Shown here: one piece after another, positions 1-32,000 of the stretch
Position numbering within the stretch: position 1 is the stretch's first letter
How the letters are laid out: every line of letters begins with the position of its first letter
The notes under the pieces: model-generated
Databases searched by the model: none
What the model was told of the DNA's origin: nothing
Seen by the model: only the letters and a program-made list of their open reading frames with translations
Made by a program: the position numbers and the translations under genes
Assembly: GCF_002945325.1 (NCBI RefSeq)
Contig: NZ_CP026606.1
Location: 210,001-242,000 of the forward strand
DNA from: Methanococcus maripaludis
Lineage (GTDB): Archaea; AGJL01; Methanococci; Methanococcales; Methanococcaceae
Length of the DNA: 32,000 bases
Direction: 5' to 3'

Positions 1-127
1 AACTGGTCTGTAAAACACTGCAATTTTTGTTACTTGTGTGAACATTGACAGCTTTGACTTCTGATTTATGATAATCCTTTTCAAAATGTTCAACAGGCTT
101 TAAACAATACGGACAGATTTTAATCAA
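1..127 (-). CDS. partial hypothetical protein (first 42 aa, contains CxxC), continues beyond window start
   Basis: Not in the ORF track. Minus-strand TTG at 127-125, preceded by GAGGTG (138-133), reads MIKICPYCLKPVEHFEKDYHKSEVKAVNVHTSNKNCSVLQTS with no stop before position 1. Confidence 0.3.
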   Translation of the reverse strand, partial: MIKICPYCLKPVEHFEKDYHKSEVKAVNVHTSNKNCSVLQTS

Positions 128-562
128 AATAACACCTCAAAAAGAGGGGGAAATAGGAGTATTTAAAAAAAATCGATAGAGTTATCACGGGGGCGTATCT
201 TATTTTTCAACGATTGATAAATCTCAAAATAAGAATTAAAAAAATTTACTCTACCTGATTAAATAAAAGAGCTTATATTATTTATAATTTATTGAAATAA
301 CTATTTAAATTCGTTTTTGAAAGAATTGAAAGCTAAATTGTTTAAAAAAATATGCTGTATGAACCGGACTAAAAAACCGATGAAAACGCACAACCGGATT
401 ATTGAGTATATAAATAAAAAACGGAGTTACTGTTAACAATGCAAAATACCGGTTGCGGTATACTGTTAAATTTCAAGTCCAATAGCCTTAAAATTGAGCT
501 ATGAGAAAAAGAGCTATACTTTACCAATTGGTCTTTTGAGATATGCTTTAAAATCGTTTTAA

Positions 563-624
563 AAAGAAAGCGCAGAGGGAGGGATTTGAACCCCCGCTCC
601 CCAGTGGAGAACCGGATTTCAAGT
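563..624 (-). repeat. attL: displaced copy of the tRNA-Ser 3' portion (anticodon loop to 3' end plus 8 nt downstream)
   Basis: aaagaaagcgcagagggagggatttgaacccccgctccccagtggagaaccggatttcaagt aligns to 18493-18554 with 6 mismatches. Similarity stops exactly at the anticodon-stem/loop junction. Confidence 0.9.
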
Positions 625-787
625 AATACGGTCAAAAAACGAGAAAACGCAGACGTTACATCGTAATTTAACGATTTTTCTGAAAAGAAGGATTTTCCTT
701 CGAGAAAGATGGTGAAAAGTAGTGAAGTGAAAACCGGATTTTATCCGGTGTTCAAAAACATAGTCCGGTATCCAATATCGCAAAATT

Positions 788-1474
788 TTAAAATTTTTTC
801 CCATTACTTTCCAATTTAACCATATGATCATATAGTTTTTTTGGAAGTATTGTAATTACTGACTTCGATAACCTTATTTCAACTTCATCTTCCGGTAAAA
901 CCAACAATCGTTTAAAAAATGACGATAAATTAATTTGTTTTGATTTTCCTACTTTTTTTACCGATTTATTTTTTAACATCGAGTCGGGTGTATCATCTGG
1001 GAGTTTCACGATTTGAAATCCACAGGGAAATTTACTTTCTTCATTTAAAAAAAATGGTTTTATCCACACGAAATCTCCTTCATCAATTCCAACCTTATCC
1101 AATAATGAGGAAGTAGAAAAATCAAGTGAATAACCTAACTTTTTGGAAATGATGTTTTCTTCATCCTTACTAATGGAAATTTCGCATAATTTATCTTTAA
1201 AATCAATAACCAAGTAATCCCCTTCAACCGCCCCCATATATTCCAACAATGCAGTCATGCTAATATCAAGACTTTTACCCATATTCACTTTTTTAGTAAA
1301 TGAAGGTCTTGATAAATAATAACCCCTTCCTTCTTCATCTGTTTTAAAAATATGAAATTTTCCATCATGATTTTCGGTAATCATTACTAAATCTCCTTCA
1401 TTTATGTTTAAATAATTCATTACCGACTTCATCGATGGATTAAGGGATTTTCCGAGTTTTACTGTTTTTATCAT
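788..1474 (-). CDS. transcription regulator with four tandem AbrB/SpoVT-like (swapped-hairpin) repeats
   Basis: The 228-aa ORF contains four copies of the pattern (K)hGKSLxxSxxxxhxxhxhxEGDxVxI: VKLGKSLNPSMKSVMNYLNINEGDLVMI, VNMGKSLDISMTALLEYMGAVEGDYLVI, KKLGYSLDFSTSSLLDKVGIDEGDFVWI, KKVGKSKQINLSSFFKRLLVLPEDEVEI. It is the only minus-strand gene in the element and is divergent from the integrase. There is no SD, and a TATA-like tttatata lies about 30 nt upstream of the ATG, so the transcript may be leaderless. Confidence 0.6.
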   Translation of the reverse strand: MIKTVKLGKSLNPSMKSVMNYLNINEGDLVMITENHDGKFHIFKTDEEGRGYYLSRPSFTKKVNMGKSLDISMTALLEYMGAVEGDYLVIDFKDKLCEISISKDEENIISKKLGYSLDFSTSSLLDKVGIDEGDFVWIKPFFLNEESKFPCGFQIVKLPDDTPDSMLKNKSVKKVGKSKQINLSSFFKRLLVLPEDEVEIRLSKSVITILPKKLYDHMVKLESNGKKF

Positions 1475-1604
1475 AATTTTATCTTTTTTTTTAATTAATA
1501 TATAAATATAATTGATTTTGATTAGATTACACGAAAAACTTATATATAATTATGACTATGATTAATTTACACGAAATTAGAAAAAACAATTGGAGTTGAT
1601 TATT
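1475..1604. promoter_or_regulatory. divergent promoter/operator region between regulator and integrase
   Basis: TATA-like tracts are present in both orientations (1498-1512, 1539-1551). The direct repeat GATTA(GA/AT)TTACACGAAA occurs at 1520-1537 and 1560-1577, with the exact 10-mer TTACACGAAA spaced 40 bp apart. Confidence 0.5.
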
Positions 1605-2603
1605 ATGGACGATTTTGATCTCGATGAACTGAACAACTTAAAGGACTCGAAAAAATTAAAAAAAGTAAACAATGAAGAAGATTTTAAAAAACAAATGGAT
1701 TTTTATAAAAATGAACGGATAAGAATGGGTATTAAGGAATATACAATCAAACAAGACTGTTACCGAGTTAATTTTTTCTTCAAATGGTTAAAAGAAATGG
1801 GTTTTACTCAAAATAACCTTAACATAACGACTTTTGAATTATTTTTCGATTATATGAGGAAGAAAAGAAAAATCTCAAACAATACACAAAATAAAATCAT
1901 GATTTCCTTAAAAAAATATTTCGAAATAATTAACAATCCTTGTATGGACGAGTTTTTGAAAAAATATGAGAGGTCATTTTACAAAGCTGTTGAGAAAAAA
2001 GAAACCGATTTCATCGAACCAAGCGATGTGAAAATCATGTGTGATTATTTTGAAGAGAAAAAAGAAAAATCAGCTTTTCGATGCTTAGTTTTTCTAAGGG
2101 TGCTTTTTGAAACAGCTGGAAGATTTGGAGAAGTGTTGAAAATTAGAATTAGGGATATAGACTTTGAAAAAGGGATTATTCTCTTAAGAGAAACAAAAAC
2201 GAGCATTCCAAGAAAAGTAGCAGTGTCAAAAGAAGCTAAAGATGGGGAGATTGACACATTAACATATTTAAAATTCTTTTCAAAGGGAAAAAGCGGTGAT
2301 GATTGCCTTTTTCCTTCGGAAGATGATGTTAAAAAACCAATGTCAAAAAACGCTTTCTATCGGCATTATGTGAAGGCGGTTCGATACTTGAAAGATCAAA
2401 ACCCAAAATTGAAAAATAAACACATCACGGTACACACATTACGACACTCCAGAATTGTTGATCTTCTAAGACAGAAACACGAGATAGTTCTCGTGAAAGA
2501 ATACGCCGGACACGAGAACATTGAAACAACTATGATTTATGCTCACGCCTTACAGCGTATGAACGAAACTCTACCCATGTTTCAAGAAAATATCTACAAA
2601 TAA
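1605..2603 (+). CDS. tyrosine recombinase / integrase (intact, not split by integration)
   Basis: The ORF track starts at TTG 1590. ATG 1605 with GGAG upstream is preferred. Catalytic signature visible: ETAGRFGEV (Arg I), HTLRHSRI (H-x-x-R box II), ETTMIYAH (Tyr nucleophile). Confidence 0.9.
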   Translation: MDDFDLDELNNLKDSKKLKKVNNEEDFKKQMDFYKNERIRMGIKEYTIKQDCYRVNFFFKWLKEMGFTQNNLNITTFELFFDYMRKKRKISNNTQNKIMISLKKYFEIINNPCMDEFLKKYERSFYKAVEKKETDFIEPSDVKIMCDYFEEKKEKSAFRCLVFLRVLFETAGRFGEVLKIRIRDIDFEKGIILLRETKTSIPRKVAVSKEAKDGEIDTLTYLKFFSKGKSGDDCLFPSEDDVKKPMSKNAFYRHYVKAVRYLKDQNPKLKNKHITVHTLRHSRIVDLLRQKHEIVLVKEYAGHENIETTMIYAHALQRMNETLPMFQENIYK

Positions 2604-2650
2604 TCATTTTTTTCTTACTTTTTTTACGTACTTTTTTTATTCATTTTTTA
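2604..2650 (+). terminator. oligo-T tracts downstream of integrase (archaeal-type terminator candidate)
   Basis: Several T6-T7 runs follow the stop codon directly: tcatttttttcttactttttttacgtactttttttattcatttttt. Confidence 0.35.
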
Positions 2651-2822
2651 AAAATCATATAGCAAAGTATATATATCATTATTCGTATAAACCGCTCTCC
2701 GTACTCCAAATCATATATATAATTATAATTAGTCTTCTTTACGGGAGAAAAGTATTTATATGAGTTTTTACAATATAAAAGTGTGAAAAGAAGTGCATGG
2801 AATTGCACAGGTGTATAATTTA

Positions 2823-3035
2823 ATGAACGAAGTTTTTAAAAATAACGAATTATATTCGTCAAAAGAAGTGTGTGAAACATTAAAAATTAGTATAAGAACC
2901 TTACGAAATTGGACTAAATTCGGAAAAATTGAATATCTTGAATTTAATGGAATTCATCGATTTCTTGGAAAAAATTTGAATGAAATTGCTGTAAAAAGAA
3001 ACTGTTTTATCAAAAACGGTGAGGTAGATGATTAA
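2823..3035 (+). CDS. excisionase/MerR-like helix-turn-helix DNA-binding protein
   Basis: The track starts at GTG 2793. ATG 2823 follows AGGTG. YSSKEVCETLKISIRTLRNWTKFGKIEYLEFNGIHRFLGKNL fits the Xis-type HTH pattern (L-x-x-x-E-x-x-x-x-L-x-h-S-x-x-T-h-x-x-W ... G-x-x-x-h). Its stop overlaps the start of the replication gene. Confidence 0.6.
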   Translation: MNEVFKNNELYSSKEVCETLKISIRTLRNWTKFGKIEYLEFNGIHRFLGKNLNEIAVKRNCFIKNGEVDD

Positions 3036-5544
3036 TGTACAATCAGAAACCTCAAAAATGGAAAATAAAAACAGTAATATATTTACATATACTAATATAA
3101 ATAATTTACGGTTAAATTTCCTAAAAAAACTTTTTCAAAAGCAGTTTGAAGAAATTGATGGAGAAAAATACTTCGAAATTCGTTTGTTGAATCAAAATGG
3201 AAAACCAAAGTTTTTCAAAGTTGAAAATTTAGAAGATTTTGAAAATATTGATTTTGAAGAATTTAAAAAAGAAAATGAAAGTTACAATATTTATTTTTCT
3301 CAAAATTTGAGAAAAAAAGAAAGTGGAAAGGCTGAAAATACCTATGACTGTTACTCGTATGTGGTTTTGGACTTCGATTTCAATTTAAAGGAAAAAAATA
3401 ATAATAAAGCTTTAGAATTTTGTAAAAATAAATACAAATCGATAAAAAAAGAATTGGGAATGGTTCCTTCGTTTTCTGTATTCACTGGACACGGACTTCA
3501 TTTATATTTTACTTTAGAAAAAAATACAAATTTTGAAAATATTAAAAAAATAAAAAATATTGTTGAAAATTTAAAAAATCCAAATTTAAAAGGAATTGAT
3601 AGTAAGGTGTATTCTCCAAGTCAGATATTGAGATTACCGTACTTTAATAACATTAAAAATCCAAAAGAAGTTAAAAAATCGATAATTTTAGAAGAAAATG
3701 ATATTGAATATGATTTTGAAGAATTAAAAGAAAATTTGGAAAAATTAACTCCAAAAACTTCTAAAAAAGAATTTAAAACTATTGAAACACAAGAAAAAGA
3801 AATTAAAAGAGATATTTTCTTTGAAACTTTTCTAAAAAATGAAGAATTAAAAAAAGAAATTGCAGAAAAAGACGGAATTCAAAAGAATGATATTTTATTT
3901 AAAAACTTGGCGTTTTATGTTAAGAATTTTCTTGATTTAGAAGAACTTGCTTATGAATTCGTTGAAGAATGTGGACATTCAACAAAAGAATTTGAGGGAT
4001 GGCTCAGAAAAGACTCAAAAGAAGTAAATTATAGAGAAATTAGAAATTGGGTTGATTATCACCACATTAGTGAATTGAAAAATCTAATAGAAAAACAATT
4101 GAAAGATAAATGTGAATTTTTTGATAATTATAGTATTGCTTATGTTTACGGTCGAAAAAATGATTTCAGATACTTAGTTTTTGATGAAAAAACTAAAACA
4201 GGGGCATCACATAAGAAAAACCAATTAGTTGATTTTTTCAAGGGCGAATCTACTAAATTGGGATATAAATTAGTTGATTTATTAAACATCCCCCAAATTA
4301 ATGAAGAAAATGATAAACCGTACACTAAATCGCAATTAAATAGAATGATCTTTGATAAACTTGAAGAAAAATTTGAAGATGAGAATTTCTTGACAAATGT
4401 CTATGATGAAGGCTATGAACCTTCCGATAAACGTTTTTTCGAGTATCTTGGAAACAAATACATTAATACTTACCGAGCAGGAAAATTTGAAAATTATTTT
4501 GAACCAAAAGAAAAATATAATTTTAAATATATTGAAAAATTATTAAGACATATTACTGGTGATGATGATGATTGTTATAAATATTTTAATAAATGGTTAT
4601 CATATATTTTAAAAAATCCTACTGATAAATTACCAACATCTTTGATTTTTAAAGGAACGCAAGGTATTGGGAAAGGTCGTTTAAGGGAATGGATTTTAAA
4701 TAATATTTTTGGAGAACAAAATATAGATCAGATTGAAGAAGATATGATAAATAATAAATGGGGCGATTACGTCAAAAATAATAGATTTGTGATCGTAAAT
4801 GAAATAAAAATCGATAAAAATGATAAAAAATCATCTAAAAAAATTAAAACTTATTCTACAGATAAAGATATCTCGATACAGCAGAAAAATAAACCTTTAG
4901 AGAAAATTAAAAATTATTCACATTGGATTTTCTTTTCAGATCAAGATAACCCCATGAATTTAGAAAAAAAAGATAGAAGACACACAGTTTTCAATCAAGA
5001 CGATAAGATACCATATGAAATTGTTGAAAAACTCTCACCAGAGCGAAATAAAGGATATTTGGAACAAGAATTGAAAGAATACGTTTCTTATTTGAGAACT
5101 TTGAATCCTACTCATATGGAAGTGTCTAATCCGATGATGACTAAAGCGAAAAAAGATCTATTTAAAGAAAATGAAAAAGAAATCTTTGAAGCAATTAATT
5201 ATGATATTTTCAATTTATGCGGAAAAACAATTGATTCCCTTGCTAATGCGTTAAAAAAACGAGAAAAAAATATAATAGAATATATCGTTGGAAAATTGAA
5301 TAATAATGGTTTATATTTAAGAGAAAAAAATTATAAAATTGAATTGTGGATCACAAAAGAAGGATTGGGAAAGTTGGATAACTTCACCAAATTGGAACAG
5401 ATTAATGAAAGAAATTCACTTTCAAAAATTGCGAAAAGACAAGATTATAAATATAGCACAATCCGTTCTAAGGATGATGTAATACCCTTTGAAAATCCAA
5501 AAAAAGCTATGGAAATTGAAATTTGGGATTTTCAGAATTCCTAA
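3028..5544 (+). CDS. replication protein: N-terminal primase-polymerase (AEP/PrimPol) fused to a D5/P4-type SF3 helicase
   Basis: AEP motifs: VVLDFDF (DxD), TGHGLHLYF (sxH), ILRLPYFNN. C-terminal region: IFKGTQGIGKGR (Walker A-like), RFVIVNEI (Walker B-like), KKDRRHTVF. SD GGTGAGGTAG lies directly upstream of ATG 3028. Confidence 0.8.
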   Translation: MINVQSETSKMENKNSNIFTYTNINNLRLNFLKKLFQKQFEEIDGEKYFEIRLLNQNGKPKFFKVENLEDFENIDFEEFKKENESYNIYFSQNLRKKESGKAENTYDCYSYVVLDFDFNLKEKNNNKALEFCKNKYKSIKKELGMVPSFSVFTGHGLHLYFTLEKNTNFENIKKIKNIVENLKNPNLKGIDSKVYSPSQILRLPYFNNIKNPKEVKKSIILEENDIEYDFEELKENLEKLTPKTSKKEFKTIETQEKEIKRDIFFETFLKNEELKKEIAEKDGIQKNDILFKNLAFYVKNFLDLEELAYEFVEECGHSTKEFEGWLRKDSKEVNYREIRNWVDYHHISELKNLIEKQLKDKCEFFDNYSIAYVYGRKNDFRYLVFDEKTKTGASHKKNQLVDFFKGESTKLGYKLVDLLNIPQINEENDKPYTKSQLNRMIFDKLEEKFEDENFLTNVYDEGYEPSDKRFFEYLGNKYINTYRAGKFENYFEPKEKYNFKYIEKLLRHITGDDDDCYKYFNKWLSYILKNPTDKLPTSLIFKGTQGIGKGRLREWILNNIFGEQNIDQIEEDMINNKWGDYVKNNRFVIVNEIKIDKNDKKSSKKIKTYSTDKDISIQQKNKPLEKIKNYSHWIFFSDQDNPMNLEKKDRRHTVFNQDDKIPYEIVEKLSPERNKGYLEQELKEYVSYLRTLNPTHMEVSNPMMTKAKKDLFKENEKEIFEAINYDIFNLCGKTIDSLANALKKREKNIIEYIVGKLNNNGLYLREKNYKIELWITKEGLGKLDNFTKLEQINERNSLSKIAKRQDYKYSTIRSKDDVIPFENPKKAMEIEIWDFQNS

Positions 5545-5580
5545 ATATACTTTTTTATTTTTTTTATATCGATTATTGAT

Positions 5581-6083
5581 TTGTAACCAGTTTTTTACGG
5601 GCTTAGAATGGTTATTTTCTAAAATGAAAGAATATCTTATCATTATTCTTTTTTCCAATATTTTGTAACCGGTTTGTAACCAGTTTTTGTTACATTTGTA
5701 ACCACTTTTTTGAGAACGTAGAGTGGTTATTTTTTAATTTAAAGACCATTTATTTATTTTAATTTTTTGTAACTAAAAATATATAATAAATTGATATTAA
5801 AAAAAATTAAATGTGAAAATACAAAATTGAATTATAAAATATATTTTTTAAAAAAAAAGTAATTTTCCCACTTTTTTGGTTACAAATTTTTTAAATCCCT
5901 AATCTTCCTTAGAATGGACTATACTCTTTAGAATGAACCCCTTTTTGTAACCATTTTTTGGTTACAAAATGGTTACAAAATGGTTACAAAAATTATAAAT
6001 TTTTTTAAATCCCTAATCTTCCTTAGAATGAACTTTACTCCTTAGAATGAACTCTTTTTTGTAACCATAATTTTGGTTACAAA
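5581..6083. repeat. iteron field (TTGTAACC / GGTTACAA) with two ~85-bp direct repeat units; candidate replication origin
   Basis: The 8-mer or a close variant occurs at 5581, 5663, 5674, 5697, 5767 (variant), 5878, 5945, 5960, 5971, 5982, 6059 and 6075. Repeat units at about 5885-5967 and 5998-6083 both read aatttttt(t)aaatccctaatcttccttagaatg...cttagaatgaac...tttttgtaacca...ttttggttacaaa. Confidence 0.75.
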
Positions 6084-6090
6084 TTTTAAT

Positions 6091-6239
6091 CGTGTCACGT
6101 TTTTATTTTTCTCCCCTTTCCCCCTCAAAATCAATAATTATAATAATATATAATAGTATTACAAAATTTAATTAAAAGAGTAAATATTAATATTATTAAT
6201 AACAATATTAATAATATAAAATCACGGATCCGTGTTTTT
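6091..6239. other. near-pure A/T tract (about 6128-6221) bracketed by two short GC hairpins, each followed by TTTTTATTTTTCT; candidate DNA-unwinding element
   Basis: cgtgtcacg+tttttatttttct at 6091-6112 and cacggatccgtg+tttttatttttct at 6223-6247. The sequence between them is almost entirely A/T (aatattaatattattaataacaatattaataatataaaat). Confidence 0.45.
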
Positions 6240-6287
6240 ATTTTTCTATAATTGTTCTTTCCACGAGAGGAAGAACAGGTGGTGGTA

Positions 6288-6590
6288 ATGTTAGGATTAG
6301 CAAGTAAGTTTGCAGAAAAAATGCTTTCAAATAAAGGACAATCCGTTCAAGTGACGGTTATTGAGGTTCTTGTTATTATTGTTACACTTTATGTTGCAAT
6401 GATTGTTTTAGGTTCATTAGAACCAGTTATGGATTCGGCAATTAATGATTCCAGCAACCTTGCAGGAGCGAAAGATTCCTTGACCACAAACACAGGTTCA
6501 GCATTTACAATTGGTGCAATCATACCTTTAATTGTGTTTGCGATGGCAGTTATCGGAGTTATTGCTAATGTATTCGGCGGACAGGAGTAA
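6288..6590 (+). CDS. small protein with two hydrophobic helices and a polar S/T/N linker; candidate spindle-virus-type (SSV1 VP1-like architecture) major capsid/membrane protein
   Basis: The track starts at TTG 6252. ATG 6288 follows GGTGGTGGTA. Sequence: MLGLASKFAEKMLSNKGQSVQ-VTVIEVLVIIVTLYVAMIVLGSLEPVMDSAI-NDSSNLAGAKDSLTTNTGSAF-TIGAIIPLIVFAMAVIGVIANVF-GGQE. It is the first gene of the membrane-protein block. Confidence 0.55.
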   Translation: MLGLASKFAEKMLSNKGQSVQVTVIEVLVIIVTLYVAMIVLGSLEPVMDSAINDSSNLAGAKDSLTTNTGSAFTIGAIIPLIVFAMAVIGVIANVFGGQE

Positions 6591-7013
6591 TTTACAATTG
6601 GGGAGTGATGTTTTCCCCCCAAATGAACCGTAAAATTTAAACAATTTTTGTATTCATTCACTTTTCACCTTATTTTTATAAAAAAAGGATAAAAAATTGA
6701 AAAAAATGATATAAAGAAATATTAATTTTTTTCAATTTTCCTTTAAATTTTAAAAAAATTTACAAATTGGGGATGATTGTTTTCTCCCTTTGACAAAAAT
6801 AATATTATTAATACATTTCCAAATATTAGGACGAGAAGAAGTAATTTTCTATTTAATAGAAAATTATGTTTTTCTTTAAAAAAAGAAACTTTTTTATGAA
6901 TAATTTTAAATTTTAAAGATCGCTATGATCTGCGTTCCCATTTTCAAGATCGTTTAATATATATAGTCCTTTAGACACATTTTTTATTATAAATTAAAAA
7001 GGGGGCGAGGATT

Positions 7014-7340
7014 ATGAAGTGTTTTCCGATACCAGATGGAAAAATAAAAGCATTTCCGATAAAAACTTCTGAAAAGTCAAAAAAACCACAAAATAATGTT
7101 CAACAACCACAAGAACGAGTTATTGAACGAGTTATTGTTCCTGAAAGGATTATTGAACGACCAGTTGAAAGGATTGTTGAGGTTCCAGTTGAGAGGGTGG
7201 TTGAAAAACCAATATATCAGAACCGACAAAATCCAATGTCAAACGCGGTAAAAACAATTGGTTTGGTGATAGTTTCCACATATATCGTTTTATCCTTATT
7301 GGGTTTGGATTTGCCAACGTTAATTTCATTTTTTAGATAA
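7014..7340 (+). CDS. tail-anchored membrane protein with tandem (P)VER(I/V)(I/V)E repeats
   Basis: SD GGGGGCGAGG lies before ATG 7014. The central run ERVIERVIVPERIIERPVERIVEVPVERVVEKP is encoded at about 7113-7209. The C-terminal TM segment is AVKTIGLVIVSTYIVLSLLGLDLPTLISFF. Confidence 0.65.
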   Translation: MKCFPIPDGKIKAFPIKTSEKSKKPQNNVQQPQERVIERVIVPERIIERPVERIVEVPVERVVEKPIYQNRQNPMSNAVKTIGLVIVSTYIVLSLLGLDLPTLISFFR

Positions 7341-7539
7341 TAAATTTTATTTTTTTTTAGAAAAATATATTTATTAATTTAAATTTATAAAATAATACCA
7401 TTCTTTTTTCAATTTATATATATAAGATTATTTATTCATACATATATTAATAATAGTAATACTTATATATTATTAAGACTATATATATTTTCATTGATTT
7501 TTATGGAAAAAATGTTTTAATAAAAATGGTGAGGTGGAA

Positions 7540-7821
7540 ATGCTTGGAAGTCAGAAAAATATGTCAAAAACTCAAATTATATTCATTGGATTTGGGAATA
7601 TTTGTCTAACTCTTGTATATTGGTATATATTGGTTTTTATCGTTGGGCAACTTGATGTTGCTTTCTATCCATTAGTTAATGGATATACAACTTACATGGA
7701 ATGGTATCCGTATATCGTTTTATTAGTAAACTATCACCCGATCTTAATAGTTCTCTACTGTGTTGCTTGGATGTACTTTAGGGGAAACGAGGTCGATGCT
7801 TCAAGAAATGTGATTTATTAG
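7540..7821 (+). CDS. small integral membrane protein (2-3 TM)
   Basis: ATG 7540 follows GGTGAGGTGG (the track start GTG 7534 lies inside the SD). Hydrophobic segments: IIFIGFGNICLTLVYWYILVFIVG and YIVLLVNYHPILIVLYCVAWMYF. Confidence 0.6.
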   Translation: MLGSQKNMSKTQIIFIGFGNICLTLVYWYILVFIVGQLDVAFYPLVNGYTTYMEWYPYIVLLVNYHPILIVLYCVAWMYFRGNEVDASRNVIY

Positions 7822-7830
7822 GTGATAGAA

Positions 7831-8205
7831 ATGGGTAAGGCATGGGATATTATTATTGTTGTATTTATTTTCAATTTGGCGGTAACAGGAATTTCGAGTG
7901 TTTGTGATTATTTTGAAATTCCTTTTTCAAATCAAAGTTTTGTTCCAACTGGAAGTTCTGATTTGGTAAATCAGTTTGACAACACCTCAGAATCCGCACC
8001 CAATCAAGTGACGGAGAGTTCACTTTTTGGTGATTGGGCGTGGGCGGTTTCAATTGTTGGAACGTTATTTGGATTTTTAACAGGAAATTATAATATATGG
8101 TTAAGTTTAGGGGTGGATCCATTATTCGCGCAATTTCTGAGGGTAGTTTGCATGATGGCTAATGGATTTGCATTATTAGAAATTATTTCAAAGGTGAAAG
8201 TGTAA
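7831..8205 (+). CDS. membrane protein (N-terminal anchor plus C-terminal hydrophobic segments)
   Basis: ATG 7831 follows GGTGAT (track start GTG 7822). It abuts the previous stop at 7821. Hydrophobic segments: WDIIIVVFIFNLAVTGI and WAWAVSIVGTLFGFL. Confidence 0.6.
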   Translation: MGKAWDIIIVVFIFNLAVTGISSVCDYFEIPFSNQSFVPTGSSDLVNQFDNTSESAPNQVTESSLFGDWAWAVSIVGTLFGFLTGNYNIWLSLGVDPLFAQFLRVVCMMANGFALLEIISKVKV

Positions 8206-8217
8206 TGGTGGTGATAG

Positions 8218-8577
8218 ATGGTTAATGAAACGTTAACAATTATTAATAATACAAGAATAGCGACTTTGGATCCGCGTTTTCTCTCGGATCCTAATATCGC
8301 ACATCTAATAACTTATTTAATGACACAATTCCCCGAAATCCCTTCAATTATCTTATTTGGTGCTGGGATTTCGTGTTATATTGCAACAGGCGAAGATGAA
8401 ATGAAGACATTAATATTAGAATTTCTAATGATGTTTGTTTTTATATCAATCTTGGAAATTCCGCTTGATGTGATGGCGAGTACTCCAACGGCTTTGACGT
8501 TATTTGGGTTGAATTCGATATTTATAATTTTCATATTTGCGAAATTCTTGTTCTGTTTCACTGATACAGAACAATAA
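8218..8577 (+). CDS. integral membrane protein (about 3 TM)
   Basis: ATG follows GGTGGTGATAG. Hydrophobic segments: IPSIILFGAGISCYIA, LILEFLMMFVFISILEI and LFGLNSIFIIFIFAKFLFCF. Confidence 0.6.
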   Translation: MVNETLTIINNTRIATLDPRFLSDPNIAHLITYLMTQFPEIPSIILFGAGISCYIATGEDEMKTLILEFLMMFVFISILEIPLDVMASTPTALTLFGLNSIFIIFIFAKFLFCFTDTEQ

Positions 8578-8625
8578 ATCTTTATTTTTAATTTTAAATG
8601 GTTTTAAAACAAATGGTGGTGATAA

Positions 8626-11600
8626 ATGGCAATTAGAAGTGGAGAAACACATTATGATAGTGATGGAAATGCTTATAGAGTTAGTGGAAGTACAGCGACA
8701 AAAATTGGTGATTCTTCCGGTGCAAAATATAAAACTTCATCAATTAACGTGAAGGCAGGAAGTAATGGAAGTTCTTCAAAATCAAATTCAAGTTCTTCAA
8801 ATTCTACATCGATAGAATCCATAAAAAAAGATTTGGCAAGTGGAAAGCGTTCAACTGGTGCAAATTCAAACGTTGCAACGGCAAACGGAAAAGTTTTTCA
8901 AAATTTAAAAAATAAATATGGTCTTGATAAAGCGAAAGAACTCTACAATTCATATAAGAGAAATATTCTAACGGCAAAACAAGAATTAGAGAACGAGCAA
9001 AACGCAAAAATCCAAAAGGTAATTGAAAAAAGATATTCAAAAATTGGAACAAGCGGAAAAAATTACAAATCATCAATAAACGAAGTAATTCTTGATAAAG
9101 AAGGAAATATTGTCGCACTTAGAAACAAGAAATCCGGTCAAATTGTGGCAGGATCCGGTGTCGCTTACGGTGGACAAGCAGAAAAGAATTATAAAAAATG
9201 GGGATTATCAAAGCAATTAGATAATGCCATTGATAATGTCAACAATAAAAGAGAAAATCAATATAATCAAGATTTGAAGTTTACAAATTCGATAACAATT
9301 ACCCCATCAATGCACCAAATAGAAAAGGACGGAAAACTCTACATCTATGATCATAATGAAGATGGAACGTTTTCAACTTATATTATCAATAAAAATCAAT
9401 CAAGATACAATAATGGAACCATAGAGTTTACAGATAACGCTATTCTCGAAAACGCAGGAGAATATCAAAAAGATTACACGAAATTAAATGATATTCTTAA
9501 TGAGAGGTACACATCGGGAAACGAGTACACCGGAAGGATTTCCTTATTTGATATCGCAAAAGAACAGGGTGTATCACTTCAAATTGACCAACAAGGGGAT
9601 AAAACAGTTTTGTATGATTCCACAGGAACGATTTATGGAATTTACAATTCTGATGATATAGAAATTAAAGGATTGAATATTTACACCAAAAACGATGATT
9701 ATATTTATTCTTCTTCTAAATTAGAAACCGAAGGATTTGTAAATCCAGTAACTAAGGAAGAAATGAAATATTATGTAAATAATAAAGGAGAAAAACTAAT
9801 AATTAATAAAAAAGATGAAAATACTTACAAATATCAAGACGATATGGAACCAGTTGAGAAATTAAAACAATTAGAAATGGATATAATCTCAAACCCCAAA
9901 GAAACCATCAAAAGAGGAGTTTCATATTTGGGGGATAAATTCAATATAAATTCAAAATACACCGATGTTGCAAATAAGGGAGTCAATTATCTTAATGTTT
10001 TTGGAACGGAAGATGTTGGACAGATTGAAGGAAAAATAAGAAATATTGATACAAAAGATACGGTAACCACGAGAGGATTAAATACAGTTGGTGGAATAGC
10101 CGTTGGTCTAACTGATTTAACTGTTGGTACTGGTTACGCGATCTATAAGGATTCAAAAAATAATAGAAAAAATAATGTGGTTTTAACCCAAAAAGATCGA
10201 TATTTGGGAAATGCAGGAAGTTCTATTCTCTCAACACATGGAAAAACTATGGCGGTTGGGATGGTTCAGCCAGTGAAAAATCTAATTGTCGATAGGGATT
10301 TTTCTATTGAAAATACTCTTGGAACCGCTTTACTTGTTGCACCCGTTCTCAAAGGTGCTGGAAAGGTGGGAAAATCCGCAATTGCAAAATCCCCAAAACC
10401 AGTATTTGAAATTGCAATTGGAAAAAACATTGCAGGAAAGACAAATTATTTCGGTGTCAAAACCGGAGTTAAAACAAGTTCAAAAATTAAAATAAATACG
10501 TTAGAAGTAGGAACAAAATCAAAAACAGGATTTAACCAGTTGGCAAAAGAAAATATCAAAGTTGATAAAAATTCAATAAGTTTTGACGATGGAATTAAAT
10601 CCGATTTGGTTATAAAATCCACAAAAGAGAGAACGGTTAAAACTAATGATAAAATAACCAATGTGAAAAATGTAGTGGATACCGAAGGAAACAAATTATC
10701 CAAAAAAGTAGATATTTCAAAAACCAATGAAGGTTATAAAATCGTTGGAAATGTAGCAAAAAATGATAAATTCATCAATTATAATGTAGAAACAGGAAAG
10801 AACTTTATAAATCGAGATTTTTATAATTCTAACAAATATGGAACGAGATATAATTTCAATAATGTTAAAATATTGAAAGATAAATCAAAACTTTATGAAA
10901 AATCCGATTTGAATTCAAATAAGCATATAGATTTGAAAAAAATTAAAAATAAAGAATATATGAAAGAGAATTATCAAGAAGTTAAATTTGAAGAAAATAA
11001 AAACATCAAAGGAGATTTCTCCCATAATAAAAACTCAAATTTGTATTTAGAGAATTTGAGTGGGAAGAAAATCGTTGTTAGGGGGAATAAGGGATTTATC
11101 AAAAACGGAAAATCAAAATCTATAAATAATATAATCCAAATGGGTGAGAAATATCACCTCAATGAAATAACGGGAACAAAATATGGTGCATTTAAGAAAT
11201 TAACAAGAAATAATAAAGTTTATCAACAAAAAAAGACCGTTAAAAGTGACAATCATTTAAATATAAATGATATTAGAAATAATAAAATAAAACCAGTTGG
11301 AGAAATTGAAATCACCGAGTTTGGAACCAATGAAGGATTGAAAGGAAACAATATAATAAATCTTGGTGAAAATACCGGATACGTTTCTGAAATTCAAATA
11401 AATGGTGTTGGATTGTCAAAACACAATTTCAATACTCCAATGAAGAAAAACGGTTTTATTAAAAGAGATGGATTCAAGAAAACAAATCAGAAAATCTATG
11501 AATGGAAAGAAAACGGTCAAGGAACGAAGATAATAAATGAAGAAATAATTCAAAATAGAAATTTTGCATTGAAATCACAGAAAAGAAATTCAAATACAAT

Positions 11601-12324
11601 TAAATTCAATATTAAAAATCAAATTATCGAAAAAGAAGTTTCAAAAAGTCCAAAAGCACCAAAAACAAGTTTAAATAAAACATTTAAAGAAACTAAACCG
11701 ATTTCAAAATCAAAACAAACAATACAAGTTTCAAAAACAAATAAAAATAAAATAAATACAAAAATTACAACTAAAACAAAAACAAGAACTCCAACGCTTA
11801 TTAAAAGTAAAAAGAACATCAAATCAATTAATAATAATTTAAAAATCAAAAATCCGATGAAAAAATTAAATCCAAAAGGAAAAAAAATTAAAAATCCAAA
11901 TAACTTGAAATACCCAATCGGTATGGGAACAATGGGAATTGGTGTCAACTTAGGGTTGAATTCAAAAAATAGACAAAAGAATTTGGCAAAACCATTCTTA
12001 AATACAAAAGCAAATAATTTAAGAAAACAAAAGGTTTCAGATATTCAAAGAATGAAAGTGGGAACAACTTCCCCACAAATCCAAAGATTGAAAACTGATA
12101 CCATTCAGATTTCAGATATTGGAAGTTTGGGTGGTGTATTGATTGATAGAATCGATCCGGTCGATGTTCCAATTATTAAATCAATTTCAAGAAGTGACAC
12201 AAATCCAATTTCCACAAAAGGAAATTCAAAAAGAAAAAATAATAAAATTAGAAAAACTCAAAAAGAAATTAAAAATATTAAAAAATGGAATATCGGTGGA
12301 TTTGGATCCGCGTTTTTGAAATAA
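8626..12324 (+). CDS. 1232-aa structural/adhesion or DNA-transfer protein (function unknown) with a central Gly/hydrophobic region and a very Lys-rich C-terminal third
   Basis: ATG follows GGTGGTGATAA. No obvious signal peptide. The hydrophobic/Gly-rich stretch TRGLNTVGGIAVGLTDLTVGTGYAIY ... GTALLVAPVLKGAGKVGKS is encoded at about 10072-10396. The K/N/T-rich low-complexity region is encoded at about 11630-11915. Confidence 0.7.
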   Translation: MAIRSGETHYDSDGNAYRVSGSTATKIGDSSGAKYKTSSINVKAGSNGSSSKSNSSSSNSTSIESIKKDLASGKRSTGANSNVATANGKVFQNLKNKYGLDKAKELYNSYKRNILTAKQELENEQNAKIQKVIEKRYSKIGTSGKNYKSSINEVILDKEGNIVALRNKKSGQIVAGSGVAYGGQAEKNYKKWGLSKQLDNAIDNVNNKRENQYNQDLKFTNSITITPSMHQIEKDGKLYIYDHNEDGTFSTYIINKNQSRYNNGTIEFTDNAILENAGEYQKDYTKLNDILNERYTSGNEYTGRISLFDIAKEQGVSLQIDQQGDKTVLYDSTGTIYGIYNSDDIEIKGLNIYTKNDDYIYSSSKLETEGFVNPVTKEEMKYYVNNKGEKLIINKKDENTYKYQDDMEPVEKLKQLEMDIISNPKETIKRGVSYLGDKFNINSKYTDVANKGVNYLNVFGTEDVGQIEGKIRNIDTKDTVTTRGLNTVGGIAVGLTDLTVGTGYAIYKDSKNNRKNNVVLTQKDRYLGNAGSSILSTHGKTMAVGMVQPVKNLIVDRDFSIENTLGTALLVAPVLKGAGKVGKSAIAKSPKPVFEIAIGKNIAGKTNYFGVKTGVKTSSKIKINTLEVGTKSKTGFNQLAKENIKVDKNSISFDDGIKSDLVIKSTKERTVKTNDKITNVKNVVDTEGNKLSKKVDISKTNEGYKIVGNVAKNDKFINYNVETGKNFINRDFYNSNKYGTRYNFNNVKILKDKSKLYEKSDLNSNKHIDLKKIKNKEYMKENYQEVKFEENKNIKGDFSHNKNSNLYLENLSGKKIVVRGNKGFIKNGKSKSINNIIQMGEKYHLNEITGTKYGAFKKLTRNNKVYQQKKTVKSDNHLNINDIRNNKIKPVGEIEITEFGTNEGLKGNNIINLGENTGYVSEIQINGVGLSKHNFNTPMKKNGFIKRDGFKKTNQKIYEWKENGQGTKIINEEIIQNRNFALKSQKRNSNTIKFNIKNQIIEKEVSKSPKAPKTSLNKTFKETKPISKSKQTIQVSKTNKNKINTKITTKTKTRTPTLIKSKKNIKSINNNLKIKNPMKKLNPKGKKIKNPNNLKYPIGMGTMGIGVNLGLNSKNRQKNLAKPFLNTKANNLRKQKVSDIQRMKVGTTSPQIQRLKTDTIQISDIGSLGGVLIDRIDPVDVPIIKSISRSDTNPISTKGNSKRKNNKIRKTQKEIKNIKKWNIGGFGSAFLK

Positions 12325-12332
12325 TTATTATC

Positions 12333-12349
12333 TTTTTTTACATTTTTTT
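12333..12349 (+). terminator. two T7 runs after the 1232-aa gene (archaeal oligo-T terminator candidate)
   Basis: tctttttttacattttttta lies immediately after the stop at 12324. Confidence 0.4.
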
Positions 12350-12632
12350 AATAAAATTTACAAATATTGTTTTTAACGTTTTCTTTTAATAATTTAAATG
12401 TTTTAAATGAATTCTTTTAATTATTTTATATTTTCATCATGTTTGTGGTGTGAATCGGTAGGCGTTCACATTCATATTTGTGATAGAAATTACTTTTTTT
12501 TAGAAAATTTTTTATATTGGTGTGAGTTGTATATATCATAATATATATACTTATCGAAAGATTTATATAGTATTAGTTTCAAAGACTTATAATGTAAGGA
12601 TGTGTGTATATTGACATACAGGTGATGTAAGT

Positions 12633-12836
12633 TTGGAAAGAATAGGAAATGATGGAAACTTAATTGAAGAGTTCTACTACACGATCCCACAAATCGCGAA
12701 ATTCTATAATGTTTCAAATTCTACTATTAGGAGTCTAATTAAGGAGAAAAAATTGAAAGGTCAAAAGATAGGGAAAAATTATAGAATTCTTGGAAAAAAT
12801 TTTAACGAATATTTATTTAATCAAAATAAATTTTAA
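12633..12836 (+). CDS. excisionase/MerR-like HTH protein (paralogue 2)
   Basis: TTG start lies 6 nt after AGGTGAT. YYTIPQIAKFYNVSNSTIRSLIKEKKLKGQKIGKNYRILGKNFNEYL has the same pattern as the 2823-3035 product. Confidence 0.55.
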   Translation: MERIGNDGNLIEEFYYTIPQIAKFYNVSNSTIRSLIKEKKLKGQKIGKNYRILGKNFNEYLFNQNKF

Positions 12837-12872
12837 AATGGAAGAACAATTGGATTTTTCCGGTGGTGATAA

Positions 12873-13181
12873 GTGTTTATCAATTATGAATTGTACAATG
12901 TACGTCAGATAGCAGATAGATTTAATTTAACTCCACAGGCAATTTATTATTGGATTAGATGTGGAAAATTACACTATTCAAAAAAGAATAATCGATATTC
13001 CGTGTTGGGTTATTCGATAAATCAGATAATACGAGAAAAAAATTGGAAAAAAAGAAATCAAGAATTTAAGAAAAATAAAAAATTTAAAATAAAAAATAAT
13101 TTTCAAAAAAATAATTTAAAAATCGAAAGAACTTCTTATCATTTAAAAACGTTGCAAAGGGCAACAGGTGGTGAGAATTAG
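12873..13181 (+). CDS. excisionase/MerR-like HTH protein with basic C-terminal tail (paralogue 3)
   Basis: GTG start follows GGTGGTGATAA. HTH-like segment: LYNVRQIADRFNLTPQAIYYWIRCGKLHYSKKNNRYSVLGYSINQII, followed by a K/N-rich tail. Confidence 0.55.
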   Translation: MFINYELYNVRQIADRFNLTPQAIYYWIRCGKLHYSKKNNRYSVLGYSINQIIREKNWKKRNQEFKKNKKFKIKNNFQKNNLKIERTSYHLKTLQRATGGEN

Positions 13182-13587
13182 ATACGTTGGTCAAAAAACG
13201 GTAGAGAAAAAGTCTATTGATGAAAAAATTTTAACATTAAAAAATAAAAAAGTATCATACAATATAATTTATAATAAAAATAAAGAAAGAATTAACTTTA
13301 ATTTCAAAAAAATGGAAGAATTATTGGAAGAATTGCAAAAAAAACTAAATGTAACGGAATTGAGTTCAAACGATTTAAAAATTACAAAAAAAGAATTATT
13401 AAAAGTATATTCGAATTATTTGACCTTAACGGAGAAAGAAAAAAGAATTTTTGAATTAAAAACGGAAATTCAAAAGAGAAAAAAACATCATACAATTCTC
13501 GAAATCCAACAGAAAGAAATTCCGTTGAAGATTGAAGATATTCAAAAAGAAATAATGATTCTTGAAATACAGAAAAATAGACAATGA
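13168..13587 (+). CDS. hypothetical Lys/Glu-rich coiled-coil protein
   Basis: 139-aa ORF overlapping the previous gene by 14 nt. The start is uncertain (GTG inside a GGTGGTGAG motif). Heptad-like charged sequence. Confidence 0.4.
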   Translation: MVRIRYVGQKTVEKKSIDEKILTLKNKKVSYNIIYNKNKERINFNFKKMEELLEELQKKLNVTELSSNDLKITKKELLKVYSNYLTLTEKEKRIFELKTEIQKRKKHHTILEIQQKEIPLKIEDIQKEIMILEIQKNRQ

Positions 13588-13622
13588 GGTGATGAATTAG
13601 TTTTAAAAAATGGTGATAATAA

Positions 13623-14075
13623 ATGGTAGAAATTAACGCAGATGATAGTATATGTAATGTTTGTTTGGGTTTTGGTTTGAAAATCAATCCAGAAATTGAG
13701 TATTTGAAAAATAAACCGATAGGAACGCTTTTTGGAGAATATGAAAAGTTAAAAGAAGAATTATTCTTAGAAGAAGAACTGTATTTGGAAGATCAGATAA
13801 TCCGCGATATTAATAAAGTTTTTATCGATTGGGAAAAAGAAAAAATCGATTTAATAAAAGAAATCGATTATCCGGTCAATTTCGGATCTGAAATCCTTAA
13901 AAAATACAAAAAAGAAGGAATCGAAGTTACTGAAAAATCAATTAAAAAATATAAAGAAGAAATTGAAAATCGAGAAGAACAAATGAAGGAAAGAAGATTG
14001 AAGATGAATTCAATTATGGAAAAAATAAAATTCATAAAAATTCTGATGGATTCGATAGTAGAAATAATTTATTAA
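13623..14075 (+). CDS. hypothetical Glu/Lys-rich protein with a single N-terminal CxxC
   Basis: ATG follows GGTGATAATAA. 150 aa. No recognisable catalytic motif. Confidence 0.45.
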   Translation: MVEINADDSICNVCLGFGLKINPEIEYLKNKPIGTLFGEYEKLKEELFLEEELYLEDQIIRDINKVFIDWEKEKIDLIKEIDYPVNFGSEILKKYKKEGIEVTEKSIKKYKEEIENREEQMKERRLKMNSIMEKIKFIKILMDSIVEIIY

Positions 14076-14105
14076 TAATTTATTTTATTTTTTAGGTGGT
14101 TAAAA

Positions 14106-14189
14106 ATGGTTAAAAATGGAAATACAGATGATTTATTCTTATTAAATAATTATAATTACAAATATCAAATTATATATAAAAATAAGTGA
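14106..14189 (+). CDS. possible 27-aa micro-ORF
   Basis: Not in the track. AGGTGG lies 6 nt before ATG 14106. Product: MVKNGNTDDLFLLNNYNYKYQIIYKNK. Supported only by the SD. Confidence 0.2.
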   Translation: MVKNGNTDDLFLLNNYNYKYQIIYKNK

Positions 14190-14355
14190 TTAACGGAATG
14201 AATAGTGAGGACATAGGGACATAAGTCCTTAAATGATGGAAATATTGAATATTCCGCGAGTACTATTATATAGAGTCTATAATCATTGATGGAAAAAGTG
14301 GAAATAATGGAAAAATTTGATAAAATGTGGATTTAATTCTTCACAGGTGGTGATA

Positions 14356-15390
14356 TTGCTAAGAAAAAATGAATATGATTACTGGGGCTTGGGTGCTATT
14401 GTAAAGTCCCTCGCATTTTCTAAATTAAGAAATAATTTCGATTTCCACATTGCCGTTACCGGAATCGAAGGATCTGGAAAGTCCGCACTTGCAATCGCTC
14501 TTGCTCGATTTATGGATCGGAGTTTCAATCAAAACATGAATGAAAGAATGTATTTTTCAAATGAAGCACTTCCAGATTACTTGGATTTATTAAATGAGAA
14601 CGTTGAGAAAATTGAAAACGGTTTTGAGGGTGGAACGACCGTTATTTTTGACGAAACTCAAAATATTTTCAACAGGAGAAATGCACCTACTAAGGAAAAT
14701 AAAGCATTGCTCGAAGTAATCAGAACTCAAAGAATGGCAAAAATGTGTTGCATATATGCTACACCTAACGTTTTAGAATTAGAGAATTTTTTATCCAATA
14801 GAATGGATGTAATCCTTTTTTGTTCTTCCGATAAGAAAAAGGTCTATGGAGTCACGGATACAATCACTTATGATGGAAAAGTCTACAATGGATCAAAAAA
14901 TCTTCTTTTCCAAGAGATGAAAAATCTCGATCCTCGAACATTAAAGATGTCACCGGAGAACATCATGGCTCTGTGTATGGACGGAAAATTCAGATTTGAT
15001 TTCGGGGGAAAAACGGTCTATGATGATTATATATATAATAAATACTCGTTTATTAAAGCAAAGAAAACATCAGAATTCTTCAATAATACAAAGGAAAAAA
15101 TCAATAAAAATAAACCTATAAGGGAAGAAGAAAAGGAAAGTAAATATCAAATGCTTAATTTATCAATCAAGAAATTGACTGAACTGGAAAATGATTATAT
15201 TCCCCAACATTTAGAAAAAATTGAAGATGAAATGTTTGAAGACGATTTCATCAGTCAAAAAGCAATTGCCAATTGGTTAGACGTTGGAGATGGGGCAGTT
15301 TCAAAGAAGATTGATAGAAAGAAAATTGAAAAAGTTGCTTATCAAGGAAAAAAATATATTAAGGTCAAATATTTGAGGGATTTAATTTAA
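14356..15390 (+). CDS. P-loop NTPase (Zot/pI-like or packaging-type ATPase candidate) with C-terminal Xis-like HTH
   Basis: The track starts at TTG 14317. The in-frame TTG 14356 directly follows GGTGGTGATA. Walker A: AVTGIEGSGKSALA. Walker B: TTVIFDETQ, followed by IRTQRMAKMCCIYATPN. The C-terminus ISQKAIANWLDVGDGAVSKKIDRKKIEKVAYQGKKYIKV resembles the three HTH paralogues. Confidence 0.7.
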   Translation: MLRKNEYDYWGLGAIVKSLAFSKLRNNFDFHIAVTGIEGSGKSALAIALARFMDRSFNQNMNERMYFSNEALPDYLDLLNENVEKIENGFEGGTTVIFDETQNIFNRRNAPTKENKALLEVIRTQRMAKMCCIYATPNVLELENFLSNRMDVILFCSSDKKKVYGVTDTITYDGKVYNGSKNLLFQEMKNLDPRTLKMSPENIMALCMDGKFRFDFGGKTVYDDYIYNKYSFIKAKKTSEFFNNTKEKINKNKPIREEEKESKYQMLNLSIKKLTELENDYIPQHLEKIEDEMFEDDFISQKAIANWLDVGDGAVSKKIDRKKIEKVAYQGKKYIKVKYLRDLI

Positions 15391-15431
15391 ATCCTTAATT
15401 TTTTAGTTTTATTGAAAAATGGTGGTGATAG

Positions 15432-15842
15432 TTGGAGAATTATATTAAAGTTTTTGAAAATGAGAAAATTTATTCATCTAAAGAAATAAAAAATAAAGTT
15501 TTTTTTCAAGGAAAAATTTTTATTTACGGCAAAAAGGGACAGATTTCAATTGAGAAAAAACACATTTTTAAAATTAATTTTTTAAATTTCTATTGGGGGG
15601 AACATTTAAATTTTTTATTTAACGCATATTTAACTAATATATACCGGAAAAGGAAAAATAAGGAAAAATTATTAAAGGATTTTAATATAAAAAATTATAA
15701 TATCTCTAAAAAAAATTTAAATGATGAAGATTTTGAAGAATTTAAAAAAATGTATTCTGAAAATTTAAAATATATGGAAGAAAATGGAAATTTGGAAAAA
15801 ATAAAATTAGTGGGAAAAGAAGAAAAATTGAACGGAGTTTGA
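15432..15842 (+). CDS. hypothetical Lys-rich protein
   Basis: TTG start follows GGTGGTGATAG. 136 aa. No recognisable motif. Confidence 0.4.
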   Translation: MENYIKVFENEKIYSSKEIKNKVFFQGKIFIYGKKGQISIEKKHIFKINFLNFYWGEHLNFLFNAYLTNIYRKRKNKEKLLKDFNIKNYNISKKNLNDEDFEEFKKMYSENLKYMEENGNLEKIKLVGKEEKLNGV

Positions 15843-15853
15843 GAAATAATTAA

Positions 15854-15881
15854 TTTTTTTCAAAATAACTTTTTTTAAAAT
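15854..15881 (+). repeat. left copy of the 28-bp direct repeat bracketing the three-gene cassette
   Basis: tttttttcaaaataactttttttaaaat matches 18257-18284 (tttttttcgaaataactttttttaaaat) at 27/28 positions. Confidence 0.8.
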
Positions 15882-15961
15882 GGTAAACAGGGGGGATATT
15901 ACCCAAAATTATATATGTTTTAAAAATATACAATAGTCAAATTGAGGGATATTTTTTTAGG

Positions 15962-16942
15962 ATGGGGAACATGGAAAAACAGGTTTTTTTAAATGATACT
16001 TACAATGCCTTTTTAGAGGTATTTAATACCCAAGAACAGAAGTATGTATCGAATACAACACGATTAATGAAACTTTTTATATGTACTGCGGAAGAACTGG
16101 GTAAATTAGATAATGACAAACCCATTGCTTATGGTTGGTATAACCACGGTTTGTTTTGTTTTGAATTATATAACGACATGAATTCAATTAATGAATTTAG
16201 AAAAACTATGGATGTTAATAATAATTTAAATTCTGAAAAATATGAATTAATAAAATCTATACTTAAGCGATTAAAACCTCATTTTTTAAACAATACAATT
16301 AAGTTTGATAAATATATTCATGAAGAATTACCCGATAAAGAAACAAAAAAATATTATCGTGCAGTTAATGAAATGGAATGTGGTTTTGAACGTATTCAAA
16401 ATGAAAATTCCGGTTTAGGACAATATGTTGGAGAACATGAATCAAAAAATCTTCAAAAATGTATAGGAAAACTTGAAAAAGATGTTATTATTGAATATAA
16501 TGCAGAAAAAAGAAATGATGTATTTTGGGAATATACTGATTCATTATACATAACTCTTGATAACTATGAAAATGGAGAACAAAATTTAAAAAGTACCATA
16601 AAAAATATGGGAACCATATTTACTGAAAATTTATTAAGTATAATTTCCCCATACCCTGAAACACTTTCGGGACATCCTGAACTGTTAAAAATAGAATTAA
16701 AAAAGTATGATGAAAGTTTAAAAAATAATTTTTCGAAATTTCGAATGTTTTTTAGATTTACAAAAAGTTCTAATTTTTTAAAATATGATAATTTATTAAA
16801 AGAAATCAATAATGCTGAATTTACTGAAAAAACATATAAACTTATTAATGAACATATATATCCAGAAAATTCAACAAGATTAAGGAAAGAACACGAATTT
16901 AAATCATCAAACATGAATTTAGAGTATGGGGGGGAGAAATAG
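15962..16942 (+). CDS. cassette gene 1: unknown 326-aa protein; N-terminal segment weakly resembles the SocA/Panacea (DUF4065) antitoxin pattern
   Basis: TRLMKLFICTAEELGKLDNDKPIAYGWYNHGLFCFELY compares with the Panacea-like pattern KLxKLLY...g.pl....f.aW.yGPv.pelY. The stop TAG shares its G with the GTG start of the next gene. Confidence 0.55.
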   Translation: MGNMEKQVFLNDTYNAFLEVFNTQEQKYVSNTTRLMKLFICTAEELGKLDNDKPIAYGWYNHGLFCFELYNDMNSINEFRKTMDVNNNLNSEKYELIKSILKRLKPHFLNNTIKFDKYIHEELPDKETKKYYRAVNEMECGFERIQNENSGLGQYVGEHESKNLQKCIGKLEKDVIIEYNAEKRNDVFWEYTDSLYITLDNYENGEQNLKSTIKNMGTIFTENLLSIISPYPETLSGHPELLKIELKKYDESLKNNFSKFRMFFRFTKSSNFLKYDNLLKEINNAEFTEKTYKLINEHIYPENSTRLRKEHEFKSSNMNLEYGGEK

Positions 16943-17466
16943 TGGATATATTTTTAGATAGTTGTATAATTTTTGGAAAACATATACCTAAGAATCCTCA
17001 TAATGATAATGTTAATAAATTTTATTGTTCCAACAATATTTTATCACAAACGAGCTGTGATGCAGTCAAGGATGAAGTTAATTATAAATTAAAAAAGGTT
17101 ATAATTGAAGCATATGGTGATGATGTATCAGAATTACTTTTTAGGGAAATAAGACTAGCAATCAATCATTTTTTTAAAAAAATTAATATGGTAAATTATC
17201 AAAATCATACAAATTATGATTTTATTTTTTTATATGATGAATTAGAAGACTACTTCAAAAAATTGATTACGAAAAATACTGCTGATAAAGATATATTTTC
17301 TAACGTGATAGTGTGGGGAGTAGATAAAACATTAAATAATCCCAACTTTATTACCACGGATAAAAGAGATTATACAAATAAATTTGATATAATAATTACT
17401 TCCAACAAATGCCTCAGTGCAAATAATTATCCCAATACTCCGATTAAAATTCAGATATTAAAATAA
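16942..17466 (+). CDS. cassette gene 2: PIN-like domain nuclease (toxin-like)
   Basis: GTG follows GGGGGGGAG. The acidic quartet sits in PIN-typical contexts: MDIFLDSCIIF (D6 after beta-1), AVKDEV (E45), TADKDIFSNVIVW (D115/D117), FITTDKRDY (D140). Confidence 0.55.
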   Translation: MDIFLDSCIIFGKHIPKNPHNDNVNKFYCSNNILSQTSCDAVKDEVNYKLKKVIIEAYGDDVSELLFREIRLAINHFFKKINMVNYQNHTNYDFIFLYDELEDYFKKLITKNTADKDIFSNVIVWGVDKTLNNPNFITTDKRDYTNKFDIIITSNKCLSANNYPNTPIKIQILK

Positions 17467-17489
17467 ATTTTAGTTTTGAGGGGAGCATA

Positions 17490-18200
17490 TTGGATGAAAA
17501 TGTAAAAAGATTGGAAAATGTAGTTGAAAAAAACATAGACTATCTATATCGTGATTTGGAGTATACTACTACAAAATATAATTACTATGACACAAAAATA
17601 TCAAACAATTGTAATCTAATCTTAAAAATTTATGCACTTGTTTATGGTTTAATTATTACTGCTTATGGGATTGTTGATAATATTGAATTATCTTTATGGA
17701 TATTAGCAATTGCTAATATATTTGTTTTAAATTTTGCATTAGGAATATTTAAATTTGGAAGGGTATTATGTATTCTCGGAATAGATGTAGATGTTATATT
17801 GGTAAACATAAACATGTCTTCAAAAAAAGTTTGGAATTATACTGGTGATTTATTAATTGAGTTCAATAATTCGTTATATACGTTAGTTTTTTTCGTAACT
17901 AATTTTTCAATCTATTTGCTTATTATTGCACTGATCATAAGCACCGTTTATTTAATCGCTTTTTCAGATACCTACATTTCATTAATATTATCTGATTTGA
18001 GTGAATTTTTAAAATTTTTATGTTATGGGTTAATTTGGATTTTTAATATTTATAGCATAATTGAAATAAATAAATCAAAACAAAAATATGACATACAATT
18101 AAAAAAATCCAGAATAAAAGCCGAAAAATTTTCAGAAGTTTTTGATAAAATAAGGGATGTATTACATAATCAAGAACCTGATCGAGATGAAATTGATTGA
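17490..18200 (+). CDS. cassette gene 3: multi-pass membrane protein with soluble N-terminal helix and charged C-terminal tail
   Basis: TTG follows GAGGGGAG, and there is no in-frame ATG nearby. TM candidates: LILKIYALVYGLIITAYGIV, LSLWILAIANIFVLNFALGIF, LYTLVFFVTNFSIYLLIIALIISTVYLIAF, FLKFLCYGLIWIFNIYSII. Confidence 0.55.
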   Translation: MDENVKRLENVVEKNIDYLYRDLEYTTTKYNYYDTKISNNCNLILKIYALVYGLIITAYGIVDNIELSLWILAIANIFVLNFALGIFKFGRVLCILGIDVDVILVNINMSSKKVWNYTGDLLIEFNNSLYTLVFFVTNFSIYLLIIALIISTVYLIAFSDTYISLILSDLSEFLKFLCYGLIWIFNIYSIIEINKSKQKYDIQLKKSRIKAEKFSEVFDKIRDVLHNQEPDRDEID

Positions 18201-18256
18201 ATATAAAAAGATCAGCATTAATGAAAATAATAACTTAAAATATTTTATTATAAATA

Positions 18257-18284
18257 TTTTTTTCGAAATAACTTTTTTTAAAAT
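18257..18284 (+). repeat. right copy of the 28-bp direct repeat bracketing the three-gene cassette
   Basis: See 15854-15881. Confidence 0.8.
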
Positions 18285-18492
18285 ATTTTTCTGGAAACCG
18301 GATTTAAAATTAATTTCATTTATATACTAAATGTCTTTTTTTGGGTGTCCGGACTGTAATCCGGTGTCCATTTGGTACACTTTTAATCCAAAAACAAAAA
18401 ACAACGATAAAAAACACTTGAAATTTAAAATACTCGAAAAAAACCCTACCGGATTAAAAAAAAACCTTCAAAAAAGCCGTAGATTTGAATTT

Positions 18493-18554
18493 AAAGAAAG
18501 CGCAGAGGAGGGGATTCGAACCCCCGCTTCCCAGTGGGAAACCGGATTTCAAGT
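18493..18554 (-). repeat. attR: repeat copy forming the 3' portion of the intact tRNA-Ser
   Basis: aaagaaagcgcagaggaggggattcgaacccccgcttcccagtgggaaaccggatttcaagt aligns with 563-624. Confidence 0.9.
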
Positions 18555-18587
18555 CCGGCGCCTTTGGCCAAGCTCAACCACCTCTGC
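18501..18587 (-). tRNA. tRNA-Ser (anticodon UGA), class II with long variable arm, no encoded CCA
   Basis: The reverse complement folds by hand: acceptor GCAGAGG/CCTCTGC; 3-bp D stem; anticodon stem CCGGA/TCCGG with loop CTTGAAA (anticodon TGA); variable arm TTCCC-ACT-GGGAA; T arm GGGGG-TTCGAAT-CCCCT; discriminator G. Confidence 0.9.
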
Positions 18588-18613
18588 TCGCACTTGTACT
18601 TAAGCGATTCAGC

Positions 18614-18621
18614 TATATATA
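18614..18621 (-). promoter_or_regulatory. TATA box for the tRNA-Ser gene
   Basis: tatatata lies 27-34 nt upstream of the tRNA 5' end on the minus strand. Confidence 0.5.
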
Positions 18622-18922
18622 CTTTTCTATTTTTCCGAGTTTACGGTATCGTAAAATTTGTGCGCAAACCATATTAAACGGGGTAGTGCGGATGTTTTTA
18701 AAACGGGTGTATATTTTTTTAAGTCGCATCTATTTTAGAATTTTTAATAGAAAATATATTAAAAAGTAAATACTCCAAATTCCCAAATACAAAAATCAAG
18801 TTACCCCCTAAAGCATTGTTTCAAAATCTTTTTTTCAAAGTGTTTATTTTAAAAAATAGTATCTATTATATATCTAAAAACCTAAATTATGAAAAGATTG
18901 AATAGAAACATGGGTGAAATTT

Positions 18923-19852
18923 ATGAAAAATGTTACAATTGGATTATTTGGAGATTTTGAAGACGCTGGAAAAAATATTGCAAAAAAAGGAACTTCAACA
19001 GACATTACACTTTACAATCATAAAAATGGCGACGATTCAGCAGTATTTGTCGAACCTACAAGATACCCTGAAAGAATACAGCCATTAATTTATACAATAA
19101 ATATGATGGACTACGCACTTGTTTTTATCGATGAAATAAAACCTGAAATTGGCGAAACACTTCTTACATTAGATTTATTCGGTGTCGAAAGGGGATTTAT
19201 TGTAGTTGGCGAATACGTCGATGTTGAACAGTTAAAAGGAATTATTTCAAACACTTCGATGAAAAATTTTGAATTTTTGGAAAAAGATTACATACAAATT
19301 AGAGAAAAAATGATTACAATTCCAGAAGTTGAAAAAAGTAGAGAGTTTATAAAAATACCTATTGATCACTTTTTTTCAGTAAAAAGCGTTGGAACCGTGA
19401 TTTTAGGAAAAGTTGATAAGGGAAGCGTTTCTGTGCACGATAATTTAAGGATATACCCGACAAACAATAAAGCAATGGTAAAAAGTGTTCAGGTACACGA
19501 TAGGGACGTAAAAGAAGCTGGAACAAATTCAAGAGTTGGCCTTTCATTAAAAGGAATCAGTGTTGATGATTTAGATAGAGGAATGATTCTTTCAAATGGG
19601 GAATTGGAAGTATCTGACAAAATTGAACTTGAAATGAAATGGAACCCGTACATGAATAAAGAAGTTGCTGTTGGCGAAGGATACCAGATTATTGTTGGAC
19701 TTCAAACTGTAAGCTGTAAAATTGAAGAAAAAAACGGAAACAAATTAACATTAAAACTTTTAAAACCTGCTGCTTTTGAAAAGGGCGACAAATTTATAAT
19801 GCTTGATGGAAGCGCAAAAGTTAGAATCATTGGAGTTTCAAAATACGAATAG
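18923..19852 (+). CDS. EF-Tu/EF-1A-like protein with degenerate GTPase domain (EF-Tu domain 2 family)
   Basis: ATG 18923 follows GGGTGA (track start GTG 18914). GLFGDFEDAGKNIAKKG replaces the G1 motif and FVEPTRYPE replaces DxxGH. The middle VGTVILGKVDKGSVSVHDNLRIYP is typical of the EF-Tu domain II beta-barrel. Confidence 0.65.
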   Translation: MKNVTIGLFGDFEDAGKNIAKKGTSTDITLYNHKNGDDSAVFVEPTRYPERIQPLIYTINMMDYALVFIDEIKPEIGETLLTLDLFGVERGFIVVGEYVDVEQLKGIISNTSMKNFEFLEKDYIQIREKMITIPEVEKSREFIKIPIDHFFSVKSVGTVILGKVDKGSVSVHDNLRIYPTNNKAMVKSVQVHDRDVKEAGTNSRVGLSLKGISVDDLDRGMILSNGELEVSDKIELEMKWNPYMNKEVAVGEGYQIIVGLQTVSCKIEEKNGNKLTLKLLKPAAFEKGDKFIMLDGSAKVRIIGVSKYE

Positions 19853-19928
19853 ATAATCCAAACTAACTAAAATAAAAATAAAAAATAAAATACAAAATTT
19901 CTTTTTTTAAAATTTAAAAAAAATTAAT

Positions 19929-20732
19929 TTAAGTTCCGATTCTTACAGGTTCAGAAAGATCCTTTATTAATCGAATAACAGAATATGCTGCAAGTGCAGA
20001 TGTTTTTGGATTGTCCCTACAGGGATTATTTTCCACGCATGTTTTTATTGTTCCAATTGAACCTTTAACTAAAATCTCATGCCGATTTGAAGTTGCATTT
20101 GGATCTGCAATGATTTTTACTTTTGCAGGATAACGTGATGCAAGAGATAATACAACTGAAACATTGATATTTTGCGGAAATTTTGAAATTGCGTCAAAAA
20201 CAGTTCCTTCAAAAACTATTTTCGGCTCTTTTATCTCATCAGTGTTTAATCCCTGCTCTTCAAGTGCACTTTTCAAACCGTGAACGGGTTTTGTTGTAGT
20301 CAAGGATACTTCTGAAATTTTACCAAGGGATCCTGATTTTACAGCATCTATTCCTGCAATTGCACCTGAAGGTATGTATATTTTTTTCCCAAGTTTTTCT
20401 GCAAGTTTATAAAGCTTTACAAATAAATCTTTGTCTGCAAATGCGCCCACACTCATTATTATAACGTCTTTATCGTTATTAAGTGATTTTATAACTGTAT
20501 CTTCAACAGCAGTTACTGATGCACATTCTACAATCAAATCAAGATCTTTTGAAACCAGTTCATCGAGAGATTTGCAAAAATCAGCTCCTGTTTCCATGGC
20601 GAGTTTTTCTGCTTTTTCCAGATTTCCATCGTAAAAAGCTAGAACTTCTGCTTTGTTGAGTCTATCCGACATCAAAGCCTTTGTGATTAATGAAGCAATT
20701 GCTCCACAGCCTACTAGACCTATTTTTAACAT
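19929..20732 (-). CDS. nadX: L-aspartate dehydrogenase
   Basis: N-terminal Rossmann motif [10 protein letters not shown]. The segments [16 protein letters not shown]...FPQNINV, ADPN...NRHEI and [13 protein letters not shown] match the known TM1643-type aspartate dehydrogenase sequence as I remember it. Confidence 0.85.
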
Positions 20733-20756
20733 TTTAATCTCGACTTAGCTAATTAA

Positions 20757-21011
20757 TTAAAATCTGCCAGTAATTGGTGGCTTTATTAAGATAATATTTC
20801 CTATTGCTGATATCAAATTGAATGGCAACACTATTTTTTTCGTAGGATCATCGATATTTTCGCTTAAACATCCGCTTGAAACATCCGTAATAACAATACC
20901 GCTTATTGCAGCTTTATCAGTATCAACCATGGCATCGTAAACTTTACCCACATATATAGCATCTGTAGTGTATATTTTTTTATTCAACAAGTCACTAATT
21001 TTTATTGCCAT
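20757..21011 (-). CDS. PRC-barrel domain protein
   Basis: ATG 21011 follows GGGAGGA (the track start at 21038 is upstream of the SD). [37 protein letters not shown] fits the PRC-barrel pattern. Confidence 0.6.
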
Positions 21012-21136
21012 ACTACTCCTCCCGTTAAATTCTTTCAATAATATAAACGAGGTAATATAAAATATTTGTTAATCGTTAATATTTTTAATATACTTCATTT
21101 ATATGTTTTATTAATTATTTTTCGAGGTGATAGCAT

Positions 21137-21307
21137 ATGTTAACAGAATACATTAAATTTTATTTCGAAAAAGATGGAGATATATGGGAAAAAATCGTTC
21201 AAAACAGAGATTGCATTGAAACTTTAGACATTATCCGTAATGCCGTTATGGTTGACGGATATAAACTAATAAAATGGGAAGAATGGCTCTCTGAAGAACA
21301 CGATTAA
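21137..21307 (+). CDS. hypothetical 56-aa protein
   Basis: Not in the track. AGGTGA lies 6 nt before ATG 21137. Product: MLTEYIKFYFEKDGDIWEKIVQNRDCIETLDIIRNAVMVDGYKLIKWEEWLSEEHD. Confidence 0.4.
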   Translation: MLTEYIKFYFEKDGDIWEKIVQNRDCIETLDIIRNAVMVDGYKLIKWEEWLSEEHD

Positions 21308-21335
21308 TTTATAGCATATTAAATGCCATTAAATA

Positions 21336-22256
21336 TTATTTTGGATAGTTTTTAATTACTAATTCCGTTATTTTTCGCCTTCCGTTGACTCTTGAATTTA
21401 TTATTCTTCCAGCACAAACTTTATCGATATTAAATCCACCATAGTGGTCTTCAAAAAATCGGTCTTTTGGATTTGTATTTGTCGGGTCAGAATTACTGAG
21501 CATTAAATATGCGCCTTTTTTGTCCAGATATTTAAACCAGTTGCTCAAGTCCACCTGATCTTTTTCGAGAAAATCCTCTTTAGAATAAGATGTAAAACTA
21601 ACAGTTTCTGGAAGGGGCCTGTAGGGTGGATCGATATATACAAAAGTTTCTTTGTCGATTGAAATATGCTTTTCAACGCCCTTATAGTCATCACACAGTA
21701 ATTTTACGCCTTTTAAAGCCTTGTTTACTCCCCTAAGGGTTGGTTCATCAAATATTCTTGGACGAAGATACCTTCCAAATGGAACGTTGAACATTCCTTT
21801 CTTATTTAGCCTATAAAGGCCATTAAAACAGGTTTTATTTAAAAAAATAAATCTCGCGACATTTTCAATGATATTTTCAGATTTATTTTTATCAATGTTT
21901 GATTTTTCAATGTTGTATTCATTTCTTATTTTGTAATACTGCATTTTTTGAGATTCGAAGTTCATTTTGTTAAAATTTTCTTCAATAGGTTTCAAAATAG
22001 AAATTAATTCATCAATGTTATTTTGAACAGTTTTATAAGAAAGCATTAATTCGTGATTTATATCATTTAAAACCACTTTTTTAAATTTATATTTACTTTG
22101 GAGGCCCAGATAAACTGCACCGCCACCTAAAAATGGCTCAACGTACTTTTTAATCTTTCCATTCTTCAATCCTTCCGGATAGTGGTCTTCAAACTGGGTT
22201 AAAAGTCTTCTTTTACCGCCAGCCCATTTTAAAAAAGGTTTCGCTTTTCGGTGCAT
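21336..22256 (-). CDS. Dam-like (D12 class) N6-adenine DNA methyltransferase
   Basis: FLKWAGGKRRL, EPFLGGGAV (SAM-binding FxGxG) and VYIDPPYRP (DPPY catalytic motif) occur in the Dam-family order. Confidence 0.85.
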   Translation of the reverse strand: MHRKAKPFLKWAGGKRRLLTQFEDHYPEGLKNGKIKKYVEPFLGGGAVYLGLQSKYKFKKVVLNDINHELMLSYKTVQNNIDELISILKPIEENFNKMNFESQKMQYYKIRNEYNIEKSNIDKNKSENIIENVARFIFLNKTCFNGLYRLNKKGMFNVPFGRYLRPRIFDEPTLRGVNKALKGVKLLCDDYKGVEKHISIDKETFVYIDPPYRPLPETVSFTSYSKEDFLEKDQVDLSNWFKYLDKKGAYLMLSNSDPTNTNPKDRFFEDHYGGFNIDKVCAGRIINSRVNGRRKITELVIKNYPK

Positions 22257-22330
22257 AACATATCAGAAAAGAGTATAAAGACAATATATGTATATTTTTC
22301 GGTACTGGATCTTTTCGTTGCGTTATTTGG

Positions 22331-22648
22331 TCAAAAACTGTCAATTAGATCTATATTAGAAATATCGATCCCATTGTTAAAATATTCATAATTTAGAATG
22401 AGTACAACGTGGTCAATCAGTCCCTTTTTTTCTGAACTTAAAATTTTCTTTAAGTCATCTTTTACTCGAACATCACATATTTCAGGAAGCAGTTTTTCAG
22501 CCATCCCGATAGACTCTATTCCAGATAATGTCTTTTTTAAAGCCTCTGGAACAATTTCAGAGGTGTAAATATGGTTTTTATTCTCCAAATATTCCATATT
22601 CCTCAATATTATCTCATTTTCGCCCGTACTCCCATCATAGCTTATCAT
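22331..22648 (-). CDS. hypothetical 105-aa protein
   Basis: ATG 22648 follows GGGGGA (track start 22663). No recognisable motif. Confidence 0.45.
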   Translation of the reverse strand: MISYDGSTGENEIILRNMEYLENKNHIYTSEIVPEALKKTLSGIESIGMAEKLLPEICDVRVKDDLKKILSSEKKGLIDHVVLILNYEYFNNGIDISNIDLIDSF

Positions 22649-22783
22649 ATATGTCCCCCACAATATATCATATCCATAAATTAAAATTTATAAAAAGAAG
22701 TATATATGTTTTATTAAGAAATATAATCTCTTCAAAACGTTTTAAATGAACATAAATCAGTTTAAGGGTTAAAAAGGCAGGTT

Positions 22784-24142
22784 ATGAAGCAGGTTAAAAA
22801 ATTAGAAAACGAAAAAATTAATAATCTCATGATAAGGTATGTTATCCCCTCGATTGCAGGAACTGTTATTATTGGGATTTATGGGATAATTGACGGGATA
22901 TTTATTGGACGAACAGTCGGAGCTGAAGGTCTTGCAGGGGTAACATTTTCATTTCCCGTTTTGATCGCAATTAGCTCCATAGGAGTTATGATTGGAGCTG
23001 GATCTTCTGCAATAATATCGATAAGCCTTGGAAAAAAAGACTACAAAAAAGCATCCTGCATATTAAAAACTGCACTAACTTACATTATACTGATAAGCCT
23101 GATAATTACTTGTTTTGGCTATCTGCTAATAGACCCGGTTATTTCATTCATGAACCTTTCAAAAAATTTGGAAATATATGTTGCAGGGTATTCAAAAATA
23201 ATAATTCTTGGTGCAATTGCACAAATTTTTGCGATATCTCTTGACCCGATACTTAGAAACGACGGCTTTCCAAAAAAATCCATGATAATTCTGGCATTAA
23301 TGTCGATATTTAACATTATACTTGATTATATATTGATAGTTATATTTAATTTTGGTGTTATAGGGGCTGCCGCTGCTACTGTGCTTGCACAAGGTCTTGG
23401 ATCAATTTTATACTTAAAACATTTCTTAAGCGGTAAATCAAACGTTAAAATCGGGAAAAATAGTCCATTTTTAGAATTTTCGACTATTAAAAGAATTGCA
23501 AAAACCGGATTTTCACCGTTTATCATGGAACTTGCATTTGGAATACTGATGATAGTACACAATATCCAGTTTATGAGATATGGAAGTCCATTAGACGTTT
23601 CTGCATACGGTATTGTAATATATATCACATCATTTCTATACATGGTCTATTTGGGGATTTCAGAAGGCGTTCAGCCATTGATAAGCTACAACCATGGAGC
23701 TAAAAAATTCAACAGGGTTTTTGAAATATTAAAAAAAGCAGTGTTTGTCAATGCAATACTCGGTATTTGTTCATTTTTAACAATTTTAAAGTTCCCAAAT
23801 CTTTTAATAAAGATTTTCAATCCCCATGATACGAATTTAATCACAACAACCACAATCGGCCTTGAAATTCATAATTTCGCAATTTTAATCATGGGTGTTT
23901 CTATGGTATTGATGATGTATTTTTTAGCAACGGAACAGCCAAAAATTGCAGGATTTTTATCCCTTGGAAGAACCTTGATTTTTATACTCCCTGCAATTAT
24001 TCTATTTCCCATATACCTTGGAATTAAAGGAATATGGTGGTCAACAGTATTTTCGGAATACTTGAGCTTTATTATTACAATTTACTTCATAACTAAAGAA
24101 TTTAAAAAGATAAAATATGAAAAACTAAACGTTAAAAAATAA
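22784..24142 (+). CDS. MATE family efflux transporter
   Basis: 452 aa with about 12 TM segments. The N-terminus KLENEKINNLMIRYVIPSIAGTVIIGIYGIIDGIFIGR is typical of MATE/NorM proteins. Confidence 0.8.
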   Translation: MKQVKKLENEKINNLMIRYVIPSIAGTVIIGIYGIIDGIFIGRTVGAEGLAGVTFSFPVLIAISSIGVMIGAGSSAIISISLGKKDYKKASCILKTALTYIILISLIITCFGYLLIDPVISFMNLSKNLEIYVAGYSKIIILGAIAQIFAISLDPILRNDGFPKKSMIILALMSIFNIILDYILIVIFNFGVIGAAAATVLAQGLGSILYLKHFLSGKSNVKIGKNSPFLEFSTIKRIAKTGFSPFIMELAFGILMIVHNIQFMRYGSPLDVSAYGIVIYITSFLYMVYLGISEGVQPLISYNHGAKKFNRVFEILKKAVFVNAILGICSFLTILKFPNLLIKIFNPHDTNLITTTTIGLEIHNFAILIMGVSMVLMMYFLATEQPKIAGFLSLGRTLIFILPAIILFPIYLGIKGIWWSTVFSEYLSFIITIYFITKEFKKIKYEKLNVKK

Positions 24143-24240
24143 GTTAAGGTTTAAACATTAGCGAGTTGTCTAAATAGTATAAAAATAAATATTATTTCTT
24201 AAACTTAATCCGAATTTTAAAATTTTAAAATGGTCAAAAT

Positions 24241-25464
24241 ATGCTTCAATTAACCCTTGAAAGTTCATTTTCAAACACTTTGACGGTTTCGGAACTGAAT
24301 TCTTATGTAAAAAGCACTTTAGAAGAAGATTTTTTATTAAAAAGAGCTTGTATTAAAGGAGAAATTTCAAACTGTACCTTACATAAATCAGGACATGTTT
24401 ATTTTACATTAAAGGACGAAAACAGCGCAATTGATTGTGTAATGTTTAAACCATATACTAAAAAGTTAGATTTCAGCCCTACTGAAGGTATGAGCGTAAT
24501 AATAAAAGGAAAAGTATCTTTGTATACAAAAACTGGAAAATACCAGTTTTATTGTAATGAAATGGAAAAAGAGGGTCTTGGGGATTTATTTATAAAATTT
24601 AAAAAATTAAAAGAAAAACTCGAAAGTGAAGGATTATTTAACGAAGAGTACAAACAAAAAATCCCGAAATACCTGAAAAACATTGGAATCATTACATCCC
24701 CAACAGGGGCAGCCATTAGAGATATTATCAAAGTTACGAGAAATAGAAACAGTTCTGTTAATATAATTATATATCCTGCAGTGGTTCAGGGCGAATCTGC
24801 TGCAAAAACAGTTATTGCCGGAATTTCAGAGCTAAATAAACTTGAAAAAATCGATTTAATCATTATTGCTCGTGGTGGAGGATCGATGGAGGATCTTTGG
24901 TGCTTCAACAACGAATCCCTTGTAAGAACAATTTTTGAATCGAAAAAACCAGTAATTACAGGAATAGGGCATGAAACAGATTTTACGATTTCCGATTTTG
25001 TAAGCGATTTAAGGGCTGCAACACCATCAAATGCTGCAGAACTTGCCATATATAATGAATACGAATTGAAATCGATGATTAATAACCTTGAAAGAATGTT
25101 AAAACACAAGGTAAAGACTGAAATTTCAAACAGGTCTTACGAGTTAGACATTCTTTATTCAAAAATCGAAAAAAACAGCCCGAAATCTAAAATTGAAAAA
25201 CAAAAAGTGCATGTTGATAAAATACGGGCTCAAATGAATCATGAAATTAAAAATAAAATTTCTTACGAAGTAAAGCGCTTTGAAAAGTCGTATTCACTTT
25301 TAAATGCATATAATCCGTTAAATGTACTGAATAAAGGATACAGCATTATACAGGATGAAAATGAAAAAATTATAAGTTCAAAATCTTCGCTAAATTTAGA
25401 AAATGATGTAAAGATTACGTTAAAAGATGGAATTGTTGAAGCACATATTACTTTGAAAGAATAA
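24241..25464 (+). CDS. xseA: exodeoxyribonuclease VII large subunit
   Basis: N-terminal OB-fold segment LTVSELNSYVKSTLEEDF...IKGEISNCTLHKSGHVYFTLKDENSAIDCVMFK. Central segments IGIITSPTGAAIRDI, IIARGGGSMEDLW and TGIGHETDFTISDFVSDLRAATPS. Confidence 0.9.
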   Translation: MLQLTLESSFSNTLTVSELNSYVKSTLEEDFLLKRACIKGEISNCTLHKSGHVYFTLKDENSAIDCVMFKPYTKKLDFSPTEGMSVIIKGKVSLYTKTGKYQFYCNEMEKEGLGDLFIKFKKLKEKLESEGLFNEEYKQKIPKYLKNIGIITSPTGAAIRDIIKVTRNRNSSVNIIIYPAVVQGESAAKTVIAGISELNKLEKIDLIIIARGGGSMEDLWCFNNESLVRTIFESKKPVITGIGHETDFTISDFVSDLRAATPSNAAELAIYNEYELKSMINNLERMLKHKVKTEISNRSYELDILYSKIEKNSPKSKIEKQKVHVDKIRAQMNHEIKNKISYEVKRFEKSYSLLNAYNPLNVLNKGYSIIQDENEKIISSKSSLNLENDVKITLKDGIVEAHITLKE

Positions 25465-25485
25465 AAAAGGATACTGGTGATATTT

Positions 25486-25689
25486 ATGGACAATTATGAA
25501 GAATTAATTGAAAAACTTGAAAATATCGTAAATTCAATGGAAAATGATGAATTATCACTTGAAGAAGCCATGAAAAACTACGAAGAAGGGATAAAATTGA
25601 GTAACAAACTTTATAAAATTTTAAACGAAGCTGAAGGAAAGATTAAACTACTGTCTGAAAACGGCGAAATTGACTTTAACACTGAATAA
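25486..25689 (+). CDS. xseB: exodeoxyribonuclease VII small subunit
   Basis: ATG 25486 follows GGTGAT (the track start GTG 25477 lies inside the SD). EELIEKLENIVNSMENDELSLEEAMKNYEEGIKLSNKLYKILNEAEGKIKLL. Confidence 0.85.
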   Translation: MDNYEELIEKLENIVNSMENDELSLEEAMKNYEEGIKLSNKLYKILNEAEGKIKLLSENGEIDFNTE

Positions 25690-25698
25690 GGGAATTTT

Positions 25699-26118
25699 AT
25701 GTATTATATCTCAATGATTATCGTAGTTTTAGCAAGTATACTCTACCATATCTGTCAAAAATCAATTTCAAGCGGTGCAAACCCTTATGTTTCACTAATG
25801 ATTACATACCTCGTTTCAATAATTTCGACAGTTGCTGCAATTATTATACTGAATGGAAAAATCGATATCATAGAATCTGTCAAAAATTTAAACTGGGCAA
25901 GCTATGTTCTTGGAATTTCCATTGTATTTTTAGAACTTGGATTTTTACTTGTTTACCGTGCAGGCTGGAATGTAAGCGTTGCGGCACTTACTGCATATGT
26001 TGCAGTTGCAGTTTTATTAATACCTGTAGGAATACTTTTATTTAAAGAAAATATCAGTATTTTAAAAGTTTTAGGAATTTTATTTTGCGTATTGGGACTA
26101 ATTTTAATCAATAAATAA
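25699..26118 (+). CDS. small 4-TM membrane protein (EamA/DMT-like half-size transporter candidate)
   Basis: 139 aa with four hydrophobic segments, located between xseB and uvrA. Confidence 0.5.
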   Translation: MYYISMIIVVLASILYHICQKSISSGANPYVSLMITYLVSIISTVAAIIILNGKIDIIESVKNLNWASYVLGISIVFLELGFLLVYRAGWNVSVAALTAYVAVAVLLIPVGILLFKENISILKVLGILFCVLGLILINK

Positions 26119-26235
26119 TTCAAAGTCGGATCAATTCTGTAATATATATCCCCAAATTATCCGATATTCGTACCGTTTTTATTTTATACATCGTCACGTA
26201 TATTTTTATAAAAATTTTAATCCAAATTATTCCAA

Positions 26236-29100
26236 ATGATAGTTATGAAAGATATCATCATAAAAGGCGCAAGAGAACATAATTTAAAAAATATCTCGCT
26301 AACACTTCCAAGAAATAATTTAATAGTTGTAACTGGAGTTTCCGGCTCTGGAAAGTCCACAATAGCATTTGATACGATATATGCCGAAGGTCAGAGAAGG
26401 TATGTTGAATCACTTTCAGCATATGCAAGACAGTTTTTAGGGCTTATGAATAAACCTGATGTTGATAGTATTGAAGGATTATCCCCTGCAATTGCAATAC
26501 AGCAGAAAACAACAAGTAAAAACCCAAGAAGTACCGTTGGAACGGTTACTGAAATTTATGACTACTTAAGACTGCTTTACGCAAGAATTGGAATTCCATA
26601 CTGTCCCGAACACAATATTAGAATAGAATCACAGAGTCCTGAAAAAATAGCTGAAAAAATCGAAGAAGAATTTTCTGAAACTGTGACGATATTGTCCCCC
26701 ATTGTGAGGCAGAAAAAGGGAACCTACCAAAAACTCTTTAAAGACTTAAATTCCGAAGGTTTCGCAAGAATTCGTGTAAATGGCGAAATTTACAGAACTG
26801 ATGACGAAATAACACTTGAAAGGTACAAAAAACATGATATTGAAATTGTTATCGATAGATTAACTCCAAAAGATGACCATTCAAGGCTTGTTGAAGCCTG
26901 TGAAAGAGCACTTGAACGTTCAGGCGGACTTTTAATTGTAACTGGCACTAAAAATAATGAAGAATTTGAAAAAATTTATTCTTCAAATTTAGCCTGCCCA
27001 ATATGTGGTATTTCGTTTGAAGAGCTTCAGCCAAGAATGTTTTCATTTAACAGCCCATTTGGTGCATGTGAATACTGTAGCGGACTTGGAATAAAAATGG
27101 AGTTTGATGCGGACTTGATAATTCCAGATAAAAACAAATGCATTGCTGACGGTGCAGTTGCACTTTATAGAAACTTCCTTGATGGATACAGGTCACAACA
27201 TCTGGCGGCAGTTGCAAATCATTTTGGATTTACGGTTTTAACACCGATAAAAGACCTTTCAAAAGAACAGTTAGACATTTTGATGTATGGAAGTCCTGAA
27301 AAAATTCATTTTAAAGTATCAAATGGCAGTGGAGATACCGAATGGAGCCAGAATAAACCATGGGAAGGGCTTATCCCGCAATCCATTAGACTCTACAATG
27401 AAACTAAATCAGAATACAGAAGAAAAGAACTTGAAAAGTTCATGAAAGTCAGTTTGTGTCCAAAATGTGGTGGAAAACGTTTAAAAGATAAAGCACTTGC
27501 CGTAAAAATAGAAGATAAGTCTATTATCGATTTAACGGATCTTTCAATTTCAAAAGCAGAAGAATTCTTTAATAATTTAAAATTAACGGATAAAGAGTAC
27601 GAAATTGCAAAACAAGTTATAAAAGAAATAAAATCGAGATTAAAATTCTTAAATGACGTTGGTTTGGGATATTTAACCCTTTCAAGGCGTTCTGGAACAC
27701 TTTCAGGTGGAGAAGCTCAGAGAATAAGACTTGCAACCCAGATTGGTTCAAACTTAACTGGTGTTTTATATGTACTCGATGAACCATCAATTGGCCTTCA
27801 CCAAAGAGACAACCAAAAATTAATTGAAACGCTCCATAAATTAAGAAATTTAGATAATACATTGGTTGTTGTTGAACATGACGAAGATACAATTTTAAAT
27901 GCAGATTATGTCGTAGATATGGGGCCAGGTGCAGGAGTTCATGGTGGAGATGTTGTTGCAGTTGGAACGCCAACAGAAATTTCAAAAAATAAGGATTCGT
28001 TAACTGGAAAATACCTATCTGGCGAATTAAAAATCGAAATACCAAAAAATAGAAGAAAAAGCGATAAATTTTTAAAACTTTCAAACTGCAGGCAGAACAA
28101 TTTAAAAAATGTGTCTGTTGAAATTCCAACAGGAGTATTTAACGTGATTACAGGAGTTTCGGGAAGTGGAAAATCCACTTTAATTTATGAAAACCTGTAT
28201 CCTGCATTGAAAGAAAAAATAAAATCTGAAGAGAGTGTTGAGGAACTTGATTTTGAGGATCAGCTCTACGAAAATACTAAAGAAAAATGCAATCTTGAAA
28301 TCAATTCAGAAATCGATAAAGTTGTCGTAATTGACCAGAGCCCGATTGGAAGAACCCCTCGATCAAACCCTGCAACTTACACGAAAGTATTTGATAAAAT
28401 CAGGCAGGTTTTTGCAGAAACCAAAGAAGCAAAAATAAAAGGGTATGGTCCAGGAAGGTTCTCTTTTAACGTGAAAGGAGGACGCTGTGAAAACTGTCAG
28501 GGCGATGGAGTTATAAAAATAGAAATGAACTTTTTGCCAGATGTTTTTGTGGAATGTGAAGAGTGTAAGGGTGCTAGATACAACCACGAAACTCTTGAAG
28601 TAAAATATAAAGGAAAATCAATTTCCGATGTTTTAAACATGAGTGTTGAGGAGGCAAGAGAACATTTTAAAAATATTCCGCAGATTTCAAATAAATTAAA
28701 AACTCTGTGCGATGTTGGGCTTGGATACATTAAATTAGGACAGAGTTCCACAACACTTTCAGGTGGAGAAGCTCAAAGAATTAAATTAACAAGGGAATTA
28801 TCCAAAAGAGCTACGGGAAACACCATATATTTACTCGATGAACCGACAACAGGACTTCACTTCCACGATGTTAAAAAATTAATCGATGTTTTAAACAGCC
28901 TCGTTGAAAAAGGAAACACTGTAGTTGTAATCGAACATAACCTCGATGTAATAAAATGTGCTGACCACATAATCGACCTTGGACCTGAAGGCGGGGAATT
29001 TGGCGGTAAAATCATTGCAACAGGGACTCCCGAAGAAATTGCAAAATGTAAATTAAGCCATACTGGAAAATTCTTAAAAAACATTCTTTCCAAAAATTAA
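26236..29100 (+). CDS. uvrA: excinuclease ABC subunit A
   Basis: IIKGAREHNLKNISLTLPRNNLIVVTGVSGSGKSTIAFDTIYAEGQRRYVESLSAYARQFLG. Two ABC modules (LSGGEAQRI occurs twice) and zinc-finger CxxC pairs. ATG 26245 is an alternative start. Confidence 0.97.
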   Translation: MIVMKDIIIKGAREHNLKNISLTLPRNNLIVVTGVSGSGKSTIAFDTIYAEGQRRYVESLSAYARQFLGLMNKPDVDSIEGLSPAIAIQQKTTSKNPRSTVGTVTEIYDYLRLLYARIGIPYCPEHNIRIESQSPEKIAEKIEEEFSETVTILSPIVRQKKGTYQKLFKDLNSEGFARIRVNGEIYRTDDEITLERYKKHDIEIVIDRLTPKDDHSRLVEACERALERSGGLLIVTGTKNNEEFEKIYSSNLACPICGISFEELQPRMFSFNSPFGACEYCSGLGIKMEFDADLIIPDKNKCIADGAVALYRNFLDGYRSQHLAAVANHFGFTVLTPIKDLSKEQLDILMYGSPEKIHFKVSNGSGDTEWSQNKPWEGLIPQSIRLYNETKSEYRRKELEKFMKVSLCPKCGGKRLKDKALAVKIEDKSIIDLTDLSISKAEEFFNNLKLTDKEYEIAKQVIKEIKSRLKFLNDVGLGYLTLSRRSGTLSGGEAQRIRLATQIGSNLTGVLYVLDEPSIGLHQRDNQKLIETLHKLRNLDNTLVVVEHDEDTILNADYVVDMGPGAGVHGGDVVAVGTPTEISKNKDSLTGKYLSGELKIEIPKNRRKSDKFLKLSNCRQNNLKNVSVEIPTGVFNVITGVSGSGKSTLIYENLYPALKEKIKSEESVEELDFEDQLYENTKEKCNLEINSEIDKVVVIDQSPIGRTPRSNPATYTKVFDKIRQVFAETKEAKIKGYGPGRFSFNVKGGRCENCQGDGVIKIEMNFLPDVFVECEECKGARYNHETLEVKYKGKSISDVLNMSVEEAREHFKNIPQISNKLKTLCDVGLGYIKLGQSSTTLSGGEAQRIKLTRELSKRATGNTIYLLDEPTTGLHFHDVKKLIDVLNSLVEKGNTVVVIEHNLDVIKCADHIIDLGPEGGEFGGKIIATGTPEEIAKCKLSHTGKFLKNILSKN

Positions 29101-29107
29101 AGATAAT

Positions 29108-30691
29108 ATGATAAATATTTCAGATATTCCGAAAAATCCGGGCTGCTATATTTATAAAAACGAATCCGGAACTGTAATTTATGTTGGGAAAGCAAAAAAC
29201 TTGAAAAAAAGAGTTAGTAGCTACTTTAACAAAAAAAATCACGATCCTAAAACCGAAAAACTTGTAAAATCAATTTACGAGATGGAATTCATAGTAACAG
29301 ATAATGAAGTCGAAGCTTTGATTTTAGAAAATACTTTAATCAAAAAATACAGTCCTAAATACAATATAGACTTAAAAGACTCTAAAAATTATGCATATAT
29401 CTACATTAGCGAAGAAAATTTCCCAAGAATTGGAATATCGAGAAATAAATCAAAAAAAGGAAAATTTTATGGACCATTTACTTCTGCAAAGGAAAGAGAT
29501 TATGTTTTGGATGTTTTAAAAAAGACTTTCAAAATAAGATCTTGTAAAAATATGCACAAACGTCCCTGTTTAAGGCACCATATAAAAAACTGCACCGCGC
29601 CATGTAGTGGTGACATAACCTCCAAAGATTATTTGAATCAGATAAAAAAGGCAGAACATGTTTTAAAAGGACATATCGATTCATTAATTGATGAACTCAA
29701 AATTGAAATGGATAATAAATCAAAAAATCTGCAGTTTGAAGAAGCTTTATTGATTAGGGAAGAAATAAATGCAATTGAAAGACTTAAGACTCGTCAAAAC
29801 GTTAAAAGAGATGTAAAATATAATGAAGATGTAATCAGCGTCCTTGAAAAAAGCGGAAAACTCCATATAATGGTTTTTAATGTATTGAAAGGAACGCTTT
29901 TTGATAGAAAATACTTTGAATTTGATTACACAGAAAATTTCTTTGAAGAGTTTTTAATCCAGTATTATTCAGAAAATGAAGTTCCTTCAGAAATTATACT
30001 TTCAGAGCTGCCTAAAAATCTTGAAGAAGATAATAATGAATACAATTCTGATGCAATTTTAGAGTATCTGTCAAAAAAGAAAGGTTCAAAAGTTGCTTTT
30101 AAAATCCCTAAACAAGGAGAGAAAAAACAACTTTTAGACCTTGCTATAAAAAATCTTGAAATTTATGTTAATGGAAATGAAATAAAAGTTCAAAGTTTAA
30201 AAAACAAATTAATGCTTGATAAAAGTCCAAATGTAATAGAATGCTTTGATATATCGCATCTTTCAGGAACATTTACTGTTGGATCAATGGTCCAGTTTAG
30301 AAATGGAAAACCTGACAAAAAAAATTACCGCAGATTTAAAATAAAAACAGTTTCTGGAATAGATGACTTCAAATCCATTTCTGAGGTAGTATTTAGAAGA
30401 TACAGTAAATTAATCGAAGAAAATTTGGAATTGCCTGATTTAATAATTATTGATGGTGGAAAGGGCCAGCTTTCGTCAGCATTTTCTGAACTTCGAAAAT
30501 TAAAACTTAAAATTCCGCTAATTTCGATCGCAAAACGTGAAGAAGAAATTTACACTCCCGGAATTGAAAATCCCCTTCCAATAAAGAAAAATGAAAAAGC
30601 ATCCCTATTTATTCAGGAAATTCGTGATGAAGCACACAGATTCGCAATAAATTACAATCGATTACTTAAAAAAAAGGAATTGATAAAATGA
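29108..30691 (+). CDS. uvrC: excinuclease ABC subunit C
   Basis: GIY-YIG N-terminus (GCYIYKNESGTVIYVGKAKNLKKRVSSYF), UVR domain (FEEALLIREEINAI), and C-terminal endonuclease region. Confidence 0.95.
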   Translation: MINISDIPKNPGCYIYKNESGTVIYVGKAKNLKKRVSSYFNKKNHDPKTEKLVKSIYEMEFIVTDNEVEALILENTLIKKYSPKYNIDLKDSKNYAYIYISEENFPRIGISRNKSKKGKFYGPFTSAKERDYVLDVLKKTFKIRSCKNMHKRPCLRHHIKNCTAPCSGDITSKDYLNQIKKAEHVLKGHIDSLIDELKIEMDNKSKNLQFEEALLIREEINAIERLKTRQNVKRDVKYNEDVISVLEKSGKLHIMVFNVLKGTLFDRKYFEFDYTENFFEEFLIQYYSENEVPSEIILSELPKNLEEDNNEYNSDAILEYLSKKKGSKVAFKIPKQGEKKQLLDLAIKNLEIYVNGNEIKVQSLKNKLMLDKSPNVIECFDISHLSGTFTVGSMVQFRNGKPDKKNYRRFKIKTVSGIDDFKSISEVVFRRYSKLIEENLELPDLIIIDGGKGQLSSAFSELRKLKLKIPLISIAKREEEIYTPGIENPLPIKKNEKASLFIQEIRDEAHRFAINYNRLLKKKELIK

Positions 30692-32000
30692 GTTCTCCCG
30701 ATTTCAAGTTAAAAGCAGATTTTAAACCAAAAGGATCCCAGCCAGAAGCAATTGCAGGGCTGGTTAAAGACCTTGAAAAAAATCCAGAAAAAAGTAAGCA
30801 GACACTGCTTGGTGTTACAGGTTCTGGAAAAACTTTTACTATTGCAAATGTTATTGAAAAAGTTCAAAAACCAACACTGGTAATTGCGCACAATAAAACA
30901 CTTGCGGCACAACTTTATAATGAGTTTAAAGAATTCTTTCCTGAAAATCGAGTAGAATATTTTGTTTCGTACTATGATTACTATCAGCCAGAATCATATA
31001 TTCCACAAAAAGATCAATATATTGAAAAGGATGCACAGATCAACCCGAAAATTGAGCAGATGCGTCTTCGTGCAACTTCTGCAATTCTTTCGAGAAGGGA
31101 CGTGATAATTGTTGCATCGGTTTCCTGCATATATGGTCTTGGAAATCCTGAACTTTTTAAAGAAATGGGTTTTGAACTTAAAGTTGGAGAAAAAATCAAA
31201 AGATCCGACATTATTGAAAAATTAGTAGATATTCAATACGAAAGAAACGATATGGAATTAGTTCCAGGAAGATTCAGGGTAAAAGGCGATACTTTAGATA
31301 TTATTCCCGGATATCAAGATGATATTTTAAGAGTTGAAATGTTTGGGGATGAAATTGACAGAATTTATGAATTGGATCTAAAAAACATGTCTAAAAAACA
31401 TGAAATAGATTCATTTTACATGTATCCTGCAAAACACTTCGTAATTCCCGAAGAAGATAAGAAAAATGCGATTAAATCTATTTTAAAAGAACTCGATGAA
31501 TGGCTTGTAAATTTAGACATGCTAAAATCCCACAGGTTAAAGCAGAAAACCCTGTATGATATAGAAATGATTGAAGAAACTGGAAGCTGTAAGGGAATTG
31601 AAAATTATTCGAGGCATTTTGAAAATAGGAAAGAAGGAGAACCTGCATACTGCCTTTTAGACTATTTCCCTGAAGATTTTTTGATTGTAATTGATGAAAG
31701 CCACCAGACAATCCCGCAAATTCGCGGAATGTATAAAGGAGACCGTTCAAGAAAACAGTCATTGATTGATTACGGTTTCAGACTTCCAAGTGCATATGAC
31801 AACCGCCCACTTAAATTTGAAGAATTTAAAAAATACATGAATAATGTAATTTTTGTGTCAGCTACCCCTGGAGAATACGAATTAGATAATTCAAATCAGG
31901 TTGTAGAACAGATTATTAGACCAACAGGATTGCTTGATCCAGAAGTTGAAATAAGGCCGATTGAAAATCAGGTTGAAGATATCATAAAAGAAACTGAAAA
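30688..32000 (+). CDS. uvrB: excinuclease ABC subunit B (5' part; continues beyond window end)
   Basis: Not in the track because no stop falls in the window. ATG 30688 overlaps the uvrC stop (ATGA). Product begins MSSPDFKLKADFKPKGSQPEAIAGLVKDL...LLGVTGSGKTFTIANVIEKVQKPTLVIAHNKTLAAQLYNEFKEFFPENRVEYFVSYYDYYQPE. Confidence 0.97.
   Translation, partial: MSSPDFKLKADFKPKGSQPEAIAGLVKDLEKNPEKSKQTLLGVTGSGKTFTIANVIEKVQKPTLVIAHNKTLAAQLYNEFKEFFPENRVEYFVSYYDYYQPESYIPQKDQYIEKDAQINPKIEQMRLRATSAILSRRDVIIVASVSCIYGLGNPELFKEMGFELKVGEKIKRSDIIEKLVDIQYERNDMELVPGRFRVKGDTLDIIPGYQDDILRVEMFGDEIDRIYELDLKNMSKKHEIDSFYMYPAKHFVIPEEDKKNAIKSILKELDEWLVNLDMLKSHRLKQKTLYDIEMIEETGSCKGIENYSRHFENRKEGEPAYCLLDYFPEDFLIVIDESHQTIPQIRGMYKGDRSRKQSLIDYGFRLPSAYDNRPLKFEEFKKYMNNVIFVSATPGEYELDNSNQVVEQIIRPTGLLDPEVEIRPIENQVEDIIKETE

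Follow-up and report, generated by a model that had tools for sequence, protein, structure and literature searches.

Thermococcus prieurii virus 1 (TPV1) is a temperate spindle-shaped virus of a hyperthermophilic host, proposed to belong to the 'Sethviridae' / Deltafusellovirus. Every family of spindle-shaped viruses in the Thermococcales has two lectin proteins in its core gene set (PMC12934983). His1 (Halspiviridae) has a linear genome and a protein-primed polymerase, while SSV1 (Fuselloviridae) carries an SSV-type split integrase and the end-filament protein VP4. Integrative plasmids of the pT26-2 family (MMPV1, pMEFER01, and others) enter the 3′ end of tRNA-Ser by means of an intact tyrosine integrase.

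In the type strain JJ of Methanococcus maripaludis, a model methanogen, a 17.9-kb block bounded by a 62-bp direct repeat lies beside tRNA-Ser(UGA), within the 32,000-nucleotide stretch of chromosome analyzed here (the window). This block, referred to as the JJ element, encodes a capsid-like protein and an ATPase of the kinds found in spindle-shaped viruses of archaea; it is thus probably a virus lying dormant, one from a group that has yet to be described for M. maripaludis. Its features are collected in Table 1.

Table 1. Features of the JJ element and its flanks, in window positions
Position	Strand	Feature	Evidence
1–131	−	5′ end of first gene of neighboring integrated element; outside the 17.9-kb element	
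563–624	.	attL; displaced native 3′ part of tRNA-Ser + 7 nt	direct repeat
788–1474	−	228-aa protein, four internal repeats, weakly AbrB/MazE-like; putative regulator	
1590–2603	+	intact tyrosine integrase of type II, which integration leaves whole	PF00589 3.5e-26; phrog_1 2.2e-35
2793–3035	+	HTH_17 protein, excisionase-like	PF12728 3.3e-6; PHROG excisionase families
3028–5544	+	primase-polymerase (AEP) fused to SF3 helicase; replication protein	
5581–6082	.	iteron field, putative replication origin	repeats
6288–6590	+	100-aa two-helix protein, homologue of spindle-virus major capsid proteins	
7014–7340	+	108-aa protein, ERVIE-type repeats, C-terminal membrane helix	sequence; hydropathy
7534–7821	+	95-aa two-helix membrane protein, conserved in Methanococcus element family	
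7822–8205	+	127-aa membrane protein, conserved in Methanococcus element family	
8218–8577	+	119-aa membrane protein, two hydrophobic helices	hydropathy
8626–12324	+	1232-aa orphan protein	
12633–12836, 12873–13181	+	two HTH_17 DNA-binding proteins	PF12728 1.8e-11, 2.7e-5
13168–13587, 13623–14075	+	two small charged proteins, helix-rich/coiled-coil by eye	
14317–15390 (probable start near 14350)	+	AAA+/Zot-like ATPase	Pfam, PHROG, hhalign
15432–15842	+	136-aa protein behind exact Shine-Dalgarno motif	sequence
15962–17466	+	two-gene cargo cassette, 326 aa + 174 aa	
17490–18200	+	236-aa multi-pass membrane protein; cargo	hydropathy
18493–18554	−	attR, within tRNA-Ser(UGA) gene	direct repeat; tRNA 3′ part element-supplied
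18500–18587	−	tRNA-Ser(UGA), functional gene	ARAGORN (tga), Rfam

Integration Site and Flanks

The earlier note, made from the letters alone, had described an integrated element of roughly 17.9 kb in tRNA-Ser(UGA), set between imperfect 62-bp direct repeats, which agrees with the tRNA call, the repeats, and the strains with an empty site. The attL and attR copies are identical at 56 of 62 positions (90%), with all six mismatches in the variable arm and T arm of the tRNA. The attL copy matches the tRNA 3′ end of the element-free strain L014 at 100% identity; attR is a divergent copy with six differences from the native L014 tRNA, and the gene around it is still called as tRNA-Ser. Since attL is native and the 3′ half of the tRNA is element-derived, the crossover is placed in the identical stretch of ~16 nt on the anticodon side. 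The empty tRNA-Ser site that was to be sought in related genomes is found in strains L011, L014, and L017, where the tRNA is intact, the right flank is 99.5–99.7% identical, and the block is absent; once 625–18554 is removed in silico, the remainder reads as in L014 across the att site, the tRNA, and the right flank. A search of metagenomes for an attP junction found none, the Logan contigs being too short to tell.

The block was also said to be more AT-rich than the genes to its right, which holds to a modest degree (27.0% GC in 625–18492 vs 31.8% in 18588–32000), and to carry nearly all of its genes in one orientation, as do 18 of the 19 ORFs accepted as genes (+ strand). All ORFs are intact and have strong Shine-Dalgarno (SD) motifs, and the att sites are intact as well. 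The six element proteins retrievable by exact sequence all form singleton clusters in a collection of 15 billion proteins and, among NCBI genomes, occur on the JJ chromosome only. The block 625–18492 is a self-contained, intact-looking integrated mobile element.

The shared SD-type motif noticed before the genes corresponds to GGTGGTGAT, present in five exact copies, each on the + strand within the element, and in 13 copies with at most one mismatch (2.7 expected). Four exact copies lie just 5′ of ORF starts, and the fifth falls within the opening codons of the ATPase ORF, before the probable ATPase start. The motif is the strong SD of archaea, which pairs with the 3′ end of 16S rRNA, and is thus nothing out of the ordinary.

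On the left, window positions 6–290 match, at 92–94% identity, the DNA that immediately follows tRNA-Ser in L011, L014, and X1. The JJ protein of the left-edge gene, WP_104837301.1, shares a 90% cluster with S2 MMP0782 and has homologues in pMEFER01. Judged by these similarities, the left flank, which the earlier note did not recognize as such, is a second integrated element that forms a tandem array with the 17.9-kb element.

Gene Content of the Element

The 228-aa protein matches PF04014 on the first of its four repeats (E = 0.029) and TPV1 gp28 at 55% in hhalign; its earlier reading as an AbrB-like regulator thus stands as a weak resemblance carried by one repeat. The integrase, Xis-like HTH protein, PrimPol-SF3 helicase, and iteron field read from the sequence were all recovered by Pfam and PHROG matches and by repeat counts. 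The integrase is 32% identical to that of the related metagenome element L027, and the excisionase-like gene overlaps the start of the primase gene. The primase-helicase matches DUF5906 (6.5e-15) and the primase family phrog_1156 (3.7e-20), with residues 87–242 matching the polymerase/primase family phrog_2478; the motifs LDFD, TGHGLHLYF, and RLPYF are legible in its sequence, and its helicase part is 22–27% identical to phage primases, that of NrS-1 included. The iteron field contains all 11 copies of TTGTAACC, in both orientations (1.2 expected), together with five copies of TTAGAATGRWY and two 87-nt repeats.

The five small membrane proteins, the 1232-aa ORF, and the HTH paralogues of the earlier note are all present, and hydropathy assigns one or two hydrophobic helices to each small protein. 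No homologues were found for the 108-aa ERVIE-repeat protein. The 95-aa protein is 29–40% identical to 83–90-aa proteins of the X1, L030, M. voltae, and L033 elements, the 127-aa protein is 30–33% identical to X1, L030, and M. voltae proteins (best E 5e-27), and the 119-aa protein is 29% identical to a 110-aa protein of M. voltae (E 1.6e-5). Homologue searches with the 1232-aa protein returned itself alone. Its N-terminal ~50–100 residues are common to the second large protein of related elements, with the motif SGEtHYDSdGN aligning with the X1, L030, and M. voltae proteins, and the remainder is unique. It resembles none of the known tail or lectin proteins of spindle-shaped viruses, no similarity was found to SSV1 VP4 or His1 ORF27, and its AlphaFold model is unusable (pLDDT 33); it may represent a virion-end or host-recognition protein. 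The two small charged proteins have no significant family matches.

At the right end, the 136-aa protein and the 236-aa membrane protein have no homologues that searches could find. The two-gene cassette matches neither Pfam nor PADLOC; its 174-aa product is named a PIN-domain protein in UniRef, and a homologous adjacent pair lies beside a ParE toxin gene in M. voltae (28% and 38% identity, E 3.5e-5 and 1e-21). The last three genes (15962–18200) are read as cargo, possibly a toxin/defense-type cassette.

Proteins Shared with Spindle-Shaped Viruses

The 100-aa protein matches TPV1 gp15 in phmmer (4.6e-5) and, in hhalign, an alignment of SSV1 VP1/VP3, His1 VP21, TPV1 gp15, and PAV1 ORF121 (93.5%, P 2.3e-7). 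Every control remained at or below 17%, including the other four small membrane proteins of the element, the cargo membrane protein, 25 pMEFER01 proteins, 30 segment-preserving shuffles, and the reversed sequence. The family profile matches TPV1 gp15 at 85% over 84 columns, with a common 'SxP..StLY' loop; neither His1 VP21 alone nor SSV1 VP1 alone gave a significant match. The protein is a homologue of the SSV1 VP1 / TPV1 gp15 capsid family; its assignment as a capsid protein is based on the profile similarity (85–93%, not above 95%) of a short hydrophobic protein. Copies 88–91% identical to it occur in the otherwise unrelated metagenome contig L021, which suggests module borrowing, and the gene is tandemly duplicated in L021 and L027, as are VP1/VP3 in SSV1.

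The P-loop ATPase is AAA/Zot-like by Pfam and PHROG (AAA 3e-6, Zot 2.6e-4; phrog_5484 5.6e-7), in line with its first reading, and matches TPV1 gp20 in tblastn (1e-3 in 2.3 Gb). It has 104 relatives among 1.84e9 proteins, and in hhalign this family matches TPV1 gp20 at 98.5%, His1 ORF16 at 96%, and SSV1 B251 at 90%, vs 10.8% for the pMEFER01 ATPase (t26-14p type). The AlphaFold model (pLDDT 80.5) has the Zot N-domain (2r2a) as its best PDB match and ATV ORF286 among its best viral structure matches; we read its small C-terminal helix/strand domain as HTH-like. The ATPase is thus homologous to gp20, ORF16, and B251. Such ATPases are, however, also similar to Zot/pI and to further P-loop NTPases, so that the role is not virion-specific.

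Likeness to spindle-shaped viruses, which the earlier note had seen in a two-helix protein, a giant protein, and an ATPase, is now a matter of homology for the first (VP1/gp15 family) and the last (gp20, ORF16, B251), and does not extend to the giant protein. The note had also found no terminase, portal, or HK97-like block; Pfam and PHROGs likewise detect no terminase large subunit, portal, or HK97-type capsid in the element, and the 'terminase small subunit' PHROG matches are weak HTH matches only (E 0.004–0.006).

Proposed Life Cycle and Alternative Interpretations

We consider it rather likely that the JJ element is a temperate provirus, or a close derivative of one, from a new, Methanococcus-specific lineage related to TPV1-type spindle-shaped viruses. 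The element entered the 3′ part of tRNA-Ser(UGA) and left a working tRNA with an element-derived 3′ half and six substitutions; the intact tyrosine integrase would have catalyzed this step, with the adjacent HTH_17 protein as putative directionality factor. Excision as a ~17.9-kb circle would be followed by replication, which the PrimPol-SF3 helicase may start at the downstream iteron field. The 100-aa hydrophobic helix-hairpin protein is the candidate capsid subunit by homology, and minor or terminal virion structures might be built from the three small membrane proteins with family-wide conservation and from the 1232-aa protein, the latter anchored by its conserved N-terminus and recognizing the host through its unique remainder. 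The AAA+/Zot-like ATPase may drive genome handling or assembly at the membrane, and release would proceed by budding rather than lysis, as in fuselloviruses. Against the provirus reading count the lack of the gp18-like gene and of the ~800–900-aa protein common to the Methanococcus relatives, the lack of both lectins that are core in Thermococcales spindle viruses, and a 1232-aa protein whose homologues are uninformative.

A fixed chromosomal island without mobility, with a repeat from local duplication, has next to no probability, being contradicted by the precise empty site in near-identical strains; furthermore, the element carried in a divergent tRNA end of its own, and its proteins are strain-specific. 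Very improbable, too, is membership in the pT26-2 integrative plasmid family, which had been offered as an alternative. The same tRNA type, an intact integrase, a similar att length at the tRNA 3′ end, the same size range, many membrane proteins, and an ATPase (PMC6972569) would suit such membership, and the neighboring element at the left edge begins with a gene found in pT26-2 elements. However, no element protein matches those of pMEFER01 or of the M. maripaludis L011 pT26-2 element, even at E = 1e-2 in a tiny database, T26-6p and PEGA domains are absent, the ATPase family sides with TPV1 gp20, and the tRNA-Ser target with an intact integrase is common to several Methanococcus elements. With no core gene of the family detectable, membership is refuted at the sequence level.

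The element might instead be a defective or satellite-type derivative with a reduced virion module, decaying or dependent on a helper such as the neighboring element or an X1-type virus. Its tandem position, the seemingly borrowed capsid-like module, and the lack of the gp18-like and first large proteins conserved in the X1, L030, M. voltae, and L033 elements would fit this. Its intact ORFs with strong SDs and its intact att sites speak against this, as do an integrase, a replication protein with an origin-like field, a capsid-like gene, and an ATPase that are all its own, and a gp18 homologue is missing from His1 and SSV1 too, as far as tested; we regard this reading as unlikely. Somewhat less probable again is a non-viral integrative plasmid without a capsid, in which the membrane proteins and the ATPase would move DNA by way of vesicles or pores. 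To our knowledge, M. maripaludis has no known virus; the fold of the ATPase is nearest Zot and packaging or translocating NTPases, and comparable reasoning was used for pT26-2. Nevertheless, the 100-aa protein and the ATPase resemble proteins of isolated spindle-shaped viruses, not of plasmids.

Comparison with Known Systems

The pT26-2 family shares with the JJ element the mode of integration, the host species, the hot spot, and the abundance of membrane proteins, but the element has 0 of its 7 core genes and an ATPase from a different family. The PAV1-type cassette reported for the provirus linked to the M. voltae A3 particle is not detectable in the JJ element. His1 and SSV1 are alike in the ATPase, for which ORF16 has an annotated C-terminal HTH, and in the capsid-like protein through the joint VP1/VP3/VP21 profile; the linear genome and polymerase of His1 and the split integrase and VP4 of SSV1 set them apart.

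TPV1 differs from the JJ element, whose host is a mesophilic methanogen, in its SSV-type integrase, its MCM helicase, and its pair of concanavalin-like lectins, none of which the element has, and in gene order, the JJ ATPase coming after the large protein; identity is only ~27%. Alike are the gp15 and gp20 homologues, the size class of the circular genome (21.6 kb vs 17.9 kb), a tyrosine integrase, an AbrB-type regulator (weakly AbrB-like in JJ), and a small membrane protein module followed by large proteins. TPV1 gp18 is common to the Methanococcus relatives, with homologues (96.5%) in four related elements and in contig L021.

Six JJ genes (capsid-like, 95-, 127-, and 119-aa, large-protein N-terminus, and ATPase) have homologues, at 24–40% identity, in integrated elements of two further M. 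maripaludis strains (X1 and contig 2 of GCA_013761225.1), in M. voltae, strain PS among them, and in the metagenome contigs L021, L027, and L033. Unlike the JJ element, they possess the gp18-like protein and a ~800–900-aa protein, place the ATPase before the capsid gene, replicate by MCM or rolling-circle Rep instead of PrimPol-SF3, and vary in recombinase (tyrosine, or serine in one). Nevertheless, the X1 element lies directly after the same tRNA-Ser site, and the stretch from the small proteins to the large protein is colinear with that of the JJ element.

Insertion of the element

The only tRNA gene in the window, identified with ARAGORN and Rfam, is a tRNA-Ser(UGA), and the right copy of a 62-nt direct repeat located by a repeat finder (90% identity between the copies) spans its 3' 55 nt plus 7 nt. 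The GC content is 27.0% within the enclosed block versus 31.8% across the 13.4 kb at its right. The tRNA call, the repeat and the precise bounds agree with the insertion of about 17.9 kb between 62-bp repeats that the earlier note had read from the sequence, and the GC values bear out its remark that the block is more AT-rich than the host genes at the right.

The DNA around the host aspartate dehydrogenase gene was compared in ten other assemblies. Three other M. maripaludis strains (L014, L011 and L017) have a right flank that is 99.5-99.7% identical, an intact tRNA-Ser and no element, which supplies the empty site that had been proposed as a check. When window positions 1-624 are joined to 18555-18800 in silico, the result is the L014 sequence, from the att site across the tRNA and on through the right flank. 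The left repeat copy matches the native tRNA end of L014 with 100% identity, whereas the copy within the working tRNA carries six differences, located in the variable arm, T loop and T stem; the tRNA 3' half in the type strain JJ is therefore the element's own version, brought in with it. The crossover, as judged from the aligned copies, must be placed in about 16 identical bases on the anticodon side. The insertion is thus shown to be a classical site-specific integration into tRNA-Ser, in which the end of the tRNA was replaced.

The element is real, precisely bounded and strain-specific. The six element proteins submitted to an exact-sequence look-up are all singleton clusters found on no other NCBI genome, unlike the neighbouring aspartate dehydrogenase, whose identical sequence occurs in many strains. 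A genome-collection scan by exact search words, which missed JJ and other Methanococcus genomes as they had no search words in common, returned only 53-63% identical relatives of the flanking host protein. As a diagnostic query, the attP junction of GTGGGAAACCGGATTTCAAGT with AATACGGTC had no match in the metagenome scan, and the attP-type tRNA half had none in the IMG/VR scan.

Gene content and replication module

Eighteen of the 19 ORFs taken as genes lie on the plus strand. The motif GGTGGTGAT, an ordinary strong archaeal Shine-Dalgarno sequence, occurs in five exact copies, all on the plus strand and inside the block; four are directly upstream of ORF starts, and the fifth overlaps the opening codons of the ATPase ORF, before the probable start codon. 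Allowing one mismatch raises the count to 13, against 2.7 expected. Co-oriented genes with a common Shine-Dalgarno sequence, as noticed earlier, are therefore a genuine property of the block. A bacterial promoter scan, irrelevant for archaea, gave no enrichment, and a PDB sequence search yielded nothing useful.

The integrase contains the catalytic residues R...HxxR...Y, with HTLRHS and ...MIYAH readable in the translation. The primase families matched by the replication protein are phrog_2478 (residues 87-242) and phrog_1156, and the protein combines an AEP with a D5/DUF5906-type helicase; its SF3 helicase part is 22-27% identical to phage primases, NrS-1 among them, and it had no match in the IMG/VR scan. 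The repeat field directly downstream is, because of this location, a plausible candidate replication origin; within the window, TTGTAACC is confined to it and occurs there in both orientations (1.2 copies expected). A 228-aa protein on the minus strand has four internal repeats and a weak AbrB/MazE signature. The three exact copies of GGATCCGYGTTTT (0.04 expected) include two set in a hairpin plus T-run, one ahead of the capsid-like gene and one where the gene for a 1232-aa protein ends, and could represent a terminator or an operator.

Pfam and PHROG searches found no terminase large subunit, portal or HK97-type capsid, which confirms the lack of such a block as read from the sequence; the 'terminase small subunit' PHROG matches are weak HTH matches only (E 0.004-0.006). 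As these searches showed no hallmark genes, a head-tail virus is rejected.

Features of the integrated element and its insertion site (window positions)
Feature	Position	Evidence or description
Left att copy	563-624	62-nt direct repeat
Tyrosine integrase, intact	1590-2603	PF00589, 3.5e-26 over residues 142-321
HTH_17 excisionase-like protein	2793-3035	Pfam and PHROG searches
AEP primase-polymerase/SF3 helicase	3028-5544	DUF5906 6.5e-15; PHROG primase families; AEP motifs in translation
Repeat field	5581-6082	TTGTAACC 11 times; TTAGAATGRWY 5 times; two 87-nt repeats
GGATCCGYGTTTT copies	6226-6238, 8268-8280, 12304-12316	Exact matches
Capsid-like protein, 100 aa	6288-6590	Two-helix protein
Repeat-bearing protein, 108 aa	7014-7340	
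Two-gene cassette	15962-17466	326 aa and 174 aa
Right att copy	18493-18554	62-nt direct repeat
tRNA-Ser(UGA)	18500-18587	Minus strand

Capsid-like protein and ATPase

The 100-aa protein consists of two strongly hydrophobic helices with a polar loop between them. It matches gp15 of the spindle-shaped virus TPV1 (phmmer, 4.6e-5), and hhalign against a profile of SSV1 VP1/VP3, His1 VP21, TPV1 gp15 and PAV1 ORF121 gave 93.5% (P 2.3e-7). Scores did not rise above 17% for any control, namely the element's cargo membrane protein and its four remaining small membrane proteins, 25 proteins of <180 aa from pMEFER01, 30 shuffled sequences with the hydrophobic blocks preserved, and the sequence in reverse. 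With relatives added, the capsid-like family aligned to TPV1 gp15 at 85% over 84 columns with a common loop motif; no significant match was obtained with VP21 alone or VP1 alone, and the link to spindle-virus capsids runs through TPV1. The protein is accordingly a putative helical-hairpin capsid protein, homologous to SSV1 VP1 at the profile level only. A word-indexed protein search returned one relative (P0022, 88% identical), and the IMG/VR and metagenome scans had no match. The capsid-like gene is present as a tandem duplicate in two metagenome contigs (L021, 86-787, and L027, 11643-12401), comparable to VP1/VP3 of SSV1; both copies in the 4.5-kb L021 are 88-91% identical to that of the window, and its other genes are unrelated.

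Among 50,697 virus records, the best tblastn match of the ATPase is the TPV1 AAA+ ATPase gp20 (E 1e-3), and its best PHROG (phrog_5484) is labelled 'DnaA-like', as virus records label SSV1 B251 and His1 ORF16. By hhalign, the ATPase family scored 98.5% against TPV1 gp20 (P 1.8e-15, 209 columns), 96% against His1 ORF16, 90% against SSV1 B251, 35% against PAV1 ORF375 (Walker A region only) and 10.8% against the pT26-2-type ATPase of plasmid pMEFER01. An AlphaFold model with 16 homologues as input (pLDDT 80.5) has the Zot N-domain 2r2a as its closest PDB match (1.5e-6), followed by the STIV2 packaging NTPase B204, and the closest viral models include ATV ORF286, inovirus Zot proteins and a Nitrosopumilus spindle-shaped virus protein. 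The plasmid database gave a weak Zot match only, the word-indexed search the protein itself only and the IMG/VR scan no match; an exhaustive HMMER search retrieved 104 relatives. The protein matches the B251/ORF16/gp20-type AAA+ ATPase of spindle-shaped viruses of the fusellovirus lineage. The profile comparisons show two genes homologous to spindle-virus capsid and ATPase genes, which raises the spindle-virus idea of the earlier note from resemblance to homology.

Large protein, cargo and small proteins

Apart from its N-terminus, the 1232-aa protein is an orphan, with no match in the IMG/VR scan, only itself in the word-indexed search and no Pfam match; phmmer --max gave nothing significant against TPV1 gp21-23 or PAV1 ORF676/678/898. 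Its AlphaFold model (pLDDT 33) was unusable and was discarded. From the pattern of a conserved N-terminus and a unique remainder, we infer only that it may resemble virion-attached host-recognition proteins. The two-gene cassette has a counterpart in M. voltae (L031, 1135-3008), where the two homologous genes are likewise adjacent and adjoin a ParE toxin gene. UniRef names the 174-aa product PIN; neither PADLOC nor Pfam gave a match, and a defence-system annotation was dropped because PADLOC had none. The pair is possibly a mobile cassette of two genes, for a toxin or for defence. In the 108-aa protein, short repeats of the ER(V/I)(I/V)E(R/V)P type follow one another ahead of a C-terminal membrane helix; a search for homologues of this protein found none.

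A modular family of Methanococcus elements

Named carriers of ATPase relatives are M. maripaludis X1, another M. maripaludis strain and M. voltae, including strain PS. The related elements follow a module order of ATPase, capsid-like protein (sometimes in tandem), ~170-aa protein, gp18-like ~300-aa protein, ~90-aa protein, ~800-900-aa protein, ~130-aa and ~105-aa proteins, and ~930-1145-aa protein. The gp18-like protein scored 96.5% against TPV1 gp18. Six module genes are common to the window element and its relatives at 24-40% identity, namely those for the capsid-like, 95-, 127- and 119-aa proteins, the ATPase and the N-terminal ~50-100 residues of the last large protein. The gp18-like protein and the first large protein of the relatives are missing from the window element; a membrane protein of the gp18 type (~285 aa) is present in X1, M. 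maripaludis GCA_013761225.1, M. voltae and the metagenome contigs L033 and L021. Replication and recombination genes vary: PrimPol-SF3 and a tyrosine integrase in the window element, MCM and a tyrosine integrase 32% identical to the window's in L027, a rolling-circle Rep in GCA_013761225.1, and a serine recombinase in L033. The window element is thereby shown to belong to a modular Methanococcus element family, of which the papers searched contain no description. This family has only the small first gene and a weak PEGA-protein similarity in common with pT26-2 elements. The 784-aa PEGA protein of X1 shows weak similarity to t26-5p of pT26-2, a hint of mosaicism linking the TPV1-like and pT26-2 families.

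The tRNA-Ser hot spot

The left flank (1-562) is not plain chromosome, a point that the earlier note had missed. Positions 6-290, part of a second integrated element, are 92-94% identical to the DNA directly after tRNA-Ser in L011, L014 and X1 and contain the beginning of a ~111-120-aa gene. pMEFER01, a pT26-2 plasmid, has a homologue of this gene, and the JJ product, WP_104837301.1, falls into one cluster with S2 MMP0782. In L011 this gene is followed by proteins with T26-6p domains, which identify a pT26-2 member, and in X1 (L025, 8542-21092) it precedes a different element, with the TPV1-like module directly after the same tRNA-Ser. The 17.9-kb element therefore lies in tandem with an older integrated element, on the side of it that faces the tRNA. 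Positions 291-562 had no match in the DNA compared, including the corresponding 245 bp of L011 and L014.

In three other strains (L010, L012 and L013; ~11900-20600), the EF-Tu-domain gene is separated from an inverted tRNA-Ser by 8.6 kb of DNA that encodes a NosD/beta-helix protein of 1031-1383 aa, an arrangement that suggests an inversion between att copies at the hot spot. In the window, 18588-32000 is ordinary conserved chromosome (EF-Tu-domain protein, aspartate dehydrogenase, D12 methyltransferase, MatE transporter, XseA, and UvrA/UvrC/UvrB by synteny with L010-L019); the internal repeats at 27689-28860 correspond to the ABC halves of UvrA, two in number.

The JJ lineage KC13 lost ~82 kb (CP026606, 452,644-534,795) near a tRNA-Ser gene, flanked by 56-bp perfect repeats, and its authors suspected a virus or mobile element (PMC10133366). 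Since the deletion gene list names no primase-helicase or PIN protein (PMC10133366), the 17.9-kb element probably lies beyond the deleted segment; they could be neighbouring parts of a single array or two distinct loci. The loss itself shows the instability of mobile DNA linked to tRNA-Ser in JJ.

Interpretation and significance

The homology of the capsid-like protein and ATPase argues that the element is probably a provirus, or a close derivative, of the TPV1-related spindle-virus lineage. The integrase and HTH_17 protein would excise it, the primase-helicase would replicate it starting from the iteron field, and a lipid-associated, probably spindle-shaped particle would be built of the 100-aa protein. 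A defective or satellite form, to be considered for an element missing two proteins of its relatives, is unlikely. A non-viral transfer element is less likely still, set beside the similarity of the 100-aa protein and the ATPase to proteins of spindle-shaped viruses. Returning to a provirus of the TPV1-related lineage, we propose only tentatively that it is an inducible, particle-forming spindle-shaped virus of JJ, a type strain open to genetic work, and the founding sequenced member of a new Methanococcus virus family, which would join a conserved capsid/ATPase/membrane-protein module to interchangeable replication genes (PrimPol-SF3, MCM, rolling-circle Rep) and recombinases and would compete with pT26-2 for the same tRNA-Ser.

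M. maripaludis ranks among the main genetic models of methanogen biology; to our knowledge, no virus has been isolated for it, and Methanococcus virology is essentially empty except for the A3 particles of 1989, hence the practical interest of the element. With defined att sites and candidates for the capsid gene and origin, the candidate provirus is directly testable and could yield a virus-host system, perhaps integrative vectors, for this species. The tRNA-Ser hot spot, where pT26-2 plasmids were already known, also hosts a second, virus-like family, and the TPV1-type gene set is extended from hyperthermophiles to mesophilic methanogens.

Comparison with known systems

The provirus of the M. 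voltae A3 particle has a cassette homologous to PAV1 ORF180b/ORF137/ORF375 (PMC3543421); compared through these PAV1 ORFs only, no element protein matches. The core of Thermococcales spindle viruses includes two lectin-domain (ConA1/ConA2) proteins with membrane anchors (PMC12934983). Unlike TPV1 and the Thermococcales families, the 1232-aa protein has no ConA1/ConA2 match by phmmer --max or Pfam, and the element, unlike TPV1, has no gp18-type membrane protein.

Members of the pT26-2 family are recognised by a core of seven genes, t26-5p, 6p, 7p, 11p, 13p, 14p and 15p, which BLAST or reciprocal best hits can detect (PMC6972569). All element proteins were compared with the 34 proteins of pMEFER01 by blastp and phmmer with nothing significant; blastp against the L011 pT26-2 element gave no match, and no T26-6p or PEGA Pfam domain was found in the element. 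Membership in this family, the other option of the earlier note, is rejected for the element itself, given the lack of any core gene and the ATPase score of 10.8%. Methanococcales pT26-2 members have an unsplit integrase and use tRNA-Ser (PMC6972569), and the element resembles them in its type II (unsplit) tyrosine integrase and in its att at a tRNA-Ser 3' end, the subgroup's att being 53-58 bp or longer at tRNA-Ser/Leu; these features are not specific to pT26-2, since X1-type elements have the same.

Follow-up and report, generated by a model that had tools for sequence, protein, structure and literature searches.

The stretch of DNA analysed here (the window) comprises 32,000 nt of the Methanococcus maripaludis genome, positions 210,001 to 242,000 of the forward strand of NZ_CP026606.1. 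It contains a 17.9-kb element, at approximately 563–18554, integrated in a tRNA-Ser gene, and an unoccupied site in another genome (G003) supports these borders. To judge by its gene content, the element is an apparently intact, virus-like provirus, present in one copy with clean att sites. The coding and non-coding features are as follows.

563–624, unstranded: attL, 62-nt direct repeat and copy of the 3′ part of tRNA-Ser, 90% identical to 18493–18554
1590–2603, + strand: tyrosine recombinase (integrase), 337 aa; Pfam Phage_integrase 3.5e-26, phrog_1 2.2e-35
2793–3035, + strand: small HTH_17 or excisionase-like protein; Pfam HTH_17 3.3e-6, with matches to excisionase PHROGs
3028–5544, + strand: primase-helicase fusion (replication protein), 838 aa; DUF5906 6.5e-15, phrog_1156 DNA primase 3.7e-20
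5560–6230, unstranded: AT-rich DNA containing GGTTACAAA-type repeats and a pair of 87-nt direct repeats; candidate origin, as its sequence and repeats suggest
6288–6590, + strand: 100 aa, candidate precursor of the major capsid protein; leader 1–17 (...NKG↓Q), helix 1 at about 20–50, linker with N-D-S sequon, helix 2 at about 67–97
7014–7340, + strand: 108 aa; its sequence shows a VER-type repeat and a hydrophobic anchor at the C-terminus; no Pfam or PHROG family match
7534–7821, + strand: 95-aa membrane protein of a conserved cassette; homologues in M. voltae, L017 and L020
7822–8205, + strand: 127-aa membrane protein, same conserved cassette; M. voltae homologue at E 6e-20, further homologues in L017 and L020 (E 2e-25)
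8218–8577, + strand: 119-aa membrane protein; M. voltae homologue, E 2e-15
8626–12324, + strand: 1232-aa protein; only the N-terminal 50–100 residues are conserved in related elements; no Pfam match
12873–13181, + strand: HTH_17 or MerR-like DNA-binding protein, by domain match
14317–15390, + strand: AAA-type ATPase of spindle-virus type, 357 aa, possibly with a C-terminal HTH; phrog_5484 5.6e-7, phrog_38691 6.6e-7
18493–18554, unstranded: attR, 62-nt direct repeat, within tRNA-Ser(TGA) at 18500–18587 on the − strand

The gene at 6288–6590 begins with an ATG at 6288, immediately preceded by GGTGGTGG, which counts as a strong ribosome-binding site, and ends with a stop codon at 6590. An upstream TTG at 6252 is a possible alternative start that would give a longer product; bearing on this choice, a homologue with 88% identity (P0001) likewise starts MLGLASKF. 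A Kyte-Doolittle scan placed two hydrophobic blocks at residues 17–49 and 68–100, and AlphaFold2, run with a 22-sequence alignment, predicted a two-helix hairpin (residues 3–51 and 59–97, mean pLDDT 77.6). The translation, the hydropathy scan and the model all bear out the layout described in an earlier note on this DNA, in which a polar leader is followed by two hydrophobic helices with an S/T/N-rich linker between them. The linker carries one N-D-S sequon, and an N-x-S/T sequon is found in the linker of 18 of the 22 family members. With the Fuselloviridae VP1/VP3 proteins, the hairpin protein shares a pair of hydrophobic helices connected by a short linker that is polar and glycosylatable. 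The gene was also said to head a membrane-protein operon after an origin-like region. It does follow the repeat- and AT-rich stretch at 5560–6230 and precede membrane-protein genes, but the next gene begins only at 7014, after about 420 bp devoid of ORFs, which makes a transcription unit of its own possible.

Relatives of the hairpin protein are few. Among 1.84 billion representative proteins, a sequence search recovered 11 and a profile search 17, with homologues at E-values from 4.7e-44 to 6e-4, which indicates that the ORF is more than a product of chance. Named members are WP_013179885 of M. voltae A3, MMKA1_p-00130 on a 12-kb plasmid of M. maripaludis KA1, and one protein of an M. maripaludis provirus. 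Of the 40 Methanococcales genomes covered, 3 encode a member of the family, each in single copy, and its sparse distribution covers only methanococcal mobile elements and metagenome contigs; every copy whose surroundings were inspected sits in a mobile element. The ATPase, the hairpin gene, the membrane proteins and the large ORF are syntenic across M. voltae and the related elements L017, L018 and L020, and L017 and L018 carry the hairpin gene as a tandem duplicate. General searches were less informative. Pfam and PHROG scans returned only weak, unspecific matches, to Yip1 and to phrog_11608 (E 0.004), and the latter was rejected as a lead, being absent from His1, SSV1, PAV1 and TPV1. A tblastn search against phages gave just a non-significant clostridial phage holin, and a back-translated pattern of the protein had no match in the genome or the viral contigs scanned. 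A sequence profile search of the PDB returned nothing relevant and no pilin; Foldseek with the predicted model gave no significant match in the PDB or BFVD, the helix hairpin being too generic a fold.

The M. voltae homologue, with 35% identity to the hairpin protein, is encoded next to a PAV1-ORF375-like ATPase (phrog_22963), which places it within the A3-VLP cassette region (PMC3543421). Homologous between the M. voltae element and the one described here are the hairpin protein, the integrase, the ATPase, three of the membrane proteins and the N-terminal part of the large ORF; the two hosts belong to the same genus. They differ in the replication module and in the PAV1-ORF375-like ATPase, which is absent here. 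The M. voltae region, moreover, consists of two or more tandem elements, whereas here there is a single clean 17.9-kb element with att repeats. Since a relationship of the A3-VLP provirus to spindle-shaped viruses is already on record (PMC5862659), the novelty that the earlier note attached to a spindle-virus element in a methanococcal host was overstated.

A link to a spindle-shaped virus outside the methanogens came from Thermococcus prieurii virus 1 (TPV1). The hairpin family profile aligned with TPV1 gp15 (YP_005271237, annotated in the database as 'membrane protein') at an hhalign probability of 96.1% (E 3.1e-9) over 76 columns that include both helices. BLASTP of P0003, the hairpin protein of the M. 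maripaludis provirus L020, against gp15 gave 5e-8, and gp15 against L020 gave 2e-6. The protein of the window gave no pairwise BLAST alignment with gp15, so that its link to gp15 is transitive, through the family. Judged by these alignments, the hairpin family is homologous to gp15, and the two share three local features: an Arg/Lys-Gly immediately ahead of helix 1, an N-x-S/T sequon behind that helix, and a C-terminus that is basic and Gly-rich. Among the TPV1 membrane proteins, gp15 is also the best fit to the His1 capsid profile.

The resemblance to TPV1 extends to other genes. The ATPase at 14317–15390 matches phrog_5484 and phrog_38691, the PHROGs of SSV1 B251 / His1 ORF16 and of TPV1 gp20. 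By BLASTP it matched TPV1 gp20 at 1.3e-9 and His1 ORF16 at 4e-5; gp20 was its sole match among 50,697 phage records, and 72,556 plasmid records yielded none at E<=1e-3. On these matches it is an ATPase of the SSV1 B251 / His1 ORF16 / TPV1 gp20 type, homologous to that of TPV1; the sign of a C-terminal HTH is weak (E 0.01). Like TPV1-like viruses, the element has a tyrosine integrase, a cassette of small membrane proteins and a very large ORF, and its 1232-aa ORF is placed like theirs (PMC12934983). Its primase-helicase is of a type found among the replication modules of the TPV1-like 'Sethviridae' (preprint PMC12934983). There are also differences. The core module of TPV1-like viruses includes two ConA-like lectin proteins (PMC12934983), whereas no ORF of the element had a Pfam lectin/ConA match or a BLASTP match to TPV1 gp22 and gp23. 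Gene order is unlike that of TPV1, the hairpin gene here following the origin region at 8 kb from the ATPase, and the host of TPV1 is a Thermococcus, that of the present element a mesophilic methanogen. The provirus helps define a lineage that shares the hairpin protein and the ATPase with TPV1, composed of this provirus, A3-VLP, the M. maripaludis provirus, the 12-kb KA1 'plasmid' and several metagenome contigs.

Kinship with the capsid proteins of SSV1 and His1 proved harder to establish. The sequence of SSV1 VP1 that the earlier note quoted is essentially correct when set against NC_001338 (PVIVSQV, not PVVVSQV), but the profile matches to SSV1 VP1/VP3 and His1 VP21 that it named as its test did not appear. 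Pfam VP1_VP3 (PF06281), which detected SSV1 VP1 at 2e-19 and VP3 at 2e-38 as positive controls, matched neither the hairpin protein at E<=1 nor its relatives. Pfam His1_capsid (PF25665) did not match the hairpin protein either, and neither model had a match in any frame of the genome (for PF06281, six frames at E<=10). With hhalign, the hairpin family reached a probability of 2.6% against the His1-family profile, or 25% once gp15 was added, so membership in the SSV1 VP1/VP3 or His1 VP21 families is not shown. In a decoy test with the hairpin family profile, His1 VP21 (20.5), SSV1 VP1 (19.1) and VP3 (17.0) ranked above all 125 decoys, whose maxima were 14.5 for 110 two-helix host ORFs and 14.1 for 15 viral membrane proteins. 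In the reverse test, the window protein fell below the decoy median and only the family members P0009 and P0002 exceeded every decoy; as evidence of kinship with VP1, VP3 and VP21, these tests are only suggestive. When hmmsearch was run with the family HMM on the complete ORF sets of His1, SSV1 and PAV1, no useful ranking emerged (His1 ORF34 first, VP21 third); the HMMER bias correction suppresses hydrophobic matches of this kind. PAV1 ORF121, considered as a counterpart, scored 11.7, not above the decoys. By BLAST, PAV1 and TPV1 have just the lectin proteins in common, and a positional orthology between gp15 and the PAV1 capsid gene was dropped on both grounds.

In architecture, the hairpin protein nevertheless resembles SSV1 VP1/VP3 and His1 VP21, in which an S/T/N-rich linker bearing an N-x-S/T sequon likewise connects two hydrophobic helices. 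Helix 2 starts with a comparably placed proline in all three viruses (IIPLI here, LVPLF in SSV1, LLPLL in His1), and a glycine precedes helix 1 both here and in SSV1 VP1 (TKG↓E). SSV1, His1 and this element also each encode an accompanying ATPase of the B251 / ORF16 type. At the genome level, His1 differs in being linear with a protein-primed polymerase, and SSV1 in its split integrase. The spindle-virus capsid reading of the earlier note is supported in part, by the layout, the homology to gp15, the type of ATPase, the virus-like provirus and a plausible leader-cleavage site, and finds no backing in the Pfam capsid models or in the low hhalign values against the His1 family. Taking this evidence together, we consider it probable that the product of 6288–6590 is the major capsid protein, in precursor form, of a TPV1/A3-VLP-like spindle provirus, that is, of a temperate virus whose particles are probably lemon- or spindle-shaped. 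In this role it would be a further member of an already known, TPV1/A3-VLP-like kind.

The leader of the hairpin protein invites a different reading. Its sequence, ...KFAEKMLSNKG↓Q, is similar to the pilin leaders of the host, MKFLEKITSKKG↓Q, and a hydrophobic helix follows in each case; these host pilins are archaeal type IV pilins with class III signal peptides (DUF361 / PF04021, the EppA substrates of Methanococcus). The protein might then be a pilin-like subunit borne on an integrative plasmid and not on a virus; a prepilin peptidase would cut it, and the machinery of the host would assemble it into a pilus serving adhesion or transfer. In favour of this, the leader shares even the K-G-Q with the DUF361 pilins of the host, JGI has labelled one homologue UPF0333, and A24 peptidase genes lie within related elements. 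The 12-kb record that holds one family member was deposited as a plasmid, 8dfu, a conjugation pilin of Aeropyrum, is among the non-significant Foldseek matches (E 6.2), and thaumarchaeal integrative-conjugative elements carry a prepilin peptidase and pilins (PMC6563490). However, the Class_IIIsignal model (PF04021) found ten host pilin genes and not the hairpin ORF, the leader has a Glu at +9 and none at +5, and pilins do not have a second hydrophobic helix at the C-terminus. Nor does the mobile element around the gene carry pilus-assembly genes: domain searches of the element's ORFs found no FlaI/PilB-type ATPase, no TadC/PilC and, with regard to conjugative pilins of the VirB2/TrbC/CedA1 type, no VirB4 or VirD4-type ATPase and no VirB6-like protein. 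The homology to a protein of TPV1, a bona fide virus, also argues against it, as does the lack of any match to the element's own ATPase among the 72,556 plasmid records. We regard a pilin as unlikely. The conjugative-pilin reading was down-weighted, and so was that of an integrated plasmid of the pT26-2 type known from Thermococcales and Methanococcales, which would be expected to share core proteins with pT26-2 such as the t26-14p ATPase.

It is also improbable, in our view, that the protein is viral but not the capsid subunit, acting instead as a minor envelope, membrane-remodelling, egress or superinfection-exclusion protein. The element does encode several further small membrane proteins (7534–8577), and the weak, non-significant matches to holin-like phage proteins would fit such a role. 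Yet among these small proteins the hairpin with an S/T/N linker is unique to 6288–6590, and only its family profile puts VP21, VP1 and VP3 above all decoys. That the gene is apparently its own expression unit speaks for the capsid subunit, as does the tandem duplication in relatives, expected of a protein needed in bulk. A chance open frame without a product is scarcely credible: short ORFs are common in AT-rich DNA such as this, but homologues at 30–90% identity, with the same architecture and the same neighbours, occur in several genomes and metagenomes, and the ribosome-binding site is strong.

If the capsid reading is right, the precursor would enter the cytoplasmic membrane with its basic leader inside, and an A24 prepilin-type peptidase would cut after Gly17 (NKG↓QS). 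The linker would face outward and may carry an N-glycan at N-D-S. The mature hairpins, of about 83 residues, could then pack into a capsid lattice as the virion buds from the membrane; SSV1 virions, described as budding from the membrane, serve as the model for this step.

To our knowledge, very few viruses of methanogens have been characterised, and we know of no candidate for a spindle or oblate particle in Methanococcus apart from the A3-VLP of M. voltae. The particles of M. voltae A3 are reportedly those of Wood et al. 1989, with later accounts said to be by Krupovic & Bamford 2008 and Krupovic et al. 2014. The present provirus offers a compact, apparently intact relative of A3-VLP in a completely sequenced genome of Methanococcus, a genus with good genetic tools.

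The novel part of our account concerns maturation. We propose, tentatively and with less confidence than the capsid role itself, that the capsid proteins of this lineage, and possibly those of spindle viruses generally, including SSV1 VP1 (...TKG↓EATNIG), are pilin-like precursors with a class III-type signal that are matured by A24 peptidases. The literature searched contained no proposal that prepilin peptidases mature spindle-virus capsid proteins. Were it true, it would name the protease that processes VP1 and connect the assembly of the capsid with the export route of pilins. The pilin-like leader, together with a virus-borne A24 peptidase in relatives, makes this a concrete, testable mechanism. 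The element described here would depend on the host enzymes EppA or FlaK, while in M. maripaludis, and probably also in M. voltae, its relatives would use an A24 gene of their own next to the ATPase and capsid genes. The present host encodes two A24 prepilin-type peptidases; in the M. maripaludis provirus L020, an A24 peptidase gene at 8240–8692 lies two genes upstream of the hairpin homologue, and a weaker relative of this peptidase is encoded in the M. voltae region.

The open reading frame at 6288-6590 is a real gene, and it probably encodes the capsid protein of a spindle-type Methanococcus provirus. Read from ATG 6288 to the stop at 6590, it encodes 100 residues, and the segments of the protein quoted in the earlier note match the translation exactly. 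An alternative TTG start at 6252 would add 12 residues; we prefer ATG 6288 because GGTGGTGG lies immediately 5′ of it and because P0001, a metagenomic homologue with 88% identity, likewise begins MLGLASKF. By hydropathy, residues 17-49 and 68-100 form two hydrophobic blocks. From a 22-sequence alignment, AlphaFold2 predicts that two long helices, H3-51 and H59-97, form a hairpin (mean pLDDT 77.6); a run on the single sequence reached pLDDT 66.7. We refer to the product as the hairpin protein.

Around the gene, direct repeats of 62 nt (563-624 and 18493-18554, 90% identical) mark the borders of a larger unit, with the right repeat lying within tRNA-Ser(TGA) (18500-18587, minus strand). The flanks are only ~250 bp apart in the congeneric genome G003, where window 1-290 matches G003:C2 100408-100699 and window 18497-18686 matches G003:C2 100945-101134; G003 thus carries an empty site, and by this comparison the repeats enclose a mobile element of about 17.9 kb. 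To its right are host genes, a translation-factor-like gene and aspartate dehydrogenase. The element comprises:

1590-2603, tyrosine integrase
2793-3035, small HTH/excisionase-like protein
3028-5544, primase-helicase fusion
5560-6230, AT-rich repeat field
6288-6590 (+), hairpin gene
7014-8577, four small membrane proteins
8626-12324, 1232-aa ORF without family match
12873-13181, second HTH protein
14317-15390, AAA-type ATPase

Searching all of 1.84 billion representative proteins with HMMER returned 11 relatives of the hairpin protein (E 4.7e-44 to 6e-4), and profile searching returned 17; all fall between 90 and 165 residues. Their common core is a hydrophobic helix 1 with an (I/V)LGNLEP-like end, an S/T/N-rich linker, and a helix 2 opening with (I/L)(I/L)P(I/L)(I/V), often followed by a Gly-rich and basic C-terminus. 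Members include WP_013179885 from M. voltae A3 (further M. voltae strains have near-identical proteins), the M. maripaludis KA1 product MMKA1_p-00130, encoded on the 12-kb plasmid record AP011527, and P0003, an M. maripaludis chromosomal protein. In a family-profile search, 3 of 40 species-representative Methanococcales genomes carried a single copy each, and every copy whose surroundings were examined sits in a mobile-element context. The homologues are therefore not the widespread chromosomal membrane proteins that the earlier note had named as its counter-case. The family phrog_11608, of unknown function and absent from His1, SSV1, PAV1 and TPV1 (Thermococcus prieurii virus 1), gives a weak near-full-length match to the hairpin protein (E 0.004).

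The SSV1 VP1 sequence given in the earlier note is essentially correct, as judged against NC_001338. The proposed profile search against the SSV1 and His1 capsid families failed. PF06281 (SSV1 VP1/VP3) and PF25665 (His1 capsid protein) strongly recognise their own proteins, but neither has a match in the window protein, in its relatives or in any reading frame of the genome. A profile built from 18 relatives of His1 VP21 aligns to the hairpin-family profile with an hhalign probability of 2.6%. Scores against the family profile were graded. VP21, VP1 and VP3 reached 20.5, 19.1 and 17.0, with the alignment spanning both helices in VP21 and beginning at the known cleavage region in VP1; decoy maxima were 14.5 for 110 host-genome ORFs with two helices and 60-170 aa in length, and 14.1 for 15 membrane proteins of His1, SSV1 and PAV1. 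In the reverse test with the His1 profile, P0009 (24.9) and P0002 (23.9) were the only family members above all decoys, and the window protein was not among them. Taken together, these results make the similarity to VP1 and VP21 suggestive, not demonstrated.

The decisive connection comes from the ATPase. By tblastn against 50,697 phage and archaeal-virus records its sole match is gp20, the AAA ATPase of TPV1 (pairwise BLASTP E 1.3e-9), and no match was found among 72,556 plasmids. TPV1 is a spindle-shaped virus. The window ATPase also matches phrog_5484 (5.6e-7), the family of SSV1 B251 (5e-101) and His1 ORF16 (2.8e-62), and phrog_38691 (6.6e-7), which is gp20 itself; gp20 in turn matches phrog_5484. 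Against His1 ORF16, BLASTP gives 4e-5 over 112 residues extending past the P-loop, and a C-terminal HTH like that of ORF16 is weakly indicated. On these matches we regard the ATPase as a second hallmark of the spindle-virus type, beside the hairpin protein.

Given the ATPase match, the membrane proteins of TPV1 were tested against the hairpin-family profile, and this singled out gp15, a 112-aa protein annotated as 'membrane protein' (hhalign probability 96.1%, E 3.1e-9, 76 columns over both helices and the linker). A plain BLASTP comparison of P0003 and gp15 gives 5e-8, and the M. maripaludis provirus L020 is matched by both gp15 and gp20. No pairwise alignment was obtained between gp15 and the window protein itself, so the link runs by way of the family. 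The His1 capsid profile, too, fits gp15 better than any other TPV1 membrane protein (score 20.0 across 59 columns; others ≤15.4), and adding gp15 to the hairpin family raises the His1-profile match to 25%. The accessible text of the preprint on Thermococcales viruses, PMC12934983, describes the TPV1-like core as an AAA ATPase, a transmembrane cassette with an alpha-hairpin capsid protein, a large disordered ORF and two lectins, and gp15 is not named in that text.

Parts of the window element recur in related elements. Window proteins with homologues near other hairpin genes are the ATPase, the 95-aa and 127-aa membrane proteins, the N-terminus of the large ORF and the integrase. At least two of these adjoin the hairpin gene in the M. 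voltae region, the metagenome contigs L017 and L018, and L020, and the whole set except the integrase is present in L017 and L020. The replication module varies, from a primase-helicase in the window element to MCM in L018 and a Rep-type protein in L020. This pattern of constant morphogenetic and swappable replication genes is also that reported, in the supplement of PMC12934983, for TPV1-like and other Thermococcales spindle viruses. In the 1232-aa protein, conservation with M. voltae, L017 and L020 is confined to the first 50-100 residues, the remainder being unrelated, which fits a constant anchor fused to a variable region that perhaps serves in host recognition. L017 (4099-4851) and L018 (10001-10753) each have two hairpin genes in tandem, encoding identical proteins. 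In M. voltae the hairpin gene directly adjoins a homologue of PAV1 ORF375 (phrog_22963), and the cassette region with that homologue has been attributed to the A3-VLP provirus (PMC3543421); the M. voltae hairpin gene thus lies within the A3-VLP cassette region. A3-VLP has been described as a relative of spindle-shaped viruses (PMC5862659). The spindle-virus capsid reading of the earlier note was largely right in kind, but it rests on the relationship to gp15, gp20 and A3-VLP in place of the negative SSV1/His1 profile test. As an idea, a methanococcal spindle virus is already known and not new. Krupovic et al. in 2014 reportedly named the hairpin genes of TPV1 and A3-VLP as those of the capsid protein.

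The most interesting lead is the pilin-like leader together with the virus-borne A24 peptidases in relatives of the window element. The host genome has 10 genes with class III (DUF361) signal peptides, with N-termini such as MKFLEKITSKKG/QIAMELGILV and MFKKLYSKKG/QVSMEMGILV; the candidate begins MLGLASKFAEKMLSNKG/QSVQVTVIEVLV, and its leader shares 8 of 12 residues with one host pilin leader, K-G-Q included. The hairpin protein is no canonical pilin: the PF04021 model does not match it, its Glu sits at +9 instead of +5, and it has a second hydrophobic helix. The main alternative is a pilin-like filament subunit of an integrative plasmid, since prepilin peptidases and pilins are known on archaeal integrative-conjugative elements (PMC6563490). 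Against this, the element lacks pilus or conjugation ATPases and platform proteins, the second helix is foreign to such a subunit, and the homologues are a protein and the ATPase of TPV1, a bona fide virus. A non-capsid membrane role within the virus is also conceivable. Conservation rules out a chance ORF at 6288-6590.

For the capsid protein that we favour, the leader suggests a maturation step. In at least 10 of the 22 family members, helix 1 is immediately preceded by (K/R)-G, and most others have G or A there; the corresponding site in gp15 is RRRRG/S. SSV1 VP1 (NC_001338) reads LTKG/EATNIG at the site where its mature form begins. L020 (JACDUO010000002) encodes a 150-aa Peptidase_A24 protein of the prepilin peptidase family (8240-8692; 3.3e-15, exceeding the Pfam cut-off). 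This gene precedes the L020 hairpin gene, lying two genes upstream with the ATPase gene in between, and a weaker relative of the peptidase (E 2e-4) occurs in the M. voltae region (joined G005:C2, ~38200-38550). The window element has no Peptidase_A24 gene; its host has two prepilin-type peptidase genes, one adjoining pilin genes. Because of the pilin-like leader, the (K/R)-G of relatives, the gp15 and VP1 sites, the L020 and M. voltae peptidases and the two host enzymes, we propose that the precursor would be cut after Gly17 by a prepilin-type peptidase. In the literature searched, no proposal of such cleavage for spindle-virus capsid proteins was found.

The KA1 'plasmid' AP011527 (12,084 bp), which carries MMKA1_p-00130, also encodes a ParE-like toxin and a 1195-aa protein that is similar at its N-terminus to the primase portion of the window replication protein (E 5e-11). 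No homologue of the window ATPase was found on it, and it may be an episome of viral origin, not an ordinary plasmid.

At the left border, attL with a few bases leftward (551-624) is 100% identical to G001:C1:565929-566002 and G003:C6:22041-22114, from two other species of the genus. Against the tRNA-Ser end of the host itself, at attR, the attL copy reaches only 90% identity; the element's att sequence may have been brought in from another host species. The left flank, next to the integration site, is a repeated sequence with near-copies in the host genome (1-353 at G000:C1:475514-475862, 92%; 465-556 at G000:C1:202136-202227, 90%). Within the element, a direct repeat lies at 8233-8280, in the gene at 8218-8577, and at 12269-12316, at the end of the 1232-aa gene. 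Both copies finish in identical GGATCCGCGTTTT, and the similar GGATCCGTGTTTTT occurs just 5′ of the hairpin gene, at ~6228.

Follow-up and report, generated by a model that had tools for sequence, protein, structure and literature searches.

The analysed window comprises 32,000 nucleotides of the Methanococcus maripaludis JJ genome and contains a tyrosine-integrase element of 17.9 kb, which occupies tRNA-Ser(UGA) and is immediately adjoined by a pT26-2-type element (Table 1). The two att repeats (563–624 and 18493–18554) form a 62-nt direct repeat with 90% identity. Strains L002 and L005, whose flanks are 99.9% identical to those in the window, lack the entire 17.9-kb element, and the 3' half of their intact tRNA matches the distal repeat exactly. 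An integrase, a direct att repeat encompassing the 3' half of the tRNA, and related strains with an unoccupied site identify the carrier as a tRNA-integrating tyrosine-recombinase element. The tRNA was the sole match in an Rfam scan. The octamer ACCGGATT occurred nine times against 0.74 expected, with seven of the nine sites located within approximately 250 nt of the att cores. Relatives of the element were searched for among 5.8 billion proteins and in IMG/VR, PLSDB, and INPHARED, and none was found: the ATPase matched only itself among the 5.8 billion proteins, IMG/VR contained no relatives of the ATPase, the 1232-aa protein, or the primase-helicase, a tblastn search of plasmids for element relatives yielded no match, and neither did a comparison of the cassette DNA with plasmids and phages.

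Near the tRNA-proximal end of the element, two nearly identical 28-mers enclose three co-oriented genes, termed here g1, g2, and g3. A sequence-only reading of the window had placed these genes at 15962–18200; all three open reading frames stood, while a first start at 15971 is likelier than one at 15962. A candidate promoter, recognised at the motif level, precedes g1: its TATA octamer lies 62 nt upstream of the g1 ATG, and this spacing resembles that of the TATA boxes of other unit-first genes. No TATA box was found ahead of g2 or g3, as is also the case for operon-internal genes. The 136-aa gene upstream of the cassette has a ribosome-binding site (GGTGGTGAT) and no TATA box of its own, and its product showed no match in family and profile searches. 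The enclosed DNA is therefore predicted to be an autonomous promoter-genes-terminator unit beside the att arm.

Sampled lines within the cassette had also been described as looking even more AT-rich than the rest of the element. This held only marginally, and for GC content alone: the cassette value (0.242) was below those of all 43 element chunks of the same size (minimum, 0.245; median, 0.268), whereas neither tetranucleotide nor codon usage set the cassette apart. Its tetranucleotide distance from the rest of the element was 0.033, compared with a median of 0.038 for element chunks, and its codon usage was not distinct from that of the element. Composition thus does not mark the cassette as foreign.

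Table 1. Positions of the element, cassette, and integration-site features in the window
Feature	Position	Strand	Remarks
Distal att repeat	563..624	.	Displaced original tRNA-Ser 3' half; marks the far end of the element
Tyrosine integrase	1590..2603	+	Pfam Phage_integrase, E 3.5e-26
AAA/Zot-like ATPase	14317..15390	+	Core gene; Pfam AAA E 3e-06, Zot E 2.6e-04
Last gene before the cassette, 136 aa	15432..15842	+	From the ORF list; ends the upstream transcription unit
Left 28-mer copy, TTTTTTTCAAAATAACTTTTTTTAAAAT	15854..15881	+	T7-N9-T7; predicted two-U-tract terminator of the upstream unit
Candidate archaeal promoter	15902..15916	+	BRE-like CCCAAAA, then TATA box TTATATAT at 15909-15916
g1, 323 aa, all-helical (AVB75652)	15971..16942	+	Exact product on record; partner of the PIN-like protein
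g2, 174 aa, PIN-like (AVB75653)	16942..17466	+	GTG start overlaps the g1 stop
g3, 236 aa, multi-pass membrane protein	17490..18200	+	23 nt after g2; 4-5 hydrophobic segments
Right 28-mer copy, TTTTTTTCGAAATAACTTTTTTTAAAAT	18257..18284	+	A to G at position 9; predicted cassette terminator
att arm region	18285..18492	.	ACCGGATT at 18297-18304 (+), 18358-18365 (-), 18448-18455 (+)
tRNA-proximal att core	18493..18554	.	Element-supplied; rebuilds the tRNA-Ser 3' half
tRNA-Ser(UGA)	18500..18587	-	Integration target; ARAGORN; Rfam tRNA, 49.7 bits

The 28-nt repeat and its resemblance to terminators

The bracketing repeat had been reported as 28 bp long and identical at 27 of 28 positions, and the coordinates and sequences of both copies proved exact. 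As claimed, the left copy lies just past the stop of the 136-aa gene, beginning 11 nt downstream, and the right copy lies approximately 210 bp before the att core, ending 208 nt upstream of it; the latter begins 56 nt 3' of the g3 stop. The first att-arm ACCGGATT site starts 12 nt past the right copy, so that the cassette exactly fills the interval separating the predicted final core terminator from the att arm. The identity reaches one base further to the left (29 nt at 15853/18256), with abrupt edges on both sides, and similarity around the copies is limited to these 28–29 nt. No further copy with up to three mismatches was present on either strand of the window, in agreement with the earlier statement of uniqueness, and an inverted copy was likewise absent from it. 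Two 28-mer matches appeared in none of the 100 shuffled controls, and none of 200 windows simulated with a fifth-order Markov model held a 28-nt repeat with one mismatch or fewer. Direct repeats of this kind occupy only three loci in the whole window, namely, the present pair (15854/18257), an origin-like repeat (5884/5998), and an internal duplication of uvrA. Each 28-mer contains an internal half-repeat (T7-C-AAAAT and T7-AAAAT). Its 13-mer CTTTTTTTAAAAT alone is unremarkable (six matches at up to one mismatch versus 3.15 expected), and a weak third relative of the 28-mer (21/28) was found at 19886–19913, in a host terminator outside the element.

Outside the window, searches with the 28-mer yielded zero matches in IMG/VR, a single chance match (24-nt core, in a Bdellovibrionales MAG) among 185,579 species genomes, and no copy with up to six mismatches in six M. 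maripaludis loci from other strains (~110 kb). A common terminator used throughout the genome, which the sequence-only reading had raised as a reason to doubt its proposal, was thus not seen in these collections. Logan contigs carrying g1 and g2 were identical to the window and ended short of the right 28-mer, and exact-protein look-ups with the 136-aa product and g3 found no contig spanning the repeats.

Terminators of M. maripaludis consist of U-tracts; termination is most efficient, and aCPSF1 binds most strongly, where at least two U4-tracts are present (PMC8716108). Judged by the U-tract criterion of that study, the T7-N9-T7 arrangement in both copies provides at least two U4-tracts within ~25–30 nt at the 3' end of a unit. 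Tandem T6–T9 runs also follow the unit-final stops at 2603, 5544, 7340, and 12324 in the window; the 28-mers are placed likewise, after 15842 and 18200, and operon-internal genes lack such runs. These other element terminators share the architecture of the 28-mers and differ from them in sequence. RNA folding around either copy gave no significant hairpin (z-scores of -0.4 and -0.5), which agrees with the expectation for U-tract terminators. The earlier description of the repeat as terminator-like was therefore borne out by the two T7 runs, the position at unit ends, and the match to published two-U-tract terminators of this species, and these motifs suggest that both 28-mers terminate transcription. 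The supplement of one JJ transcriptome paper was searched for the cassette proteins, with no match.

Cassette proteins and the recurrence of the g1–g2 pair

The g1 product had no match in Pfam, PADLOC, PHROG, or NCBIfam, and a remote homolog in locus L019 carries a precomputed DUF8098 label. A suspected likeness of the g1 N-terminus to the Panacea/DUF4065 antitoxin domain received no support from Pfam scans of six family members and was rejected. The g2 family is small, with nine representatives among 1.84 billion proteins. Five acidic residues of g2 (D6, E45, D115, D140, and D143) were invariant in 11 sequences sharing 24–49% identity, and its acidic residues follow the order typical of PIN domains (D in strand 1, then E, D, and D). 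The best Pfam profiles for g2 were sub-threshold (PIN, E 0.018; PIN_4, E 0.032), and its UniRef name is 'PIN domain-containing protein'. When the g1 and g2 family alignments were used as profiles against PDB sequences, they returned only noise and no PIN match, and the two AlphaFold models were unusable (pLDDT 36 for g2, from a single sequence, and 42). We accordingly describe g2 as PIN-like, on the basis of the conserved acidic pattern and the sub-threshold profile matches. No family match and no IMG/VR relative were found for g3. PADLOC and PHROGs returned nothing for any of the three proteins, and family searches detected no transposase among them.

The g1–g2 pair was seen again in metagenomes, where three contexts contained clear g1 homologs, and in a single viral contig. 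In each case, the g1 homolog (35–46% identity) had a g2 homolog downstream of it. Clear homologs of both proteins were found in L012–L014 and L017 and remote homologs of both in L019, and the partner of the PIN-like gene in the viral contig (L018) shares only the C-terminal domain of g1. Across the homologs, the g1-type partner ranges from 305 to 425 aa, and its N-terminal domain is swappable. The neighbourhood of the pair differed in each locus (L012–L014, L017, L018, and L019), which shows that the module moves as a unit. No counterpart of g3 was found beside the homologous pairs in L012, L017, L018, and L019, and no flanking repeats were found around the modules in L012, L017, and L018. In L019, a 236-aa gene following the PIN-like gene was considered as a g3 counterpart and rejected; it is equal in length to g3 and unrelated to it. 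This recurrence without g3 or the repeat indicates that g1–g2 is a portable two-gene module. The earlier term 'three-gene cassette' accordingly stands for the three open reading frames and not for a single conserved cassette; the enclosed genes comprise a two-gene module that is conserved and a third gene unrelated to it. Pairs of the g1–g2 type are known from methanogen-like vent metagenomes and one viral contig.

Proposed origin of the repeat-bounded cassette

On balance, the cassette looks to us like moron-like cargo between the two copies of a duplicated terminator, the scar of an ordinary cargo acquisition rather than a new type of system, and we regard this account as somewhat probable. 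The two 28-mers would be copies of one strong archaeal terminator with U7 tracts nine bases apart. The left copy would end the last core operon of the element, and the right copy would end an accessory unit before the att arm, consisting of its own TATA promoter and the co-oriented genes for g1, the PIN-like g2, and the membrane protein g3. A promoter, genes, and a terminator of its own, located between the core operon and the att arm, would give the cassette the anatomy of a moron. Such a unit could be expressed from the integrated element apart from the core genes and would be insulated at both ends, and its right terminator would also keep transcription out of the att arm and the antisense tRNA-Ser. 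That the two terminators are nearly identical (27/28) and that this identity ends abruptly at their edges is most likely due to shared ancestry, through the event that installed the cassette. This event may have been a single crossover between the resident terminator and DNA carrying the cassette with one terminator copy, or copy-choice at the T-runs; by either route, the cassette would end up with a copy at both ends. In function, the cargo probably resembles a toxin-antitoxin or defence module, with a PIN-type nuclease and its partner at the core.

Two explanations had been offered from the sequence alone. The insertion of a cargo is favoured by the type of terminator, the apparently autonomous unit, and the portable g1–g2 pair, and is not favoured by composition; for the repeats as recombination sites or a hot spot at this end of the element, no sign of either was seen. 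Other findings count against insertion. The collections searched contained no relatives of the element and hence no version with one 28-mer copy or another cassette; in addition, a 28-nt stretch offers little length for homologous recombination, and the repeat has no recombinase linked to it.

The similarity in composition and codon usage between the cassette and the element means that the cassette could be old or ancestral, the second terminator copy having arisen by local duplication or gene conversion with no acquisition involved. The lack of a known cassette-less relative is in line with this explanation, which we nevertheless regard as unlikely: a segmental duplication predicts similarity extending beyond 28–29 nt, nothing obvious would drive conversion between 28-nt tracts separated by 2.4 kb, and the g1–g2 module is demonstrably portable. 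Just as improbable in our estimation is that the 28-mers are active recombination sites, at which a 2,403-bp circle loops out or is exchanged in the manner of an integron-like or cassette-exchange cargo hot spot. The repeats are indeed direct, nearly identical, and sharp-edged around what appears to be a complete functional unit, the g1–g2 module occurs in several unrelated contexts, and many integrative elements gather cargo beside their att site. However, no recombinase lies in or beside the cassette, the sole integrase is 13 kb away, and the sites of this integrase (ACCGGATT and the tRNA core) are unlike the 28-mer. Moreover, there is no attC-like inverted repeat or folded structure, the modules of L012, L017, and L018 lack bordering repeats, and the 28-mer occurred in no other genome or viral contig searched.

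Less credible again is a regulatory pair, in which the 28-mers would be DNA sites for an element protein, such as a small HTH protein, with their identity kept by selection. The nine spacer bases are highly identical in addition to the T-runs, the 28-mer has the internal half-repeat described above, and the element encodes an HTH protein at 12873–13181. Against this, both copies lie at the ends of gene units in the sense orientation of a terminator and neither is at a promoter, and there are just two copies, 2.4 kb apart, without palindromic symmetry. A bolder extension deserves equally little credence: U-tract terminators could serve as portable homology for swapping transcription units among archaeal elements, with the 28-mers as live crossover points and the cargo as an undescribed abortive-infection or addiction system (a DUF8098-related partner, a PIN-like nuclease, and a membrane effector). 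Finally, coincidence between two independent T-rich terminators is very improbable: although all terminators here are T-runs, CTTTTTTTAAAAT is not unusual alone, and the host terminator at 19886–19913 resembles the 28-mer, 13 of the 14 positions outside the T-runs also match, the simulated windows held no such repeat, and the other element terminators share architecture and not sequence.

If the moron-like reading is true, the locus provides a clean archaeal example of the moron principle, with an insulated unit placed after the final core operon and ahead of the attachment site, and with the terminator itself as the mark of the joint. Current concepts would be left unchanged. The cargo defines a small, unannotated partner-plus-PIN-like pair that is a candidate toxin-antitoxin or defence module, and since JJ is the type strain of a genetically tractable methanogen, the promoter, the terminator, and the function of the cargo are directly testable.

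Comparison with known systems

The 28-mers resemble the aCPSF1-assisted two-U-tract terminators (PMC8716108; PMC7515710) in having two runs of at least four U within ~25 nt directly after the last gene and in needing no hairpin. The published terminator set is from strain S2, whereas this element resides in strain JJ, and a nearly identical pair of terminators around a unit is not a described feature of M. maripaludis terminators. Regarding the carrier, tRNA-Ser elements of Methanococcales belonging to the pT26-2 family have a tyrosine integrase, a long att site, and a conserved core with an ORFan-rich variable region (PMC6972569). The 17.9-kb element shares with them the tRNA-Ser target, the tyrosine integrase, and the long att site, but it has no T26-6p-like protein or other match to a pT26-2 hallmark, and no relatives were detectable for its ATPase and large protein.

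In common with integron cassettes, the locus has a discrete gene unit, short related boundary sequences, and an integrase-bearing platform nearby. It differs in that there is no adjacent IntI, the integrase being ~13 kb away and acting at the tRNA att site; in that the 28-mers are direct and unstructured, folding no better than shuffled sequence, whereas attC sites are imperfect inverted repeats that fold; and in that the cassette has its own candidate promoter. A transposable element with a target-site duplication was rejected, as there is no transposase in g1–g3 and there are no inverted repeats at the inner edges; 28 nt is also atypically long for a target-site duplication.

The g1–g2 pair is similar to VapBC and other PIN defence modules in that the two genes overlap, the downstream g2 has the D-E-D-D pattern, and the module is carried on mobile elements and scattered over unrelated contexts. 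Whereas VapBC has a small DNA-binding antitoxin upstream, the partner here is large (g1, 323 aa) and of another kind, and g3, a membrane protein, is predicted to be co-transcribed with the pair. No DNA-binding or antitoxin family match was found for g1, so that only gene overlap and order fit VapBC, and neither g1 nor g2 had a significant match to any PIN, TA, or PADLOC model.

A further close parallel is offered by the morons, which Juhala, Hendrix and colleagues reportedly described as accessory transcription units of lambdoid phages such as HK97 and HK022. Morons comprise one or a few genes with their own promoter and terminator and lie between core genes or at the genome end; they are expressible when integrated, and the core life cycle is independent of them. 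The present unit differs in its archaeal host, with a candidate promoter of the TATA/BRE type and a predicted terminator of the U-tract type, in a carrier that is not demonstrably a virus, and in missing the typical compositional contrast. It resembles morons in having a promoter of its own, recognised at the motif level, and in the right 28-mer, a predicted terminator of its own.

The 28-mer pair and the layout of the cassette

The sequence-only reading had placed a 28-bp direct repeat with 27 identical positions at 15854–15881 and 18257–18284. Both coordinates proved exact, the single mismatch was A versus G at position 9, and no further copy with up to three mismatches was found on either strand; that reading, too, had located the repeat nowhere else in the window. 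The identity runs one base further to the left (29 nt), and an alignment of 230 nt around each copy showed that the similarity stops sharply on both sides. Two matches to the 28-mer occurred in none of 100 shuffles. When 28-nt direct repeats with at most one mismatch were sought across the window without presupposing the pattern, only three loci were retrieved, namely the 28-mer pair, an origin-like repeat (5884/5998), and an internal duplication in uvrA, and none arose in 200 fifth-order Markov simulations. The shared 13-mer CTTTTTTTAAAAT was not unusual by itself. No copy was found in IMG/VR, and a set of 185,579 species genomes yielded one chance match only, in a Bdellovibrionales MAG. A looser relative (21 of 28 positions, including CAAAAT and CTTTTTTTAAAAT) lies outside the element at 19886–19913, in the gap between two convergent host genes, one with a GTP_EFTU_D2 domain and one for aspartate dehydrogenase, and this host terminator is kept in other strains (e.g., L002:10820–10847).

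Each copy consists of two T7 runs, nine bases apart on the coding strand; the left copy starts 11 nt after the stop of the last gene before the cassette (15432–15842), and the right copy 56 nt after that of g3, the third cassette gene. Tandem T6–T9 runs follow the stops of the unit-ending genes at 2603, 5544, 7340, and 12324 as well as those of both genes preceding the 28-mers, and are absent behind window genes with another gene close downstream. Transcript 3′ ends in M. maripaludis are located at U-tracts, termination is most efficient and the termination factor aCPSF1 binds most strongly where at least two U4-tracts are present, and two U-tracts are the minimum for efficient binding (PMC8716108). 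RNA folding around the copies was no better than that of shuffled sequence (z = −0.4 and −0.5), which fits the hairpin-independent terminators of archaea. Judged from its sequence and position, the 28-mer is probably a terminator.

A TATA-like octamer, TTATATAT (15909–15916), preceded by CCCAAAA, is located 62 nt upstream of the g1 start codon, a spacing comparable to that of the TATA motifs of the integrase gene, 7014, 7534, and the host gene 18914; no such motif was found before g2, g3, or other operon-internal genes. The start of g1 is most likely at 15971, because the 323-aa product on record is exactly the one that this start gives and the alignments with homologs begin at this position. 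The g1 stop and the GTG start of g2 overlap, and g3 starts 23 nt past g2, behind the ribosome-binding site GAGGGGA. The segment between the 28-mers thus has the appearance of a complete promoter–genes–terminator unit, bordered on the left by the terminator that closes the unit before it. A T7 run at 15952–15958 lies in the presumed g1 5′ leader, past the predicted start of transcription and ahead of the start codon, and this single U-tract could attenuate cassette expression. A 24-nt TATA-containing sequence (AAAACTTATATATAATTATGACTA and variants) occurs in three copies (1535–1558, 2708–2731, and 7458–7481), one each ahead of the integrase gene and of the 2793/3028 and 7534 units, and appears to be a promoter type common to the element's own units; the cassette promoter has only the TATA in common with it.

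Coordinates of the cassette, its carrier element, and partner proteins in other loci
Feature	Position	Strand	Remark
g1	15971–16942	+	
g2	16942–17466	+	
g3	17490–18200	+	
att direct repeat, 62 nt	563–624 and 18493–18554		bounds the 17.9-kb element
tRNA-Ser(UGA)	18500–18587	−	insertion target
Tyrosine integrase	1590–2603		
DUF5906 primase-helicase	3028–5544		
1232-aa ORFan	8626–12324		
AAA/Zot-like ATPase	14317–15390		
ACCGGATT sites	733–740, 18297–18304, 18448–18455		
ACCGGATT site	18358–18365	−	
Partner-protein region, L018	6727–8609		
Partner-protein region, L012	2013–2924		
Partner-protein region, L019	4447–5943		

Cassette genes and the g1–g2 module elsewhere

The proteins of g1 and g2 are recorded as AVB75652 and AVB75653 (host M. 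maripaludis JJ, DSM 2067, CP026606). None of the three gene products matched Pfam, NCBIfam, PHROG, or PADLOC models. A set of 1.84 billion proteins contained only nine representatives of the g2 family, and an alignment of 11 members (24–49% identity) showed invariant F4, L5, D6, V42, E45, D115, D140, and D143. The signature of PIN nucleases begins with a hydrophobic strand at the N-terminus that closes with D-[ST], followed by a glutamate, an aspartate, and T-x-D near the C-terminus. Matches of the family to Pfam PIN and PIN_4 were sub-threshold (E = 0.018–0.032), and UniRef names g2 PIN domain-containing; g2 is likely to be a PIN-like nuclease. The g1 product was all-helical in a low-confidence model, and two of its motifs, AYGWY-HG and LSIISPYPETL-G, are highly conserved. 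Its remote homolog in the metagenome locus L019 (E = 1e-6 over residues 21–234) carries the precomputed label DUF8098; the Pfam copy scanned gave no DUF8098 match, not even for this L019 protein, and no literature on DUF8098 was found. The g3 product has four to five hydrophobic segments.

In two settings, a clear g1 homolog has a g2 homolog immediately downstream, namely three hydrothermal-vent contigs (L012–L014; 46 and 49% identity for g1 and g2, respectively) and the metagenome locus L017 (35 and 42%), where the neighbours are genes for an HsdR_N-type nuclease-domain protein, DUF488, and DUF2080. L019 encodes remote homologs of both. On L018, a 37-kb viral contig from IMG/VR, a g2 homolog near a protein of terminase-like size is preceded by a 425-aa partner with only a C-terminal domain in common with g1 (E = 3e-7). 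In L012, the product of the gene that follows g1–g2 is homologous (41%) to that partner, so that L012 probably carries two such modules in tandem. Partners of the PIN-like family have at least two N-terminal types on one shared C-terminal domain.

Neither g3 nor the 28-mer was present in these module loci (L012–L014, L017, L018, and L019), and no flanking repeats were found around the modules in the three loci checked (L012, L017, and L018). The conserved unit is thus the g1–g2 pair; the N-terminal domain of the partner is swappable, and JJ has the membrane protein g3 as an addition to the pair. Several short motifs of the TGTATTC or TTGTAAT type lie directly downstream of the g2 homologs in L012 (1745–1860) and L017 (5866–5960), and the JJ cassette has no equivalent because g3 follows g2 there instead.

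The carrier element and its attachment sites

In two closely related strains, L002 and L005, the host flanks match the window at 99.9% identity and the element is missing; the 3′ half of their intact tRNA is exactly the sequence at 563–624. A pT26-2-type element follows the tRNA there, and window positions 6–290 match its first genes, which indicates that JJ has two different elements in tandem at one tRNA-Ser, a known target of the pT26-2 family in Methanococcales (PMC6972569). Window positions 1–562 are 92–94% identical to L002:12238–12800 and to L005, where the pT26-2-type first genes come directly after tRNA-Ser. The octamer ACCGGATT, also present in the tRNA/att core, occurs nine times in the window (0.74 expected), seven of these copies no further than about 250 nt from the att cores, around both ends; three lie between the right 28-mer and the att core, the first starting 12 nt past the repeat. 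These copies are candidate arm-type integrase binding sites, and 18285–18492 may be the integrase arm region; the copy at 393 probably belongs to the arm of the neighbouring pT26-2-type element.

A comparison of the AAA/Zot-like ATPase with 5.8 billion proteins gave no match other than itself, IMG/VR contained no relatives of the 1232-aa protein or of the primase-helicase, and no relatives of the element were detectable in any collection searched. The element (625–18492), unmentioned in the JJ genome announcement, cannot be recognised as a pT26-2 family member, and its core proteins are orphans. Dense repeats at 5550–6260, after the primase-helicase gene, comprise two 87-nt repeats (5884/5998, 85% identical), two 44-nt repeats (5579/5694), three tandem TGGTTACAAAA units near 5959–5998, and the palindrome CACGGATCCGTG at 6224–6235; this region looks like the replication origin of the element. 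A 48-nt repeat (71% identical) ending in an identical 16-mer, TTTGGATCCGCGTTTT, is found at the start of gene 8218–8577 (8233–8280) and the end of the 1232-aa gene (12269–12316), and a related GGATCCG palindrome is located in the origin-like region. A 228-aa ORF without a family match (788–1474, − strand) lies past the distal att repeat and ahead of the integrase gene; the element could thus have another accessory gene at the end away from the cassette.

Origin of the cassette and comparison with known systems

Sampled lines of the cassette had looked even more AT-rich than the rest of the element; the cassette is indeed the most AT-rich 2.4-kb stretch, but by a margin of only 0.003. In tetranucleotide content, the distance between the cassette and the remaining element was below the median for element chunks, and in codon usage the cassette was as near to the element as are the large genes of the element itself. 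Composition gives no sign of insertion.

The other terminators of the element have the same architecture as the 28-mer and a different sequence; architecture alone thus fails to explain the match of 13 of the 14 positions outside the T-runs, which points to a common origin of the two copies or to something else that keeps them identical. On balance, we favour the cassette as a moron-like accessory unit that has a copy of one duplicated two-U-tract terminator on either side, a reasonable and half-proven interpretation of a sound observation that covers most of the facts. The duplication would record how the unit came to lie behind the last core operon and ahead of the att arm. A single crossover inside the terminator with a donor, circular or linear, that brought the unit and one terminator copy would produce the arrangement observed, and so would copy-choice at the T-runs. 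Both terminators would stay useful after the event: the left one would insulate the cassette from the core operon, and the right one would keep read-through out of the att arm and out of tRNA-Ser, which has the opposite orientation.

Active exchange of cassettes at the repeats is unlikely, and the lack of a better-than-shuffled fold at the 28-mers speaks against a folded recombination site. Local duplication or conversion within an ancestral arrangement is equally unlikely, and a pair of DNA-binding sites is more improbable still. A coincidence of two terminators is hardly credible.

The JJ unit failed the tests for a transposon and for an integron cassette, the latter with 28-mers that fold no better than shuffled sequence. 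In practice, the finding is of value chiefly because it offers a PIN-like module of two or three genes that can be tested in a tractable methanogen. The membership of the cassette among morons is incomplete: morons show a compositional contrast that it lacks, and it is known from one element without detected relatives. In function and anatomy, phage morons and the variable regions of archaeal integrated plasmids are the systems closest to it.

Follow-up and report, generated by a model that had tools for sequence, protein, structure and literature searches.

A candidate bipartite PIN-type module with an unusually large partner protein, carried as cargo on an integrated element of Methanococcus maripaludis JJ

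The 32,000-nt window, by which we mean the whole stretch of DNA analyzed here, derives from the chromosome of Methanococcus maripaludis strain JJ and contains three tightly packed, co-directional genes (15962-16942, 16942-17466 and 17490-18200, all on the forward strand) near one end of an integrated element. A sequence-only reading of the window had interpreted these genes as a tripartite toxin-antitoxin or abortive-infection system, consisting of a 326-aa protein without recognizable catalytic motif, a PIN-like nuclease, and a multi-pass membrane protein. The locus therefore raises the question of how many of the three genes belong to one functional module, and what such a module might do. 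On balance, we judge it somewhat probable that the first two genes alone form a cargo module of a new, bipartite kind, which would act as a PIN-type toxin-antitoxin or in a manner resembling abortive infection, and in which the nuclease has an atypically large partner.

All the sequence features described in the earlier reading were found where it had placed them. Gene 1 (15962-16942; 326 aa, ATG start) is followed directly by gene 2 (16942-17466; 174 aa, GTG start), and the TAG stop codon of the former (16940-16942) has one base in common with the start codon of the latter (16942-16944). A Shine-Dalgarno-like sequence, GGGGGGGAG, lies within the 3' end of gene 1 (16928-16936, forward strand), 5 nt ahead of the GTG, in agreement with the proposed translational coupling. 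Gene 3 (17490-18200; 236 aa, TTG start) begins 23 nt past gene 2 and has its own Shine-Dalgarno-like sequence, GAGGGGAG (17478-17485, forward strand). An A/T-rich, TATA-like stretch upstream of the cassette (around 15908-15931, forward strand) represents a putative archaeal promoter. A T-rich terminator-like motif, TTTTTTTCAAAATAACTTTTTTTAAAAT (15844-15881, forward strand), ends the upstream gene and delimits the cassette transcription unit on the left, and a second copy (18247-18284, forward strand) delimits it on the right. Gene 3 is probably co-transcribed with the other two genes in strain JJ. Both copies belong to the 38-nt repeat family D3 (copies at 15844, 18247 and 19876), whose T7 runs suggest a terminator function. 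The copy at 19876 lies outside the element, in host DNA, which identifies the D3 repeats as generic T-rich terminators and led us to reject insertion scars around the cassette as their origin. The NCBI annotation of gene 1 is 323 aa long and presumably starts at the ATG at 15971, from whose methionine the gene 1 homologues align.

The element itself spans about 18 kb and is inserted at a tRNA-Ser gene. This tRNA-Ser(TGA) gene (18500-18587, reverse strand; detected by ARAGORN, by the Rfam tRNA model and as repeat D4) contains attR in its 3' part. A displaced partial copy of the tRNA 3' end (563-624, reverse strand; repeat D4, 90% over 62 nt) represents attL, and the integrase gene of the element is located at 1590-2603. 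Together, these three landmarks make the cassette the final coding block before attR, from which it is separated by approximately 300 nt, just as the earlier placement at a provirus end beside an att site had proposed. The analysis supports a view of the cassette as accessory cargo, located at one end of the integrated element. An Rfam scan of positions 15000-19000 revealed no RNA element besides the tRNA.

Comparison across genomes showed that genes 1 and 2 are a conserved and mobile pair. In each of the homologous loci that were retrieved, the two genes either adjoin or overlap, and these loci come from Methanococcus, Methanothermococcus and Methanocaldococcus genomes as well as from vent metagenomes. 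A genome scan with the family alignment added one locus (L017), and a metagenome scan recovered a known one (L002) again. The 1-nt overlap of the window recurs in L002, L003 and L010, whereas other junctions consist of a 4-nt overlap (L013) or a gap of 9-15 nt (L015, L001 and L009). The identities of the two proteins to their homologues drop in parallel across the loci (44/48, 35/39, 37/38, 31/32, 29/29 and 22/25%). At least four mobile-element backbones, unrelated to one another, carry the pair; if integrases and one ATPase are set aside, the element of the window has only genes 1 and 2 in common with the other loci. Neighboring genes vary accordingly, and include those of MCM elements, of an element with a DUF87 ATPase, a methyltransferase and a resolvase, a RelE/ParE pair together with HNH, KAP NTPase and TIR genes, and an HSDR_N gene. 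Being adjacent, co-directional, co-inherited and mobile, the two genes thus have the layout of a type II toxin-antitoxin pair. In line with the original impression that this is not a named system, the three window proteins had no match at E<=1 in PADLOC-DB v2, and matches of other members of the pair families were scattered, single and inconsistent. Plasmid and phage collections contained no match to any protein searched, IMG/VR lacked relatives of gene 1, of gene 3 and of the element's ATPase, and the accessions of the cassette were absent from the supplements of omics and transposon papers on strain JJ.

Alternatively, the pair might be an accessory nuclease with a specificity or regulatory factor, which serves the mobile elements, for instance by processing RNA or DNA, in the takeover of the host or in competition between elements, and does not poison its own host. 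All loci of the pair lie on or beside integrated elements, its larger member is the partner and not the nuclease, and the polar residues conserved in the gene 1 family (E172, E182, R184, Y191 and D193) could form a functional site. In addition, the gene 2 homologue is intact in L017, where the gene 1 homologue is reduced to its last 65 codons, and it survives in L001, where a frameshift splits the gene 1 homologue. An essential antitoxin would be hard to reconcile with either locus, barring assembly artefacts or inactive toxins. Against such a service role, the place of the pair within the elements is variable and most related elements lack it, which argues that it does not perform a core function; moreover, an upstream partner gene that overlaps a PIN-like gene on mobile elements is the classical VapBC-type arrangement. 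We therefore regard this explanation as possible but unlikely, and continue with the bipartite toxin-antitoxin-like module as the preferred reading.

This reading depends strongly on the nature of gene 2. The acidic motifs noted earlier are all present, namely IFLDS (D6), KDEV (E45), ADKD (D115) and TTDKRD (D140 and D143). Across 12 family members, which are 24-49% identical to gene 2, no variation occurs at D6, E45, D115, T138, D140 and D143. The alignment has 11 invariant columns, of which five hold acidic residues that follow the order D-E-D-D, and the family shares a T-x-D-x-x-D-[YF] motif; judged from the alignment, this acidic invariance exceeds what composition alone would give. The family thereby shows the acidic pattern of the PIN superfamily (Pfam clan CL0280), which comprises three to four invariant acidic residues, namely a D behind strand 1, an E in a helix, a D at the N-terminus of a helix, and a D/E behind strand 4 with a T/S-x-D context. 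It does not belong to any Pfam family, and no PIN model reached the Pfam threshold. Sub-threshold matches were obtained to PIN (PF01850, E=0.018), PIN_4 (PF13638, E=0.032, two members), PIN_3 (PF13470, E=0.12) and PIN_2 (PF10130, E=0.18), all of them colinear, N-terminus to N-terminus. UniRef names gene 2 "PIN domain-containing protein", and source names read "PIN domain-containing" or "nucleic acid-binding protein".

Could the acidic pattern instead be convergent, or stem from another alpha/beta fold with an acidic cluster, so that the pair would have some other, wholly unknown function? The formal tests of homology and fold all remained below significance. The hhalign comparison of the gene 2 family with a VapC profile, which was built from plasmid VapCs as viral contigs gave one homologue only, yielded a probability of 0.3% with a score inside the permutation range. 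The family profile found no PIN chain among PDB sequences, and a search of NCBIfam returned nothing useful. For gene 2, AF2 produced a poor model (pLDDT 67, N-terminus unresolved), whose Foldseek matches in the PDB and BFVD were at chance level; structure prediction thus did not confirm a PIN fold, an alpha/beta/alpha arrangement in which a parallel five-stranded sheet brings the acidic residues together. On the other side, five weak colinear matches fell on four models of the PIN clan among approximately 24,700 Pfam models, and names assigned independently agree. In the extended hhalign alignment, D6 pairs with VapC D7, D115 with D98, D143 with E119, and E45 or E56 with E42, and three or more such catalytic-residue pairings occurred in only 1 of 788 column permutations. 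Furthermore, the T-x-D-x-x-D-[YF] motif, which follows a hydrophobic strand, resembles the VapC segment TNNTREF aligned to it. A non-PIN origin is thus rather improbable, and the PIN interpretation is the best available: gene 2 probably encodes a PIN-like nuclease, with fold and activity predicted from conserved sequence features.

Gene 3 does not share the history of the pair. As described originally, its product is predicted by hydropathy to be a membrane protein with four to five transmembrane stretches (approximately residues 43-62, 64-87, 89-107, 128-164 and 173-191), and both of its termini are polar. Its 90% cluster has a single member from one contig, and no homologues were found in the 16 pair-bearing loci, in IMG/VR, or in plasmid or phage collections. 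The proposal of a conserved triad thus failed when co-occurrence was surveyed in other genomes, as gene 3 has no homologue beside any of about nine independent gene 1/gene 2 pairs, whereas the conservation of the pair itself held. This absence counts against the triad and leaves the pair untouched. Joint action of all three genes in a toxin-antitoxin or abortive-infection system, in which the membrane protein would be the effector or anchor, would fit the layout of the cassette, which lies downstream of a single TATA-like stretch and is enclosed by two T-rich motifs of terminator type, as well as the Shine-Dalgarno-like sequence and short gap in front of gene 3. It would also fit L010, where a multi-pass membrane protein unrelated to gene 3 (DUF2254) is encoded downstream of the pair in the same orientation. 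However, the membrane gene is missing from L015, although the two loci share their backbone, and the genes downstream of the pairs are mutually unrelated and mostly encode soluble proteins or lie on the opposite strand. The tripartite interpretation is therefore largely refuted and, in our view, very unlikely. By the sequence comparisons made, gene 3 is a strain-specific ORFan and not part of a conserved module, which returns the argument to the bipartite reading and to its larger component.

Eight homologues of gene 1 were found, and this component, a putative antitoxin, regulator or sensor, is modular. An N-terminal "AYGWY" domain precedes the C-terminal module, which is constant in the family (approximately residues 103-300), and the alignment contains the invariant residues G58, Y60, I168, E172, Y191 and D193. 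The family comprises a short (270-326 aa) and a long (422-435 aa) size class, which have only the C-terminal module in common; this module thus appears to be fixed, while the N-terminal domains appear to be swappable. The AF2 model is all-helical but mediocre (pLDDT 70), and its Foldseek matches in the PDB and BFVD were at chance level. Pfam scans of 10 family members, a profile search of PDB sequences, which returned noise, and Foldseek all gave no match of gene 1 to a known antitoxin or DNA-binding family; specifically, AbrB, RHH, PHD and HTH folds were absent from the Pfam and structural matches. Pfam, PDB-sequence profile and structure searches likewise matched gene 1 to no catalytic family. 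A reversal of roles, in which toxicity or enzymatic activity would reside in gene 1 and the PIN-like protein would be its regulator or antidote, could draw on the invariant polar residues of gene 1 and on the inverted gene order of some toxin-antitoxin families, but is highly improbable given that gene 1 has no catalytic-family match and that PIN domains act as toxins or nucleases, with none known to us as an antidote.

One distant relationship emerged for gene 1. The 324-aa partner in L009, which stands beside the most distant relative of gene 2, carries a precomputed DUF8098 (PF26400) assignment and matches gene 1 in BLASTP with E=1e-6 over 236 residues. A second partner protein, adjoining P0015, shows a faint DUF8098 match. 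No such assignment is recorded for gene 1 or its close relatives, and the Pfam copy that we scanned misses the domain even in the L009 partner. Gene 1 therefore appears to be distantly related to a DUF8098 protein. We found no paper that mentions DUF8098, and the function of this family is not known.

Taken together, these results suggest the following model. As bipartite cargo, the pair would move from one integrated plasmid or provirus to another within the Methanococcales. The product of gene 2 would be a metal-dependent nuclease of divergent PIN-like type, which most likely acts on RNA, with a Mg2+ site formed by the acidic residues D6, E45, D115 and D143 together with T138 and D140. Owing to the overlapping stop and start codons, gene 1 would be produced in step with gene 2, and its constant C-terminal module would most likely bind the nuclease and keep it inactive, while the exchangeable N-terminal domain would most likely serve in DNA binding for autoregulation or in sensing a trigger. 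Loss or inactivation of the partner, which could follow loss of the element or take place upon infection, would free the nuclease to cut RNA and arrest growth, and would thereby stabilize the element or abort the infection. Gene 3 would be an unrelated ORFan and a chance member of the transcription unit in strain JJ. Within this model, the anatomy of the locus, the conservation and mobility of the pair and its invariant acidic residues are observations, and the PIN fold, the nuclease activity, the toxicity, its neutralization and the biological role are predictions. A more specific variant, which we put forward tentatively, is an undescribed archaeal PIN-based conflict module that acts by sensor-coupled abortive infection rather than simple addiction, with the C-terminal module as a clamp and the exchangeable N-terminal domains as sensors of viral or plasmid cues.

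To our knowledge, few archaeal toxin-antitoxin or defense modules have been tested by experiment. Neither the nuclease nor the close relatives of its partner belong to a Pfam family, no PADLOC model matches the pair, and it moves among different methanogen mobile elements. Genetic tools are available for M. maripaludis JJ, and toxicity, neutralization and defense can therefore be tested directly. If the model is correct, it would add a large-partner architecture to the PIN-type modules and provide a function for DUF8098-related proteins. The fate of the triad also illustrates that a tight operon layout by itself over-predicts the number of system components.

Known three-component systems of the toxin-antitoxin or abortive-infection kind that use a membrane effector resemble the cassette in having three co-directional genes in one apparent transcription unit, the last of which encodes a multi-pass membrane protein. 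They differ in the co-occurrence of all three genes that defines them, as the pair described here is conserved without the third gene. AbiE (AbiEi/AbiEii) and Panacea (DUF4065/SocA-like) modules contain large antitoxins of about 200-300 aa with two domains, encoded upstream of the toxin, and gene 1 is likewise a large upstream partner. The toxin of AbiE is a nucleotidyltransferase and not a PIN protein, in contrast to PIN-like gene 2. The N-terminal helices and hairpin of gene 1, with the motif "TRLMKLF...AYGWYxxG", are reminiscent of the Panacea N-terminal motif, a resemblance that we treat only as a lead. A Panacea domain was nevertheless dropped as an assignment, as DUF4065 (PF13274) had no match at E<=1 in 10 family members and a similar 286-aa protein from L017, nor did AbiEi in the gene 1 family, and the hhalign probability with the L017 protein was 7%. 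The closest comparison is with VapBC, a type II system in which the PIN toxin VapC is preceded by the antitoxin VapB, commonly as overlapping pairs on mobile elements. In the pair described here, the upstream partner gene also overlaps the PIN-like gene, the D-E-D-D acidic residues of gene 2 are placed at the catalytic positions of VapC (D7, E42, D98 and E119) by the extended alignment, and the two genes are distributed patchily on mobile elements. The gene 2-type proteins, at 168-205 aa, differ from VapC by a middle region about 15 aa longer and by scores below the threshold of every PIN model. The partner differs as well: VapB is a small antitoxin of about 70-90 aa with a recognized DNA-binding fold, whereas gene 1 (326 aa) belongs to a family of all-helical proteins of 270-435 aa that match none of the AbrB, RHH, PHD or HTH folds.

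The cassette comprises three tightly packed genes that are read in the same direction on the plus strand, as recognized in the sequence-only reading. Gene 1 (15962-16942, 326 aa, protein AVB75652) and gene 2 (16942-17466, 174 aa, GTG start, AVB75653) overlap by 1 nt, base 16942 being common to the TAG stop of the former and the GTG start of the latter, and GGGGGGGAG lies upstream of this GTG at 16928-16936. Gene 3 (17490-18200, 236 aa, TTG start, AVB75654) starts after a gap of 23 nt, in which GAGGGGAG occupies 17478-17485. By hydropathy, its product has four to five hydrophobic stretches of transmembrane length with polar termini on both sides, in agreement with its earlier description as a 4-5-TM protein. 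The NCBI annotation of gene 1 has 323 aa, which would place the start three codons later, at 15971; gene 1 homologues align from the methionine at this position. A T-rich motif flanks the cassette (15844-15881 and 18247-18284), and a third copy is present at 19876-19913. Because this copy sits in host DNA outside the element, we rejected the flanking repeats as insertion scars and read the motifs as ordinary terminators. The motif, TTTTTTTCRAAATAACTTTTTTTAAAAT, recurs downstream of three genes, including one that is not part of the element, and is probably a terminator of a generic archaeal type. With these motifs and a TATA-like stretch near 15908-15931, a single three-gene transcript is plausible. 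An antisense ORF of 116 aa within gene 1 (16564-16914, minus strand) is probably a by-product of the A/T-rich sequence.

Comparison of homologous loci revealed a conserved pair formed by genes 1 and 2. Homologues of gene 1 fall into eight clusters and those of gene 2, in an exhaustive HMMER search, into nine. A gene 1 homologue lies directly upstream of the gene 2 homologue in all nine contexts read as DNA, which come from Methanocaldococcus sp. 10A (locus L001), vent metagenomes (L002, L003-5, L006-8, and L009), M. maripaludis strains (L010-12 and L015-16), M. voltae (L013-14), and a Methanothermococcus single-cell genome (L017). We regard the pair as largely confined to Methanococcales. The two genes overlap by 1 nt in the window, L002, L003, and L010 and by 4 nt in L013, and are separated by 9-15 nt in L015, L001, and L009; the identities of both proteins drop in parallel, locus by locus. 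In one further context, the contig of the gene 2 homologue P0015 (genes at 166-624 and 1506-2423), a DUF8098-like partner is adjacent to the gene 2 homologue, but convergent with it and overlapping it rather than upstream. A 152-aa neighbour on this contig has a weak match to PycTM, the Pycsar TM effector.

The proposal of a tripartite system did not survive this survey: genes 1 and 2 co-occur across loci, but all three genes do so only in short assemblies identical to the window. No gene 3 homologue was found in any pair-bearing locus compared, and a different gene follows the pair each time (DUF3467, a RelE/ParE pair, DUF2254, soluble unknowns, or opposite-strand genes). Gene 3 forms a cluster of one member on one contig, and no relatives were found in the IMG/VR, plasmid, or phage collections.

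In the window, the cassette is the last coding block before attR of an integrated element of about 18 kb (624-18493), consistent with its earlier placement at an element end beside att. The element resides in the tRNA-Ser(TGA) gene (18500-18587, minus strand), whose 3' part is copied at 563-624 (62 nt, 90% identical); the att repeats span 563-624 and 18493-18587. It encodes a tyrosine integrase (1590-2603), a primase/DUF5906 helicase (3028-5544), a 1232-aa ORF (8626-12324), and an AAA/Zot-like ATPase (14317-15390). Methanococcal elements of the pT26-2 family integrate into tRNA-Ser and have variable regions rich in ORFans (PMC6972569). Downstream of the primase-helicase gene, two direct repeats of 87 nt (5884-6084, 85% identical, 114 nt apart) resemble iterons or an origin of replication; each has CTTAGAATGRAC as a recurring box, together with an inverted repeat, TTTTGTAACC/GGTTACAAAA. 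A 48-nt repeat (71%) with the exact common core GGATTTGGATCCGCGTTTT occurs near the start of the ORF at 8218-8577 (8233-8280) and at the 3' end of the 1232-aa ORF (12269-12316). In three element genes, the conserved motif AATGGTGGTGATAnnTGG extends across the start codon (8204-8226, 8612-8634, and 15418-15440); it is probably a common ribosome-binding context (GGTGAT).

If integrases and one ATPase are set aside, the only proteins of this element with relatives in the other loci are those of genes 1 and 2. The backbones there include integrase, MCM, DUF2080, and MarR elements, an element with a DUF87-ATPase, an N6/N4 methyltransferase, and a resolvase, and a site beside an ABC transporter, and the placement of the pair inside elements varies. 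The pair is cargo rather than a core function of the element, which speaks against the refuting case named in the sequence-only reading, that of conserved virion or replication components. Conflict genes are frequent neighbours: RelE/ParE and HNH in L013 (10780-12619), HSDR_N in L002, and a KAP NTPase and a TIR-HATPase protein in L015 (11538-13637 and 20184-20606). The surroundings in L013 and L015 are defence-island-like.

The assignment of gene 2 as PIN-like is most likely right. Gene 2 had no match among Pfam, PHROG, and PADLOC models, its family profile found no PIN chain among PDB sequences, and its mediocre AF2 model, built from 8 sequences (pLDDT 67, residues 1-21 below 50), retrieved nothing from PDB or BFVD with Foldseek. 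With hhalign, the family reached a probability of 0.3% against a profile of Shigella VapC (verified against 3TND) and plasmid homologues. On the other side, 11 columns are invariant in 12 sequences, five of them acidic (D6, E45, D115, D140, and D143), and T138 is also invariant. The weak matches of five members include four PIN-clan models (PIN, PIN_2, PIN_3, and PIN_4), each aligning protein N-terminus on model N-terminus. As reasoned from E-values, and with related members whose matches are not fully independent, this is far above chance for a clan that makes up a very small share of 24,736 models. The extended hhalign alignment runs to VapC end to end, pairing FLD(6) with MLD(7), D115 with D98, and T138-x-D140-x-x-D143-Y with T114-N-N-x-x-E119-F, while VapC E42 falls on E45 or E56 depending on settings. 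Among 788 column permutations, a single one gave at least three catalytic pairings, although the total score was unremarkable. Members are named "PIN domain-containing" or "nucleic acid-binding protein" in UniRef and IMG. On this evidence, gene 2 is likely to be PIN-like.

The AF2 model of gene 1 (pLDDT 70) consists of helices except for a hairpin at an invariant AYGWY motif. Foldseek retrieved only generic helical bundles, and Pfam gave no match at a meaningful level for 10 family members. Next to the most distant relative of gene 2 is a partner that bears a precomputed DUF8098 assignment and aligns with gene 1 over 236 residues (E=1e-6); DUF8098 is not mentioned in the literature searched. 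Of the partners, those of a short class (270-326 aa) have the AYGWY N-domain and those of a long class (422-435 aa) an unrelated N-terminal half; the two classes share only a module corresponding to gene 1 residues 103-300 approximately. Because this module always accompanies the PIN-like protein, we infer that it makes the contact with the nuclease. The N-terminal domains would then be interchangeable parts for regulation or sensing. L017 contains a second overlapping pair (1082-2466, minus strand; 286 aa and 174 aa) adjoining the gene 2 homologue. Its 286-aa protein has an N-terminus (KTHLQKEMFL...YEAYHYGPYS) that resembles the gene 1 motif TRLMKLF...AYGWYNHGLF, and hhalign aligns the two regions, but with a probability of 7%. 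A related partner domain for a different effector may be present here.

The comparisons show the anatomy, conservation, and mobility of the pair, while its activity, toxicity, and neutralisation are inferred. We propose that the pair works along VapBC-like lines, with a partner that is atypical. Translational coupling would yield balanced quantities of the PIN-like RNase and of a large helical protein acting as its inhibitor or regulator; once this partner is lost or inactivated, the nuclease would be freed and growth arrested, which would stabilise the element or abort infection. Two loci are awkward for this inhibitor-release reading, each with an intact gene 2 homologue. In L017 (1-522), the gene 1 homologue is cut to its last 65 codons and abutted by an opposite-strand ORF, which may reflect a single-cell assembly chimera. 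In L001 (9883-10813), a frameshift near the 5' end splits the gene 1 homologue into ORFs of 42 and 270 aa.

No system in PADLOC matches the pair; in the sequence-only reading, the three-gene combination was likewise not recognized as a named system. The genetic tractability of strain JJ adds to the value of the pair. With AbiE and Panacea systems, the pair has in common only that a large antitoxin, here a putative one, is encoded upstream, and both were negative when tested with Pfam. The closest known kind is VapBC, from which the pair differs in the size and fold of the partner; its PIN-like protein, moreover, goes unrecognized by current models.
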